Positions 1 through 64,000 of a stretch of DNA of 64,000 bases are shown here, one piece after another. The notes beneath the pieces were generated by a model, which saw nothing but the letters and a program-made list of their open reading frames with translations, was not told the DNA's origin and did no database searches. A program made the position numbers and the translations under genes. How positions within the stretch are numbered: the first letter of the stretch is position 1; each line of letters begins with the position of its first letter. Origin of the DNA: Bilabrum cf. latius (lineage: Eukaryota); contig OZ237771.1 of assembly GCA_965178125.1 (NCBI GenBank), forward strand, positions 1 to 64,000. The letters are read 5' to 3'.

Positions 1-1037
1 CCCTAACCCTAACCCTAACCCTAACCCTAACCCTAACCCTAACCCTAACCCTAACCCTAACCCTAACCCTAACCCTAACCCTAACCCTAACCCTAACCCT
101 AACCCTAACCCTAACCCTAACCCTAACCCTAACCCTAACCCTAACCCTAACCCTAACCCTAACCCTAACCCTAACCCTAACCCTAACCCTAACCCTAACC
201 CTAACCCTAACCCTAACCCTAACCCTAACCCTAACCCTAACCCTAACCCTAACCCTAACCCTAACCCTAACCCTAACCCTAACCCTAACCCTAACCCTAA
301 CCCTAACCCTAACCCTAACCCTAACCCTAACCCTAACCCTAACCCTAACCCTAACCCTAACCCTAACCCTAACCCTAACCCTAACCCTAACCCTAACCCT
401 AACCCTAACCCTAACCCTAACCCTAACCCTAACCCTAACCCTAACCCTAACCCTAACCCTAACCCTAACCCTAACCCTAACCCTAACCCTAACCCTAACC
501 CTAACCCTAACCCTAACCCTAACCCTAACCCTAACCCTAACCCTAACCCTAACCCTAACCCTAACCCTAACCCTAACCCTAACCCTAACCCTAACCCTAA
601 CCCTAACCCTAACCCTAACCCTAACCCTAACCCTAACCCTAACCCTAACCCTAACCCTAACCCTAACCCTAACCCTAACCCTAACCCTAACCCTAACCCT
701 AACCCTAACCCTAACCCTAACCCTAACCCTAACCCTAACCCTAACCCTAACCCTAACCCTAACCCTAACCCTAACCCTAACCCTAACCCTAACCCTAACC
801 CTAACCCTAACCCTAACCCTAACCCTAACCCTAACCCTAACCCTAACCCTAACCCTAACCCTAACCCTAACCCTAACCCTAACCCTAACCCTAACCCTAA
901 CCCTAACCCTAACCCTAACCCTAACCCTAACCCTAACCCTAACCCTAACCCTAACCCTAACCCTAACCCTAACCCTAACCCTAACCCTAACCCTAACCCT
1001 AACCCTAACCCTAACCCTAACCCTAACCCCTAACCCC
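1..1037. repeat. Telomeric repeat array (CCCTAA)n, chromosome left end
   Basis: Perfect CCCTAA tandem array from base 1, with CCCCTAA-type variation at the proximal junction. Confidence 0.99.
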
Positions 1038-1607
1038 GGCGCCGCCGAGGGGCTGACAGGGCACACGAGCGGTGCATTCCACGTTGTTGGCCACAGGGAG
1101 CAACCACATACACGCATGCACAGTCCAATCGATCCACATACAACCCAAACAGGCCCGCTCACACAGCCCCTGAGTAGCCGCCCTCACGCCCATGTGCCAA
1201 CCCTATACCTCCGCGTATCTCGCTTAATATTGAGAAATCGACCCTAGACAAAAATTTTACGGATATTTACGCATCGAGACGCGTCGGATGGGGCCTGACA
1301 ATATCGACTCCGGATCGACCCATCCGCGAAACCGCTCGCACAAGCCATTTCAAGCCGCCTGCGGAACCGGCGCCGCCGAGGGGCTGACAGGGCACACGAG
1401 CGGTGCATTCCACGTTGTTGGCCACAGGGAGCAACCACATACACGCATGCACAGTCCAATCGATCCACATACAACCCAAACAGGCCCGCTCACACAGCCC
1501 CTGAGTAGCCGCCCTCACGCCCATGTGCCAACCCTATACCTCCGCGTATCTCGCTTAATATTGAGAAATCGACCCTAGACAAAATTTTTACGGATATCTA
1601 CACATCA
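1036..1607. repeat. Subtelomeric direct duplication (~240 bp copies, 331-bp period)
   Basis: 1036-1276 is nearly identical to 1367-1607 (ccggcgccgccgagggg...ggatat). The first copy abuts the telomere. Confidence 0.95.
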
Positions 1608-1693
1608 AGGGCTATCTAAATATATATAATGTGCGGCGTTTTGTTTTTTGGTCAAAAATTGTGCGTGCCCCGATCCTAACATGACCCCCAGAT

Positions 1694-1783
1694 ACCCTAA
1701 CCCTAACCCTAACCCTAACCCTAACCCTCGCTCGGGCGATGGATTGGGTCCATATATAAATTCTAACCTAAACCCTAAACCCT
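1694..1783. repeat. Interstitial and degenerate telomere repeats
   Basis: About five CCCTAA units at 1694-1727, degenerate ctaaccta/aaccctaaacccta at 1763-1784, and similar remnants at ~2195-2215. Confidence 0.85.
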
Positions 1784-2043
1784 ATAGTGTCTGTGCTGGG
1801 GCTAGCAGGTTGGGTGTGCGGGCGATGGATGGGGTCCATAGTGCCTGTGGTGGGGCTAGCAGGTTGGGTGTGCGGGCGATGGATGGGGTCCATAGTGCCT
1901 GTGGTGGGGCTAGCAGGTTGGGTGTGCGGGCGATGGATGGGGTCCATAGTGCCTGTGGTGGGGCTAGCAGGTTGGGTGTGTGGGCAATGGATGGGGGCCA
2001 TAGTGCCTGTGGTGGGGCTAGCAGGTTGGGTGTGCGGACGATG
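1782..2043. repeat. 54-bp subtelomeric minisatellite, ~5 copies
   Basis: Unit ccatagtgcctgtggtggggctagcaggttgggtgtgcgggcgatggatggggt recurs at 1836, 1890, 1944 and 1998, with a variant at 1782. Confidence 0.95.
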
Positions 2044-2847
2044 CATGGTGCCGTGGTAGTAACGTTAGGTTGGAGGTTGCTTTGGTTCTGTGAAGGTCCT
2101 GCCTCATTAAGGTGTACGATCGCGTTTGTGTACAGTGCTTGCCCGAGTAAAACAATGGTCAGGTATTTTAATACTATTGTAACCATTCACCGTTACCCTA
2201 ACCCCTAAACCTAGACCTCACCCTCCCGGAAATCTGAGCCAGACCTCTCCAATGGCCAGGACAAGCAAAAGTAGCGCAGCTGCTTAGCACGTTCCAAGAA
2301 AAATTCCTGCCCTTGATCCCGCGTACTCACTGGGCTTCACCCCGAACAACTGGTTCTTCACCGGCCCACCTGAATCCGGTATGCCTCTGACATTACGAAT
2401 GTACACGCCTGTTTCCCAATACACGCGACTGGCCTCGTCACTACATGGCTTCATATTCCTGATCCCCACCCTAGGGACCGTGTGCTTTGCTCTCTGCATC
2501 GCCACCTTGGCCCTATCCTTCCAGCTTCCACGCGCCGGTCCTGGCCGACCTGCCGTGCGCCCCATCTATCCACCCGGCTATTGGCCCTCTGCGCGCTGCT
2601 GGCCATGCATCCCGCTGCCACTCGCGTCTCCCTCGTGCCTTGCACCTGGAGTCCCCTCCCTCCCGTTGTGTTCTCCCTGTTGACACCGCACTATCGTCGC
2701 CTGTGCCGGTGTGTCCCTGTTGTCCCTCTCCACCTCCTGTACTCCTGCGCCCACCTCGTCTTCCGGCTCACCTCTGCTCCCCGTCGCTTCAATCCTGATA
2801 TCCGAGTACTTATAACACGATCAGCTAAGCATGCTCACTTAAGGCAC

Positions 2848-5634
2848 TCATGTCTTGATAATAAATCCCACAACGAGAGAGGGAGGTGCCATGCGGAGTG
2901 GAGCATCCCCAGAGGTCACTGTACCGCCCACTGCAGTCACTACATTTGGCGAGTATGCACTTCCAACCTTTCTCGTAGTAACACTATGCCTGTGATCTGG
3001 AAACCTGTCATGCTGCAAGGGGTTGGTCCAGCTCGCCCCGATGGTCCCCACACCGCTCACGCCGTCGATGGATGTGACCCCCTGCGCTGCAACGCCGAAT
3101 GGATACCTCCCCCTCAGATCCGGCACACTGAAAGTAGCCTCATCCGTAACCACGGTGCGATCCGTGAATGCATCTCCAATGACCGACCATAGCGTAGGAT
3201 AGCCAGCCTTGGCCAGCACCCGCCCATCACAGGGGAGCCAGCCCACGGGCACGTTTGCGGGATCGCGGACGTCTGCAGCATGCATAACGAGTGTCCCGGG
3301 AGGCACGCCGCTCCCAGAGCTACTACCACTGCCACTAGAGCTACCTGAGCCTGATAGCTGCCCTGTGGATCCATCAGACCCCACCAGGGCTGTGTTGCCC
3401 GCCACAGCCCCCGCCAGCATCGCTCCGTGCATCACCATCAAGTACTCGCTGCTGACTGCCAGCCCAACGATCTGGGCCCCTGGCTCCACGCCCTGGGCCT
3501 GTGTGACGACAGCACCATCGCGCTGTCTCGCGTAGTAGGCGGCGTGGGGAGTCAAGGTGTTGTATGGGTCATGCAGCGCCCCCGAGACCGTTGTTTGCAC
3601 CACGTTGCCGGTGGCAAGGGCGTGGGTTCGGCCCCGGGTGCTGTTGCTGCTGCGGCCGAACCTGGTGACGCCCACTGCCACCGGTCCTGGCTGCAGGAGT
3701 CCGACCCGGGCTTGGGCTGCCACGCCCGTCGATGACCGGTGGATTGCCAGGACTGAGTCTGCCACCTCTGGACTGCCAGCCAGGCCAACTGCAAGCACAT
3801 CTGTGCTCTAGCGGCTGTCACCCACGGGAAGCGGAATACCCATGGATAGCTGCAGCTCGCCATCAGTAGTCACCACACCGTCCTGCATCATTGAAGCCGC
3901 GGATCCGTCGCGATATGCCACCACGAAGCGGTTGGGCCTTGCGCAGCTCTGTGCTTCCGACACCAACCCGTACCCTCCCAGCCCAGGGCCACACGGCACC
4001 GAGGCAACGAAGACAGACAGCGCAGTAGGCACCGTGGATCCCGGGTGAATTACCACGGCGGCATGGAGTTTCACCTGCCGCACGGTCGTTCCATTGACCG
4101 ACATGCCTCGCAGGAGCAGCGCCTGGCCCTCCTCAAAGTCGCGATACGCCAGCACGGCTTCACCGGATCGCACTACGCCCAGGGCCATGTGCTCGTACCT
4201 GCCCCCACCCGGAATCGGCCCGCTGGAGGACGACTGCGGCTTGAAGCCGTCCTGGTTATTCAGCACAAACAGCTCGAATCGCCCCTGCTTGGACGAATCC
4301 CCCTGGTAGGCCAGCAGGAAGGTGTCCGAGGTAGGTGCAACCAGGGTCAGGAATCGCGATGACTGGTCTTGCTCGAGTACTAAGGCTGTTGAAAATGACC
4401 TAGTGCTGCCGTCAGAAGGCCGCACCTCCAGCGATAGACCCACGAGAGATCCGTCCTGTGGCTCGCGGGTTGCCACGACCAGCATGATGCGGTGACTGTC
4501 GCCCGTAGCTGCAGCCGGACCTGAAGGCGATCTGGAGGCAATCACCACGTCTGTTGCATCTACACGGGAACCGCCATCTCCAAGGGCTGAGGCTGCAACC
4601 TCATTCGTGGTGACGATGACTGTCGCAAGCTCAGTTGGGGCTGCGGTGGACACCTTAAAGACGGAGATCTGAACCACGCCCTTGCCACCCACAGGGGCAA
4701 TCCAAGCGCATGCCACGGCATCTGCTGCGAGACTGGCACAAGACGGCCTCGATACGTCCTTCATCGTGATGTCTGATGGGCTAAGATTGACGCTTGAGAT
4801 CTCTTCCACACCCCCGCTCGCCTCGTCAGGGCCCGGGCGAATCGGCCTGGCTCGTAGAAGGGTGGCTTGGGGCTTCGCGGTCTCCAGCTGCGAGTAAAAA
4901 GCCAGGGCCCCATGGCCGCTCCATGTAGGGGCAATGTCCATGAGGGATAAGTCTGCCGTGGCCATGCGACTGGAAGCGCTTTGCACATCGAGTCCGAAAC
5001 CAGGGCTTGCATACCCATCGATACCCACGCTCATGGCAATCATTGGTGCAATGGAGGAGGCGTTCGTGCTGCCAGGGCGCAGCGGCAGGCCCAGTGAAAC
5101 TTCTGGCCCAGAGCCCAGTACCTCAAAATCACCTCCAACTCTCAGTCCACCCGTGACGCCGAGCGAGCTGGACTTAAAGGGTGACGTCGGCTGTAGTGAG
5201 GAGGAGCTCGGGGCGAGACGGGCGATGTCGACGTGCTCAGGGCCATTGCTGATCGCGTCAAAGCCGCCAATCCGTAGTGCAATGTTATCTTCCAGGTGAA
5301 ATCCCACTTCTTCTGCGAAGTACGAGGCATCTTGGTCGTAGGCGACGGCATGCCCGAGATCGCCTGCAGTCGAGATGACCTAGGACAGCTCTCGAACCTA
5401 GCGTGACGGCGTCGAGAGCCCGCCTGTGTCCGACGAGAGGTCACTGTGTTGAGCTGATTGCGCGTTGGTTGCCTTGAGCTGGGCTTCTACCCGCTCGAGG
5501 CGGACAAGAATGTTGTTGAACCAGGACTTGCACGTCTCGATTGGGATGGAAGCGGGTTTTGCGCTAGCAGCTGCACAGCCAAACACAATTGCTACAGCGA
5601 TAGAAATACGAGTTGACTATACTGCCTTCCGCAT
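2848..5634 (-). CDS. Secreted protein (~928 aa) with C-terminal phage tail-collar domain; 4 in-frame TAG read as Gln
   Basis: ORFs 5398-5586, 3808-5307 and 2848-3798 share one frame and are separated only by TAG (5617, 5398, 5380, 3808). ATG 5634 gives a signal-like N-terminus MRKAVQSTRISIAVAIVFGCAAASA. The C-terminus PPGTLVMHA..VPVGWLPCDGRVLAKAGYPTLWSVIG..FSVPDLRGRYPFG matches the tail-collar consensus. Ends in TGA. Confidence 0.8.
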
Positions 5635-5888
5635 ATTGATAAGCTGCCGCTCGGTGTCTCGATCTGCAGCAGATATGCAAACGAAGATTCTTTATTATGA
5701 AGGATTCCACCCACTGGCACTCCGAGGGAGTCGCGCCGCGGCCGCCGGCGCTGCCACATCACTGTGGCACTTATGCTGGCAGCGTGGGGGTATCCACTTA
5801 CCCCGCGAAAAATCTTCTAACCAACTAGTCTAAGGCGTAGTGCACGCAACTGGAGTAGGTTAGGCTGAAATCGAAATCTCCACGAGCT

Positions 5889-8777
5889 TCAAGTTGCGGC
5901 CTCCCATGCCATCGCAACGGCCGTCACCCTACTCTGCAGTCGTTCGAACAATCGCTAGGCTCGGTCCTGATGCGAGGCACTGCCGCTAGCATCCACTGAT
6001 TCTTCTGCTGCCACCCTTTCTGCGGCAACCATACGAGCTGGAGCCCAGCCGGCAGCCCCACACAAGACATCCAGTGCGAACGACGGGGGAAGTCCACGCG
6101 CAGCATCGTCCAGCGGACAGACAACACCACCTCCTCTCCAGCCCACATGCAGATACGGAAACCCCTCCGGCACGCACCCGCGAAGCCCCCTGCCAGCTGC
6201 ATCGATCAAGCGAGGCTCCGCTGATGCGGAGGAAGTGCGCCTTTCAACGGCCACCCACTCCCCAAGGGCCTGTCTCATTCTTGAAGCCACGCGCGATGGC
6301 CCATCTTGAATAGGCACAGCAAGGCAGTGCACCACTGCCCGCACGCCCGCTTTGTCCACTCTGTGAGCATGCTCCACAAACACGGCTTGAAGCGGGGGTC
6401 TCGCTATGCCCGCCCCATCGCTTGGGCTAGTCTATCCGCGGTTGTATCCCGGTTTGCTCCCATCCACTTGCATGCCGCGAACCCGCCCCAGCGCGCCCTC
6501 CGGCACGGCCAGCAAGTCTTCGTCATGCGTCTGGTGAGCACCACCGCTCGCGGCACTGTCAGCCCAGTGTCCAGTCCGCTCCCACCCAGCACTTCGCGCG
6601 AGAGGCGCGGCTCCAACACCACTTGCAGCCGGTCTCTCTGCATCGTCTACAGCCGTCCACCGCGTCCCCCGAGCAGCCACCATCCGGTCGAACCGCGCCC
6701 TCAGCAGGTTACTCTCGCGATAGGCCTCCTCCTCAGCGCCCCGCACGCTCGCCACACCGGGGCCCTCCCCGCGCGCCACCAGCAGCACGTGCCAGGGGCC
6801 CAGCCTAGGACCGTCGTGCGCCGCTGATCCGCTGGTCAGTGCTCCGTGGGGCGGCTGCTGCTCCCGGGGCACGGCCACGATCCAATGCTTGCCCATGTGC
6901 ACCACCCTCGGCCCCTCGAAGGCAGGCCCTCCCACAAGGTAGGGGTCCTTCGACCTGCGCTCCTCCTCTCGCCGCCACGCTTGCGCCGCCCTTCGGCGCG
7001 CCTGCTCCTCCTGCCCCCTGCCCGTAAGGCGATCGGACGCTCCAGAGGCAAGAGCGACAGCCGCGGCCTCGTCCCCTTCTTCGTCATCCTCCCCGCGGCC
7101 TGCCCGACTGCCCCCAGCTCCCGACAAGAAACGAGCTCCTTCTGCAGCCGCCCTTCCTTTCCGCAGCAAGTTGCGGGCCATGGTCGCGTCCAGGTCCTGA
7201 GCGGCGCCCAGGGCCGCGCCCCCCACACCAGCAGCGGCCAGGGATGCGGCGCCCCCTGCGGCACCACCAGCAGCAACGGCCCGCCCCGCCGCCCGCTCCG
7301 CCCTCAGCTCCCTTGCCGCCTCGGCACGCCAGTCCAGTCCATCCCGGGCTGCAGCTCCTGCCACCGCCTCTCCATCTGTGGCAAAGCGGCGCTACAGCAT
7401 CCCATCGTCTCGCGCATGCCCGGCCACACCTGCCCGCCGCTTGCCCGCCCTGGCCCTGAGATCTCCGGACTCGAGGGGGGCTTGTGCAGGGCCTCCCCGC
7501 CTCAGCAGGGCGCCATCCACCAACCGCCCGTGCTCGTCCACCAGCGGCAACGAGGCGGGCTGGTCGGTCTTGGTGCTACTGGCGAGGGTTTTGCTCCGCA
7601 GATTGGAAGGTGCGAGCCCTGGTTCAGGTACAGAAGCGGGTGCAGGTGGCAGGGGCTTGCTTCGCTTCTTCCTTCCCAGCATTGCACGGAGAGAGGCAGC
7701 CCCTGCCCGATTGGAGCCCTGCTGTGCCCGAGCCTCTGCCCGATTGGAGCCCTCAGGCTGGTGAGAGCTAGCTATCGCTCGCATTTCCGCAACCCCTTGG
7801 CCTCCCGATAAGCTGGCTCGATGAATCGCTGGTGGAGATGGCGGCGTCGGTGGCCTATTTGAGGGCGTTTCTGTGCGCACAGCAGGGGCTGGGGCAGTGG
7901 CAGGGGCAGGGCCAGCAGGGGCAGGGGCAGGAGCAGGGGCTGGCTGTTGCACTGTCACACCCCCGATGGTGCCCCCTCGAGCACTCGCACCGGCAGTCCA
8001 GCCGGTCCCTGACACGCCAGCGCGCTTCAACTGTCGCAAAACTTCAGCCCTTCGAGCAGCGCGCCGGGTAGCGGCGCTTTGAGCATCACCAGTCTAACAA
8101 GAAGCACCTGCCTTTGGAAGAGGTGCCGCGATGCCATGCTATGCCATGCTGTCTACCACGGCTTGCTGTGTACGTTTAGCGACTGAAGGTACGGCGGGAC
8201 GCTCTGTGGCAGCCTGGCCTCGGTCTGTAGCATCTCGATACGGTGCAGACATCTAATTGAAGCGACTACGAAACGAGCCCTGGCGAGAACCCGCCTCCTT
8301 CTATCGAAACCGATCCCTGAAACCGCGCTTCGATCTGTGCGACGCGCGGTCCAGTCTTGCACCCGGGGTGAAAGCCGCATCATTCGGAAGAATCGGAAGC
8401 CCACCCCGTGGTTCATCATCAGGGCTTTGTACTTGTAAAGTACCCCCAGGTGACTTCCAAGCTTCCTATGCTTGCTAGGTATGCTGTGATTCCCGTTGCG
8501 CAGTAGCGAGCTGCGCGTCAGTCCTAGGCCTCTTTGGCGCCCGACTATCACCATCAAAACGTTTGTCAATGCTATTGATATCACGCTGCAGTACTGGGTT
8601 GACCCAAGCTCGTCTGGATTCCGCCTGCCTTGTCATTGCAACTGCACGGGCCCTCCTTTCGTCCAGTTCTGCCCTGTCGTGCTCGCGCCGGGCTCTCTCT
8701 GCTGATCTCTGCCGTTTCCTGGTGAGTCCATCAGAAGCTGAGAGCTAGGAGTTCATCTGCTGGTGTTTATCTGGCAT
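5889..8777 (-). CDS. CWF19L2: CWF19-like protein 2 (CwfJ C-terminal domains), splicing/lariat-processing factor; ~10 in-frame TAG
   Basis: Single frame from ATG 8777 (or 8756) to TGA 5889 when TAG=Gln. CwfJ-like motifs: HWIVAVP..PWHVLLV, VFVEH..AVVHCLAVP, GLRGCVPEGFPYLHVGW..FALDVLCG. Start position is uncertain. Confidence 0.75.
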
Positions 8778-9032
8778 GTGTGTGCTAGGCAGCTATCTCT
8801 CGGCTCGTCACAGCCCCGCCGGCGCCGCAGCGGAACTTTGGGCTGTGGCGCAGAGCGCCCCTGCCCGAGCCAAACTTTCTGCGCGGGCAAAAGGCAACTT
8901 TGCCCGAGCCTAACATTGGGTTCGGGCAGGGGCGCCCTCCGCCCGAGCCTAGGGTTTTCTTTTTTTCGGCTCGGACAGGTTGACAGGTAACCAGTGTCGT
9001 AGAATCTATGTCGTATGTTACAGGTTACCCCT

Positions 9033-9572
9033 AAAGCGCACGCTATCACGAAACCACAACGAGGGCCCGGGACATACGGTATCGGACTTCACGCTTCAGC
9101 TACAATGGCTTAAACCACCATGAGCTCCACCCTGGGTACCCATTACACCTGGGGAGTGTCAGCATTCACTTTCCCCCCGGCGCCCTCTGCCGGCATCCCG
9201 TCGTGCTGACCGGACCGGGCAGCCCGGTCTGGGCCAACCCTGCCTTAGCGTTGGCGATCGCCCCGGCGAAATTGTTGTTTTCGGCTGGTACTACGTCCAG
9301 GCCGGCAAAGACCTCCCGGACCGGCCTTACGAGCGCCCGTTTGGCCTTCGCTGCAGCCCTCCTCGATCCCTTCGAGACAAAACCGAGGATCCTTGAGTGG
9401 TCCTGCATGACCCATGAACGCATAGTAGGGTACACATGCTGTTCCTCGCGCACGTGCTGGTGCTGGGCGGTGACCGACAGACGAGCCTTAGCTACAGAAG
9501 ACCACGAGAGGCGCGCGTTGGCCGGAAAAGTTGAAACCCACCACCCCTTGTTCTCCTACCTCTTCTTCCGCC
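9033..9572 (-). mobile_element. Diverged 3' remnant of non-LTR RLE retrotransposon (family B)
   Basis: Homologous to 14577-15098 (WSSVAKARLSVTAQHQHVRE..MQDHSRILGFVSKGSRRAAAKAKRAL, plus conserved 3' UTR blocks). Confidence 0.85.
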
Positions 9573-9714
9573 AAACATAAATGAAAAATCAAAGTCTCCG
9601 ATCGTGCCACTCAGTGAGGCATTTATTTGAAATAAGGTGTACTTCTCTTCCCGAAAACCAGCTAGGCCTGTGACATTCTTGGAGCGAGGAAGCGAAGTCC
9701 TCCCTATCATCGAT

Positions 9715-9960
9715 AAGGACAGGACTACATGAGCGCGTGAAAGGCGAGATGCAGAACATCGTCAAAGAGGCCACGGGAGTACCTGCCATCATGGAACCGA
9801 CAGGATTACTTACCAAGGCACCAGGGACGGCAGCGCAAGGAGAAGGTGAACAGCTACGACCAGATCTAGTAGTCACTGTGGCACAACTGGTGCACAGACC
9901 AAGGACATCATCATCGACATCCGAGGGGTGGATTGCTTTGCTAAGACGTACAAGTCTGAG
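9715..9960 (+). mobile_element. Degraded restriction-like endonuclease (RLE) fragment of a non-LTR retrotransposon
   Basis: LHERVKGEMQNIVKEATGVPAIMEP..LRPDLVV followed, after a frameshift, by DIIIDIRGVD. This parallels IHETVKRELCRIGQHATG..RMDLVI..ILVDVTCVD at ~12770-12945. Confidence 0.7.
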
Positions 9961-10106
9961 CATGTAACCACCACCAGTACAGGACTAAGGGTATCAGGAG
10001 CATGAGATCACACGTTGTACACAGCACCCTAATCTCGCAGACAGTCACACATGGTTGCAGTTGGTTTCCTCCGAGAGCCCATCCTCAAAGTTACCAAAAA
10101 AAAGAA

Positions 10107-10427
10107 AACTGGCGAACGCTGCCCCTCAGCGCCCGAATAGCACGCGGCTTGATTGCCGCTCGAGTCTAATTGTGACCTCTCAACTTCCACATCCGCATGT
10201 GGTCGGTGATCCGATCCCCCTGATCCGAGACACTCGTCACACATGCCCAACCCACACCTGCCCGGCCTGTGCCTCCCCCTTCCTATCCGCCTCATCAACC
10301 CAATGACCCCACCGATCATCTTTTCCTCCACCATATCCTCCCCCGTTCCGGTGAACCGTCGTCCCCCCCTCCCTTTGCTCTACCCTCCCCCCCCTAGCTG
10401 CCCTCTCTCTCTCTCTCTCTCTCGCAC
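10107..10427 (+). repeat. Left part of a conserved non-coding repeat (element 'AB'), split by the RT retrotransposon; continues at 13836-13945
   Basis: 10107-10395 and 13848-13945 are colinear with the uninterrupted inverted copy at 25337-25795. Confidence 0.8.
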
Positions 10428-13400
10428 AGAAATCGGGCGGTCGACATTCTTGGGATGTCGAGAGAAGTCGCAGACAAGTTCACCAGGGGACAGGCGGACC
10501 TCGTCATGCAACTGTACACCGCAATCGGGTCAGGCTGGGTCCCACCACTTGCACGAATGCTCCTGACTTTAGGACGGGGCATCGGGATTGAGAAGCCGGG
10601 GAAGCCGGAACCCAGGCCACTCGGTATGGGCTCCAACCTCCTGCTTCCACTCCTTAAACATCTTGGCGACGGGCTCAAACCGTTGGTGGTGAAGAGGTGC
10701 AAGCCAGAGCAGTTCGGAGGTGGTCTTCCCTGTGGGGCAGATGCCATCTCATTCTTGGTTCGTGTGTATCTATCCACGTTCCCTGATCGTGTGGCAGCCC
10801 ACGTGGACATGAAGAATGCCTACGGCACGGTGGAGAGGGAGTCTATCATGAAGGTGTTGAGGGAGGAGAAATCCGAGGCCCTCCCCTTTGTGGCAGCACA
10901 GTTTAGATCGCCAGGGTACTCGGCGATCGTAGGATCGGATGGTGAGGTTGACATCCTGAAGAACCGGCAAGGGGTGGTCCAAGGATCACCCATGAGCCCG
11001 CCGTTGTTCTGCCTTGGTTTTGACAGGGCCCTGAAGGCAACACGAGCAGCACATCCCGACGTACTAATCCTTGCGATTGCGGATGATGCATTCCTGCTTG
11101 GAACGCGGGAGAAAGTAGCTCTTTGCATGGCTACCTTGAGAGCGGAGGTGGAGAAGGACAACCTCACGCTGCAGCCCACCAAGACGGAGTTTCACTCCCC
11201 GTCGGAGTCCACGCGGGTCGCGATCCGCGAGGATATTGATGCAGGGAGACTCCAGGGCACGCTGAACGCAGCGGGGATCGTCGTGGCTGGCATCCCGGTG
11301 TCACGTACCAGGGAGTTTGTGGAGAAGCACCTGGGAGAGCGGCTGGTGGATGTTGCAAATGGGGTCGTTCTATGCGGCCTTCTGAAGCCATCACTAGCGG
11401 TGTACGTGTTCAGGACGTGCATCCAACCCAAGTGGCAGCACTTCTGCAGGAGCGGTATTCTCATTGGCCTGGAGAAAGGGGGGACGCTGCAGAGAGTTGA
11501 ACGCCTCGAGGAGGCGTTCACGGACCTGATAGCCAGTTTCGACACAGGCCTCTATAGGGCGAACGACCAGCTCCTACGAGCTGAGTGCGTCCGCCACCAG
11601 AGGAAAGCTCCTCTAGCTCAGGGAGGAGTCGGGCTTGCACTGATCCCAGAACGTCTTGCCCTGGTAGCACGGTTCGCAGGCATGGTCCTCGATGTGGTAC
11701 CAGGACTAACTGGCCTGGCGATGAAGTACAACCTGGATTTCATGAGCGGGCTTAGCCAGCTCGAGGAGGCAACCGCAGGCCCAGTCAACAACCAACACGA
11801 CACGTACGGACTTCACAGTGCGCCTGTGCTCTAGGTGGCAGACTGGGCTGTGCGCTGGGTACTGTACAAGATGAAGGGACTGGTCCGATCGGCCAAAGAG
11901 GACCCCAACCAACGCCTCAAGTACCAGCTGTGGCACCAACCGGTGCCCCACGAGGACATGCCAGGATGTCTCAAGTCGGTGTGGGACCCGACGAGACTCG
12001 AAGAGATGCTGAGCGACCCAGAGACGAAGGCAGCACTCGAGAAGTAGGTGAAGTGTGCGGAGCACAATCTCATCACACCGGACCCGATTGAGAAGGTCAA
12101 GGTGGAAATTGCCAAGAAAGTGTTCATCGAGGTGGACCCGATGGACAACGTGTCAAGGGCGAAGCGGACCGCCGCGAACCCGGAGAGGTTCATGTTGGAG
12201 GCAAAAGGGTTGAAGAGTCACCTGAGGCATATGCAACGGCTCGCTGGGGACGATCCGATGAAGTTTGGTGGCCACCACGAAAGTTTGATGAAGAAGGCTG
12301 CAGATCGTGCCTGCACGGAGATGTTTCTGGTGAAGCCCTTCCAGAACATCCCAGGGTTCCAACAACGCCTCCTAGGAGAAGACCAACAGTGGGCAGACAG
12401 GGCCCGAGTGGAGATGCAGAGAGCAAGGGCGCTGATCAGGAGCTGCAGGTCAGCCGACGCAGGGGCGTTGCTACGCGCCTGCTACGTGAAGGAGCAGTTT
12501 GGTTATGGCGTGACCATTCCTGCCAACAAGGGGTACCAAGAGGAATTTTGCAGGCGTCTGATGGGACCGTCACCATCGGCAAGGCAGGCGCAGGAGGTGC
12601 TCAAGCGGATGCGGCACCAAGACGGGACACACGACCTGGAAGCTGAGATGAACCTGGTATGCCCGGACCCCGAGTGCCGATGCGGCACCGGGTACATACA
12701 CCAGGTAAGACACATGAGCTGCTGTGGGAACAGGCTGAAGCGAGCCACCGACAAGGGGCGGCTCACGGGCATCCACGAGACTGTGAAGAGGGAGTTGTGC
12801 AGGATCGGCCAGCACGCGACAGGATATAAAGCGTCATCCGAAGACACGGGACAGTACTTGGAGGGAAAGGATTACAGGATGGATTTGGTGATCCACAGAG
12901 GACCAGGGGAGAAGGAGATCCTAGTCGATGTGACTTGCGTGGACCCGCTTGCCCAAGCCGCACTCGCACCGATCAACTAGAGGTTCAAGAAGGGAGCACG
13001 CGAGGGGGAACGCACCGGACCTGCGAAACCCGTGGGCTCGGACTACCAGGATGAGACTGCCTGGGTCAGGGGAGCATTCAGGAAGCACAGGGAGGTTCAT
13101 TTGGAGGTGCCTCCGCACCGGAGGATGGCTGGTCGTATCCCCACGGGGGCGACGGGGAACCCAGTGAAGACGCTGAAAAATCCCAAAACGGTGATCTTTC
13201 GGGATTTTGTGATCCAGCCTTCAGGCAGGATCGGAGATGGAGCCAGAGGGGTCCTCAAGCTGCTAGCACGCATCAGGCGTAAGCGGCTCGGGAAGAATGG
13301 GAGCAAGTCAGTGGATGCCCAGGTCAGGTTCTGGGCTCGGGATATCGCCAGGTTGGTCGCCATGCGGAACGCAGCTTTCACGAGCAAATTTAACCTTAAC

Positions 13401-13835
13401 GCTTGTGAGCTGCTGAAGCAGAGGGAGGCAACCGGCGCACAGGGAGCGGCCGCAGCAGGAGCTGGTGGTTAGGTGGGAGAGCTGGCAGCGGGAGTTGCGC
13501 AGCTAGGAGTGGCACTACAGCAGGCTGGTGGAGCTGGTGGTGCGTAGGGTTTGGATGCAGCTGGAGCGCCAGCTGTGCCCGCAGTACCTGCTGCAGCTGC
13601 AGTAGGAGCTGAGGGTGCAGCACCGGACGAGGCGGCTGATCCGAACGCAATCGAACACGAAGGCATCGCGAACGCAGATGGACCGCAAGCAGCGCAACTC
13701 CCCCACGGAGGAGCGGCCCAGCTTGCGGAGCCCATGGCGTGAGCTTGCTGATCCGTTCGACCTGCCCAGTGCGATTGCCTCTTGGGGTGGTCGTTGTAGT
13801 TGGGTAGTGTGTGCTTTGACTCAGACATATTATAT
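10428..13835 (+). mobile_element. 5'-truncated non-LTR retrotransposon (CRE-like RT + Zn knuckle + RLE; family A) with 12-bp TSD
   Basis: TSD tctctctcgcac at 10416-10427 and 13836-13847. The ORF begins within the RT at the left junction. A short 3' UTR ends in catattatat. Confidence 0.9.
10455..13742 (+). CDS. Reverse transcriptase-endonuclease ORF (~1,095 aa, N-terminally truncated), continuous with TAG=Gln
   Basis: RT motifs PRPLGMG, VDMKNAYGTVER, GVVQGSPMSPPLF and IADD. CRCG..H..C knuckle. RLE H..VKREL..RMDLVI..ILVDVTCVDP..FRDFVIQPSGRIG. TAGs at 11832, 12045, 12978, 13470 and 13545; ends in TGA. Confidence 0.9.
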
Positions 13836-13945
13836 TCTCTCTCGCACTCCTCCGCATCGCTCCGTCGCATCTGAGCCTGCTCCTCGAGCGGGTCCTGCGC
13901 CCACCGAGTGACCTCAATCTCAGAGACCTTGCTGGCCTCACCAAC

Positions 13946-14520
13946 AAGCGAGGCTCAGACAGAAGTGACGAAAGCGCAGAGAAAAACGGAGTGCAGGACA
14001 AGCTGAGGACGTAGAGCAGGAAAGCAGACAGGCGATACATGGATGGAACGTACAAACCGAAAGGATGTACGGGGCCAAAAAAGTGTACGGTAAGTGATCC
14101 AGAGAAATACGATTTTCAACCTTTCGTGTTCCTCCACACTGGACGTGTAGCAAAGCAGAGCAGAGGAGTGCTGAAGCGACTAGCCGAGATACGCAAGGCA
14201 AGAGGCAAGCAGGGAGGAGTGGTAGCAACTGTGCGGAAATGGGAGCGCTAGATTGCGAAAGCAGCGACGCATTATCGGGAGTCCAGGCTGGACATCTTTT
14301 ATACCAGCCTGTGCGATCGGATGTGGCAAAAGCTCTCGCAAGCTCGTGCTGCTGAGTTTGCGGGTGGTGCCACGGAGGAGCAGGTAGCCGATATCGGAGC
14401 TAATGGACTTCAGCTGGGACAGGATGCTAACGATGCACCCAGAAATATAGACAATGCGGCGGATCCGGGAGTAGCGCAAGGGCAACTCGCTCAAGCCGAC
14501 CCGGGTGCCGCACCGTGCCG
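13946..14520 (+). mobile_element. RLE C-terminal fragment of a family-A-related retrotransposon
   Basis: YDFQPFVFLHTGRVAKQSRGVLKRLAEIRKAR..VRKWER[TAG]IAKAA, followed by an Ala/Gln/Asp-rich tail. Homologous to 13190-13400. Confidence 0.75.
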
Positions 14521-14542
14521 GTGCCGAAAGTTGAAGAACTTT

Positions 14543-16364
14543 GGGGGGGATCTGATATTTTTTGGACTCAACTCAAAAGCGCACGCTATCACGAAGAAAC
14601 ATCTGGAACGAGGGCCCGGGACCTACCAGACTTCACGCTTCAGCTGCAATGGCCTAAACCACCTAAGCTCCACCCTGGGGACCCATTTCCCCCTGGGGAG
14701 CGTCAGCGTTCACGTTCCCTCCGGCGCCCGCTGCCGGCACCCCGTCCTGCTGCCCGTTCTGAGCCAACCCTGCCTTGGCGTTGGCGATCGCCACGGCGAG
14801 GTTGTTGTTTTCGGCTGCCCCTACAGCCAGGCTGGCAAAGTCCTCCCGGACCGCCCTTGCGAGCGCCCGTTTGGCCTTCGCTGCAGCCCTCCTCGATCCC
14901 TTCGAGACAAAATCGAGGATCCTTGAGTGGTCCTGCATGACCCGTGAGTACATAGTGTGGTACACACGCTGATCCCCGCGCACGTGCTGGTGCTAGGCGG
15001 CAACGGAGAGGCGAGCCTTTGCCACAGAAGACCACGAGAGGCGTGCGTTGGCCGGACGAGTCGAAACCCGCCGCCCTTTGTCCTCCTACCTCTTCTTCGA
15101 GCACCTACAGGAACTCGACCGACTTCTGCCCGATCCCCCCCAACACGTCCACCACAAAGGGTACGACCCGCACGCCACTGCGTACCGCCCCTTTCTGCGT
15201 CCTCACGGTCCCAGGACACCACTTGTCTTCTCCTCCGATCCGGACGCCGAGCGCTCCGAGGTCGACGGGCCTGCCGTAGCTGGCCAGCTTCGTGGCATGC
15301 GCGGCCCGCAGAGCAGACCCCTCTTGCCAGTCGCTGCCAATCCTCCACGACGAGCGGTCCCACCGGTAAGTTGCCGCAGTGGAATCAACCACCGTGACAT
15401 CGATGAGATAAGCCGTCCCCTCGTGCTCAAAGAATAGGTCGCCTCGTGGCACGAGCGGACCGCGCCGACCCGGCAGCCGGGCCACTTGGCCCTCTGGCTC
15501 CCGGATAGGGCGTCTGCCCGTGGCCTCGCGGACCACCTGCTCGAGCACGTTGAGCACCCGGAAGTGCCTGCGGCCTGGAAGGCCTCCGCAGACACGCTTG
15601 TCCTTGCACGTGGCACCGTGGCGAACTGACTAGATCAGTTCGACTACCTTGCCCTGCTTCCGGCACCCCGGGCAGATCTGCGTGACGCGCCACGCCTCCC
15701 CACATGCACCGTGCGTTGCCCCAAGAGGTTGTGGGGGACAGCTGCACGGCTATGGGATGGCGAGACGCTGGCAGAACATGCCCCGGGCATCTTCAGGCTG
15801 GACTCGGCTCAGGACAGAGAGCGGCGCATGCAGCCAAGACCCGGCTCCTTGGGACCTGGCGGCGCGGATTGTGGCTCGCGCCACTCCTGCGTACTCTCTG
15901 GTGACTGCATCGACTGGAGCGAGTCTGTCGTGCGCAAGCGGAGATGAGGCATCCCAGAGGAGCCTCTCCACCTGCACTCGCTCAGCCAGTGCCGTCACAT
16001 GGCTCTGGTTGTGCCCTCCTGCGGCACCTTCGAGAAAACGAATAACCGCCTGCGATGCGGTGGGTGCCGGCTGCTCCCCAGCCAGCTGCCTCGTCACCCA
16101 TGCCCGAAGGTCCTTCACCTCCAGGCGCCAGGGTTCAGTGGCCCCACCGCACAGCTCCATACGGGCTGCCTTCTCGGCTGGGCTGCCCAGGAGTTCCGAA
16201 GTGCGGGCTGTGTCCCACACCATACCATAGCGTGGGGGGACGTCAGCCTCCGGAACAAGTGGAAGCAACGGACTCGGGAAACCAGCCATCCCGAAATTGT
16301 CTTGCTTCCCCTCTTGTACGAGTCTCCCGTACTTCGAGATTGCGGTCATCACAGTGTCCACAAG
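14543..16364 (-). mobile_element. 5'-truncated non-LTR RLE retrotransposon (family B, copy 2)
   Basis: VWDTARTSELLGSP..RATIRAARSQGAGSWLHA..CPGC..H..C..RRHFRVLNVL..PRGDLFF..YLIDVTVVD..VVPFVVDVLGGIG. One frameshift near 15095. Flanked by gaagaacttt at 14533 and 17897 (hAT-1 lies between). Confidence 0.88.
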
Positions 16365-17888
16365 CAGACCTGAGAGGGGGGGGGGGGGGGGACACTGTCC
16401 CCCCCCCTTCGGCGATGAGGGGGGGGGGGACACGTGGAGCGGATTTCCGGATCCCCTGAGAAGGGGTGTCCCCCCCCCCCCCCCCCTTGCCCTCCCAAGC
16501 CGGCCAGGCGGCCTCAGCAACGTACAGGCCCTGATGCACCCTCCTTAGACCCTATGGCAGCACCTACGTGCATGCCATACCCTATTTAGGCTCGCTTGGA
16601 TGCCTAGCAGTGCTAACCTAGCACCAAAAGAATTCAAGACGATCTGTCAGTCCTGAGCTCTTCCACCCCGAATGGAGGCGATTGACTGGAGAAATGCCAA
16701 CCTCCACTCTTCGTGGCCTGCCTCTTCCGTTAATCAGATTACGATGTCTAACGCTACAATTCCTCTTCCCACCTACGGACAAGGTGTTGCGGCGTTCTCC
16801 TTCTTCGCAGAGCCATCCTCATCGCACAGACGCTTATCATCTCATTTGACGTCAACAACGAATCAGACTCTGTCTCCTTAATACCACATACCGTGTGAGG
16901 CTTGCAAGTTGCAACCGCTCGTCTTCCGATGGCTGTCCCAGCTCATCGCTGACTACAAGCAGGCAGCGTTTGCTGCGGCTCTTGCTGCTGGTGCTGCTGC
17001 TATGGATGATGATGAGACAGACGAGGCACGTCGAGGTGTAGGGTAAGTATGAGCTGCAAGTCATCACCGAGGTGCAGGTGGGGGCTGCCATCGCCGGTAC
17101 CGAGTTCATCCACGTCGCGAGGCTGTCGTCAGCGGAGGTGGAGCGGGTCTTCTCCGTGGCAAAGGCGGTGGGGGATTTGCGCAGGGTGAGCCTGAGCGTG
17201 ACACAGCACCAGTTTGAGACCAAGTGCCGCGTGGGGCGGCGACTGTGCCTGCGGCTGCTCGCAGTGCTCGGCAAGTACCTTCGGGAAGGAGGAGTACGTG
17301 ACCCAGAGGCATCCGTGGCGTAGATTGCTGACGTGCTCGATCAGTGCCTGCCACGCCACGACCTGGCGATGCAAGGCGAAGCCTATGAGGGTGAAGAGAT
17401 GCTGGACGGGATGGAGGAGGGTGACGCAGACGGGGCTGCGGCTGGGGAGGGTGGTGGTGACGGCGAGCTCTGAGCGGTATGGTGGTGAATCGACTGTGCT
17501 GGGGCAGCTGGTTCCTGGAGTTCAACTAACTGAATGATTTTCCATCTTTTCTTTCTTCCATTTCACGGCTAGTAGCCGATGGCCAAGAAATCGAGTAATA
17601 CAGATTTATTGGTTACGTTACGTTTTTGCGAACTCTCCGCCATCGGCCTGAAGAGAGTAGAAAATGGCACAATGTTACTCAAAATCATCTGAAAAGCACG
17701 AATATGCCCTTAGATTTTATATTTGATGAGTGGAAGTGCCTTTTCTTGGGGGGGGGGGGGGGACCAGGGGGTCTCAGGGAGGTGTCCCCCCCCCTGTCCC
17801 CCCCCTGTCCCCCCCTTCCCCCCCCCTGTCCCCCCCCTGTCCCCCCCCCCTGTCCCCCCCCCCTGTCCCCCCCCCCCTCTCAGGTCTG
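16365..17888 (+). mobile_element. Non-autonomous hAT DNA transposon (hAT-1) with a transposase dimerization-domain remnant
   Basis: TIRs cagacctgagaggggg / ccccctctcaggtctg. 8-bp TSD tccacaag at 16357-16364 and 17889-17896. Subterminal tgtccccc repeats. hATC-like motif SSAEVERVFSVAK..RRVSL at ~17125-17195. Confidence 0.93.
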
Positions 17889-17906
17889 TCCACAAGGAAG
17901 AACTTT

Positions 17907-19457
17907 GGGGGGGATCTGATATTTCGTGAACTCAACTCAAAAGCGCACGCTATCACGAAGAAACATCTGGAACGAGGGCCCGGGACCTACCAGACTTCAC
18001 GCTTCAGCTGCAATGGCCTAAACCACCTAAGCTCCACCCTGGGGACCCATTTCCCCCTGGGGAGCGTCAGCGTTCACGTTCCCTCCGGCGCCCGCTGCCG
18101 GCACCCCGCCCTGCTGCCCGTTCTGAGCCAACCCTGCCTTGACGTTGGCGATCGCCACGGCGAGGTTGTTGTTTTCGGCTGCCCCTACAGCCAGGCTGGC
18201 AAAGTCCTCCCGGACCGCCCTTGCGAGCGCCCGTTTGGCCTTCGCTGCAGCCCTCCCAGGCCTGAGCAGGGGGGGTACGAGGCCCTCGTACCCCCCACTC
18301 GTCACACTTAGGGGTACGAAATTTGGCGGATCTCAGGGCAGACCGCCTCGTACCCCCCCACGGTGTCGATGGATGCAGTTGACATGGGTTCTACCCGAAA
18401 AAAGACATAGACGAAGAAGTCATTGTGCGAGAAGGTGAAGGACAGGGAAAAGCTAGCCTGGGAAACCGCTGAGAGCACAGGCTGCGCTCACGGACGCTGG
18501 CCCGGGGCTCCAGAATTCGGGCACTGCACCCTCAGGCTGGCGGTGCGCACCCCAAGCGGAGTGACCACCCCGAGGTCGAGGCTGGAGGGCGTGCAGCTAG
18601 ACGACGGGAAACACCCGCTGCAGCTCGTGGCAGACGTTGAGGTATTCTTCAAGAGCTACCGATCCTAGTACGCCGTGTGCATGCCAAAGCTCAAGCCGAG
18701 GAGCTCGAACTGGAACGGGTGCCGGTTGCCTATGGTGATGGAATGGGTCACAGAGGTAAAGAGCTCCAGGTCTAGGTGCGGCCGCAGGAAGAATTACCCA
18801 CGATACAAGACATAATCAAATGTGAGGTACATCGGTTCCATCCATCCTTCCTCAGCGGGTGAACGAGTCTTATCGGTGTGGAATGTAGTTGCCGACCAGC
18901 AACGGGTCAACCTTTTCATTCGCTAGCGGAAATTCGAGATGAGATACAGAGTAGATATATCTACTATGATGCGAGTGCTGTAGCTCCAGTTGGAGGCAGA
19001 AGGTGTCACACCGGCGGGAGAGGTCTGCGAGGAGGTCTGGGAAATCGCTTCCGAGCACCTTGCGGCATCACTCATGCCAGTTGCAGCAGACTAAGCTGAT
19101 AGAGAACTTAATTACAACTGGATTGAAGAAGATGAAGGATAATTGGTTCCCTGTATCTCGCTTGAAGATGGTCCATGATTTTTTGAGAATATATCAGAAT
19201 CCGGGGTTGCGTGACATTTTTTCGATGTCGAATTTTGCGACCGAGTTGTGTCCCATCCAACTCAGCTCGCTCTGGGGAGTCCAAAAATGCCTTCAGATCC
19301 TGTATAGCACTATAGGAAGTTGGTTTTTAGGGGGGGTACGAGATTTGGCGTTTTTTGGAGCCTCGTACCCCTCCTCGTACCCCTCCTCGTACCCCTCCTC
19401 GTACCCCTACCGTGCACAGGCCTGAGCCCTCCTCGATCCCTTCGAGACAAAATCGAG
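17907..19457 (-). mobile_element. Short 3' copy of family B retrotransposon (copy 3), interrupted by hAT-2
   Basis: 17907-18256 plus 19433-19457 are near-identical to 14543-14918. Flanked by gaagaacttt at 17897-17906 and 19458-19467. Confidence 0.9.
18257..19424. mobile_element. Non-autonomous hAT-like DNA transposon (hAT-2)
   Basis: TIRs caggcctgagca / tgcacaggcctg (1 mismatch). 8-bp TSD agccctcc at 18249-18256 and 19425-19432. Subterminal ctcgtacccc repeats at both ends. The empty site is visible in copy 2 at ~14885. Confidence 0.92.
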
Positions 19458-19979
19458 GAAGAACTTTCGATAAGTTTTGTTGTGTGCGATTATCTCAATA
19501 CGTTATTTACGGACGGACATTCTACAGTATCTAGTAAGCACCAGCGTACTTCGTGCCTCATACCTCGAATTTCCCACTGCATCCCTTTCATCAAAGTCAC
19601 TTTGTTCGGGCTGTGGGTTTGCCTGTATCAGGGTTTGTTCGTTCTGTTCCGAGAGGCTATCGTTCTTTCTAGCACATTTCTCTCGCTCAGAAAGGCGCTG
19701 CATCCAGCCAGGCGCAGGCATTAGCTTGTGTGAGTTATCTTGCATTCAATAGGCGAGAGCAGCACCCCTTATTTGCCCTAGGTGCCTGTCGTGACTGAGT
19801 AAGTAAATGTCGCATGAGCGCATGCGACCTTTTAATCGGCCTCGGGTGCCACCTGACACAGGCTCAGTGTAGCTGCTCTGCGCTTGGTCTGTGTTAAAGC
19901 TGTCGTGTATTTCTTGTAGTTGCTTCTGACTTGTAGTTGGTTGTGCAAAGTTCTTCGCTCGGCCTCGCAGCTCGATCTC

Positions 19980-22900
19980 ATGCGGGCAGTTCGACGCTTG
20001 CAAGGAGCTTCAAGGCCGGGAGCGCGGATGGTCCATGATTTTCGTTGCTCCCTTCGTATGCAGTATGCCCTGTCATGGGGCACGTTGTCGCACCGAAGCT
20101 GGGTTCGCCCTTTAGCGGGCGCTCGCTTTCTGGCAGGCGACCGCGCACTGCACTCATGCCTAATTGCAAGGGGAGAAGGGCTCGCTGGCGATCAGCAGGT
20201 CATGTAGAGTGAGCAGGCAGTTTTGAAGAGGGAAGATACCCTTGATAAGGCCAGCAGTGCCCTGAATGATGCAAGGATTTCTGTGAAAGAGGCCAGGAGT
20301 GCTGTGGATAGAGCCGACGACGCTGTGTATGCTGCTGCCGAGGACATTCGCAACGCCAAGACGGACGAAGAGCGCGCCGAGGCCAGACAACGCGAGCTCA
20401 ACGCCATGCAGTAGCAAGACAAGGCCAATCAGAGGTATGAAGAGGCCAAGCTAGAGTATGAGCAGGCCAAGCTGTAGTATGAGCAGGCCAAGCTGTAGTA
20501 TGAAAAGGCTGAGCAGCGGTATGAGCAGGCCAAGCTGTAGTATGAAGAGGCCAAGAAGGACGCCCAAAACCTGTTCGCCGAGCAGCGAGAGCAAGCCATC
20601 GCGTTTCGCGACTGCATCCCGTCCGAGCGAACATCGCAGCACGCCCGAGCACTGGCCTCCATGATCAAGAAGGGCGAGGACGACTTCCAGAGCCTCGAGT
20701 ACCAGCGAAAGGCCCTCAAGCTGCCAGAACTTGCGAAACCACTGCCTTACCGCTGTCTCGATGATATGAAGATGCACACAGCCTTATGGTTTGTACAGCG
20801 AGTCGGATCTGGTCTCGACAAGTTCTCGCGAGTTGTTAGGGGTCTCGCGGAGCCGTCTAATACTTAGGATCGCAAAGTGCTGGTCGTCGCGCAGTCCTCG
20901 GGCTCTGGCAAAACCAAGCTCGCCCACGACGTTGCGCTTGAGAAGGGGGTCGCATCTGTCATTGCCACCGTAATTGATACCAATAATGATGGGCTAACAA
21001 TGCCTTTCGTGGACCTAGCAAAGAAATGGCCTGCGCTTTTCGACGCCGAGTACCCACACGGTGTCGAAAGCGAGACTGAGCGCATTGGTGACTTCAACGG
21101 CGACCTTTTTGTTGTCGTGCTCGCCGCCCACGTGGAGTGGGCTGCCCACGTTGCAGAGGAGCTGCACAAGCTCGGGCCAAGGCAGCGCAGTGAGAGTGAT
21201 GCCAACCGAGCCATAGTGATGTCGACATCAAATGGGGCCGGCCAGTTCGGCATCTCATCCTTGGTTCAAAACCGTCTTGACGGCATCCCACACATCCGCA
21301 AGGTCGATTCCTCGGCGCAGCTTGCAAACTGGGCGAAGGAGTACGTGCTTTCTGCAGCATCTAAACTGCAGGACGCCCAAGTGGCTCTGCGTGGGGAGCC
21401 AGCTGGAACACCTGTTCCTCAAGTACTGGTAACGATCGATGAGGCCCCGAGGCTTATAGTGCAGCGCTTTGGCACGAAAAATGACCACAGTAGCAGCTGG
21501 CTGCGAGCTGCAGCCCATGCACTGGCTGTCATGACGAACATGGGTGTCGCTAGTTGCATGACGGGCACCTTCTTCGACGTGGCAAAGCTGTTGGACGACA
21601 CGTATTCGCCCTTGCGGGGACGTACTTGTGGCTTTTATCACGCGGAGAACATCACATCGGCTCTCTTGTGGCACGACCTGCTGCGCCGCCACGTTCCGAC
21701 TCTGCCAGAGGTCATCCCGCCAAGCATCTAGGCAGACCTGGAGCGCTTGGAAGGGCGGCCGATTTTCCTGTTTGACATCCTTTTAACGGAGGTTTTCGCC
21801 GAGCTGGCCTACGAAACGTTTAGTTGGGATGAGTCTGGATGGCCGGAGGACATTCGAGCTATTGTGGACCCCTCCGCGCGCCGATTTGCAGGGTTCCTAT
21901 ACTTGTGCCTACGCGGCGCATGGCATAGTTCGGTGAATACCATGGTAGAGAGGATAGAAAAATTTACCATGCGTAGATGGAAGAAGGGCAAGCCACCGGT
22001 CATGTCGGAGAGTGACGGCAGCCAGCTGCTGCTTCAGATGCTAGACAGCGTTTTCCTGGAGGGTGGCCAACTGCCCTTGCTGAAGGCTGACTACGGCACC
22101 CGCAGCAAAAACAAAGACAAAAACGAAGAGATTATGAAGGATGCCGTGAGGCAGGGCGTGCTCGTCTACGACCCGACTGAAAAAGGGAGTGTGCTGCAGG
22201 AGCACGTGACAGTGGAAGCTGTGCGCAAGGTAGGGCGCAATATCGCGCTATCGCGGGAACCGATGGAGGACGAGTGGCTGCGTGACACAAGCCGCATGCT
22301 GAGAATGCGAAAATGGAGAGATTCCAAGGGGTTGCAGCTCGAATCTGCCTTCGCGTGGATGTTGATCCGTGCTTGCGACGACAAGGATGACGGCGTTAAG
22401 CTCCAGGATGCTCTGGCTGGGGTGGTCCCTGACGGATTCGTTTTTCCGAAAAGTGTGAGGGACAAGATCGTGAAGATCACGGGAGCTAGCCATGTCCCGG
22501 TGGTCGGCGATGGCAAGATGGACGACTGGCGTGCAATGTCCGGCACGAGCACAATCTGGTACGACTTCCACCAAAACGCTGGAATGGACCTCATGATGCG
22601 CACAACAGACGGCACGGTTATCGGCGTGCAGGCCAAGTCGGGCAAAGTTGACCTGGCGGACGCGGTGGCCAGCTGCAGCCTTGGTTGGCAGTACTTCTCG
22701 AGGAAGCCAATCGCGAGCAAATCGAACACGTTTTTACGGAAGCCTGGTAACTTGCGGCGATGGTTTCTTGATCATGCTCCTTTTGCGGCAGGCGAGGAGC
22801 ATCCGCGGCTAGTGTTCTCCGTGAAGGACTTCAGCCCAAGAGCCGTGGGTGCCGTGAATGCCTACAATGAGTTGCGCCCGCAGTCTGCCATCCTGCTGTG

Positions 22901-23099
22901 CCAGTCGTCGGACGCGGTGCTGGGCCCCCTGCATGGTGCTCTGAAGGATCTGACTAACGACAATGCGATTGACTTGAACCCTAGCAGTACCGCCGCGGCG
23001 CTGATGGTACACCAGGACGTCGGTGGGAAGAACGGGCTTCAAGGCGCGGGGCAGTCTTTCAGCGAGTGGCTGGCGGAGGAGAAGAAGGGGCGAAGGTGA
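19980..23099 (+). CDS. Crinkler/RHS-like P-loop NTPase + PD-(D/E)xK nuclease protein (~1,039 aa) with N-terminal coiled coil; ~7 in-frame TAG
   Basis: One frame across ORFs 19920, 20223, 20661, 20877 and 21747. Walker A SSGSGKT, Walker B LVTIDEA, nuclease-like GMDLMMRTTDGTVIGVQAK, heptad YEQAKL[Q/E] repeats. Ends in TGA. Confidence 0.75.
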
Positions 23100-23390
23100 G
23101 GCGGAGAGTAGGCACGATCTATAGTCTAATCTGGATTCCGGAATCCAGATTGAGTCACCCCTCTAGGTCTTCATCCGTTCATATGTTGCCATGGTAGAGT
23201 CTAAACCTGTCAGGATTCTGTAAGTCTATGGCATACTATTGGCAGTTGTCCAAGTTGCTCGTTGCGCACCCGGATGCTGTGTCGCTGTTAGCACTATTGG
23301 GCTCCCTTGGGTGGCTTCAAATGCAGCTCCCACCGTGAATCGCATGCATAAGATAGGAATCTAGGATCGATAGAGACTTCTCATTCCCCC

Positions 23391-23985
23391 AGGTGTGGTG
23401 ATCCACCTTGAGTCAGTCGCCTTCCTGGACCTGCCCAAGGAGAGGATGCTGGTGCGGATGAGGCGGGGGGTGACTACGGGGGAGCCGAGGGTCGTGATGA
23501 ACGCGCTGCGCATACTGGTACCCGACGATTAATTCCAGGTGCCGGAGACCACCAAACTGGTCCACGGAGCTGGCAGCCGAGGGCAAGCTGGTGTTCTTCA
23601 GCGCGATGGCCGTGGTCTCGGTCGCGCTGTGCTTCTTCGCTGCGTGGATGAGTTTCTCTGCGACGATCCTAGAGAACTCGAGGGAGTTGGGTGTGCTTCG
23701 GGCCGTGGGGCTGACCGGGACGCAAACCACTGTGGTGTACCTTGCCGAGGCTCTGTCGGTTGTGACGAGTGCGTTCGTGCTGGGCACGGGGATCGGCGTC
23801 CTGGTGAGCGCACTCTGACGTTTCGGTTCAATCTGTTCAGGGAGATGCCGTTCGGGTGTGTGTACCCCGGGACGCTGTTTGGGACGACGCTGGGGCTGAC
23901 AGCGCTAGCGGCGGAGGTGGCTTCGTACCTGCCAGCGCGGGGGCTGCTGCTGCTGCCGATCGCGAACGTGCTGAATGGTAGGTAG
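23391..23985 (+). pseudogene. Frameshifted C-terminal fragment of an FtsX-like ABC-transporter permease
   Basis: FFAAWMSFSATILENSRELGVLRAVGLT..VYLAEAL..LGTGIG, then a frameshift into FNLFREMPF..SYLPAR..IANVL. No N-terminal part is present. Confidence 0.7.
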
Positions 23986-24089
23986 GCTGCACCGACGGGT
24001 CGGGTGTAGCAATGTAGATCCCGTCTTTCTCTTGCACAGTGCGCATCCGTCTAGATTTAGACTAACCCAGAAGGGCTTCGCCACGCGAG

Positions 24090-25053
24090 GCAGTGGGGAA
24101 ATCGAAGGGATCCTCGGCAACATCATCAACACCGCCGTAGGATTTCGTAGAACGATGAAACCACGTGGGCTGTTCAAGGAGAGAGGTAGGTACGCGGACG
24201 CGATCTACACAAGGAAGGATGGCATCAACGTAGTCGTCGACGTGCTTGTGGCACAAGTGCACACACGGGTAAGTATGCACGCCGCATTCTCGACGAAACG
24301 AAGGGACCAGGCAAGCGGTCGGGGGCAGACTGGCAGAACGAGAGCGCACTATACGCAGGGGCGTAGGTGAAGCTGCAGATGTACTACCAACCCAAGGACC
24401 AGACGAGGCTGATCGCAGGACAGGTGCCGCCAGGAGGCAACGCACCAGGCCAACAGTATCGCAAACACATGAAATAAACGGGGAGGTACATTTTCCGAGA
24501 CTTCGTCGTTCTACACACCGGGAAACTTGGTACCGGCGCATGGAAGGTCTTAGAGGAACTGGCGAGGATCAGGCGAGAGCGAGTTGGGCCAGAGCAGAGC
24601 AAGAGCGTGGACGCACAGGTCAGGACGTGGGCCAGGCGCTTCACGATGAGTTTGGCAACGACACGGGCGAAGTACATGAACGACTATTACAAACATGTTC
24701 AGCTGGTTACTACACGCCGTGCCATTGCCGAGGAGGAGAAGAGGAGGGAGGACGCAGAGAGAGCGGAACAGCAACAGGAAGCAGCAGCAGTGGCAGCGGC
24801 AGCGGCAGGTGAGGCGGCAGAGGCCGCAGCACTCGCAGCAGTCGTTGAGCAGACCGAAGCTGAAGCCGACCAGCAGCGGGGAGCATTGCCGGTCGCACTC
24901 AACCTGCAGGGCGGAGCCCGGGGAGGAGCAGTCGCAGCTGCTGACCCTGGCGAAGCACCTCCTCAAGAGATCGAGCCCGAGGATCCAGGAGCTCCAGCTG
25001 CAGCACAACCCCACCACGGCGGGGTATAGGTGCTTCTGGATCATCCTGAGTGA
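24090..25053 (+). mobile_element. Degraded 3' portion (RLE + low-complexity tail) of a family-A-related retrotransposon
   Basis: RYADAIY..VVVDVLV and YIFRDFVVLHTGKLGTGAWKVLEELARIRRERVG..SKSVDAQVRTWAR are homologous to 13190-13340. Contains a frameshift and a TAA at 24475. Confidence 0.8.
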
Positions 25054-25336
25054 ACTCGGGAGTCTCGATGAGTGCCACAGAGATTAAGTGTTGGACGAGG
25101 GTCCGATGCGAGATCTCAAAGGTGATGATGATGATTGAATGTAACGATACGACTTTTCAGACTAAGAATTGTATTTGATAGTACGTAACTCATCAGATAA
25201 CCGTGACGTGTGATTTGGGCGACTATCCCCGGCGAGCATCCAAAGGATCCTGCGGGGCCCAACCGGAACGCACAATGTCCCCGATCGCGAAGGCGGGGGG
25301 GGGGGGGGGGGGCGGTGTCTAAAATTTGGTGAAAAA

Positions 25337-25795
25337 GTTGGTGAGGCCAGCAAGGTCTCTGAGATTGAGGTCGCGCGGTGGGTACAGGACCCGCTCGAGG
25401 TGCAGGCTCAGATGCGAGGTAGCGACGCAGATGAGAGTGAGAGTGCGGTAAATGAGGCCAGGTTAGTGATAATGGGCAGGAGCGGGGGCGGCGAGGGGTG
25501 GGCGAAGGAGGGGGGTGAGGGCGGAGTAGAGAGGGGTGACGCTTCACCAAGCGGGTGAGGGAGTAGTGGAGGAGAAGATGATTGATGGGGTTATCGGGTT
25601 GATACGGCGGATTGGTAGGGGGCTGAGGGGGGGGGGGGTACAGGCCGGACAGGTGGAGGTACGGGCGTGTTCAGGGGGATCGGATCGCCCGACCACATGC
25701 GGATGAGGGAGTTGGGAGGTCACAATTAGACTTAGGTGGCAATCAAGCCGCGTACTATTCGAGCGCTGCCCCTAGGTGCAGCGCTCGCCACTTTT
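25337..25795 (-). repeat. Uninterrupted copy of conserved non-coding element 'AB'
   Basis: The reverse complement matches 10107-10395 joined to 13848-13945. Confidence 0.85.
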
Positions 25796-26101
25796 TTCAA
25801 AAACGTGGGATCTCAACATGCGTTCATCATCATCACCTCTATTGCACTTATCGAGGCTCACTCAGGATGATCCAGCAGCACCTGTACCCCGCCGTGATGG
25901 GGTTGTGGTACAGCTAGAGCTCCTGCATCCTCGGGCTCGATCTCTTGAAGAGGTGCTTTACCAGGGTCAGCAGCTGCGGCTGCTCCTCCCGGGACTCCAC
26001 TCCAGCCTGCCTGCCAGCAGTGCGGGTAATTAAGGGCTCCGAGCTAAGCATCGTAGACTAGCGCCTACCGCATGCACGTGTACACAACTAGATAAGTAGC
26101 C

Positions 26102-27735
26102 ATGAGAGCCCGCAATCTAATTCCTGTACGAATGATCTTCTATATAGTAGTGCTGGGTATTTGTGCTTTATCCGCGGTGGTGTCTGGGAAGAGCACAGCG
26201 AAGCAGTTACGATAGGAGGGCGACAGGCATTTTCGATAGAAAGCGTACGACCGGGCCATTGAATCGTACGGAAAAGCTTTGCATGCTGAGCCATCTCCAC
26301 GACTCTACTACTAGGTGAGCTAATCGGCGGGCGCTCGATAGTTCTGGAATGCCACTGCCAGCTGGCGCCGCGAAATCATACTGTTTCTATGCTCTAGCTA
26401 CGAGTCAGCCCTGGCTACGTTCATGAGTCTAACTAGATCTTTATTTCGTTCTCGCAGAGATTTAAGGCATTCATCAAGAAGGGATAGCTCAGCAAAGCGA
26501 GGAAGGACCTGGATCGAGCGCTTGACTTGGACAGCACTTTCACGCTGGCAAGACTGCAACGGGCCAATCTGCGTTTGCAGGCGGGTGATTGCAGTGGTGC
26601 TACGCAAGACTATGAGGGGGTGCTGCGAGCAGATCCGACGAAACAGGACGCACAGCGTCGTGTCCCGGAGGCGCGCAGATGCGCGGCGCACGTCTCGCAG
26701 GCTCACCGGGAGGTCCAGCTGGGGCGATGGGGAGAGGTCACCCGCAACCTAGACGAGGCCATGGCCCCGGGGCGCGCCACTAGCAGCGTGGATCTGCTCG
26801 TGCTCGCAGCCCGCGCTAAGTTGGAGCAGCAGCAGGAGGATGACGCCGTCATGCTGGCGGGGAGGGCGCTCAAGATCGACCACAGGAGCATTGACGCGCT
26901 GGCCATGCGGGCCAGGGCGCTCTACCACAGGGGGGATGCAGAGCAGGCGCTCACTCACACGCAGCAGGCCCTCCGTCTAGACCCCGAGCACACGGAGGCC
27001 ATGAAGCTGCATCGGCGCATGCGGCAGGTGAGTCGGCTGGCAGCGCAGGCCAAGGAGGCGGCCGGGGCTGGAGACCACACGGGGGCGGCGGACGTGCTAG
27101 CAAAGCTTATTGCGGTGGACCCGGGAAACACGGCGGTGATGAATCCTCACCGGAGGGAGCTCTCAGGCGAGCTAAGGCGGGCCGGCCGGGCGTAGGAGGC
27201 GCTGCAGGTGGCTCAAGAGGCGGTGCGGGCGCACAGGGGGGATCTGAAGAACTGGCTGGAGCAGGCAGAGGCCGAGGCAGCGCTGGAGGATTTCGATGCC
27301 GCGCTGCGGTCCACTCAAGAGGCCACCCGGCTGGGAGGGGGCAATCGGGCGGAGAAGTGGCTGCGGGAGAAGTTGCGAGCTGCCCAGGTGGCACTGAAGA
27401 GGAGCAAGGAGTCGAATCATTACAAGGTGCTCGGAGTGGGGAAGAGCGCCACAAGTAGGCAGATCAAGAAGGCGTACAGGAAGCGGTCGCTGGAGACACA
27501 CCCCGACAAGGCGCCCAGCCAGGACGAGAGGGAGGCTTACGAGGCGGAGTTCCAGAAGGTGGCGCGGGCCTATGAGGTGCTGAGTGACGATGATAAGAGG
27601 AGGAGATACGACGCGGGGGAGGAGGACGTGGACTAGCCGCAGCAGCAGCAGAGGGGAGGAGGTGGGTTTCCACCCTTCTTCCGCCGAGGCCCTGGCGGGG
27701 GCGGGGGGCAGCGGTTCACCTTCCGCTTCGGCTAA
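26102..27735 (+). CDS. DNAJC3: DnaJ homolog subfamily C member 3 (P58IPK-like: signal peptide, TPR repeats, J domain); 1 intron, 6 in-frame TAG, TAA stop
   Basis: Exon 1 26102-26314, GT-AG intron 26315-26457, exon 2 26458-27735. Hydrophobic signal, TPRs, J domain [19 protein letters not shown], and C-terminal [10 protein letters not shown] followed by TAA. Confidence 0.9.
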
Positions 27736-28036
27736 CTTCACAACAATGAGCCAGTCATACATGGTTATTGGTCTATTTTATTACGTTTCTTTCAGGATGG
27801 TGTGCTGAGGCGTGGAATCTTTCGCAACAGAAATCCGAGTTTTGCATTTTGTAGCGTTTGAATTCACTGAACGGATCTGCGACAAGTTTGTGTGCAGCCG
27901 AGTGAGTCACGGATACTTGCAGTTCACGAGGCACAGCAAGCCAAGAGACCCTGAATAAGGATCCCTTTGTTTTATATTGCAGGCAATCCTCTGCCTGCTT
28001 GTCAGATACGGTTTCGAGCGCGCTATCTGAGTAATC

Positions 28037-30028
28037 ATGGCTGGAGTTGCTAGGTCGGGAGCTGCAGAGGCGCCACAGGCCGCCGTGCGTACACTAACTT
28101 AGGATCAGATCATGGATATCTTTGAGTATTATTGTAACTTCGGAAGATCCGCCGTGCAGAGCGTGCAGGACTCGATGGATTCGTTCATGTTCATGAAGTT
28201 CGCGCGCGAGTGCCCGCACCTGCTTGAGGGGGGGCTGTCTCGCACAGAGATCGACCTGATCTTCACCAAGGCGAAACCAAAATATGAACGTAGATTAGAC
28301 TTCGAGCACTTCCTGGACGCGCTCTCAGCCATCGCCGAGAAGAAGTACGAGGAGCACGACAGCCGTACGGCGCATCGGCTGCTGCTGCATCACCATCTCG
28401 TGCCACACTTCGATTTCGTGCAAGCCCAGCTCAGCAAGACTGGCGATAGCGAGATCCCATTGAAAGGGGTATTCAAGAAACTGTACGATCCTTCCAACTA
28501 CACGGGGGTGTATGCCGAGAGGTTCCGCTCGGGCGACGGGCGGATCAACGGGGAGGCGGACAACCGACCTGGTCGGTCGTTCCGCGGCAACACGAACACG
28601 GGCACAAATGAGGTGATCCACGACATCTCAACCTTGATGCGGCCGAACCTCCACGGCAAGGGGACATCGCTCGCAGAAGCGAACCGCTCGGGCAGCGGCT
28701 TGGGCGCGTCGGGCGGACTGAGTCGTTCTGGCAGCCGGCGCGCGATGGGGAGCAGCAGTCGGTCGTTCAGGAGCCCTTCGCGCCCGGGCTCCTCCAGGGA
28801 CCTACGGAGGGGGGCCAGCGGAGCCGCGGCGGGCGGGGCTGGCGGCGGCATGTTCTCGCCCATGGGACGACCCAGGGAGGAGGGCTCCGGTCCCCGTGCC
28901 GCCCCCCGTGCAGCTGCGCCCCCGATCGATCCTAAGGCTGAGAGCGCTGCTCTGCTGGTGGCGCTGGAGAAGGCAAAGGCGGGCGATCCCACTGAGCTGC
29001 TGGCGCTCACGAAGCAGCTGCAGCAGCAGGCTGCGGCGGTGTCTGGTGGCGGCGAGAGCAAGGGGCCAGAGGGGGATGCGGTGGAGGGAGAGGGAGAGGG
29101 AGAGGGAGAGGCGGGGTTTGGTGGTATGGCAGATGGCGAGGAAGCAGAGGCGGAGGCTCTGGAGGAAGAAATCCGGAGGAGGCACGCGGGGCACCGGGAG
29201 GCTGTCCGCGGGGCCGTCATGTCCCCCGACGACGACACCACCATCCTGTCGAGGCCCCCGCCACTGACGCAGACGGACATCATGGAGGTGTTCGAGTACT
29301 ACTGCAACTTCGGGAGATCCGCCGTGCAGAGCGTGCAGGACTCGATGGACTCGTTCATGTTCATGAAATTCGCGAAGGAGTGCCCGGGCCTGCTGGAGGA
29401 CGGGGTCAGCCGCACCGACGTCGACCTGATCTTCACCAAGGCGAAGCCCAAGGGGGAGCGGAGGCTCACCTTCACGCACTTCCTGGATGCGCTCTCAGCC
29501 ATCGCCGAGAAGAAGTACAGCACGTACGAGCCTGCAGATGGGCTGCGGCTGCTCATCGGACGGCACCTCGCCCCCCACCACGAGTGGGTTTTGGACGAGA
29601 TGGACAAGACTGGCGAGAGCGAGATCCCGCTCAAGGGGATCTTTAAGAAGCTGTACGATCCTTCCAACTACACGGGGGTGTATGCCGAGAGGTTCCGCTC
29701 GGGCGACGGGCGGATCAACGGGGAGGCGGACAACCGGCCTGGTCGGTCGTTCCGCGGCAACACGAACACGGGCACAGATGAGGTGATCCACGACATTTCG
29801 TCTCTGATGCGACCACATTTGCGTGGCGGAACCATGATGAAGTCCCGGCAGCAGCTGCTGGGTGGATCGCCGCGGAAAGCAGGGTCTTCCCGGGCACTTT
29901 CATCCCCTCGAGGTGGAAGGGGGAAGCCAATGCCGCACTACATGGCAGCCACAAAAGGATCCAGAGCCAAGGAGGCAGTTATGGGCATGGCAGGAGATGA
30001 GACGGAAGGACGCGGGCCTTGGTCTTGA
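28037..30028 (+). CDS. Tandem p25alpha/TPPP-like microtubule-associated protein (two p25alpha domains)
   Basis: Two near-identical domains (FEYYCNFG..FMKFA+ECP..DLIFTKAKPK..FLDALSAIAEKKY..KLYDPSNYTGVYAERF..GDG). ATG 28037, one TAG at 28100, TGA stop. Confidence 0.85.
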
Positions 30029-30985
30029 GATAAGTAGAACTGAGTCTCTCATGTTGCACGATCACTTATTTTATTCTTAACTGTTTCATGGGTGAACATA
30101 CACAACACGTCAAAGGAAGGTGGAGTCAACAAAGGTGGTTTCCATTGCATTCAATTAATCTATAGATGAACTTATTGCTAGACGAAAGTCTGTTTTGAAA
30201 AAACGCGAAAAAGTGATAACAAAAGTGCGAAATCAATGAATGTGCAGCATAGAAGTATGCTTATTCATGCACCATACCTACCAAATAGTCTCGAATTTGT
30301 GGATATCATGATGTTTTCTCAGATACATCCAGAGCTACATAATACTTTGAGACGATATGGTATGCTTGGAAAAAATGGTATTTCTGCGTCCTTATTGGTC
30401 GTCTTGATCGCTTGGATCCTCAATATTATTATGAAGTGCTTGTGCATAGCTCAACGGATTAGTAGACAACCTCATCCTTAGTCATACTGTGTCCGATTCT
30501 TAAATTCCAAGTTGTACTTGCCATCCTAGTTCACACGCTGGCTGCACAATCGAGTCTAAGAGCGACTTGGCTATCTTTTCTTGCACTCTTGATGGCTTCC
30601 ATAATCGAAAAGCAGCATTCCACTGCGGTTTGAAGGGGCCATCATCCCTGAAATTCGCAGGGTTGTTCCCATTCTTCGACTTCTTCACAACCAAATTAAG
30701 CTTGTGAAATGATCCCATCTTATTTCCAAATCAACACACGGATCAAATTGAATTAAGTTTTGCGAGTGACATCAAAAATGATGATCTGAAGTATTAAAAT
30801 GATGAAAGGGTAATTTAACTGCCCAAGCAAAATGAACTATGTCAGTACTGCGTGTAAGCGTCGTTTTCAGACCGCTACCATTGCAAGCTTATATTTTCAT
30901 AAGGGTCCAACAATACCACCTGAGACACCTGGAGGGCACCAGGTGACTCAATGAGGTCCAGCTGTGGAGTACCAGCCGATTGACG

Positions 30986-31050
30986 GGGAGGGAATGTGAA
31001 CGCCGACGCCCACCAGGTGGACAATCGGTTCCCAGGGTGGAGCTCAAGTA
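30986..31050 (+). mobile_element. Old, diverged remnant of the family B retrotransposon 3' end
   Basis: The reverse complement (gagctccaccctgggaaccgattgtccacctggtgggcgtcggcgttcacattccctcc) aligns with 14665-14723. Confidence 0.65.
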
Positions 31051-31857
31051 CTGATCATTAGACAGCAGTAGGTCGGCTTTCCGTTGTAGACGGGCGTTCT
31101 GAGGAGTTCTCATCCGAACTGCTTGCATCTTGCACCTCTTATTGAACAATAATATTGTGTTATTGCTTTTTTCTGAGACAGCCAATCATGCCATATAAAC
31201 TCAGCACCATCAGTTTGCTGGGTCACATGGAAGATTCTTGTCTGTCTATGCAAGTCAATGATCAGTACACTAGCAGCTGTGTCCGAATTCTGAGATGATC
31301 GTAAAATGCATCCTTCACAGAATATGAAAAAGCAATCAGGGTTAACTCGATGCCTGGCTGTAATCAATAAATTTTGAATATAAATATGAATTGTTTTTAT
31401 ACGACTATGCTACGATTTTCGTGGAGAGTCCTTGCCTCTTATTTACGTTGTGGCTTTGACTTTGTAAAATGTGATTCGACAAAGGATCTAATGCAACCCA
31501 GACGCCAGTCAAGTCATAGCAAAAACCAATAACGCATGCGTCGTGTCCGCACAAATCCTTGAATCCATAACGATATGATGAGAGCCACCAAATATGCGAA
31601 ATGAAAGTATACAAGACCCATGTCTCTACAGCATATTCAATTACATTGGAGTATCTTCAAGATGATTATGAATATAGCTGGTGAGTTCTGAGTAGAATTT
31701 TCTCTTGGCTTTTCTATTTAGAACTCCGAAATCACAACAGTGGCTTCAATTTCAGAAGATAATATTTTTTTGTTGGATTTAGCTTTGGTTTTATGTGGAA
31801 TAATCATACTACATGTCAGATAAATAATAATGCAATAGCAATGACTGCACGAGCCAG

Positions 31858-33318
31858 TCAAACAAATGCAAATCCGCTCCCAGCCGAGGGAATTCCTGAA
31901 GAAATTGCACTGCTTGACGCTGCAGCTTCACTCGATATTGCTTCCAAATCTTCATGATGCTGTTTGAAAACGTCGCTCAGAGCAGTCGACGCTTCCTTGA
32001 ATTTATCAGCCAAACCTTGCAATACTCGCTGCTTAGCTTGTTCCAGTTCAGCTGGCTGCCCCGCAAGCCTTCTTGATTCCATTCGGAAGTCATCAAGTGA
32101 GATTGACTATAGCACAGCTACTAGAGTTGATTCCTTGCCCGCTGCTTTGCCGCTCCTTGGGGTCGCCAGTTCATCTCCTGCCAGTGGAGATTCAACAGAG
32201 AAGCCATTCGGACGGGAAGTATCGATGAATCCAAACCCCCCAGATTGGCTTTTCTACGGTGAAGAAGTCGGCCGCAAAGTTGCTCCAGCACCTAAAAAAG
32301 AAAATCCAGATTGGCTGCGTAACGGCGCCTGCGAGGCATCACTCCCTCTGATAAGTTCATCCATCTCAGCATCGTCCCTGCCTCCGTTCTGTGGAGGTTT
32401 TTTGTCGGTTTGCGTTCCCGACGCAATCTCCGCGCCGAAAAGATCGTCGTCACTTTCAGCGTCTATCGGCTCCTCTCCTGCTGATGCCGGTACAAGTGCC
32501 GGTGCAGGCGTAGGCGCGGGCGAAGGCGCAGGTGCGGGTGCGGATGCGGGGGCCGGTGCGGGCGCAGGTGCAGGCCCAGGTGCTGCGGCTGGGGCGGGGG
32601 CTGGGGCGGGGGCGGGAGCAGCCGCCTACACCTGCTGCTGCTCCTTTGCTTTCCTGGCCGCCAGTCTACGGGCCAGCGCGGGGTTCATGGCCCGACCCCC
32701 AGGTGACCCCGCCTCGCCAGCCGGGGAGGCGCGGGTGTCCGCAGCAGGTCCACCAGTTTGCTTGGCAACCAGTTTTTCAATGTCAGCCTGGGGCACTCCA
32801 AGCGCCGTGCAGGCCCTGCGAAGCCCTTCGATCGTCGGCTCGCCCTTGAATTGCCGGCGCTCGTACTTGGCCCGGATGAATGCCTCGCGCTGCGGGGAGG
32901 AGCACGCCGACTTGATCTTGCGACCCGGATCCATTTTCGCCTCCCATACAGCATTCGCACGCGCATTTCCGACGCTGTGCATGTGCCTGACCCATTCGAT
33001 TCGCCAAGCATCCAAAGTGGTGCTCTTGATTTTCGTGATATGTGTCCCCATTTGCCTATGGATGCCAGAGCACTTTATGCACATGAAAAGCCCAAGATTT
33101 ATAGATGCCCATGAAGGAGCTGCGTTCAGAAATCAAGCGCAAATCGGGAATATGCCGCAGCATACGCGGCTTCGCGTGGAGACGCTTGCGGAGCGAGCTT
33201 CAAAGTAAGTTCGACTGTGACACTCATATGGCTCACATCTAGCACCACAGTCTGCACAATTACGATTCCAAGGCTGCTGCAGCACCTGTTCCAGCGCTCT
33301 ATGCTCGGGTGACCCCAT
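31858..33318 (-). CDS. ADP-ribosylation factor GTPase-activating protein (ArfGAP, SMAP/AGD5-like); 1 intron, 3 in-frame TAG
   Basis: Removing intron 33236-33120 (GT-AG) gives NRNCADCGARSPSWASINLGLFMCIKCSGIHRQMGTHITKIKSTTLDAW. The frame continues through TAG at 32626, ~32254 and 32107 to TGA 31858. Confidence 0.9.
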
Positions 33319-33790
33319 AGTCTTGCCAACGTTCGAGAAAGCCCTATTTACACCAATCCCGCGGCTCAGCTAGAATATGGGCAACCGCCTGCTTCCGGGA
33401 CGGCTTCTGCACAAGAACCTGTTGCGCGGTCTGCGCGACCTTCCCCCTACCAGAAATTTGTGGCCGTGTCTTGGTCGTTGCACGGTGTCTACTAGTGTGA
33501 CGAAACCCGGAACCAGCACCAGACAGTGTCCAAATTAATAAATACGTAGAATCCTACCGAGCTAGATTACATCAATCTGAAATCACTATGTCTTGCTTGC
33601 AAGTAGATGTGCGGCTAGTTGCGTATCGGGGCAATGCTACATTGGATTTCCGCGATACCATCATCCAAATTACATTGTTGCATCGATGATCTCCCAATCA
33701 TTGCAGGCATACGTAGGCGACCAGGTAGCCACAATACGGTGCAAACGGCTTGCACCGCATCACACTGTCAGTTGGCTCGCGGCGGCAGCG

Positions 33791-34462
33791 ATGTCTCGCG
33801 CGACTGCACCAGTCTCCGGCGCTACCACCTCCAGTGAGCCCGCCTCGCGACCCCTCGCTCTCCCAGACGGAGGGCAATCCGCCGGATTTCCTGTAAGAGT
33901 CGTCTGGCTGAGAGCTGGTGTGTCCATTTCAACCGCCGCCGACTGGCGAGAGGGTGTGGAGCTGCCCCCGGAGCAGCCCTTGGAGGAAGCCCTCTTATCG
34001 CCGGCGAGGAGCAGAGCAGACCGGTGGCGCACGGCCGGAGCAGCGGCCGCAGGAGCCATGCAGCGCGAGGCCACCCCGCCGGCCTCCGCTCCATCGGCCT
34101 CCACTCCATCGGCCGGGTCAACCCCACGGGCAGGGGTGCCTTCCCAGGATGCCGCCGGAGACGACCATAGCTAGGGATTGGTGGAGTGGCGCAGCGTGGC
34201 GGTGCGGGTGTTTACGGGGCACGATGTGCTGGGGGGTGGTGTGATGAGTGCGGGGAGAGGCGGCGGAGTAGCTACCTCGGCGGTGTCACTGGGTGCTAGT
34301 GTGACGAGTGCGTCTGGCGTGGTTGGGACCGCGCTTGATGCACCGCAAGCGGCTGCGTTTGCCCGGGCCCACGGATGCGACGAAGAGGAGGAGGAGAAAG
34401 GGGATGGTGGTGAGGGCGGAGGTGATAGTGTTGCGGGTGCTGCTGGAACGTCTGGAAGCTGA
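33791..34462 (+). CDS. Hypothetical protein (~223 aa)
   Basis: GC-rich ORFs 33593-34174 and 34178-34462 joined across TAG 34172. No recognisable domain; structure uncertain. Confidence 0.35.
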
Positions 34463-35042
34463 TGAGTGCACTGGCAGGTTCTTAGAAGGACTCAATGAGG
34501 CAAATGTACCACCCACCGGCGTGCCAATCAACGGAATCGAACGCGGCTGAGGGGCGAGTATGGCATGTGGCGTGATGAGACTGTGGGGTATTTCAAGCTT
34601 AGTCAAATCTGGGATCGTTACCCCGAACGGCCTCCGAGAAACTCTCTTCATCCTAAAGGATCACCTTGTCGCTGGTTCCATTAGCGGTACCCGTACCTGA
34701 TGCTGCAGTCCATTGGTGTGCAACGTCATCGTCACATCTCCAGGCTTCTATTAGATCTAGATCGGTATGATTCATCAGGCCGACTTGGACACACGCATAT
34801 TGTGACATTGTTTACAGTCAGCAGGTGAGCTATTGGCACCACGCCTTATCTGGATCCAGGATGGATCCCTTTCCGTGGGTCGCACTGCACTGCACTCCGC
34901 TGCGATTACGCCTGCTGAGCCAAACCATCTATGGGAAAAAAATGAATGAACATAATCCTTTCAGCAATTACCTTATGATCTGTAACACCCCGCCTCATCC
35001 CGCCCCGCCCCCCCCCCGCCCCGACCTGCTCCCTCACTGCAC

Positions 35043-37983
35043 TCATCCCTCGTCCTCCCCCCCGCCCTCCTCTGCTTCCGCCGCCTCCTCCTGCGCCTGC
35101 GCCCAGTTCACGTACGCCTCCGTGCCCTCCTTGGGCGTGCCATCCACGTGCAGCTCAGGGTCCAGTCCCGGCGGCCACCAGCTGCTGACCCCTGTCTCTT
35201 CATTGAACCAGTAGATGTCGCCCTCGTCCTCGTCCACGCAGCGCACCCACCCGGCAGAGGTGCGCCGGGCAAGGAACCCCCGCGCCGCGCGCTGCACGAC
35301 CACTGCCGCGGCCAGCTCTTTCTTGGTTCCAGACTTGCCAGCTGCCTTGCCCTTTGTCTTTCCTTTGGCCTTGCCCTTGGCTCCGCCCGCCTTGGCCACG
35401 GAGGACTTGGTCTTGGCGGATGATGCCGTCTTGGCCTTCGTCTTCGTCGAGGCTGCCTTGCCGCCCGCGCCGCCTTTGGCCACCTTCGGATCCTCCTTGG
35501 GACTTGTTCCCCCGCTTGTACCCTGGCTCTCCGTGCTGCCCAACCTCTTCCGTGCCCTTCTCCTGGAGCCCATGAGCGTGCCCGCGGGGCGGCGCCGGGG
35601 TCCTGCCACGGAACCCCCCGCCGATCCATCGGTGGATTTTCCCTTCTGCTGGTTCAGTTTCTTCCTGAGGGCAGGGTCGATGACCCCCCTCGAGGCCCTG
35701 GCCCCCTTTCTAGAGTGCCACGGGAGCAGTCCACCGTCGCTGCCCACGGCCTTGGCGAGCGCCTTGCCTGCCCTGCCCCCGGCCTTGACCCCTTTGCTGG
35801 TCTTGGCAGCGCCGCCGGCGGCGGCGGTCGATCCACCGGACCCCGAGGCGGGCGAGACCGACCGCGGGGACGATGAGCCGCTCATCACCTTTGCCTTGAC
35901 TTCCCCTTTAGTCTTGGCGGCAGCTGCAGCGGGTGCCGGTGCGGGGGTGGGGGTGGGCACGGCCACTGGGGCTGGGGCAGCTTTCGCCTGCATTTTCTTC
36001 TACTCCTCCTCTTCTTGTGTCTGCTGCTTCAGCTTAGCGGCAGCGGTTTCTGCTTCTTCCTTCGCCCGCGCCTCTGCCTCTGCCCGCGCCTACTCCTTGG
36101 CCTCCTCGACGGCTGATTGCTTCTCCTTCTCTGCACTCGCCACGGCCTCAGCTGCCCTGCCCTCCGCCTCGGCTGCCGTCCTGCGGGCCAGCTCCAGCTG
36201 TTCCCTGAGCCTCCTCCTGTCTCTCTCAGCGTCGCGCAGCTGCTCCTCAAGACGGCTCCGATCCGCCTCTGCAGCCGAGAGTGCGTGGGCCATGGCTGCG
36301 GCTGCCTGCGCCTGCGCCTTGGACTGAGGCTTGCTCTCCTGCCCAGGCTTTCCTTCGCCGATACTACCCGCGGGAACGTCCTCAACCGCGGCCGTGTCCT
36401 TGCCAGCCCCACCCTCCACCCCGCCCTCCCCCTGCACCCCCCCCGCGGCACCCCCCCCCATCATTGCCTCATACAGGGCCGCCCTCGCCGCCTCGTCTCT
36501 GCTCTCCACCACGGCCCGCCGCACCGCCTGCACCCAGTAGGCGGCCTCCTCGGGAGTGTCCACCAGACAGGCCAGGGGCTTGCCCTCCCGCAGCAGCACG
36601 TCCCACCGGCGGCCCCCGCGCTTGCCCTTGCGCACCTCCGCGCCCGCGATGTCCCCAAACGCAATGCGATGCACCCCACCGGACCCGCTCTCCACCCCCG
36701 AGGCATCTCCCGTCCAGTAGAACAGCGCCCTCTCCCCCTTGCTGAGCACAACGTACCGCGCCCTCCACCGGAACATGCCTGCCTCCCCCTTGATGAGAAC
36801 CTGGCCTTCCAGTGCCACACCGTGCGCGAAGCTCAGCGATTCCCGGCTCCCCGGCTCCCCGACCTTCGTGAAGGTTCCCTCCAGCAGCCGCACCACGTCA
36901 TCGTGACCCTCGCGGCGGGCCGCCTCCAGCGCAGTCAGCCCCTCCCGCGAGCTGGCCCCACGGTCCGCGCCCGCAGTCAGCAGAGCGTGGGCCGCGTCCA
37001 CGTGCCCGCAGAGGCACGCGAAGTGCAGGGGGCGGAAACCGGAACTGTCCGGCTGGTTCGGGGGCGCCCCCGCCGCGAGCAGCAGCTCGATCACGTGCAC
37101 GTTCCCCGTGGCTGCAGCCCTGTGCAGGGCCGCGCACCCGGCCGCGTCCTGCGCCCCCGGTGACACCCCCTCCCTGAGCAGCCGGTGCACCCGCCGCACG
37201 TCTCCCGCATAGGCAGCGTCGGAGAGCTGTGCCGCGGCCAGTGAGTCGGCCGAGAGAGCCAGGCTCCCCCCCCCAGCCCTGCTCCCCCAGGGCCCCGCGT
37301 CACCCGCGTATCTCGCGGCGGAGGCAGCCGCGTCCACTGCGGGGGGGTACAGCTCTGCGATGGCCCTCACCGCGTCATCGTGACCCGCCGCAAGTGCAGC
37401 GGCCATCGGGGTCTAGCCGTCCTGCAGTGCAGTGCACATAACTGACGGACAGAGGAAGCGAAGGTAGGGCGAGAAAGTCGGTTGGGTGGATTGGACGCGT
37501 GCGGATGCTCTGCTGAAGACTCACGAGCGCGGGCTATGCCGGGTCTGCGCCTCCCTTGAGTAGCTCCAGCACAACGGCAGTGTGGCCACAATGACATGCA
37601 TAGTGGAGGGCGGTGTCCCCTGCGAGATCGTGGGCGTTCACCGTGGCGCTGTTGCGCAGCAGCAGCTGCACTGCCGGCAGCGACCCTACCACCGACGCAC
37701 TGTGCAAAGCCGTCATCCCTGCCTGCGATATAGATAAGACAAACAACAGGAAACCTAATTTGCTGCCGGACACAGCACGTCTGTCGTGTACGAGTTTGGC
37801 ATGCGCGTTGCTGTGACTCAGTAGACCAGCGGGCATCCCACTAGAGCTAACCTTATCCCTTGCGTCGACATGGAATCCCGAATCTATCAATGATTGCAAA
37901 GCTGTCAGGTCCACTGCTTGGGCGGCTGCGTTCAACGCTGCTCCTTCTTCGCTCTTCGCCCAAGCCGGTGGGGCAACCGACAT
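35043..37983 (-). CDS. Ankyrin-repeat + PH + coiled-coil + IQ + WW-like domain protein; 2 introns, 4 in-frame TAG
   Basis: Introns 37851-37723 and 37524-37422 (GT-AG). Ankyrin GMTALH/GDTALHYAC/DG[TAG]TPM/GFRPLHFAC. PH-like WRARYVVL..EEAAYWVQAVR. IQ VQRAARGFLARR. WW-like GWVRCVD..YWFNEETGVSSWWPP. Ends in TGA. Confidence 0.85.
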
Positions 37984-38385
37984 TTCAGCACCTGGCCGTG
38001 CGTCAAATCGCTGAGGGCAAGCTTGCGCAATCGACCTACAACACAAAATTAGTTGAAACCTGCGGGTCTCGAAGCACTAAGGTCTTGATCGAGTGGGTCT
38101 GACGGCGCGGACGGAACAAGCGACCACACACCGCCGGCGGGCCCAGCGGCGCCGCGCAGCGACCAGTTGTTGGATGCCGGCCTTTTCGTAGAAGTAGTCA
38201 GAGTAATGCAGCGCACTTCAAAATCTGTCCATGAGTAGCTCCGTGCCCGTGTGCTGGCCCGACGGACCCAAAGTAAACAATCCGTACCAGGCGCATCGCC
38301 TGTCCGTTCGCGACTGCAACGACCAGCTGCTGTACCAAGCGCTGCCGAGAGGCCCATATCTAGTCAGGACCCGATCAAGTCCGGC

Positions 38386-40422
38386 ATGTCAATTCCAACA
38401 TTCCAGCATGGTGCTTTGTCGGTACCAGATGCAGGGATCCCTATCCTAGCGTGCAGCCGCAGGCGAGAGTGGATAAGCAGAGTGCTGTTAGCATGGACCA
38501 CGTTTGTGCATCACGTGGCGACGCTTGACAAAGAAGATCGTGATCGTGTAAACCTGGATTCTTTGGAGCTTCCACCGGCTCCCGTTGCACTTGCGATCCC
38601 GAACGACGGTGCTGTTGCACTGTTGCGAGCGACCGGGCTTGCAGCAGGACCGGCCGTGCAGCAGACGAGGGGCGACGACTTCAAGTTCAAGGCAGCCGCG
38701 TAGCATGAGAAAGACGCCAAGGAAGCTGCTTTGCGACGCGAGAAGCAGAGCGTCCAGGATGCTCGGAATCTGCTGGATCTCGCTTCTGCTGCGCTCGAAG
38801 AGGCGCTAGCGAAGCACCGGGCGGCTGGAAAGAAGGATGACGGAAGCAAAGAACAATTATGTGATGGATCAGTGAGCCCTCTCGATGCAGTGGGTGACGG
38901 CAGTGTCGGTGGCAGCGACCATGAGAGCAAGGCGGCTGCCGGTGAGACTAGCACAGAACCTCAGACGAGCCGCGCAACCTCCAGCCGAGTGGTGGCAACA
39001 CGCGCAGGGGACCCCCTGATGAGCGGCGGTATCGATAAAATACCCTATTCCTCCTCCTCGTCCTCCTCGATCCGCTCGTCCTCATCCTCGTCATCGTCCA
39101 TGCGCTCCTCCCTGCGAGCACTCCTGCCGACGGGGCCCCCCGCCGATGGTGCCTCACGGCGATCGGAGCTGGAGTCCCTCCGCCTGGAATCATCTGCTCT
39201 GCTGCTGCGGTACGCCAGGGCGCAGTCGAAGGGAATCCTGGGCATGGGTGTGACGAGTGAGGTGTCGGAGGTGGCTGCATCGGTGGGGTCGGCTGCCAGC
39301 GCAGTAGAAGAGGCATCATCGCACGACGGCGCTCCGGCTCGCGGTGGGACTGATGAGCCGGGACCCTCACACCGCCAGACCACTGCAGCACCGGACACTG
39401 AACTTGCACCGGCACAGCCCCAGGCAAAAGTCCAAGCAGATCCTGCGGCTAGCCATGCTGAGGACGGTGACTTGCCTTCCAACGAGCAACGCCATGCGCT
39501 GGCCGATGCTGTGGCAGAGCGGGTGCACTCGTCACACCATCACTCCTGGGTGTCGATGAGCAGAAACTCCGCGATCGAGGCCCTGGCCCTCGTCGCAGAG
39601 AGAGTGGCGTCTGGGTGCAGCGCACTGCAGGGTCAAGGGCCTGGTGGGCGGGCTGGGGCGGGCCAACGACACGCCGAGTGGCTCGGGCCCATGGTGGCCG
39701 GGCAGCTTGCGCTCTCGTGCAGTGCACCCATGGAGTCGGCCCCGGTGGGCACGCCTCGCAGCAGCACCAGCGGCAGGACCGGCGGGCTGCTGGCTGTGCG
39801 CGGCGCCCGCGGTGGTTCCGCAGCGGGTCAGCTGTTGCTGCCCGAGGACGCGCTGGCCTCGTAGTCCTCGGCTCGGAGAACAACGAGGAGGGTGCAGCGC
39901 GCCAGGGAACAGGGGTTGCAGGGGCGGGTGAGGGGCAGGGTACTGAGCGGAAGGAAGAGGGGGAGAAGCAATGGGGGCCCTCTGGGGACCAAGACTAGGG
40001 TGGTGCAGGCTGCTGGGTGGGGCGGGCGAGATGCCGCTGAGGGTGAGGGTGAGGGCGGGAGAGAGGGCGTGGGCGTGGGCGTGGGTTAGGATTCGAGGGT
40101 GCGTGGAGCAGTTGCTCCCGTCCCCCTGGGAGGTGAGGGGAAAGATGGGGGATAGGATACTGGATCGGAAGCAACCGCTGGCAGCGTGCCTGGTCTCAAG
40201 GTGCAAGGCACTGATGTGCAAGGTGCAGGCGTGGATGGAGGCAGTCTGGAGGCGGCGCTGCTGGCGGTGCAAGGGAGGCTAGGGGATAGGATGACTGGGT
40301 ATAGAATGGGGCTTGAAGGTGAAAGCGCCTCCGTCTCGAGCGAGGACTCGATCATGCTGGGGGGCCAGGGGGAGCCTCCCCGAGCACCTCCGAATTCGCC
40401 AGTGTCAGTGCAAGGCGTTTGA
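38386..40422 (+). CDS. Hypothetical low-complexity protein (~678 aa); 4 in-frame TAG
   Basis: ORFs 38251, 38731, 39892 and 40186 share one frame, are separated only by TAG, and end in TGA. Confidence 0.6.
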
Positions 40423-40936
40423 ATTGGAATTGGAAGCAAACTTGGTTGACCACCAAGCCACGACACCTTGCGACCAGTGGTGTCCGAGTGGCTCCAGCCT
40501 GGAGCCTCCAGACTAGCCTACGAAGCGTATACTATTGGGAGGGCCAATTTGGTGGAACGGATAACAGTGCGCGTAGAATTAACTATCAAAAAGAAGATTG
40601 GAACGAAGGTCGTCGGCAGTGGTTGGATTCGTCAAGCTGGCCCAAAGCATCAAAGGAAGACCAGACATGGAACAGCAGTATTAGTTTGACCCCAATTTAC
40701 GAAGTATTCGGCCAGCTGGGACTCAACTGTAAGGCATCCATCGGATTGTGTATTTATTAGATTTCAATCCCCCTAGCTCACTTGCAGTTTCAAGTCCCGC
40801 GCTTCTCCACAGCTAAAACGGAACTGTTTTGGTCTTATTGAATGTTGCAGTACAGGCATATCCTCAGTGGCAGGGTCCGGGGCTTATCCCCGTGAGAAGG
40901 TTGCTAATATATAACTGACTTGTGTTGCGAAGTAGT

Positions 40937-43900
40937 ATGAACTGTTTTCACTAGCAAGTCGCCCCCACCGCGTTGGTATTACCATCCCCGGCTACCTTCG
41001 CAGCCGATGTCACTCTCACGCGCACCAAAGCTGGTGGTCCGCAGCCCGACAACGTTTTATTGCCTACACATTAGGAGCAAGAACACAGCTCGGCGCCAAC
41101 TGTGTATCGCGCTCGCCGCCCAAGACGTACCATCAAGATTAAGACGGCGGACCGCAAGACACCAGCGTGGGCAGCAATGGCTCAACGGCGTGCCGAATAG
41201 GAAGCCCAAAAGGCAGCAATCGACAAACAACCTCGACCGACGCGTACTGATCAGCCCAGCCCTGCCATCTCTGCACCTGCGCCGGAACGAATGTTGCAGC
41301 GAGTAGCCGCAGCTAGTGGCAGTGCTCATGGTCCATGTGATCTGCCAATCCGCTCTGCGAAGCGATTCAAAGTCAATCGCAATGTTGGGCGAACCCTAGT
41401 GCGGAGGGAGGGTGGCGGTAGGATATCTGGCCGTGTCGTTGCCGGGGCATCTAGGAGTGAGCTGCCTCTTGTGAAGCTGAGGTAGCGTGCAGCCCAGTTG
41501 CGAGCCTTTGACCGGAAGCTGAGGTAGCGTGAAGCCCAGTTGCAAGCCTTTGACCGGAAGCTGAGGTAGCGTGAAGCCCAGGTGCAGGCCAAGGACCAGC
41601 AGCGAAGGGAACGTGATGCCCAGGTGCAGGCCCTCACCTCGACGACCCCTTTTGGGCAGGCATGCCTCGCGCTGGTCGCCGACGTGGATGCGGGGCTTCT
41701 GCCCAGTCCCCTAGAAGACGAAACGGGTGACCCTATGGCAATTGGTGCGGCGCTGCGGGCCCGGCTAGGGCTAGGTGTGGGCGGGATGGGCAAGGACGAG
41801 GACATGCGGAGGCAGCTGGCACTGTATATGGGCCGGCACCGCGCTGCACTGCAGGACCTGGAGCTGGGGGCCGTGGCGGGCGGGGACTGGTTCGGGCATC
41901 TGCACGGGCGGATGAAGTACGCTACTGGGGGAAACGGCCGCCTAGATCTCGGGGCGGTGCTGCCGCCCGATGAGCTGGAGACTGGGCTCATCGGCGGTCG
42001 GGCGCGCGTGATGGAGGCAGGGCCGGCCAAGCGGCGCCCCGGCCGCGCGTAGGTCTTTGCTGCCGGCCACCTGCCCGACTCTGCCTCGATGGCCGCGATC
42101 GAGGCCGGGCGCATCCCTCCGCTGAACCTGCCAGAGGGTAAGCATGGGGCGGGGCAAGGAGTGAACGGTTTCGTATTCGCGATTGAGATGACTCGGCGGG
42201 GGGCCACAGGTGCTAGTGGGGCAGTGGTCGCTGGGTCAACTGATCGATCGCCTATGAGGCTGGCCCTGAAAGGACTGCTTCCATTCGCGCAGGGCAACTC
42301 GTACTACTCCGATCGCGTAATCGGGCAGCACCGTGAGGAGTGGAGGGTGCCTCAGGTGGTGGGCGGGCACAGTAATATCGTGCCCATTAGACACGCATTC
42401 TTCGGTTCTGCCATGCTGGTGCTGCCCTGGGTGGGTTCCGTGTTCATGGAGGCGGGGCAGATCGTGGGGCGCACCACCTGGCTGGCCATGCCCCTGTACC
42501 CCACTAGCCTGAAATCGGCCGCGGAGGACGTGCCGTGCTCGGGGCCCAGGGAGGCGGCGCTGTGGCTGCTGCAGGCACTCGAGGCGATCCAGCACATGAG
42601 GACCATGGGGGCAGTGCACAGGGACATTAAGGCAGACAATTTCTTCCTGGCTGGGGATGGGCGGCTTGTGCTGGGCGATTTTGGAGCCGGCTGTCTGCTC
42701 TTCCACGGGGGCAGGGCAGCCGAGCTGGAGGTGGAATTCCAAGAGAAGCAGCGGCTGCAGGCGCAAGAGCACGCGGCTGCCATAGGTGCCCCAGCTGCTG
42801 ATCCCGAGCTGGCAACTGCAAGAGAAGCAGCTGCAGGCAGAGACGGTGCTGGAAGAGAGCTGGAAGCAACTCCAAATGGATCTTACCCGTTCACGCAAGC
42901 AACGCAAGGGCCACTGGCACGTGCAGAGGGGGGATCAAGCGCAGAAGCAGATGAGGAAGAACAGGAAGAAGAAGAGGAGTTGGAAGATGAAGAGGAGGAA
43001 GAGGCAACCACTGTGCCCGGAGAGGCATTCGAACAATCCGGTGAGGGATCCGGCCATCAACCATTCACGATCCCGACCATCAATGAAGGTGGTGCTGCGG
43101 ACACACGGGCTCCCGAGCTGGTTGCCATGAGTATTCAGAAGGTGAAGAAGGACTCAAGAGGAATGCCACTTAGAAATCTGGCCCAGGCCTATGAGATGTC
43201 CGATGCGTGGGCGGCGGCCAAGACCGTGTGGGGGCTGCTGGCGCAAGGGGATGCGGCTGCGTCTGCTCTCCCTGGCAACGCCAGGCTGTACAAGGACTCT
43301 GCCATCCCGAGGCTACCCCAAGCCGGCAGGGAGCTGGAGGCCATCCTGAGGGGGCTGCTGCAGTCATTGCCAAGCAAACGGCTGCGGCCCGAGAGCGCCA
43401 TGGCCGCCCTGCGAGCCCTGCTGTATGGGCCCTAGAGCTGGGAGCAGGTGGAGCGGGCGGCTGGGGAGGATGAGACCGAGGGCGGATCATCATCCGGTAG
43501 CACCCAGTCAGCTGCGGAGTCAGGGTCAGGAGCAGCTTCAGGTGCGGGGGCGATGACGAGGACTGTGGATGCATCGGCAGCTGCTCCTGAAGGTGCGGGT
43601 GGATCTGCCCGTGAGCTTGAGGTGCTGGTCCGGCGCCAGCTGTGGGAGTGCGCGGCTGTAGACACGGGAGTCAGGGGGGTGGAGGGCGCGCCTGCTGCTG
43701 GATTGTGCTGGGGCCTGGCGGGGCCTGCTCCCATGGTGCGGCTGCCGATCGGGGAGGAGGCGTATGGGGCGTTCGGGTGGGGCGAGCGGCGGTGTGTTCC
43801 AGGAGAGGCGAGCCTGTGGGACCGGTTCCTGCGGCGGGAGGTGCTGCTGCGGGGAGACGGGCCGGATCAGTCTGCGGCTTCCATGGCCAAGGACTGTGCC

Positions 43901-43942
43901 GAACTGGTGGAGGCGGTGAAGAGGTTCGGCCATGTGGAGTGA
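40937..43942 (+). CDS. Ser/Thr protein kinase, PINK1-like, with N-terminal coiled-coil repeats; ~8 in-frame TAG
   Basis: GQGVNGFVF, LALK, HSNIV, HRDIKADN, GDFG, APE, DAWA, ..LLQSLPSKR..ALLYGP. One frame from ATG 40937 (or 41177) to TGA. Confidence 0.82.
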
Positions 43943-44090
43943 CTATTCTTCCATCACCACCGCTTGCGACCAACTATGTCCTGTTGGCTTCAGCCCGCGA
44001 CCGCGACTGGTCGTGGGAAAACAAAGTAAATTGGCTGTTTGATTGCAGGACAACGTTTATACTGCTTGTATCAGTAGATTCCGTCAAGAT

Positions 44091-47000
44091 ATGCAAACCT
44101 TTTGTGGTTTGCCATTTGCTAGATTGCCGAGCGGATCCGCCACCGAGTGCAAGGACAGGGTGAAGAACTTTTCGCGGCACCGGCGGGAGTACCTGGGCAA
44201 GCATCCCAAGCCTAAGCAAACTATATGTGTATTTTATGCATTATTGGTATCACTTGGATGCATTGCTGGGGTCTCGAGTTCTTCCAGTGGCCTGCATCAT
44301 GCCGAACGGATGCCGGCCCCAGTGCTGTAAGATCTCTCTCAACGTCGTCGAATCATCGAAGATTTTAGAATAGCATGTCTTCATACGCTATCGATCTCTT
44401 TCGCAGACATGATCGGTCGGTGATCGGTCCTTTCGGATCCGTTTCAAGAACTAGGCTCCGCGCCAAGCCTGTTGCTAGCGCTGTGCAGCTAGAATCATAG
44501 CCAGCGGTGGCTGGTGTGCTATGCTCTGATCAAAATGGTCATTCCCTAGGGATCCTCATAAACTCGTCGCGCCCGCTATCAGTTCTGTCCGGAATAGGGC
44601 GGCATTCAGAGGATACTTTCCTCGCGGGCAGCCGGCAGCTCGGGTGCCTATTCCAAGCGGATCGCGACTAGGGCGGCTTCACAAACGACCAGGGCATGGC
44701 TTCATCATAGTACGATGTAAAGTTTAAGTCTGCCCTGCAACGGTCCAGGGGATTCACCGTGGCAACTTCGGGGGTACGCCATGTGTGCGCTGCTTGGGTT
44801 GCAGGCCTGAGCGGATCTACAGGTAAGCACGTGGAGCCAACAAGCGAATACGATACACAGTCTGTCCAAAACGAATCAAGTCGTGCAGGCAGTTCGCCGC
44901 CGGGCTCAGATTCGGCTCGCCTGCTTCACTCAGGGGCCGCGCGGCTGGATGGTTGCGTGGCCGCCGCGGAAGGCGCCTCTCTGGGTGCTTCAATCGCAGC
45001 AGCTGTGGAGACATGGAAACACCAAGGCCGGTACCCATCTTCTTGCGAGAAGAGCACCCGGTCTGGCATGGGGGAGAGCGCCGCTGCCGCGAGCTGCCCC
45101 GTGCTGGTGGTGCTGGAGGTTAGTCCTGTCCCTTTCCACCACCTCTTCGAGGACTTGAGCCTTCAGTTCACGAGAACAGCGTCTCCAATCGAGAAATCGT
45201 ATCATTCGCATGCAGTGTAGCATGCGGAACACGTACGAAAGCTGCGGGCGGATGTGGATACAACCCGGGAGCAGCTCGACGAGGTCCGCACCTTGCGGCA
45301 GTTCCTGCACACAAAGCGAGGTCAGCACGAGAAGCAGCGGCAGCTGCTGCAGGAAAACACAAACAGCTCGCAGCAAAACTCTTGCCTTACTGCTACGAAG
45401 GCCATCGAGGACGTGGATGCTCTAATCGAGGCTCTGGACCGCGAAGACCTTTTTGTCCACCGCGGTCAATCCGGGAATTCGGGGCATGGCCGCAGGCTGT
45501 GGTGGGATCCTGACAACGCAGATGACGATGGAGCCTTCAACTTCGCTACGGATGCCATCGCAAGCACGATGGACTCGGGAGGCGCGATGGGCGGACAAAT
45601 TGTGCCAAGTGGCAGCCAGGTCCCCACCGTCTCGATCGAAGAGACCCGCCGCATGCTCATTAACGCCTGGAATTACGACGAGGGGGCCATCGGGAATGAG
45701 TCGGTCGCGTTAGATTCGGATGAAAAACTCTTCTGGTGAGAACATGGAATCGCGGCAGTGTGAATATTGCTCGGGGCCACAGGCTCGTGCAAAGCTTCGA
45801 CGGCTACGGTGGCCTGTTGATGTTGACCTGATCCTGCAAGCGCGCGTTGTTTTCCTATCTCCGCCTCGCAGTCAAAGCTGCTATTTTGCCATGTACGGAG
45901 ATGTAGAAGTGTCCATTGAAGCCAGCCTGACAGGTGTGCGCAGTGCGAGGGTACAGCTGCAGGGCACAACGGCTTTCAACTTCGATGTTGGTGTCAACCA
46001 AGCAGGCAGCCTTGAGCTGCCCGGGCACCGCCACGTGTTCTTTCCCACCTCTGATGACCCTAACTCCACCACCCACCACCCCACCGGAGAGTTTCATTTC
46101 ACCGTGATGGGCGTCCCGATCACCGTCGAGTTCGGCCTGCAGCTGAGCGCCTCCATCTCCGCCAACGTCACAGGCATCATGCGGGGAGACGGGCCGGCGG
46201 TGAGCGCGCATCGCGCTCTGACGCTGGGCGCCGAGTACAGGACGGGTCACTGGAGGGCACTCAGGAGCGGGACCATGCAGCTGACGACCAGACCGCCAGC
46301 TGCCATGGTCACCGGTGCATCCGAAGTGCAGGCCCAGTTCGACGTGTCGATCGTGGCCAATGTGTTCGGGGCATGGCCAGTGCAGTTCAGACTACAGCCG
46401 TGGGCATCTAGCGCACTGCAAGTTGGCTCGAGCAGCTTTGAGGAATAGTGCGGCAGCTCCCAGGCCGCCGTGAGCACTGCGATGCGGTGCAACTATGAGA
46501 TCGATGTGGGCGAGCTCAGCTATGGATTGAGCGGGGTGTAGATGCATCTGCCCGGTGCCAAGATGTCGGGAACGCTTCGAGCTATGCATCGATAGAAGGG
46601 GGCGGGACTCTCCGGCTGCGTGTCACTGCATGACCTAGCACCTACACCTACGAGAAGCGGCGCGGGGGGCAGGCGGCTGCTGCAGGGGAACAAGCCCAGG
46701 GCCCACAGGAGGAGTCGGCCACAGGTCAGGAGGATCAGTACAGGAGTGCATGCCTGTCGGTACCTGGGCCTGCCTGTGATTGACTCCATCCAGATTACAT
46801 CAGTGGGTCTCAATGTGTCGTTCAACATTGCGCTGAACGGGACTGCGTGCGGCAGTGGCTTTGAGGCTGTGCAGGTGCTAGCGTGGCGCAACGGCACCAG
46901 CACTACATCCGGTGGGATCCAGGTCCTGAATGGATACTAGCCGGACACTTTCTCGGCTACCTGGGCCATGGTGCCTGCCCGTCTGCTGCCTTACGCAGGG

Positions 47001-50000
47001 CATGAGGTGGAGCTGGCGCTTCGAGTAGAGGCGGTGTCGGTGGGTGGCTTTTCCAACGCCTCAGTCAGATCTGCCCCTGTCTCCTTGCCTGCAGTTTGGG
47101 GAGGTCACGGCAGCGCAGTTGATGATGATGACCCTCTGCTTTTCAATGATGATGACTCCCTGCTTTTCGATGATGACGCTGTCGGCGGTGCCGATGGCGA
47201 TGATGATGACGATGATTTCGTTGGTGGGGGTAGCTTCTGGGACTGGGACTGGGACTGGGGCGATGGCTTGGATTAGACTGGTTCTGGCTAGCCCTCTGGA
47301 CTTGACCTCATGTACGAAGTTCAATCGGAGGGGCAGTGCACGGCAACATGCGGCAGAGGCAGCATTTCGAGACTGCTGGCCTGTGTGGGGATCAAGCGCT
47401 CGACGCTGGAGCGGGTCTAGCTGCCACTTGAATGGTGCGACCACAATGCCACCCTGTTCGGCCAACGACCCGCTGCAGTGCTCCCGTGCCATGTACCATG
47501 CAAGGGACAGGCACCGGACGGGAGCCTCGACCGCGTCCTTCGCATGCCTCCGTTCGCTGCAGTGATCAGGGGCATGGTGCACACCACGTCCGGGCTTGAC
47601 CATTACAACCGCATGTTCCTGCACACCGAGCTTGACAACTCGGACGACGGGATTTACGTCATCAGTCGATCCAACGCCTCGACAGGTGTGGAATCCATCG
47701 CGCTCGCAGCGAGGGAGGAATCGTGCCCCACGAGTGTCGACGGCACCAGCCTGCAGCCTAGATTGTCACGCATGCAGGGGTACTTGTCAGCTGACGGGGA
47801 ATCCGCCGGAGTGGTACCCGGGTCCCATGTGATTGCTGAGATCAGCGTAGGAAAGGCCACCAAGCCGGTCGATGTTGAGCTGATTCAGGTCCCCTATGTC
47901 GCTGCATCGCCCGGAACTCTCGTGCAGCTGCGCTTGCCTTCTGAAACCGCCTTCGATGGCGAGGCGGGGGCAAGGTGGATCCGCGATGTCGGCAGCTGGC
48001 TCAACCACAGCGTAATCGGCGCCGGTGAATGTACAAGCACATCGCCGCTGCTGCAGACATCTGCGTGCGTGGAGAGAGGCGGCACGGGCTTCCAGAATTC
48101 CGACGGTCTTCCTGCCTTTGCCGCTTGCAGAGAGAACCGTGAGCTGTATCCATTTGTAGACGCAGGGATCGTGGGTCTTGCCTCTGCTCTGTCTAATCAT
48201 TCTTCCGCTGTCATTGCGGCTAACTCGGTACCGTGGCCCGGGCAGGCCTGGGCCCAGGAGCATGTGTCTGGGGAGGACATGGAGTCATCAGCCACGAGGC
48301 ACCTGCTGGTGCGGCCTATCGAAGGTTCCATTGGGTTCGCAGTGGAAGTCACTGCTTCTTTTCAAACGGCTTAGACCCGCCTCGAGTAGGCGATTCCGAT
48401 CGTCAGGGCCAACCGGCTGGACCGGCGGGCTGAAAACCACGGGTGGATTCTGCAGTCTGGGCAATCGTCCACTTGGACGTCGCCGCCTCCGACCGAGCTG
48501 ACAACCCTGCAGCACACCACCAGCCTCGTTATTGCAGAAGACGATTTCGACGATAGGGAGTCGTTCGCGGTATCAGTGCTTGGGTCTCACTCGAGTGCCG
48601 TGGCACCTTCCGTGTTTGAGGTACACGTGGCGCCCATCCTGGAGCTGGCCATGGGGGAGGCGCAGACGCACAGCATCCCCACTGATGGGACGACCTACTT
48701 CCGGATCCGTCTACCTGGCCCCACTGCAGCTGCACTCATTGTCCTGCGCTCGCTCTCTGGGGATGCCGACCTCTTCGTGAAGCCAGGCTCCATGTTCGGC
48801 AAGCGCACGGGGTGGGCCTACTCGACCTTCTTGCCCGAGGGACACCCAGACAGGCCGGTGTGGCAGACGGGATCGGAGGATCCTCTCGAGTCTCTGCTCA
48901 TCACACACCTGCACCCGCGCTTTGATCACACGCTGTACGTGGCAGTGACGTCGTACGGTGCACCCACGCGGTTCCGCATTTCCGTGACTCCCACTACACC
49001 GATGGATCCAGGTGTCGTCCAGACTGACGCACTGGATCCAAGCCAAAGCGCCTATTACGTGGGACCCGACAGCGAGGAGGAGATCGATTCCGATGCGCTG
49101 GACGCGTCCTTTGACGCACGTGTCCTAGTGGACATCGACCAGCCAGCGAGCGTGTCTCTCTTCGCAGGCTCCTTGACCAGCTACTCGCCCATTGTTAGGC
49201 CGGATCACGCCGCGATTACGGCGCCGGACGTGAGGCCCGGGTCATCTGCTGAGGTGATTGCGCCTTATTCTGCCTCCGGGCCCGTCTCTCGCTAGATGCT
49301 TCTTGGTGTGCGTGCGTCGTACCATGGCCGCACTATCGTGCCTCGTGAGCTGCCTTTCAGCCCAGTGGACTCCATGGATTTCGCCGCGGGGCGCAGGCGA
49401 CTCTCCGGGAGCAATCACTCGTCTGTATCCCGGGAATAGCGCCGACATGAGGCTGCAGCTGCCTGCACGAGCAAGACCTCCGCAGCTCTCAAGCACAGCG
49501 GCCTATCCGCAGCTCTCAGCACTGAGAGCATCCGGGAGCGATGCCGATCGTTGGCCATCAGTACTAGCCAAGGGGACCCGGAGGGGGCGAGATATCGGCT
49601 GCACGCGGTCACTGGGCCAGAGAATGATGGGGAATCTCGGGCGCTGGCAAGGGATGCAGCAGGTGACAAGCAGCTGCTACGTGCTTCCGTCACCAGATCT
49701 AGGGGCACCGGCACAAGGAACCCTGCTAAAGGGTCAGACTCAGAGAGAGCTGCGCTGGCCACCGCACGGTTGCAATCACCTGACCATAATGTTCCTCTCA
49801 AGTCGACCTCTGACCCACTGCCTGTCTACTCATTGCCGGGGATGGCGTCTTGGGCAACAAGCGTGACCTATAGTCACGCTGGAAATGCACATCGGCGACT
49901 GCAAGGTTCCAGCACTGTGGTTGATGTAGAGCAGTTTGGAAGAGTCACAAGCGGCTGGAGCAAGCTGGCGACCTGCGATGCCCCTCCCGGCCTCACCGCG

Positions 50001-53000
50001 GCTGAGCCGTGCACGTCGGCGGATGGCTCCAGCGGGGACTCGCTCGAGTTCATCCGGGTGCAAGTGCCAGCCAACACGCTCCTATACTTCAGCGTGGTGG
50101 CTCGTGAGAGCCCTGGCCGGTCGACGGATGCAGCGTACAGCATGCGGTCCAGAAGCGGTTCTCTGCCTGGGCCCGGGGACGGCGAGTACGAAGACAAAGC
50201 AGTAGCGGCTGGCAGGACGTTCCGAATGGTGAACTGCAGGTACGAAGGCCAGCTGGGGTACGTGAGCGTACGGGGCCAGAACGATCCCAGCCAGGCAACT
50301 CGGATGGACCTGATGGTCGCAGCGGAAGACGCTCACAGGCTGGGGCTGTGTCCCCGCATGGAGTGGAGGGCCAGCCCGTGGGGCGATTGGTCGCACAACT
50401 GCGGCCTTGCGACCAGGGTCAGAGACACCCAATGCGTACGATCCGACACGGGCGTCGAGGTGGACTCTAGCTTCTGCACGGAAGCGCTTCGGCCTCGCAT
50501 GAAGGACGCAAGAGACTTCGGCGCATGCGTGTGGACTGCCTATCCGTGGTCTTAGTGCTCTGTAGAGTGCGGAGGCGGGACCCAGTGGAGGATCCTGGAC
50601 TGCCGCAACCGAGACGGCAAGGGACTCAAAGTGCTGGACCGGGAGTGTGGCGATAGGCCGGCGATGCAGAGGTCCTGCAACGACAGAGACTGTCCAGCTG
50701 GCGTCAGCTGGGTGACCGGGGAGTGGTCTGCTTGCTCTGAGGAGTGTGGTGGGGGCATCCGCCAACGAGAGGTCACATGCATGGACCTGTCAACCGGTGA
50801 AGCGTACACCAGCAGGCCACATCGCCTGATCTGCGAGAGCTGGCTGGGCCCGGCCCCCGCTATGGAAGAGAGATGCAACCCCGAGTCCTGCAGCCAAACC
50901 CGCTACAGCCTGGTTCAGATGGACATCCGCACGCTGCAAGATGGCATCCCTCGGCTCGAGCCTTTGGTGCCTGCCGAGAGCGTGGCATACTACCTCTGGG
51001 AACGGACGGCACAGGCCAGGGGGGTTTGCGTCTCGGTGCGGCAGCAAGATGTGGTTGATTCGATCGATGTGTGCTCTGTGCGTGAAGAACAGGATGCAGC
51101 GGCATGCGTGCGGCAGTTCCAGGCTTGTCGAGATGACTATAGAGAATCCAACCGTGATTCAGGAATCATCGGGGACGATTCGGCACCAGAGTAGATCTAC
51201 CAGGCATGCGCGTGGACTGCAGCACAGTGTGTTGCATCCATCGGTTGCGGTGCAGTTGACCCAGTCATAAACGAAACATTGATGGAAATGCGCGATGTGT
51301 TAGAGACAGATGCCGGCGTCAGTTTCCCGGCCTGGCCTCAGTTGGCCGGCAGCTCGAGCCAGTATCCGGGCCAGGTGGACCTGTTCATGAGCCCGGTGTC
51401 TGATTCGATGGCGAGGGGGATCATGAAAGGCGCAGGCACTCTGGGAGATGCCATTGTGCAGCAGGCCCCTGTGAGAGGGTCGCTGGCTGCACGAATCGAG
51501 CAACAGATCGGCGTGGGTTTCCAGCCACCCACTGGCCTCGCGAGCGCGCGGTGGTTCTTCCAACCAGCTTTCCGCACATCCACGCAGAACTTGTGGACGT
51601 GGGATGATCTAGACCCGCTCTCGGATGCAACCGATCGTTTCTTGATCGGTGTTCGTGCACGGGACAAGGCACGCACGCTGCAGGTGACTGCGCACGGACT
51701 GCAGGCATTCCCCGTGCAGCTCTCCGGTTCGCTCGCAGAGGGCCCTGTCACGGCCAGGCACCTGCGGGAGGGTGGGCTGAAGCTGGTCGTCACGCTGTCC
51801 TGTGATGCATTCGTCACACCGCAGCAGCTTTTGGACGAGGTTAGAAAGGCGAATCCCTCAGCAAGTGCTGCTGATGTGCTTTCGCAGTCTGGTGCGGCTG
51901 CCGCTGGGCTGGAGAACCAAGATGACGATGGCGGTGCGGCGGGCTCGATCGCGCCAAGCCCTACCTTGATCGTCGTTGGAATGACATCCCTGCAGAGCTC
52001 AGCCAATGGGTGGAACAGGGCAGGGAAACTGCCGCTGCTGCGTCGAGAGCACGCAAACATCGCGCGCATCACCATGGGTGGTCAGGCCCTTGAACTGACC
52101 CTGCCTCCGCTGCCTGGTTACAACCCCGCGGGCGACGAGACCATTCAGGTGTCGATTCCTGCGGCGCTGCTCAGGAGCGGGACAGCTACCACTGTGCCTG
52201 TGAGTGAGGGTGCCATACGGGTGGTGGCCGACCGATCCGACTGCGTGGTCAGCGACTGGGGCCCTTGGACGGAATGCGACGAGATCTGCAGGCCTGGGCG
52301 GCAGCACAGGCAGAGGCAGGTCCTGAGTGTGCCCCGAGGGGATGGCGCTGACTGCCCCGCCACCTCGCAGGAGAGGGGCTGCAACACTTGCGACCCATGC
52401 TCGGGGGTCGATTGTGTCAACGGTGGTTTCTGCTCTTTTGCGCAGTGTGTGTGTCCGCCGGGGTACAGCGGGACCGACTGCAGCGCGCCACCGCCCTTCC
52501 TGCAGGCATTCTGGCAGGCTGGCCCGTGGGGCGAGTGCACCCATGCATGCAACGGGGGCATGCAGAGCAGAGCAGTGCAGTGCATGTTTGCCGACGTTCG
52601 AGATGCCGGTCAACTCCGAGCCGCAGCTGCCGATGACGTGCAGGCAGCTGTCAATGCGTACCGGGCTTGGGTGAATGAAGGCAGCCGCGGGGACCGCCCC
52701 GAGTTTGACCCGACGTCCATGTGCGATGTTGGCCTGATGCCCGTGTCTGATCGCAGGTGCAACATGCAGGCGTGCGACGATCCGGTGGTGGACGCGACGT
52801 TTTCCCTGTCTCGAGATGGAGACACGGTGGGTGTAACTGACACTGTCTCATCTGAGATGGAGGACTTTGTCATTGGGGGCATTCATGCAGAGATCGTGGA
52901 CGCGCTGGGATTAGATCCACTGCAAGTGATGCCGCAGCAGATGGACGGTTGGTTCGACCGGGAAGACACTGTAATTCCGGAGATTGAGCGCAGGAGGCGA

Positions 53001-54029
53001 AGGTCCTTAAAGAGGAGGCTGGCGTCGACGAGCCACCGGGTGCAGTCCACGAGTGCATCAGGGAGACTGAGATTACAAGCTCCCAGCACCAGCCACGCGA
53101 CTGGGGTATCTGGCCATGCCGCTGTTGCAGTTGATCAGCATCACTACCATCACCACAGCAGCAGCAGCAGTAGCAGTGGTCAATCTAGCGGTCAATCTAG
53201 CGGCCAGCAGGGATCTGGTTCGTAGGGTTCTACGACGTTTACGCAACAGTGGTCATGGCAGGGGCGACTGCTCCGTCGATTGCAGTCAGCAGAGGCCACT
53301 GCGGCGGACGGAGCTGGCACCTTCTTAGATCCAGATACGCTCATCGAGCAGCTAAGGGCACAGGTGTCCAATCCAGAGTCTACCCTCTTGACTCGCGGGA
53401 CTTTCTTGCCGGGCTTGACTGGCAACGTCACGCTGACAGTGCGGCAGGGCCTGTCAGGCGACGTTGTCAAAACCGTGGTCGTGCCAGTGTCTCGAAGCGT
53501 GCTGGCCTTTGGAGACGATGATGACGTACTTAACGATGATGATGGCAATGTAAGTACGGGCAACGACTCTGTCGATACCGGGTCAGATGGGCTCCAGGAC
53601 GGGGAGTAGCCAGGGGATGATGACAAGTCGGACACAGCGTTGCTTATCGCTGTTTCAGCCGCTGCGGTGTGCGGGCTAGCTGCAGTTGCACTCGCGGTGG
53701 TGCTATACATGCAGCGCACTGGGGCGCTATCGTGCGGGCGGCAGACGTCCCACCAGCAAGACCCTTAGGCCAGTTCTCCCATGAGAGGCAATGGAGGGCG
53801 GAGATCTAGCATCCAACAGGCGTCAGCTGGGTCTTCGGCCGGAAATGGCGTGCACGGCAGCACGTCGTCCGGACCATCCATCGGTGGCATGCGATCCACG
53901 CCAAACCCAATTCATTTGAACGGGCTGGGTCATGAGAGCAACGTGGTTGTCGGGCCTTCGGTAGAAACTGGCAGAGACAATTGGGACTCGACAGGATCTG
54001 GGTCGAGTCATAGCTCCGAAGAAGCGTGA
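44091..54029 (+). CDS. Giant single-pass membrane protein (~3,240 aa) with TSP1 repeats and an EGF domain; 2 introns, ~20 in-frame TAG
   Basis: Phase-compatible GT-AG introns at 44327-44406 and 45736-45871. N-terminal hydrophobic stretch, several WxxCxxxCGGG TSP1 repeats (e.g. WS[TAG]CSVECGGG), EGF CVNGGFC..CVCPPGYSGTDC, TM helix ~53637-53709, TGA stop. Start codon uncertain. Confidence 0.82.
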
Positions 54030-54391
54030 TCCAAAAGTTTCGAATTTCGAATCGGATTCTTCTCACATCCCATAGGACTAGATCTACGTCATCCGGGATC
54101 CAGAACAGATCAAGATCATTTAATCCCGGATCCAGGGATCATGGATGTACTAGCCAAGGTTCTGTTAAGTGAGACCTTAGCGGTCGTTGTTTTGTAGCTT
54201 TTAGCTTGAATTGCTGATCTGGATCAGGCTCTTTTTTTGCTTGGATCTGATCTGGATTCCGTAGATCTAGTAAAAAACCTAGCCACACGTTACAGGAAGG
54301 CTAGGCAAAAACATTCGATTTTTTTTTCTCAATTCAAATCGATCATGTTGTGTGTGGTTGCCCCCAAGCTCTGCGTTGGCGTCAAACTCAC

Positions 54392-57300
54392 TCAAAGGCC
54401 ACCTCTGAAGAGCGCCACGAGTTCCTCGCTTGACAGCGTCCGGCTGTCTTGCGCTTTGCCTCCCGGTGCAAGCGCAGCATCCGCTACCTTCTATTTCCTT
54501 TCTTGAATCTTCAGCATGGACCCTTCCACGCTGGACGCAGCGATGTACCGCTTCACCGTCACAGTCCTGGGCTGGCCCAGACGGTGGATCCTGTTGACAG
54601 CCTGCTCCTCCACAGCTGCGTTCCACCAGGGGTCAAGCATGATGGCTACACACGCCTCGCTGATGTTTAGCCCTACTCCCCCGGCCTTTGTGCTGATGAG
54701 CATAAGAGGGACGTCCTTTTGTGTCTTGAAGGCGCGCAGCTGGGCAGTCCTCTGGGGGATGGCCATGCTGCCATCCAGCCTGCGGCAGCCAATGCTAGAT
54801 GCACGAATGCCCTTGGCAAGACCGACCTGCAGCTTATCCACCAGGCGCAGTTGTCCGCTGGACATGATCGCGCCGGTGTCAGCAGGCAGTTCTCTTGGTG
54901 CAGCACTCGTCTCCTTTCCTGCCATCATCCCTTCCCTCCCTGTGCCTTTGCCATCCGCACCCTACTGCATGCCCCCCAGCTCATTGCTCTTCAAGAGCAC
55001 GTCGGCAGACAACTTCCCTGCCGCGATGCTCCTGCACCTGCGCATCGCTGCCTCTGCCAAATCGAGCATGTGAGTGAACTGGGAGAACGCGACGAGCTTC
55101 ACTGGCTGAAGCCAGAGCGATAGCCGATCCTGAGGAAGCACGGTATCGAGCTGTCCGGAGCCTGATGCTGATGCTGAAGCCGATGCTGATCCTGAGGTTG
55201 AGTGGCTGATGCTTCTGCTGGCGTCATTTCCATCACGGGCAGCCATGGCTGTGTCACTTGCTCGGGGGCTGCGCTCGATATCACTGCCCTGCCCCTCGCC
55301 ACCGCCAAGGACCGGATAGTCGACCGAAGGCATCAGCCACTCCGGTAGGGCTGCCGCATCATTGGAACCATCCGATCCATCGTCCCCCATATAATCAAAT
55401 GCCGAGCGCCCGGGTACGAAACCACCGGTTGAGTCCATGGCTGCAGGAGCAGCGCCCTCCAGCCCGGTACTATCAGTGTCTGCCTGCTTTTGCTCCCCTC
55501 CCACTACACTACCTTCCATTGCAGGCTGACTTGACCTATCCTCTGGTGGCGCGGCCGAATACGACTCCTCAAGCTGTACGGTTGCGTGGCAATCAGCGCC
55601 TTCTTCTACGAGTTCATTCAACCCGTCCTTGTCGCCATCTCCTGCACCCCCTCTGAAATCAGCAGGCAGGAAATACACCTGGGCCTTCTGCTGGAAAATC
55701 TCCCCCGGAAACCGCTCCGACTTGATGTGTTTCAAATGCTGCGCCACGCTGCCGCACACTCCAGCCTGATTCTGGGCACTCTCATTGCCGTCTGCTTTCA
55801 GCTGTTGGGATCCTGGTGCCAGCCCAAGAGCGGCCATGGCCTCCTACCCTGCCTGCAGCCATGCCTCTCGCGAGACTGCGATACGCTCTTGCTCCTCGCC
55901 CTGCGCATCGAATGACAAGAGCGCCCCTGTTTGCGGCGGTGGCGATGATTTACCTCGTTGAGATGAGGAGCTGCCGCGACCAGAGCCCCCAATCCTGTGT
56001 CTCAGCTTGGGTCTGGTCCTGCCAAGTACGCGACTGCCACGCACGGCAGTCCTCCCCTTACCAGTGCTCTACTGAAAGCCATGCCTTGCAGACCCACCGC
56101 GACTCCCCTTCGTGCCGCCCTTGAATCCAGATCCTAGAGGCATGTTTCGCTGCACAGTAACTACCTCCAGTCCGTCAGAGCTTGTGCTGCCCATTGATTC
56201 GCTGTCCGAACCATCCTGGTCGCCTTCAACTTCGCTCTCATCATCGTCACTCGATGCTAGATCTACCACGCTCCCGTCAGAAGAGCCCCCACTCATTTGC
56301 ACCAAAGAATCTCGGTTCGGTGTCCGAGTCTTGCCGAAGGATCCACTAACGAGACGTTCAGCACCATCGCTCCCGTCCTCAAAGTCGGTATCACTGTCAC
56401 CACTGCTGCCGGCACTATCGCTCGCATCGGCACCGTTTTCATCGCCAGCCCGAGAGCTGCCCCCAGATCTGCCACCGCTCCCCTTTCCGTGCCGATTGCC
56501 CGTCCTAGAGATCGCTCCGGTCTGCTGGCTTGCCGCTGACTGGCTCCTGCTCAGGCGAGAAGAACGCCTCTTGAATCCACCGGTAGATCTCGCTGGACTC
56601 GGCTCGAAACGTTGCGGCGCTTTCCGAACTCGCCCGCCGCTGCGTCTTGCGGCGCTCTCGGGGAGGCTCGGGTCAGGTTTGGGTGCGCTGCTTGTGCCCG
56701 ATGGCGCTATCCCTGCCGTAGGCTCGCTACCATGCATGGTCCTCCGTTTCTTGGTCGGAGAGGGTGTGGATGAGCCGGTTATACCAGCTGACTTGGCGCG
56801 TTGTGGCAACTACAGTCCCCCAGCTGACTGCTCCACTGGTGATTGGACCGGATCCACAGGTGGCCTCTGCCGCACTTGTCCTATGGAAGGTGCTTGGAGA
56901 CTAGAGGCAGAGTCGTTGTCTGCTTCTACTTCTGCTTCTGCTTCTGCCTCTGCGTTTGCATCCAACGAGATTCCTGAAGCAGAGCCATGGGTGCCCTTTG
57001 CTCCGTGTGACGTCGCCGCTCCATCAGCACTGTCACTATCAGATGCTTGCATGATAGCCCGAGCACGTTTGGCCACCCATGATCGGATCATTCCCCTGCT
57101 CTCACACCGGAGATTGTGCTCGTGTGCTGCCCACACGTCAAGGCAGAGTTTCTGCAGCTTGGTTGAGGCGAAGAAAGCTAGCCTGGGCCTCTTCTTGTCG
57201 GCGTGCGCTGCCAGCCCAACGCGAGAGTAAAGGCCATCCTCATCACCGCTCGTACTGCTGCTGCTACCACTGCTGCTGCTGCTGCTCGGCGTACCAGATG

Positions 57301-60300
57301 CCAAGGCACCAGGAGGTTTCTGGGCGCTTTGTTCGGCGGCATCCTCCCCAGCTGGCTCGCTCGATCCCGTGTCTTGGATATCCAGCCCGTCTCGTTCATA
57401 TAGCCCGCTGCCCCCTGCCGCCACCCAGGCCTCGTGCACCAGCCCCGCAAACCTCGAGGTGCTGCCATCCATCTCAATGGGCGCGGTGTGCTGTGGTAGC
57501 ACCACCCGTCTGCACGAGGGACACGCGCTCCTGCCCCTGTGCTTGAGAGCGTGCAGCAAGCAGGCCTGGCAAAACACGTGGGCGCAGGGCGTGATCACCG
57601 GCATGTCGGGGGGCTCCATGCAGATGGGGCACTCGATCGCGTCCAGGCCCTGCTGCTCCAGTGTGACGAGTGAGTCCCACGCGTACGAGGGCAGCTCTGC
57701 CTGCGCCAGGGATCGTAAAGAGGCGCGTGACTCGTCCCGGCTGGCGGCCGCTCCACCAGCGTCACTCGATGATTTGGCAGAGTCCGCTGCAGGGCGCGGA
57801 GGTGAAACGACACCCGCTTCGCCTTTCTTTTGTGCCCGCTGGACCATGATTCGGAGGGCGGCTTGCTGCGCGCTCTCTGATGAATGCATGATGCCGTTGG
57901 CCACAAGGACCCGTTTGAGCAGCTGCTGCATCTGAGCGGGGGGGATCTTCCTCTTGGCGTCTTTCGGAGACTTTCCACCAGCTGCCTGTGTGAGTGCAAG
58001 TGCACCTGCGGATGACGACGACGATGACGGTGCTGCCTCACTGCTATCACCGCCACTTGCATCGGCACCATTGCTTGCAGCGCCAGTCCTGCTGCTGCCC
58101 GCTACCTGTTTCCCCCCAGGGGCCCTCTGCTCCTGCAAAGCGAGGAAAGGATGGTCGCACGCCTGTCGCATCCTAAGCAGTAAGATCAAAATCTCCAAGT
58201 ATCTTTTGTTGAGCGCACCCCCCGCCACGATTCCTTCGAACGTCTGCACTGACCTGCTCTTCAGTTGCTGGTAGAACCTCTGCTCCACCCCGCTCATGCG
58301 GCAGACCGTGGTGATGTTGCGCCTGGGCTGCATGGCCACGATCGGCCTCCCGTCCACGTCCCTCATATCCTTGGTACGCCGCAGCAGGATGGGCCCCAGC
58401 ACCCTCCGGACCGTCGCAATGGACCCGGGGTCCCCCCTTGCGAATGGCTCCGAGACCACGGCCTTCCACCACGACGCGTCGCTCCAGGGCTCGTGGCACA
58501 GGTACTGCAGCAGCGCGTGCACGTCGTCCAGCGTGTTCTAGATCGGAGTTCCCGTGAGGCACCAGCGAAACACGGACCGCACGGCCATGCACGCCTTTGC
58601 ACTGAGTGTTAATCGATTCCGGATGACGTGACCCTCGTCCAGCACCACCCGCCGCCAGCGAACGCCCAGCAGCGCAGCCCCACTCGGGCAGTCGAGGTCT
58701 ACTCCACATGAGTCAGAGCCGGGCCACCGAACGTTCTTCAGCTCTTCCTCCTCCATGCCAGCGCCTGCACCCGAGCTAGAGACACCCGCCCCACCAGACC
58801 CCTTGCCACCATCCTGCAGCCGACCCTCGAGCCAGTCCAGCTGTCGGAGGAACCGTTCCTGATCCGCCTCCCATCGGCTGAACGTACCAGCCCCACCTTT
58901 GGCCACCTTGTTACCACCTTTGGCTCGCCCCCTCCTGACGCTCCTTGAAACAGCGCTGACCTCCGCTCTCTAGGCCACCAGGAACTCTGACACGAGGGTG
59001 CCGTAGGTGGTCACCACCACGTCCACCTGCGGAAGAGTACCTTGAGAGCTTGACTCGCCACCAGCATGACCCGCGGCACTTTGAGCACCTGTCTTCCTTG
59101 ACATGCTGCCTCCCAACACGGCCCCGCCCTCTCGCAGCACGAGTGCCTGCGGCGTGGAGGCCCGCTTGGTGCCGTAGTGCAGCTTCACTCGGAGGAAGCC
59201 CGGGCTGCTGAATCGCTCCATCTCGTCCTTCCACTGCTGCAGCAGAGAGAGGGGAACCACCACGAGAGTGGCGGTCGATGCGTGAAGCGGACTGACCGTG
59301 GGTGTAAATTCACCGGTGGACTTGACGGGCATCGGCGCGTGGATCCGTTCGCCCTGCTGGGCCCGCCTCTCCTTGTCTGCAACTACCAGGCTCAGGATCT
59401 GGATCGTCTTGCCTAGCCCCATCGCATCGCACAGCAGTCCACCCCTGCACTCTCTCGCTCTGTCTGGAGGGTACCGACTCACCCGACGGAGATAAGGGGA
59501 CACGTACAGTGGCTGCGGCTTGAGGGACAGACCGGTGCAGCTGGTGCTGGTACTACTGGAGCTGCTGGTGCTGCTGGTACTGCTCGTCTTCTCCCCTGCG
59601 CCCACTGCGGCTGCCTCTAGTAGCACACATCTTGGCCCAGTCTCGGCACCTGCACCTGCACCATGCCCATGTATCTCCCACAGCTGGTTGTAGCCGCACT
59701 GTGTGGCACCGGGCGGCAGCACCAGCCCCGTGGAGTCCCCGCTATCGTTCTCCATGCCAGATCCTGATGCACCAGACTGCTTCATACCACCTCTGGCGTC
59801 GTCATCTTCCTCCTATTCATCATCATCCTACATAGCAGCCGCACCGGACCCACCGGTGTATCGGTCGCTCACTCCCTTCGTACGCCTCAAGTGACCCCCA
59901 CTTCCGCTCCCCCCTTCTTCCTCCCCAACTGACACAGCCTCTCTTCTCAGCATCCACCCGAGGCCTTGCGCCTGGTATGGCCTAAGTGAAAGGCCTTGCA
60001 CGTGCCTGGGCTGGGGCTCCTGCGGCAGGGCATTCTGCGCCAGCTGCAGGTCGTCCAGCCCCTTGACCTGCTCCTTGCTCTTGCTTGACACCCCGGTTGC
60101 GATGCTGAACTCGGACCCGGCACCGCCCTGGCTTGCCTGCGCTTTGTCTGCACCCATACCATCCATGCCATCCTATTCCTATTCCTCGTTTTGTGCCCGT
60201 TGGGCCTCCGCATCCGCCGCAGCTTCCGCATCCATGGCTTTGGCCTTGAGTTCAGCATCACCTGCTGCATCCCCACTGCTGTCATCGCCACCCTTCTTCT

Positions 60301-62401
60301 TGCTGTTCCTTGCCAGGATGCCGAAGGAGCCCCTGCTCTTCTTCCCCTGGCCACCACTAGATTGGGCATCGCCATCGCCGATGCCTCCCACTGTGTCATC
60401 CGATTTCGGCTCCGGAGGCATCCGACCGTGCAGCCCTGCATAAATCGAGGCAAATACATCGTCCGCCAGTCCAGTCGCTGCGAGCTGAAGCACCTGCTGT
60501 CTGGCTGCTGTCACTGGTGACCCGTGCGATACAGCAGAACCAGCACCGCCTGCGGATGGTGCAGCAGCATTGGATCTATCGACCCCGCCGCCCCCTTTGC
60601 TCTTTGAACATTGGCCCATCCCAGCCCGATTGATCTCCGCGCTGAGTAGATCGTCCGACAGCCGGGAGGTGGCAGCTGCCAGCGCACTTGCCAGTGCACT
60701 CTGCTCCTGGAGCTTGCCCAGCGCACTGGCCTGCAGGAGAGGGAAAGCCTCGGGTGCCAACACCAGCCAGCAGCGTGCCTCTATCCTGCCCTAGAGACGA
60801 GGCACACGCGCCGGCACGTGCTCCACGCGCCCAACCAGACCAAGCAGCCCCACCGCCAGGCCCTCCCCCAGCACCGCCTCCATAGCTCCGGGCAGAACCC
60901 CCATCCTAGAGCCGTGCCTATCTCCCCAGTAGATCTTCACAGGCCCCTTGACCGCTGTGGCGCTCCCTCTCACCCCCTTCGCCCTGCTCTTGCTCTTGCT
61001 CCGTGACCTGCCCCCCCCACCCAGTTTCCCCCTGCCTCTGCCCCTCCCTCTTCCCCTGCCTGTCATCGAGGAGGACGCCCCGCCCTTGCTGTTCCCCAGG
61101 ACAGTCTCCGCCGCGGATGGAGCGCCGGCAGGGCGACCGGAAGTGCGCGGTGCCTCGAGGTTCCGCCGCGCGTACAGCCACGCCAGGTTGCGACCTTCCA
61201 TGGGACCGCAACGGACAGCTTTCATCGCGCCTTGAGGCGCCGCTTTGAACCCGCCCAGTGTCCCCGTCACCACCCTTCGCAATGCGCCGCGGCCCCTCTT
61301 TGCTGCCCCCATTCCACCGAGAGACAGGCTGCCAGTGCCCGACCCCGCCCCTTGTGATTCTGCGTCTTCCGGCCGGATGCAGCCCCAGGGAACAGTGCTG
61401 GGGGGCAATCGCTGGGGCCCAGTCAATTCACTGGTGGATTCGCCAGACGCAAGGTTGTCATCGTCACCATCATCGTCACCAATGACGGGTCCCGCCGCTG
61501 TCGATGCCCTTCCTCCGCCCTCGGTCCAGAACGCAAGGGCCTGCCCCCGTCTCAACGGACATATATCGCCCCTCCACGCGCAGTACTTATTCAACAGGTC
61601 GAGCACAAAGGGCCCTACCAGGCCACTGCCCGGTCGCGGGCTGCCGGGCGCACTGCACTGCAGCACGGCCGCGGGCGGGGCAGAGTGTTCCAGCGGCCTC
61701 CCCACCAGCACCGCCTCGGCGCTGGCCGCCTTGGCGTCTTCCAGGGCCTGTCCACTCGTCACACCAGGAGAAGGTGCAGGTGGTGGTGCTAATGAGCCGC
61801 TGGTGGGCACCACATCCTGTCCCGCACCTGCTGCTGCTGCTGCTGCTGCACCCGCCCCACTGGCAGTGCCCGAGGGCTGCGTGAACGCCCTCATCATGCC
61901 CCTCTACCGCTCGACCGCTCGTTTCCTGCGCTCCCACTTTGCTTGCCACATTAGTGCTGCCTACTGATTTGCAGCGGCTTGTAGCTATGCCTACCTTGCG
62001 ATTGCGTCTGCGTCAGGGGCAACAGGCGGTGTGAGCGGGGCACCATTCGACGCTGTCACGGTGGTGGGCGGCAGCACTGGCAGAGGCTGGGGTTGAGGCT
62101 GCCTGCTTGCCTGAATCAATGGATGGCTTATATCGCGACTAGCCTGCTGCCCAGAGCCGCCAGTCAGCTCTGCTGCTTGTGATTCCTCTGCTGCTTGTGC
62201 GTCCGCAATAGCCGCGGCAATGGATGGGCCTGCTGCCTCATCCTTCGCAACTAACTGGAATCCACGCTCTAGAAGTATCCCACATGCTGCATCCAAGTTC
62301 TTTCCCCCGCGAATTATCGCCAGCCGAATGTCCTGCTGGGACACGTGCTCGCCAAACAAAGACGCCAGTCGATTCGAAAGTCGAGCCATCGTTGACGCCA
62401 T
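54392..62401 (-). CDS. RAD5: RAD5/HLTF-like SNF2 helicase with RING finger (~2,669 aa, apparently single exon); 15 in-frame TAG
   Basis: Eleven track ORFs in one frame, separated only by TAG. GGLLCDAMGLGKT, VVLDEGH, LTGTPI[TAG]N, RING CPIC..CAH.FC..C..CPSC, VAFSQF, AGGVGLN, EEQAVNRIHRLGQ. UBA/CUE-like N-terminus. Ends in TGA 54392. Confidence 0.88.
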
Positions 62402-62613
62402 AGTAAGCGTCAGATGGAGCTAGTATCGCTCAGCCAGAGGTAGACACTATATTGGATGTCTTGTAAATGCTTGATTTGATTCAATACCGCCAAGTATCTC
62501 GTGGATATTTGTACTGGCACTTGCTCTTGCGACCGAGCAAGATTCATCTCACTGTGGTGCACGTGCGCCCACCAACCTACATGGCATCTCCATTGCATAG
62601 AAGCCTTGAGCAA

Positions 62614-64000
62614 TCATTTCTCCCTTCCAGACGGCAGCTACATCCGAACACCGCTTGCTGCGGATGGTGGCGGACTGGTGCCGGCGACCACCGCACCTTT
62701 GCTCCCGGGATCGATCCCCACTGGCCTCGGGCTCCACCCCTTGACCTCGCCCTCCCTCGCGGTCCTCTGCCGACCGCTGGCGATCCCACCCGTCACTCCA
62801 ATCACCGCAGCCTTGTCCCCCTGCAGCCCCCCCTCCTGCAGCCCGGCTCCGCTGGCAATGGGAGGCACACGCACACGCTGTCCAGCCACGACCCCCGCGG
62901 CCGCCAGCTCCTCTTGCACGGCCCCCTATTGAATGAAGGCCTAGTCCGTGCGCACCCTATTTGATTTCGAGTCCCTTTGCTCCGCTGCCGGCCTCCATCC
63001 GCCCCTGCCACCTCCAGCAGCGGGCATCGCGGATCGAGGCCTCTGCCGCCGGACTCCCCTACTGCTGCTGCTTCGGCTGCTGTTGTCCGCGCTGCTGATC
63101 GCTTGGCCTACTTGCTTCCTCGATTGCATTGGTTTCTGGGCATACCGGCTCCCAGTCTTGCTCGTCCCACCATCACCCGTCCCCTGTCCCTCCAGTCTTG
63201 CCACAATCGAGGGCTCGGAGAGGGCATCGAGCCCGGCGGGCAGCAAAGGCTGCTTTTGTTCTGAGCGTCGGTGTGACGAGCCATCAATGCCAGAAACCAG
63301 CCCCGCCCCTCCTTCCCTATCCTGCTTCATCTTCATTCTGTCCCTCAGTGTCGCCCTCTCCTTCAGCCCCGGCCTGGGCGGACCGCTGAATGTCCCTCCC
63401 CCCTCGGTGGCTAGCCCCCCCTACAGCAGGTCCTTGCGCGCGGCGACAGCCCGGTTCCGCACGAGGCGGTGCATGGACGCAGTGAGCGGTCGTCGCCGCC
63501 TCTGGTTTGAATTCCGAGTCCCTTTCTGTTCCCCATGACTCGCGCTGCCGCTGCCCTGCCCTCCCTCGCCCAGCGGAGGCAGAGCGCCCGGCACAGCGGC
63601 GCCCCCTCTGCCAGAGAACAAGCCGCCCGATGCACTGTGACCGTGCTTACGCGGCATGGCGCTGTGGGGGCGCGTTCTGAGACCATGCCTATCCGTGGAG
63701 GCCAGCCGGGCTGGGGCCCCTGCTACTGCCCCTGCTCCCGCTCCCGCTCCGCCGCTGCTGGACAGGCCGTATCGCTGGTGATACCCATGCCCTGCCCCAC
63801 CGTGCAACTCACTCGTCGCACCAGTACTCTTCCGCGACCGTGGCATGGCAGAAGCTGGTCGATTCCGCGTTGCGCTACCGTGCAGTGCAGTTGCACTTCT
63901 CGACTGTGCCCTGTCCGACCCCACTCGTAGGCCAACTGCGGCCCTGCCTGCACCACCGTGCGATGCACCCGCACCCCACCCAAAGTGCGCACCACTCGCT
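62614..64000 (-). CDS. 3' part of a hypothetical low-complexity protein (runs off the window); 4 in-frame TAG
   Basis: ORFs 63421-63924, 62941-63336 and 62638-62919 share one frame, which is open to the window edge and ends in TGA at 62614. Confidence 0.6.

Follow-up and report, generated by a model that had tools for sequence, protein, structure and literature searches.

Probable reading of UAG as glutamine, with UAA and UGA as stops, in nuclear genes at a GC-rich chromosome end

In nuclear genomes UAG and UAA are nearly always reassigned together, and the reported cases in which UAG alone has been reassigned are few: Iotanema, exLh, Scotinosphaera, Protocruzia and some phyllopharyngeans (PMC5304391, PMC11687900). 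Iotanema spirale (Fornicata, Metamonada) reads UAG as glutamine and keeps UAA and UGA as stops, and its eRF1 is described as carrying a GTS motif, with Gly in place of Thr, in the N domain that reads stop codons (PMC9161772). Among the ciliates, UAG-only glutamine is reported for Protocruzia tuzeti and two phyllopharyngean lineages (PMC11687900), and UAG alone has gone to leucine in the rhizarian exLh and some phyllopharyngeans and to serine in Scotinosphaera (PMC5304391, PMC11687900). The codes in which UAG and UAA both mean glutamine (hexamitid diplomonads, ulvophycean green algae, Streblomastix, Amoeboaphelidium and many ciliates) share the change of UAG from stop to glutamine and are defined by in-frame UAA. 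No UAG-only glutamine code outside Iotanema, Protocruzia and the phyllopharyngeans was found in the abstracts and open-access passages searched.

Here we analysed a 64,000-nucleotide stretch of DNA (the window) in which, with a probability of roughly 0.88, nuclear UAG is glutamine while UGA and UAA are retained as stops. The same assignment is set out in NCBI translation table 15, a bookkeeping table and not a lineage, and it is shared with Iotanema and with the Protocruzia and phyllopharyngean cases (PMC11687900). UAG is a minority Gln codon both in Iotanema (about 8%; PMC5304391) and in the window (91 of 728 Gln-type codons, 12.5%), but Iotanema, an anaerobic flagellate of the gut, is known from a transcriptome, whereas the window is the GC-rich end of a chromosome and has TTAGGG-type telomere repeats. 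UAG is uncoupled from UAA as in exLh, Scotinosphaera and the leucine-using phyllopharyngeans, the residue here being Gln, and the in-frame UAA of the codes that reassign both codons is absent.

Genes of the window and their TAG codons

The window (60% GC) starts with a telomere repeat and is thus the end of a linear nuclear chromosome. It is subtelomeric, with retroelement remains and dispersed repeats, and has the following features.

1-1030, no strand: telomere repeat (CCCTAA)n, read directly; GC skew of the first bin -0.32
2848-5634, minus: ORF of 928 aa, phage-tail-collar domain (PF07484, E 7e-12) at its C terminus; 4 TAGs (5617, 5398, 5380, 3808); ends in TGA
5889-8777, minus: ORF of 962 aa without Pfam family; 10 in-frame TAGs; ends in TGA
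10455-13742, plus: reverse-transcriptase ORF of 1095 aa (RVT_1, E 1.8e-10); 5 in-frame TAGs; ends in TGA
14703-16349, minus: ORF of 548 aa without Pfam family; 3 in-frame TAGs; ends in TGA
19980-23099, plus: ORF of 1039 aa without Pfam family; 7 in-frame TAGs, 3 of them in a 7-residue repeat; ends in TGA
26089-27735, plus: TPR and DnaJ-domain gene; intron 26313-26455; 3 exonic TAGs (26485, 27193, 27634); ends in TAA (27733-27735)
28037-30028, plus: gene with two p25-alpha domains; one TAG (28100-28102); ends in TGA
31858-33446, minus: ArfGAP gene; intron 33120-33236; 3 TAGs (32626, 32254, 32107); ends in TGA
35043-38083, minus: ankyrin and WW-domain gene; introns 37421-37523 and 37722-37850; 3 TAGs (37413, 36090, 36000); ends in TGA
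38206-40422, plus: ORF of 738 aa without Pfam family; 5 in-frame TAGs; ends in TGA
40729-43942, plus: protein-kinase gene; skips 40729-40850 and 40892-41003 (one run); 7 exonic TAGs, 3 of them in a 14-residue repeat; ends in TGA
44225-54029, plus: large gene with thrombospondin type 1 (TSP1) repeats; introns 44327-44406 and 45735-45870; 4 + 16 TAGs; ends in TGA
54392-62401, minus: SNF2/RING/Helicase_C (Rad5-like) ORF of 2669 aa; 16 in-frame TAGs; ends in TGA
58538-58540, minus: TAG in SNF2 motif III (TGTPI-TAG-N), more informative than any other single site of the window
62614-63846, minus: ORF of 410 aa without Pfam family; 4 in-frame TAGs; ends in TGA

A homologous-protein search with the reverse-transcriptase ORF gave just three distant matches; by eye, a Cys/His-rich part of the ORF at 14703-16349 resembles its C-terminal part. 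Also judged by eye are an EGF-like stretch and a C-terminal hydrophobic segment in the TSP1 gene.

The longest stop-free frame between positions 1301 and 64000 grows from 676 codons under the standard code to 2867 when TAG is read as sense (a further frame reaches 2718), against 676 for TAA and 955 for TGA read as sense. Over 50 first-order shuffles of positions 2201-64000 the maxima were 398, 579, 522 and 1050 codons, respectively. The lengthening with TAG as sense is therefore far beyond chance, while TAA as sense gives no gain in ORFs and the TGA figure falls inside the shuffle range.

With TAG translated as X, 15 ORFs begin with ATG and reach at least 400 aa; their 15,058 codons include 96 in-frame TAGs, and the final stop is TGA in 14 of them and TAA in the other. 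Five TAGs are noncoding, four of them in introns seen in spliced contigs and one in a wrong frame upstream of an intron, and the intron at 45735-45870 links the ORFs at 44225-45739 and 45486-54029 into a single gene. This leaves 91 coding TAGs in 14,814 codons of 14 genes. A sequence-only reading of the same DNA had counted about 90 in 13 otherwise intact ORFs; it was right that no frameshifts are needed, but introns interrupt several of the frames. Six TAGs that it had singled out are all in frame: 58538, 28100, 37413, 50553 in the TSP1 gene, 54491 after QERK and 27634 before PQQQQ. Some TAGs are spanned by Pfam domains, the SNF2-rel_dom match (residues 809-1419) holding TAG codons 858, 863, 1144 and 1288.

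Within the 20 kb examined for splicing (26001-46000) there are eight skips of 80-143 nt bounded by GT..AG (CT..AC on the minus strand). The contigs that carry them come from runs X5, X6 and X7, of two studies other than that of X1, a flat-depth DNA run in which the skips are lacking. Depth in X5-X7 is very uneven, at 0-0.22 in the intergenic bin 30670-31336, compared with 23 in X1. The kinds of these runs are guesses made by the software, with no RNA run listed on record and X5 marked "probably DNA", and we call their contigs transcript-like. The listed pieces of these contigs cover 14 of the 26 exonic in-frame TAGs of this region, all unchanged and with no other letter, and no row of differences falls on any TAG. 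The TAGs sit inside expressed, spliced, conserved coding sequence.

Evidence for glutamine

A related species was found in three metagenome assemblies (L001, L002 and L003). The ORFs of L001 and L002 are identical, and L003 differs from them at two codons; L001 opens with the last part of the DnaJ gene, as seen in a tblastx comparison of the loci with the window that was otherwise mostly noise. The GC content of the relative is lower than that of the window (GC3 0.58). Its p25-alpha orthologue has about 80% protein identity, and 645 codon pairs divide into 267 identical, 284 with synonymous and 94 with non-synonymous differences, the differences falling at 101, 62 and 343 first, second and third positions; the gene is under strong purifying selection. 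The relative's frame of 701 codons holds five TAGs and no TAA and ends in TGA at the window's stop. Opposite these five TAGs the window has CAG three times, CTG (Leu) once and a shared TAG once (28100-28102), and the 14 CAG codons of the window's gene align to seven CAG, four CAA and three TAG. At the corresponding residue of the two internal repeats, window and relative alike have TAG in repeat 1 and Q in repeat 2, as the sequence-only reading had noted for the window. Further relatives were sought among viral contigs and genome contigs, and none was found there. Protein-database fragments from relatives all start at Met and cover none of the window's TAG sites, among them P0004 (68% identical), P0005 (94%) and P0007 (85%) for the TSP1 gene.

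The TAG in SNF2 motif III was another site named as diagnostic in that reading, and it has held up; of the sites so named, only this one and the p25-alpha repeat are informative. Alignments to PDB structures alone are ambiguous at this position, with I in Rad5 of K. lactis, E in an archaeal Rad54-like protein and Q in ISW1, and we therefore made a count over 150 homologues. The 149 best homologues covering the site have Q in 114 cases, V in 24, I in 5, H in 2 and L, T, S and M in one each, with no E and no K. The same cannot be said of two more of the proposed sites: the residue after QERK is variable among 91 homologues (K 18, A 12, R 12, S 9, E 9, Q 7 and others), and paralogous repeats of the TSP1 protein and its relative show A, E, E, E and K at x of WS-x-CS. 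TAGs in the SNF2 insertions are likewise variable or poorly covered by homologues. A rough likelihood over all five informative sites favors Gln over the next-best residue by about 10^5, and since four of the five are TAGs of the relative and not of the window, the argument for Gln assumes one code for both species.

That UAG is a sense codon for some other amino acid, such as Glu (as in peritrich ciliates and Blastocrithidia), Ser (Scotinosphaera) or Leu (the rhizarian exLh), has several observations in its favor. In three degenerate internal repeats the codon opposite TAG is GAG (Glu), CGG (Arg) or GAA (Glu) and not one for Gln, and TAG often lies within acidic runs such as DDDE-TAG-EEDDD. 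Glu is enriched 1.58-fold beside TAG and Gln barely so (1.12-fold), and a classifier based on neighboring residues did not single out Gln, with R, E, A, L and V scoring above it. One orthologous pair is TAG/CTG, and one DNA contig, the sole X1 contig there, reads TCT (Ser) through differences at 42051-42052 where the protein-kinase gene of the window has TAG (42050-42052); its depth of 69.8 compared with about 15 elsewhere suggests that it may be a paralogue. Against these stand the TAG/CAG match in three of the four differing orthologous pairs, the restriction of all 14 p25-alpha CAGs to CAG, CAA or TAG, the scarcity of E, S and L at motif III (0, 1 and 1, compared with 114 Q) and a rough likelihood about 10^6 below that of Q for each of E, S and L. 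We consider another residue very unlikely. The earlier suggestion of a sense UAG, most probably glutamine, accordingly gains from the relative's codons, the 149 SNF2 homologues and the transcript-like contigs.

Termination at UAA and UGA

The DnaJ gene ends ...RFTFRFG-TAA, and at the same aligned place its orthologue in the relative ends ...RFTFKFG-TGA; readthrough of the TAA would extend the frame by another 41 codons. The code therefore agrees with NCBI table 15 (TAG as Q, TAA as stop), which reproduces this gene end, and the earlier claim that UAA has not been reassigned is supported by the orthologous pair of stops. In this small sample, which consists of one gene and the absence of UAA from the frames, UAA remains a terminator and has no in-frame use. 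UGA terminates as the usual stop, and the p25-alpha orthologues have TGA at the same aligned position. In-frame UGA, the mark of codes of the Condylostoma and Blastocrithidia type, was not found, nor was in-frame UAA alongside UAG, either in the window or in the relative's p25-alpha gene. As a control, among more distant p25-alpha homologues the stop of L008 and L009 is TAG at the very position at which L010 and L011 have TGA, so that the method does detect TAG as a stop.

The scarcity of TAA in the window (240 occurrences, compared with 456 of TAG) and its use as an end in only 1 of the 15 ORFs, which is thin direct evidence for a stop, would also fit a code in which UAG and UAA both mean glutamine (NCBI table 6) and UAA is merely rare in a GC-rich genome. 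The 14,814 codons contain no in-frame TAA, an absence that, like that of in-frame TGA, follows from the ORF definition itself, but the other two frames of the 15 ORFs have 33 and 51 TAAs (and 264 and 329 TGAs), and with TAA as a sense codon at those rates a 2847-codon ORF unbroken by it is not expected. Reading TAA as sense lengthens no ORF, the relative has five TAGs and no TAA in spite of its lower GC content, and the window's one TAA stop is aligned to a TGA stop; we regard this code as slightly less probable again than another residue at UAG. An ambiguous UAG, read as glutamine inside genes but as a stop close to mRNA ends, as in codes that lack dedicated stops, is compatible with the sample of just 14 genes, and an ORF definition with TAG as sense hides any TAG terminator. 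The relative's p25-alpha gene, however, has 46 conserved codons past its last TAG to the shared TGA, and 32 codons follow the last TAG both in the SNF2 gene and in the DnaJ gene, where they run to the orthologous stop. With homology of the C terminus beyond the last TAG, translation must pass that TAG, and ambiguity falls lower still in our estimate. The location of the window, subtelomeric and with retroelement remains and dispersed repeats, could mean that the TAGs are untranslated, whether through pseudogenes, C-to-T sequencing errors or repair by RNA editing. We give this almost no weight, as the frames are interrupted solely by TAG and never by TGA or TAA, transcript-like contigs from other studies retain the TAGs, and in independent metagenome assemblies of the relative the p25-alpha gene, which is under strong purifying selection, also has TAGs, one of them at a codon where the window has TAG too.

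Origin of the code and its meaning

The UAG-as-glutamine code is common to at least one related species and so arose before the two split. It appears to be absent from L005, the next-nearest holder of a two-domain p25-alpha gene, whose homologous gene parts are without in-frame TAG. Of the 30 SNF2 homologue clusters looked up, 5 carry organism names: Cafeteria, Discosporangium, Thlaspi, Amorphochlora and Closterium, a mixture of stramenopile, plant and rhizarian with Cafeteria the best; Iotanema is a metamonad, and no metamonad is among these nearest named homologues. A protein atlas yielded no taxon of use. In ciliates, telomeres typically consist of C4A2 or C4A4 repeats, and the macronuclear chromosomes of phyllopharyngeans are typically the size of a gene. 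Unlike the ciliates with UAG-only glutamine, the window has a (CCCTAA)n telomere, 60% GC and a single chromosome arm, over 64 kb long, that carries many genes. We see about even odds that this is an independent, undescribed origin of glutamine at UAG with UAA as stop, in a free-living, GC-rich clade that is neither ciliate nor metamonad and possibly a heterotrophic stramenopile, with at least two species in environmental metagenomes and a change that predates their split and appears absent from L005. The organism had also been taken for a flagellate, which it may be; the p25-alpha gene is the only basis for that reading.

By analogy with other lineages, a tRNA-Gln with anticodon CUA would read UAG and would be unable to read UAA, and eRF1 would have lost recognition of UAG while keeping that of UAA and UGA. 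ARAGORN detected tRNA genes neither in the window nor in 11 other loci, an Rfam search of the window gave nothing at the gathering score and no rRNA, and the eRF1 gene is absent from the window.

Each UAG-only case tests how a release factor drops one codon and keeps its near twin, and the present one would bring an assembly that reaches the telomere, transcript data and a sequenced relative. Gene calling under the standard code would split almost every gene of this genome into pieces. If the independent origin is true, the clade would be a tractable, genome-sequenced model for the uncoupling of UAG from UAA.

Reading frames with UAG as a sense codon

With standard stops, the longest stop-free frame past the telomere has 676 codons, a length that does not change when TAA is read as sense. 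Reading TAG as sense instead gives frames of 2867, 2718, 1172, 1080, and 1007 codons, compared with at most 579 codons for the longest such frame in 50 first-order shuffles, which bears out the proposal of the sequence-only reading that UAG is a sense codon. With TGA as sense the longest frame is 955 codons, within the range of 50 first-order shuffles (maximum, 1050). The 15 ATG-started open reading frames (ORFs) of ≥400 aa comprise 15,058 codons, of which 96 are TAG; TGA is the stop in 14 of these ORFs and TAA in the other. Both of these codons are common in the two other frames of the same ORFs (33 and 51 TAAs, 264 and 329 TGAs), and their absence from the long frames is thus not an effect of base composition. 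All six individual TAG sites named in the sequence-only reading were found in place. The recognizable products are as follows.

2848-5634: collar-domain protein
10455-13742: reverse transcriptase
26089-27735, plus strand: TPR-DnaJ protein
28037-30028, plus strand: double p25-alpha protein
54392-62401, minus strand: SNF2/RING/Helicase_C protein, 2669 aa, with a TAG in motif III at 58538-58540
Further products: ArfGAP; ankyrin/WW protein; protein kinase; giant thrombospondin-repeat protein

Long frames also occur antisense to genes, such as one of 532 aa opposite p25-alpha (28390-29988, minus strand). These are by-products of high GC and TAG read-through and not genes, and ORF counts under a TAG-sense code exceed the true gene number.

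CCCTAA repeats, read directly, fill roughly the first 1 kb of the window, which therefore represents a linear chromosome end. The subtelomeric structure (1031-2260) comprises a 243-nt unit present twice behind the telomere (1036-1278 and 1367-1609, 98% identical), a 54-nt tandem repeat over 1784-2053, and short interstitial CCCTAA tracts near 1700-1735 and 2195-2215. The 928-aa product of the gene closest to the telomere has an apparent N-terminal hydrophobic segment, judged by eye, and a phage-tail-collar domain (PF07484; E value, 7e-12), a domain unusual for a eukaryotic gene. Dispersed repeats lie around the reverse transcriptase ORF (regions 9219-18196 and 24913-25998; for example, 9219-9518 with 14749-15048 at 88% and 14533-14832 with 17897-18196 at 98%), and inverted repeat pairs extend to 25 kb. 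On visual inspection, the minus-strand ORF at 14703-16349 has a Cys/His-rich C-terminal part in common with the reverse transcriptase ORF, which appears to resemble the restriction-like endonuclease of site-specific non-LTR elements. GC content across the window is 0.52 to 0.65, and neither tRNA genes nor Rfam families at gathering score were found in it.

Introns and TAG codons in transcript-like contigs

Sequence nearly identical to that of the window is present in sequencing runs X1-X7, from three studies and under three organism labels, with 54 to 99% of the sampled words in common; the difference in labels could stem from naming variants or from mixed cultures. Small shares of the window sequence also occur in runs with protist and algae metagenome labels. 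Contigs were aligned over 26001-46000, where the DNA run X1 has a flat depth and no intron-like skips. In X5, X6, and X7 the depth is very uneven and falls almost to zero in the intergenic bin 30670-31336, and the contigs skip 80 to 143 nt at eight places bordered by GT..AG (CT..AC for minus-strand genes), three of which occur in each of the three runs. The run kinds are guesses, and X5 was marked as probably DNA, but because of the uneven depth, the nearly empty intergenic bin, and the GT..AG borders, we treated these contigs as transcript derived.

The genes thus contain introns; the long uninterrupted ORFs had hinted at an intron-free genome, but eight short introns were seen instead. Five of the 96 TAGs are noncoding: introns account for four, and the fifth is out of frame, upstream of the intron at 45735-45870, which joins the ORFs at 44225-45739 and 45486-54029 into a single gene. 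After this correction, 91 coding TAGs remain in 14,814 codons, or 12.5% of the Gln codons if TAG is Gln. Region 26001-46000 has 26 exonic in-frame TAGs, at least 14 of which lie inside the listed X5-X7 contig pieces without a differing letter, and no difference between these runs and the window falls on a TAG. RNA editing and sequencing error therefore do not account for the TAGs.

The amino acid read at UAG

The TAG in SNF2 motif III is the best single site in the window. Alignments with PDB structures were ambiguous at this position (Ile in Kluyveromyces lactis Rad5, Glu in an archaeal enzyme, and Gln in ISW1), and a 201-residue stretch around it was therefore searched against 1.84 billion representatives and the best 150 matches were scored. 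The column is covered by 149 of these and holds Q in 114, V in 24, I in 5, H in 2, and L, T, S, and M once each; E, K, Y, and W do not occur among the 149.

Another line of evidence comes from metagenome contigs scanned with the TAG-free part of p25-alpha, which returned 11 loci. Two of these (L001 and L002) have identical ORFs and a third (L003) is off by two codons, and they thus represent one species in three assemblies. The orthologue in this relative has about 80% protein identity to that of the window and the same two-domain layout. Comparison of 645 codon pairs gave 267 identities, 284 synonymous differences, and 94 nonsynonymous ones, with 101, 62, and 343 differences at the three codon positions, a pattern that points to strong purifying selection over a well-diverged pair. 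In its 701-codon frame the relative uses TAG five times and TAA not at all, and its TGA stop coincides with the stop of the window gene. Its TAGs are aligned with TAG once, CAG three times, and CTG once, and the 14 CAGs of the window gene are aligned with CAG (7), CAA (4), TAG (3), and nothing else, so that TAG acts as a third synonymous Gln codon. In both species, the TAG in p25-alpha repeat 1 corresponds to Q in repeat 2. As a control, in an AT-richer and more distant p25-alpha group with one conserved C terminus (L008-L011), L008 and L009 stop with TAG exactly where L010 and L011 stop with TGA, which is ordinary stop usage.

Some observations would fit a residue other than Gln. One orthologous pair is TAG/CTG (TAG in the relative), two degenerate internal repeats pair TAG with GAG, CGG, and GAA, and the residues neighbouring TAGs give no pointer to Gln. 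Two sites that had been put forward as diagnostic lost that value, since the position in QERK-TAG-K is variable among homologues and the paralogous repeats have A, E, E, E, and K at x in WS-x-CS. The sole X1 contig over 42051-42052 has TCT in place of the in-frame TAG of the window (42050-42052); it may be a multicopy kinase paralogue, as its depth is 69.8, compared to about 15 for long X1 contigs, and it lies in a stretch of raised X1 depth (42009-44009). Against these stands a rough likelihood combining four orthologous pairs (BLOSUM80-derived conditional probabilities) with the observed SNF2 column, which places Gln about five orders of magnitude above the next residue and about six above Glu, Ser, and Leu, with most of the weight coming from the TAGs of the relative and on the assumption of one code in both species. 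This favors Gln, as the sequence-only reading had considered most likely.

That UAA had kept its role also agrees with our data. The TPR-DnaJ gene ends in TAA, and L001 starts with the end of the orthologous DnaJ gene, which has the same last residues followed by TGA. The relative has a third-position GC content (GC3) of only 0.58 and yet no TAA in its reading frame. With in-frame TAA absent in both species, these orthologous ends show, on a small sample of sequences, that UAA is a stop, and UGA is the usual one. NCBI table 15 reproduces this reading, and we put the probability of this code (UAG as Gln, UAA and UGA as stops) at roughly 0.88.

Affinities and origin of the code change

Organism names were looked up for 30 of the best 150 SNF2 homologues, which gave five named clusters: Cafeteria roenbergensis, which ranks second among all matches (183 residues at 49% identity), a brown alga (Discosporangium), Thlaspi, a chlorarachniophyte (Amorphochlora), and Closterium. 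None of these five is a fungus, a ciliate, or a metamonad, but one 200-residue stretch is insufficient to place the organism, and a protein atlas yielded no informative taxon. A telomere of the TTAGGG type, high GC content, and a many-gene chromosome arm presumably argue against ciliates. Genes for p25-alpha accompany cilia or flagella.

The assignment of UAG to Gln is itself already known (table 15). In the sources consulted, nuclear UAG-only Gln, as read in the window, is described for Iotanema spirale (PMC5304391) and for Protocruzia tuzeti and two phyllopharyngean lineages (PMC11687900); UAG alone is described as Leu in a rhizarian and in some phyllopharyngeans, and as Ser in Scotinosphaera (PMC5304391, PMC11687900). 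A search of literature without supplements and most subscription journals found no published UAG-only Gln in a GC-rich nonciliate, and the chances that this lineage is truly undescribed as a user of the code are evenly balanced, as the authors of the assembly may already know of it.

According to PMC5304391, a CUA anticodon decodes UAG and cannot read UAA, which allows UAG to be reassigned alone. In Iotanema, the GTS motif of eRF1 has Gly for Thr, which is thought to lose contact with the G of UAG (PMC9161772). By analogy with other lineages, a tRNA-Gln(CUA) would be expected to read UAG here, and by analogy with Iotanema, eRF1 would have dropped UAG recognition. The next-nearest holder of a two-domain p25-alpha gene is a GC-rich (0.67) metagenome contig (L005, 1-15782), in which this gene is split by introns and adjoins a DnaJ-domain ORF; no in-frame TAG occurs within the homologous parts of the p25-alpha exons and the DnaJ-domain ORF, a hint from these parts of two genes that L005 could be a standard-code relative bracketing the change. 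A TAG at one codon common to the window and its closer relative, together with the use of TAG by both species, indicates that the code change is older than their split.

Follow-up and report, generated by a model that had tools for sequence, protein, structure and literature searches.

As far as is known, UAA and UAG are nearly always reassigned as a pair, and the nuclear lineages that depart from this rule are few. One of them is Iotanema spirale (Fornicata), whose nuclear code, reported by Panek et al. in 2017, reads UAG as glutamine while UAA and UGA serve as stops, and whose eRF1 carries a T32G change in the GTS motif (PMC5304391). The phyllopharyngean ciliates Hartmannula sinica and Trochilia petrani, as well as Protocruzia tuzeti, are likewise reported to have reassigned UAG only, to glutamine, and a tRNA with a CUA anticodon unable to read UAA has been proposed in the same source (PMC11687900). 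For these UAG-only lineages, the proposed machinery associates such a tRNA-Gln with an eRF1 weakened at a third-position G (PMC11687900, PMC5304391). Further codes reported to reassign UAG alone give it another amino acid, namely leucine in the rhizarian exLh and in phyllopharyngean TARA MAGs, and serine in Scotinosphaera (PMC11687900). The code in which both UAR codons mean glutamine (table 6) is described from many ciliates, Hexamita, Streblomastix, some Ulvophyceae and Amoeboaphelidium (PMC11687900, PMC5304391).

The window studied here, that is the whole stretch of 64,000 nucleotides that was analysed, begins with a telomere.

1..1036, forward strand: telomere repeat (CCCTAA)n, 172.5 copies by repeat count

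This array, together with spliceosomal introns and typical eukaryotic genes, identifies the window as a nuclear chromosome end. Its G+C content is about 0.6 and its genes include DNAJC3, a duplicated p25-alpha/TPPP gene, an ArfGAP, an ankyrin-WW protein, a kinase, a 2,867-residue thrombospondin-repeat protein, a 2,718-residue SNF2-RING (Rad5/HLTF-like) helicase, a reverse-transcriptase element and a protein with a phage-tail-collar domain. Past the telomere, two 98%-identical direct repeats of 243 nt (1036-1278 and 1367-1609) and a 54-nt tandem array (1784-2048) look like a subtelomeric repeat structure. The collar-domain protein is encoded by a subtelomeric ORF of 947 codons (2848-5691, reverse strand) with four in-frame TAG; the domain itself, at the C-terminus (PF07484, E=7e-12), is unusual for a protist gene, and one scan of the protein against viral contigs found no close relative. 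The p25-alpha/TPPP gene (28031-30028, forward strand) contains an internal tandem duplication, with copies of about 540 nt that are 81-84% identical, are spaced 1,170 nt apart and have a low-complexity linker between them. Between its 3′ end and the convergent 3′ end of the ArfGAP gene extends an AT-rich stretch of 1.8 kb (30050-31850; G+C 0.41 vs about 0.6 elsewhere), in which no ORF, tRNA or Rfam match was found.

Twelve ORFs, all of them long or supported by Pfam, were curated and counted from their first ATG. Their 13,660 codons include 85 in-frame TAG, 0 TAA and 0 TGA, the zero for TAA being partly built in since these ORFs are delimited by TAA and TGA. When the same ORFs are counted from stop to stop, they hold 87 TAG in frame; the two remaining frames hold 95 and 96, with 32 and 47 TAA and 251 and 318 TGA, and neither of the latter two codons occurs in frame. 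TAG is therefore about equally frequent in and out of frame and is not excluded from the reading frames, unlike TAA and TGA. If TAG is taken as a stop, the longest ORFs reach a few hundred codons; taken as sense, it opens frames of 2,867 and 2,718 codons which match Pfam domain architectures end to end. UAG is translated: it stands in frame in every long gene of the window.

The sequence-only reading had drawn attention to one gene, in which a TAG at 27634 would be read through into a Gly/Phe-rich tail closed by a TAA at 27733. The model of this gene is given below.

26102-26314 and 26458-27735, forward strand: the two exons of the DNAJC3 (p58IPK-type) gene, with the ATG at 26102
26102..26314, forward strand: exon 1, 71 codons, with a signal-peptide-like N-terminus and the first TPR; in-frame TAG at 26213, 26237 and 26312
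26315..26457, forward strand: spliceosomal intron, GT..AG, 143 nt, established from spliced contigs
26458..27735, forward strand: exon 2, 425 codons and the TAA, with TPR repeats, J domain and Gly/Phe-rich tail; in-frame TAG at 26485, 27193 and 27634
27634..27636, forward strand: in-frame TAG, codon 464, Q in the closest homologue P0002
27733..27735, forward strand: terminal TAA, codon 497, directly after ..FTFRFG, the end point of 7 of 14 homologues
27736..27814, forward strand: 3′ untranslated stretch, its limit being the reach of a spliced transcript-like contig
27859..27861, forward strand: next in-frame TGA, 41 codons past the TAA and the end point if the TAA were read through

Once spliced, the gene comprises 496 sense codons; TAG stands at codons 38, 46, 71, 81, 317 and 464, and TGA is absent in frame. 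Were the intron retained, its third codon would be an in-frame TAA. As had been claimed, the TAG at 27634, the Gly/Phe-rich tail and the TAA at 27733 lie in one frame, with the translation quoted earlier. Pfam recognizes DnaJ (E=1.5e-22) as well as TPR families, and the protein aligns over its full length with 14 homologues at 28-40% identity, some of them named DnaJ subfamily C member 3 at their source. By its TPR repeats, its C-terminal J domain and its Gly/Phe-rich tail ending in F-x-F-x-F-G, the predicted product is a DNAJC3/p58IPK co-chaperone; its N-terminus is hydrophobic, and the signal peptide, judged from sequence alone, is putative.

The exon joint (26312/26314 to 26456/26458) was found in contigs of runs X1, X2 and X3, which belong to two studies, and contigs of the DNA-like run X6 are unspliced and read through the intron. 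Since the DNAJC3 intron is spliced out of them, the contigs of X1-X3 are transcript-derived; the RNA label of these three runs is a guess, and it is the intron-less joint that demonstrates their RNA origin. Spliced contigs of X1, X2 and X3 cover all six TAGs of DNAJC3 and its TAA with 0 differing letters, and contigs of four runs agree on the TAA. This rules out, for these codons, RNA editing, removal by splicing and errors of assembly. The general proposition that in-frame TAGs are artefacts of RNA editing, splicing, pseudogenes or sequencing errors has nothing to recommend it beyond being conceivable; it is refuted for DNAJC3 by these contigs and, as the 85 TAGs are spread over 12 genes with intact Pfam domains, its probability is next to nil.

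Transcript-like contigs start at 26089-26101, 1-13 nt before the DNAJC3 ATG, and end 2-79 nt past its TAA; at the p25-alpha gene they end 16-52 nt past the TGA (30029-30080). This hints at very short untranslated regions in both genes, contig ends being unreliable. The 3′ ends of the DNAJC3 transcript contigs differ, record 8 of X2 reaching 27814, record 1 of X1 reaching 27737 and another one 27658. The interval 27838-28004 is covered by no X1-X3 contig, and the DNA run X6 continues there. Because the X1-X3 contigs stop at different places, their ends were not taken to show that the transcript finishes short of the TGA at 27859.

The amino acid inserted at UAG was approached by comparison at the following sites, in addition to the TAG at 27634 described above.

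58538..58540, reverse strand: in-frame TAG of the Rad5/HLTF-like gene, within SNF2 motif III (LTGTPI-TAG-N), Q in most homologues
28100..28102, forward strand: in-frame TAG in the first repeat of p25-alpha (TPPP), matched by CAG at the paralogous codon of repeat 2 (29270-29272)
27193..27195, forward strand: in-frame TAG, DNAJC3 codon 317, Q in the 98%-identical P0001

At the SNF2 motif III position, 116 of 120 homologues have Q, the others being V (2), H (1) and L (1). P0001 is a 299-residue protein, a 98% identical DNAJC3 from another data set, which has Q where the window has the TAG at 27193. Judging from the protein alone, a CAR/TAG difference between strains is implied. P0001 starts at an internal alternative start of DNAJC3 and ends exactly at the TAG at 27634, which indicates that its gene caller treated TAG as a stop. 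At the column of the TAG at 27634, Q stands in P0002 (DVDQPQQQQ), which is the closest homologue, and in 2 others of the 14; the TAG at 26312 is also Q in P0002. Two of the six DNAJC3 TAG sites are thus Q in P0002, the remaining four falling in variable columns; in the variable tail of the ArfGAP, Q is found at 0 of 3 TAG sites in P0274. Many TAG columns without Q are to be expected, because TAG makes up 12.8% of the Gln codons (with 157 CAA and 422 CAG in the 13,660 codons) and is found chiefly where conservation is poor. In two genes, coiled-coil-like tandem repeats built of 21/42-nt units (20403-20555 and 41473-41632) also include a TAG in each unit type (AKLQYEQ and KLRQREAQLQAFDR), but their variant units give E or R and were not taken as decisive for the amino acid. 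Taken together, the assignment of UAG to glutamine is supported by four independent comparisons and rests on few conserved sites.

What UAA means is best seen at the end of DNAJC3. The sequence-only reading had placed the TAA at 27733 where proteins of this family normally end, and the alignment bears this out: 7 of the 14 homologues end in the same column and 4 one residue later. The other 3 extend 12-21 residues further with a Gly/Phe-rich sequence, so that the family end is not absolutely fixed. Homologues running past FRFG are the case that would speak against termination here; in the window, though, the 41 codons that follow the TAA (LHNNEPVIHGYW..) contain nothing Gly/Phe-rich. Across the TAA, G+C goes down from 0.67 to 0.41, and the coding score per codon from +0.21 to -0.07, a drop of the same kind as that at the TGA ends of other genes. 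For one of these, the SNF2 gene, homology reaches to 4 residues before the TGA. The decoupling of UAA from UAG within one gene, which had been the central claim, is thereby upheld: DNAJC3 holds six in-frame TAG and ends at a TAA at the family C-terminus. These comparisons support the view that UAA behaves as a stop, with DNAJC3 as the one gene whose UAA end is backed by homology.

The terminal codons of the 12 curated ORFs are 11 TGA and 1 TAA, so that the statement that all other complete ORFs end in TGA holds for the 11 others. That TAA closes just one ORF of 12 could be taken to mean that UAA is unassigned or avoided, with UGA as the sole true stop and the DNAJC3 TAA as a recent mutation or a poorly terminating site. 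Yet this TAA stands exactly at the conserved end of the family, neither short of it nor beyond, and is the same in contigs of all four runs, and a strong excess of TGA over TAA would be expected anyway in a GC-rich genome devoid of TAG stops. We give this proposal almost no weight. The genome is GC-rich (about 0.6), with UGA as its usual stop (11/12 ORFs) and UAA as its rare one.

The terminal codons and the last TAGs of genes also bear on a context-dependent code, with UAG as sense within genes and as stop near mRNA ends. Codes of this type, in which a codon is both stop and sense, are reported to exist (10.1101/2022.04.12.488043, PMC12152300), the examples being Condylostoma and karyorelicts and, for UAA, Blastocrithidia; moreover, the ORFs being delimited by TAA and TGA, the window taken by itself cannot show that genes never end in TAG. 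However, the last TAG of DNAJC3 lies 33 codons from the end; in the SNF2 gene the distance is 32 residues, and the TAG falls within the conserved helicase C domain. In both genes homologous sequence follows. In addition, 12 of the 12 curated ORFs reach TGA or TAA, and a TAG end is needed by no gene in the window (n=12). On this small set of genes we regard an ambiguous UAG as unlikely, and an ordinary sense codon as the more probable reading.

A more familiar alternative would be that both UAA and UAG encode glutamine (table 6), UAA being merely rare in a GC-rich genome and DNAJC3 running on to the TGA at 27859. Such codes are described as far commoner among eukaryotes than UAG-only ones (PMC5304391, PMC11687900), and the GC3 of the window genes, 0.53-0.80, goes in the same direction. 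But CAA is not rare (157 vs 422 CAG), and if TAA:TAG followed CAA:CAG, 31.6 in-frame TAA would be expected; 0 were observed (Poisson P about 2e-14). The part of this zero that comes from the delimitation of ORFs is avoided by looking at long frames whose domains are recognisable: those of 2,867 and 2,718 codons hold, counted from stop to stop, 17 and 18 TAG and no TAA. The coincidence of the DNAJC3 TAA with the family C-terminus, and the AT-rich, non-coding character of the 41 codons that follow it, are equally against glutamine at UAA.

There is one TAA in the window for which reading as sense has to be considered.

24475..24477, forward strand: TAA with coding-like flanks, in a 5′-truncated retroelement ORF copy; stands opposite N when aligned to the intact one at 10224-13742

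It emerged from a scan of the 483 TAA triplets of both strands as the only one with 60 open coding-like codons on either side, and homology does extend to both sides of it, as a glutamine UAA would allow. The fragment matches residues 929-1056 of the 1,172-residue retroelement ORF at 42% identity, and the TAA aligns with N, not Q, which is why we read it as a probable mutation in a dead, 5′-truncated copy. With this exception, the absence of in-frame TAA alongside common CAA, noted from the sequence at the outset, stands (0 TAA vs 157 CAA in 13,660 codons), and glutamine at both codons appears to us highly improbable. Other candidates were set aside. The TAA at 23530, 34908 and 34601 have coding-like sequence upstream only and lie in ORFs that lack support, and the ORF at 2284-2820 (reverse strand), a possible second TAA-ended gene with a coding-like score, was not counted for want of a supporting family or homology.

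The retroelement itself (10224-13742, forward strand) has six in-frame TAG in its 1,172-codon ORF, which implies an element adapted to the code of its host. Several partial copies, truncated or inverted, are scattered over 16 kb, at 13820-14926, 17897-18196, 24178-25053 and 25337-25768, and the only in-frame TAA of the window, at 24475, is carried by one of them.

Within the window, then, UAG is sense and read as glutamine, UAA and UGA are kept out of the reading frames, and one gene is closed by UAA. The nuclear code is very probably one in which UAG means glutamine and UAA and UGA are the sole stops, the pattern of NCBI table 15 ('Iotanema-type'). According to established knowledge of decoding, such a code would be served by a tRNA-Gln with the anticodon CUA, whose C34 pairs with G and not with A and would leave UAA unread; a UUA anticodon, by contrast, would read both UAA and UAG. 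On the side of termination, the N-terminal domain of eRF1 would have lost efficient recognition of UAG and kept that of UAA and UGA. The 64-kb window contains no tRNA gene (ARAGORN), no Rfam match and no eRF1 gene.

As regards the lineage, the closest DNAJC3 cluster (P0002, 40% identity) holds proteins of Cafeteria roenbergensis, the next named cluster being Pelagomonas, and the best named matches of the Rad5-like helicase core are also from Cafeteria, at 50% identity. A search with the ArfGAP gave 40 matches, all on the conserved domain and 0 from Cafeteria, and is uninformative on lineage. An affinity with green algae, suggested by the first named DNAJC3 matches, was dropped, the closest cluster holding Cafeteria proteins. 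With two of the three genes pointing the same way, a stramenopile related to, but distant from, bicosoecids may be proposed, as a lead and not as a phylogeny. Cafeteria is known as a giant-virus host (10.1101/751586).

A full-text literature search, with most subscription journals outside its coverage, found no report of nuclear UAG reassignment in stramenopiles. We consider it a real, if somewhat less than even, possibility that the window comes from a relative of the bicosoecid Cafeteria which would be the first stramenopile with a changed nuclear code, and that this is an independent origin of the UAG-only glutamine code in a GC-rich genome with UGA as main stop. A further unrelated lineage, available as a chromosome-scale assembly, would be a tractable case for the separation of UAA from UAG by eRF1 and a CUA tRNA. 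Being dominated by UGA, it would also put to the test the proposal that UAA is protected by being the fixed, preferred stop. For annotation the consequence is practical: gene callers using the standard code cut such genes at every TAG, and the 299-residue P0001 is an example.

How does this locus compare with the described systems? The decoupling of UAA and UAG is not new in principle, having been described for Iotanema spirale in 2017 (PMC5304391). The window resembles Iotanema in that UAG is sense and means glutamine and in-frame UAA and UGA are lacking, both being kept as stops. It differs in stop usage, UAA being reported as the predominant stop of Iotanema (PMC5304391) whereas TGA ends 11 of 12 ORFs in this GC-rich window, and in lineage, Iotanema being a metamonad and the present organism an apparent stramenopile. 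With Hartmannula, Trochilia and Protocruzia it shares the change of UAG alone to glutamine and the retention of UAA as stop; what sets it apart from the phyllopharyngean and Protocruzia cases is the preference for UGA, a (TTAGGG)n telomere, long, intron-poor and GC-rich genes, and best named homologues in Cafeteria. More generally, UAA is reported as the predominant or preferred stop in the described UAG-only glutamine cases, whereas UGA dominates here, which fits the G+C content. The codes in which UAG means leucine or serine likewise detach UAG from UAA, with a different amino acid; glutamine is favoured over these two in the window by the Q of 116 among 120 homologues in motif III of SNF2 and by the paralogous TAG/CAG pair. 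Finally, in UAR glutamine codes UAA is sense as well, whereas here it occurs in frame in 0 of 13,660 codons and ends a gene. The code is of a known kind; the lineage carrying it is most likely one from which it has yet to be described.
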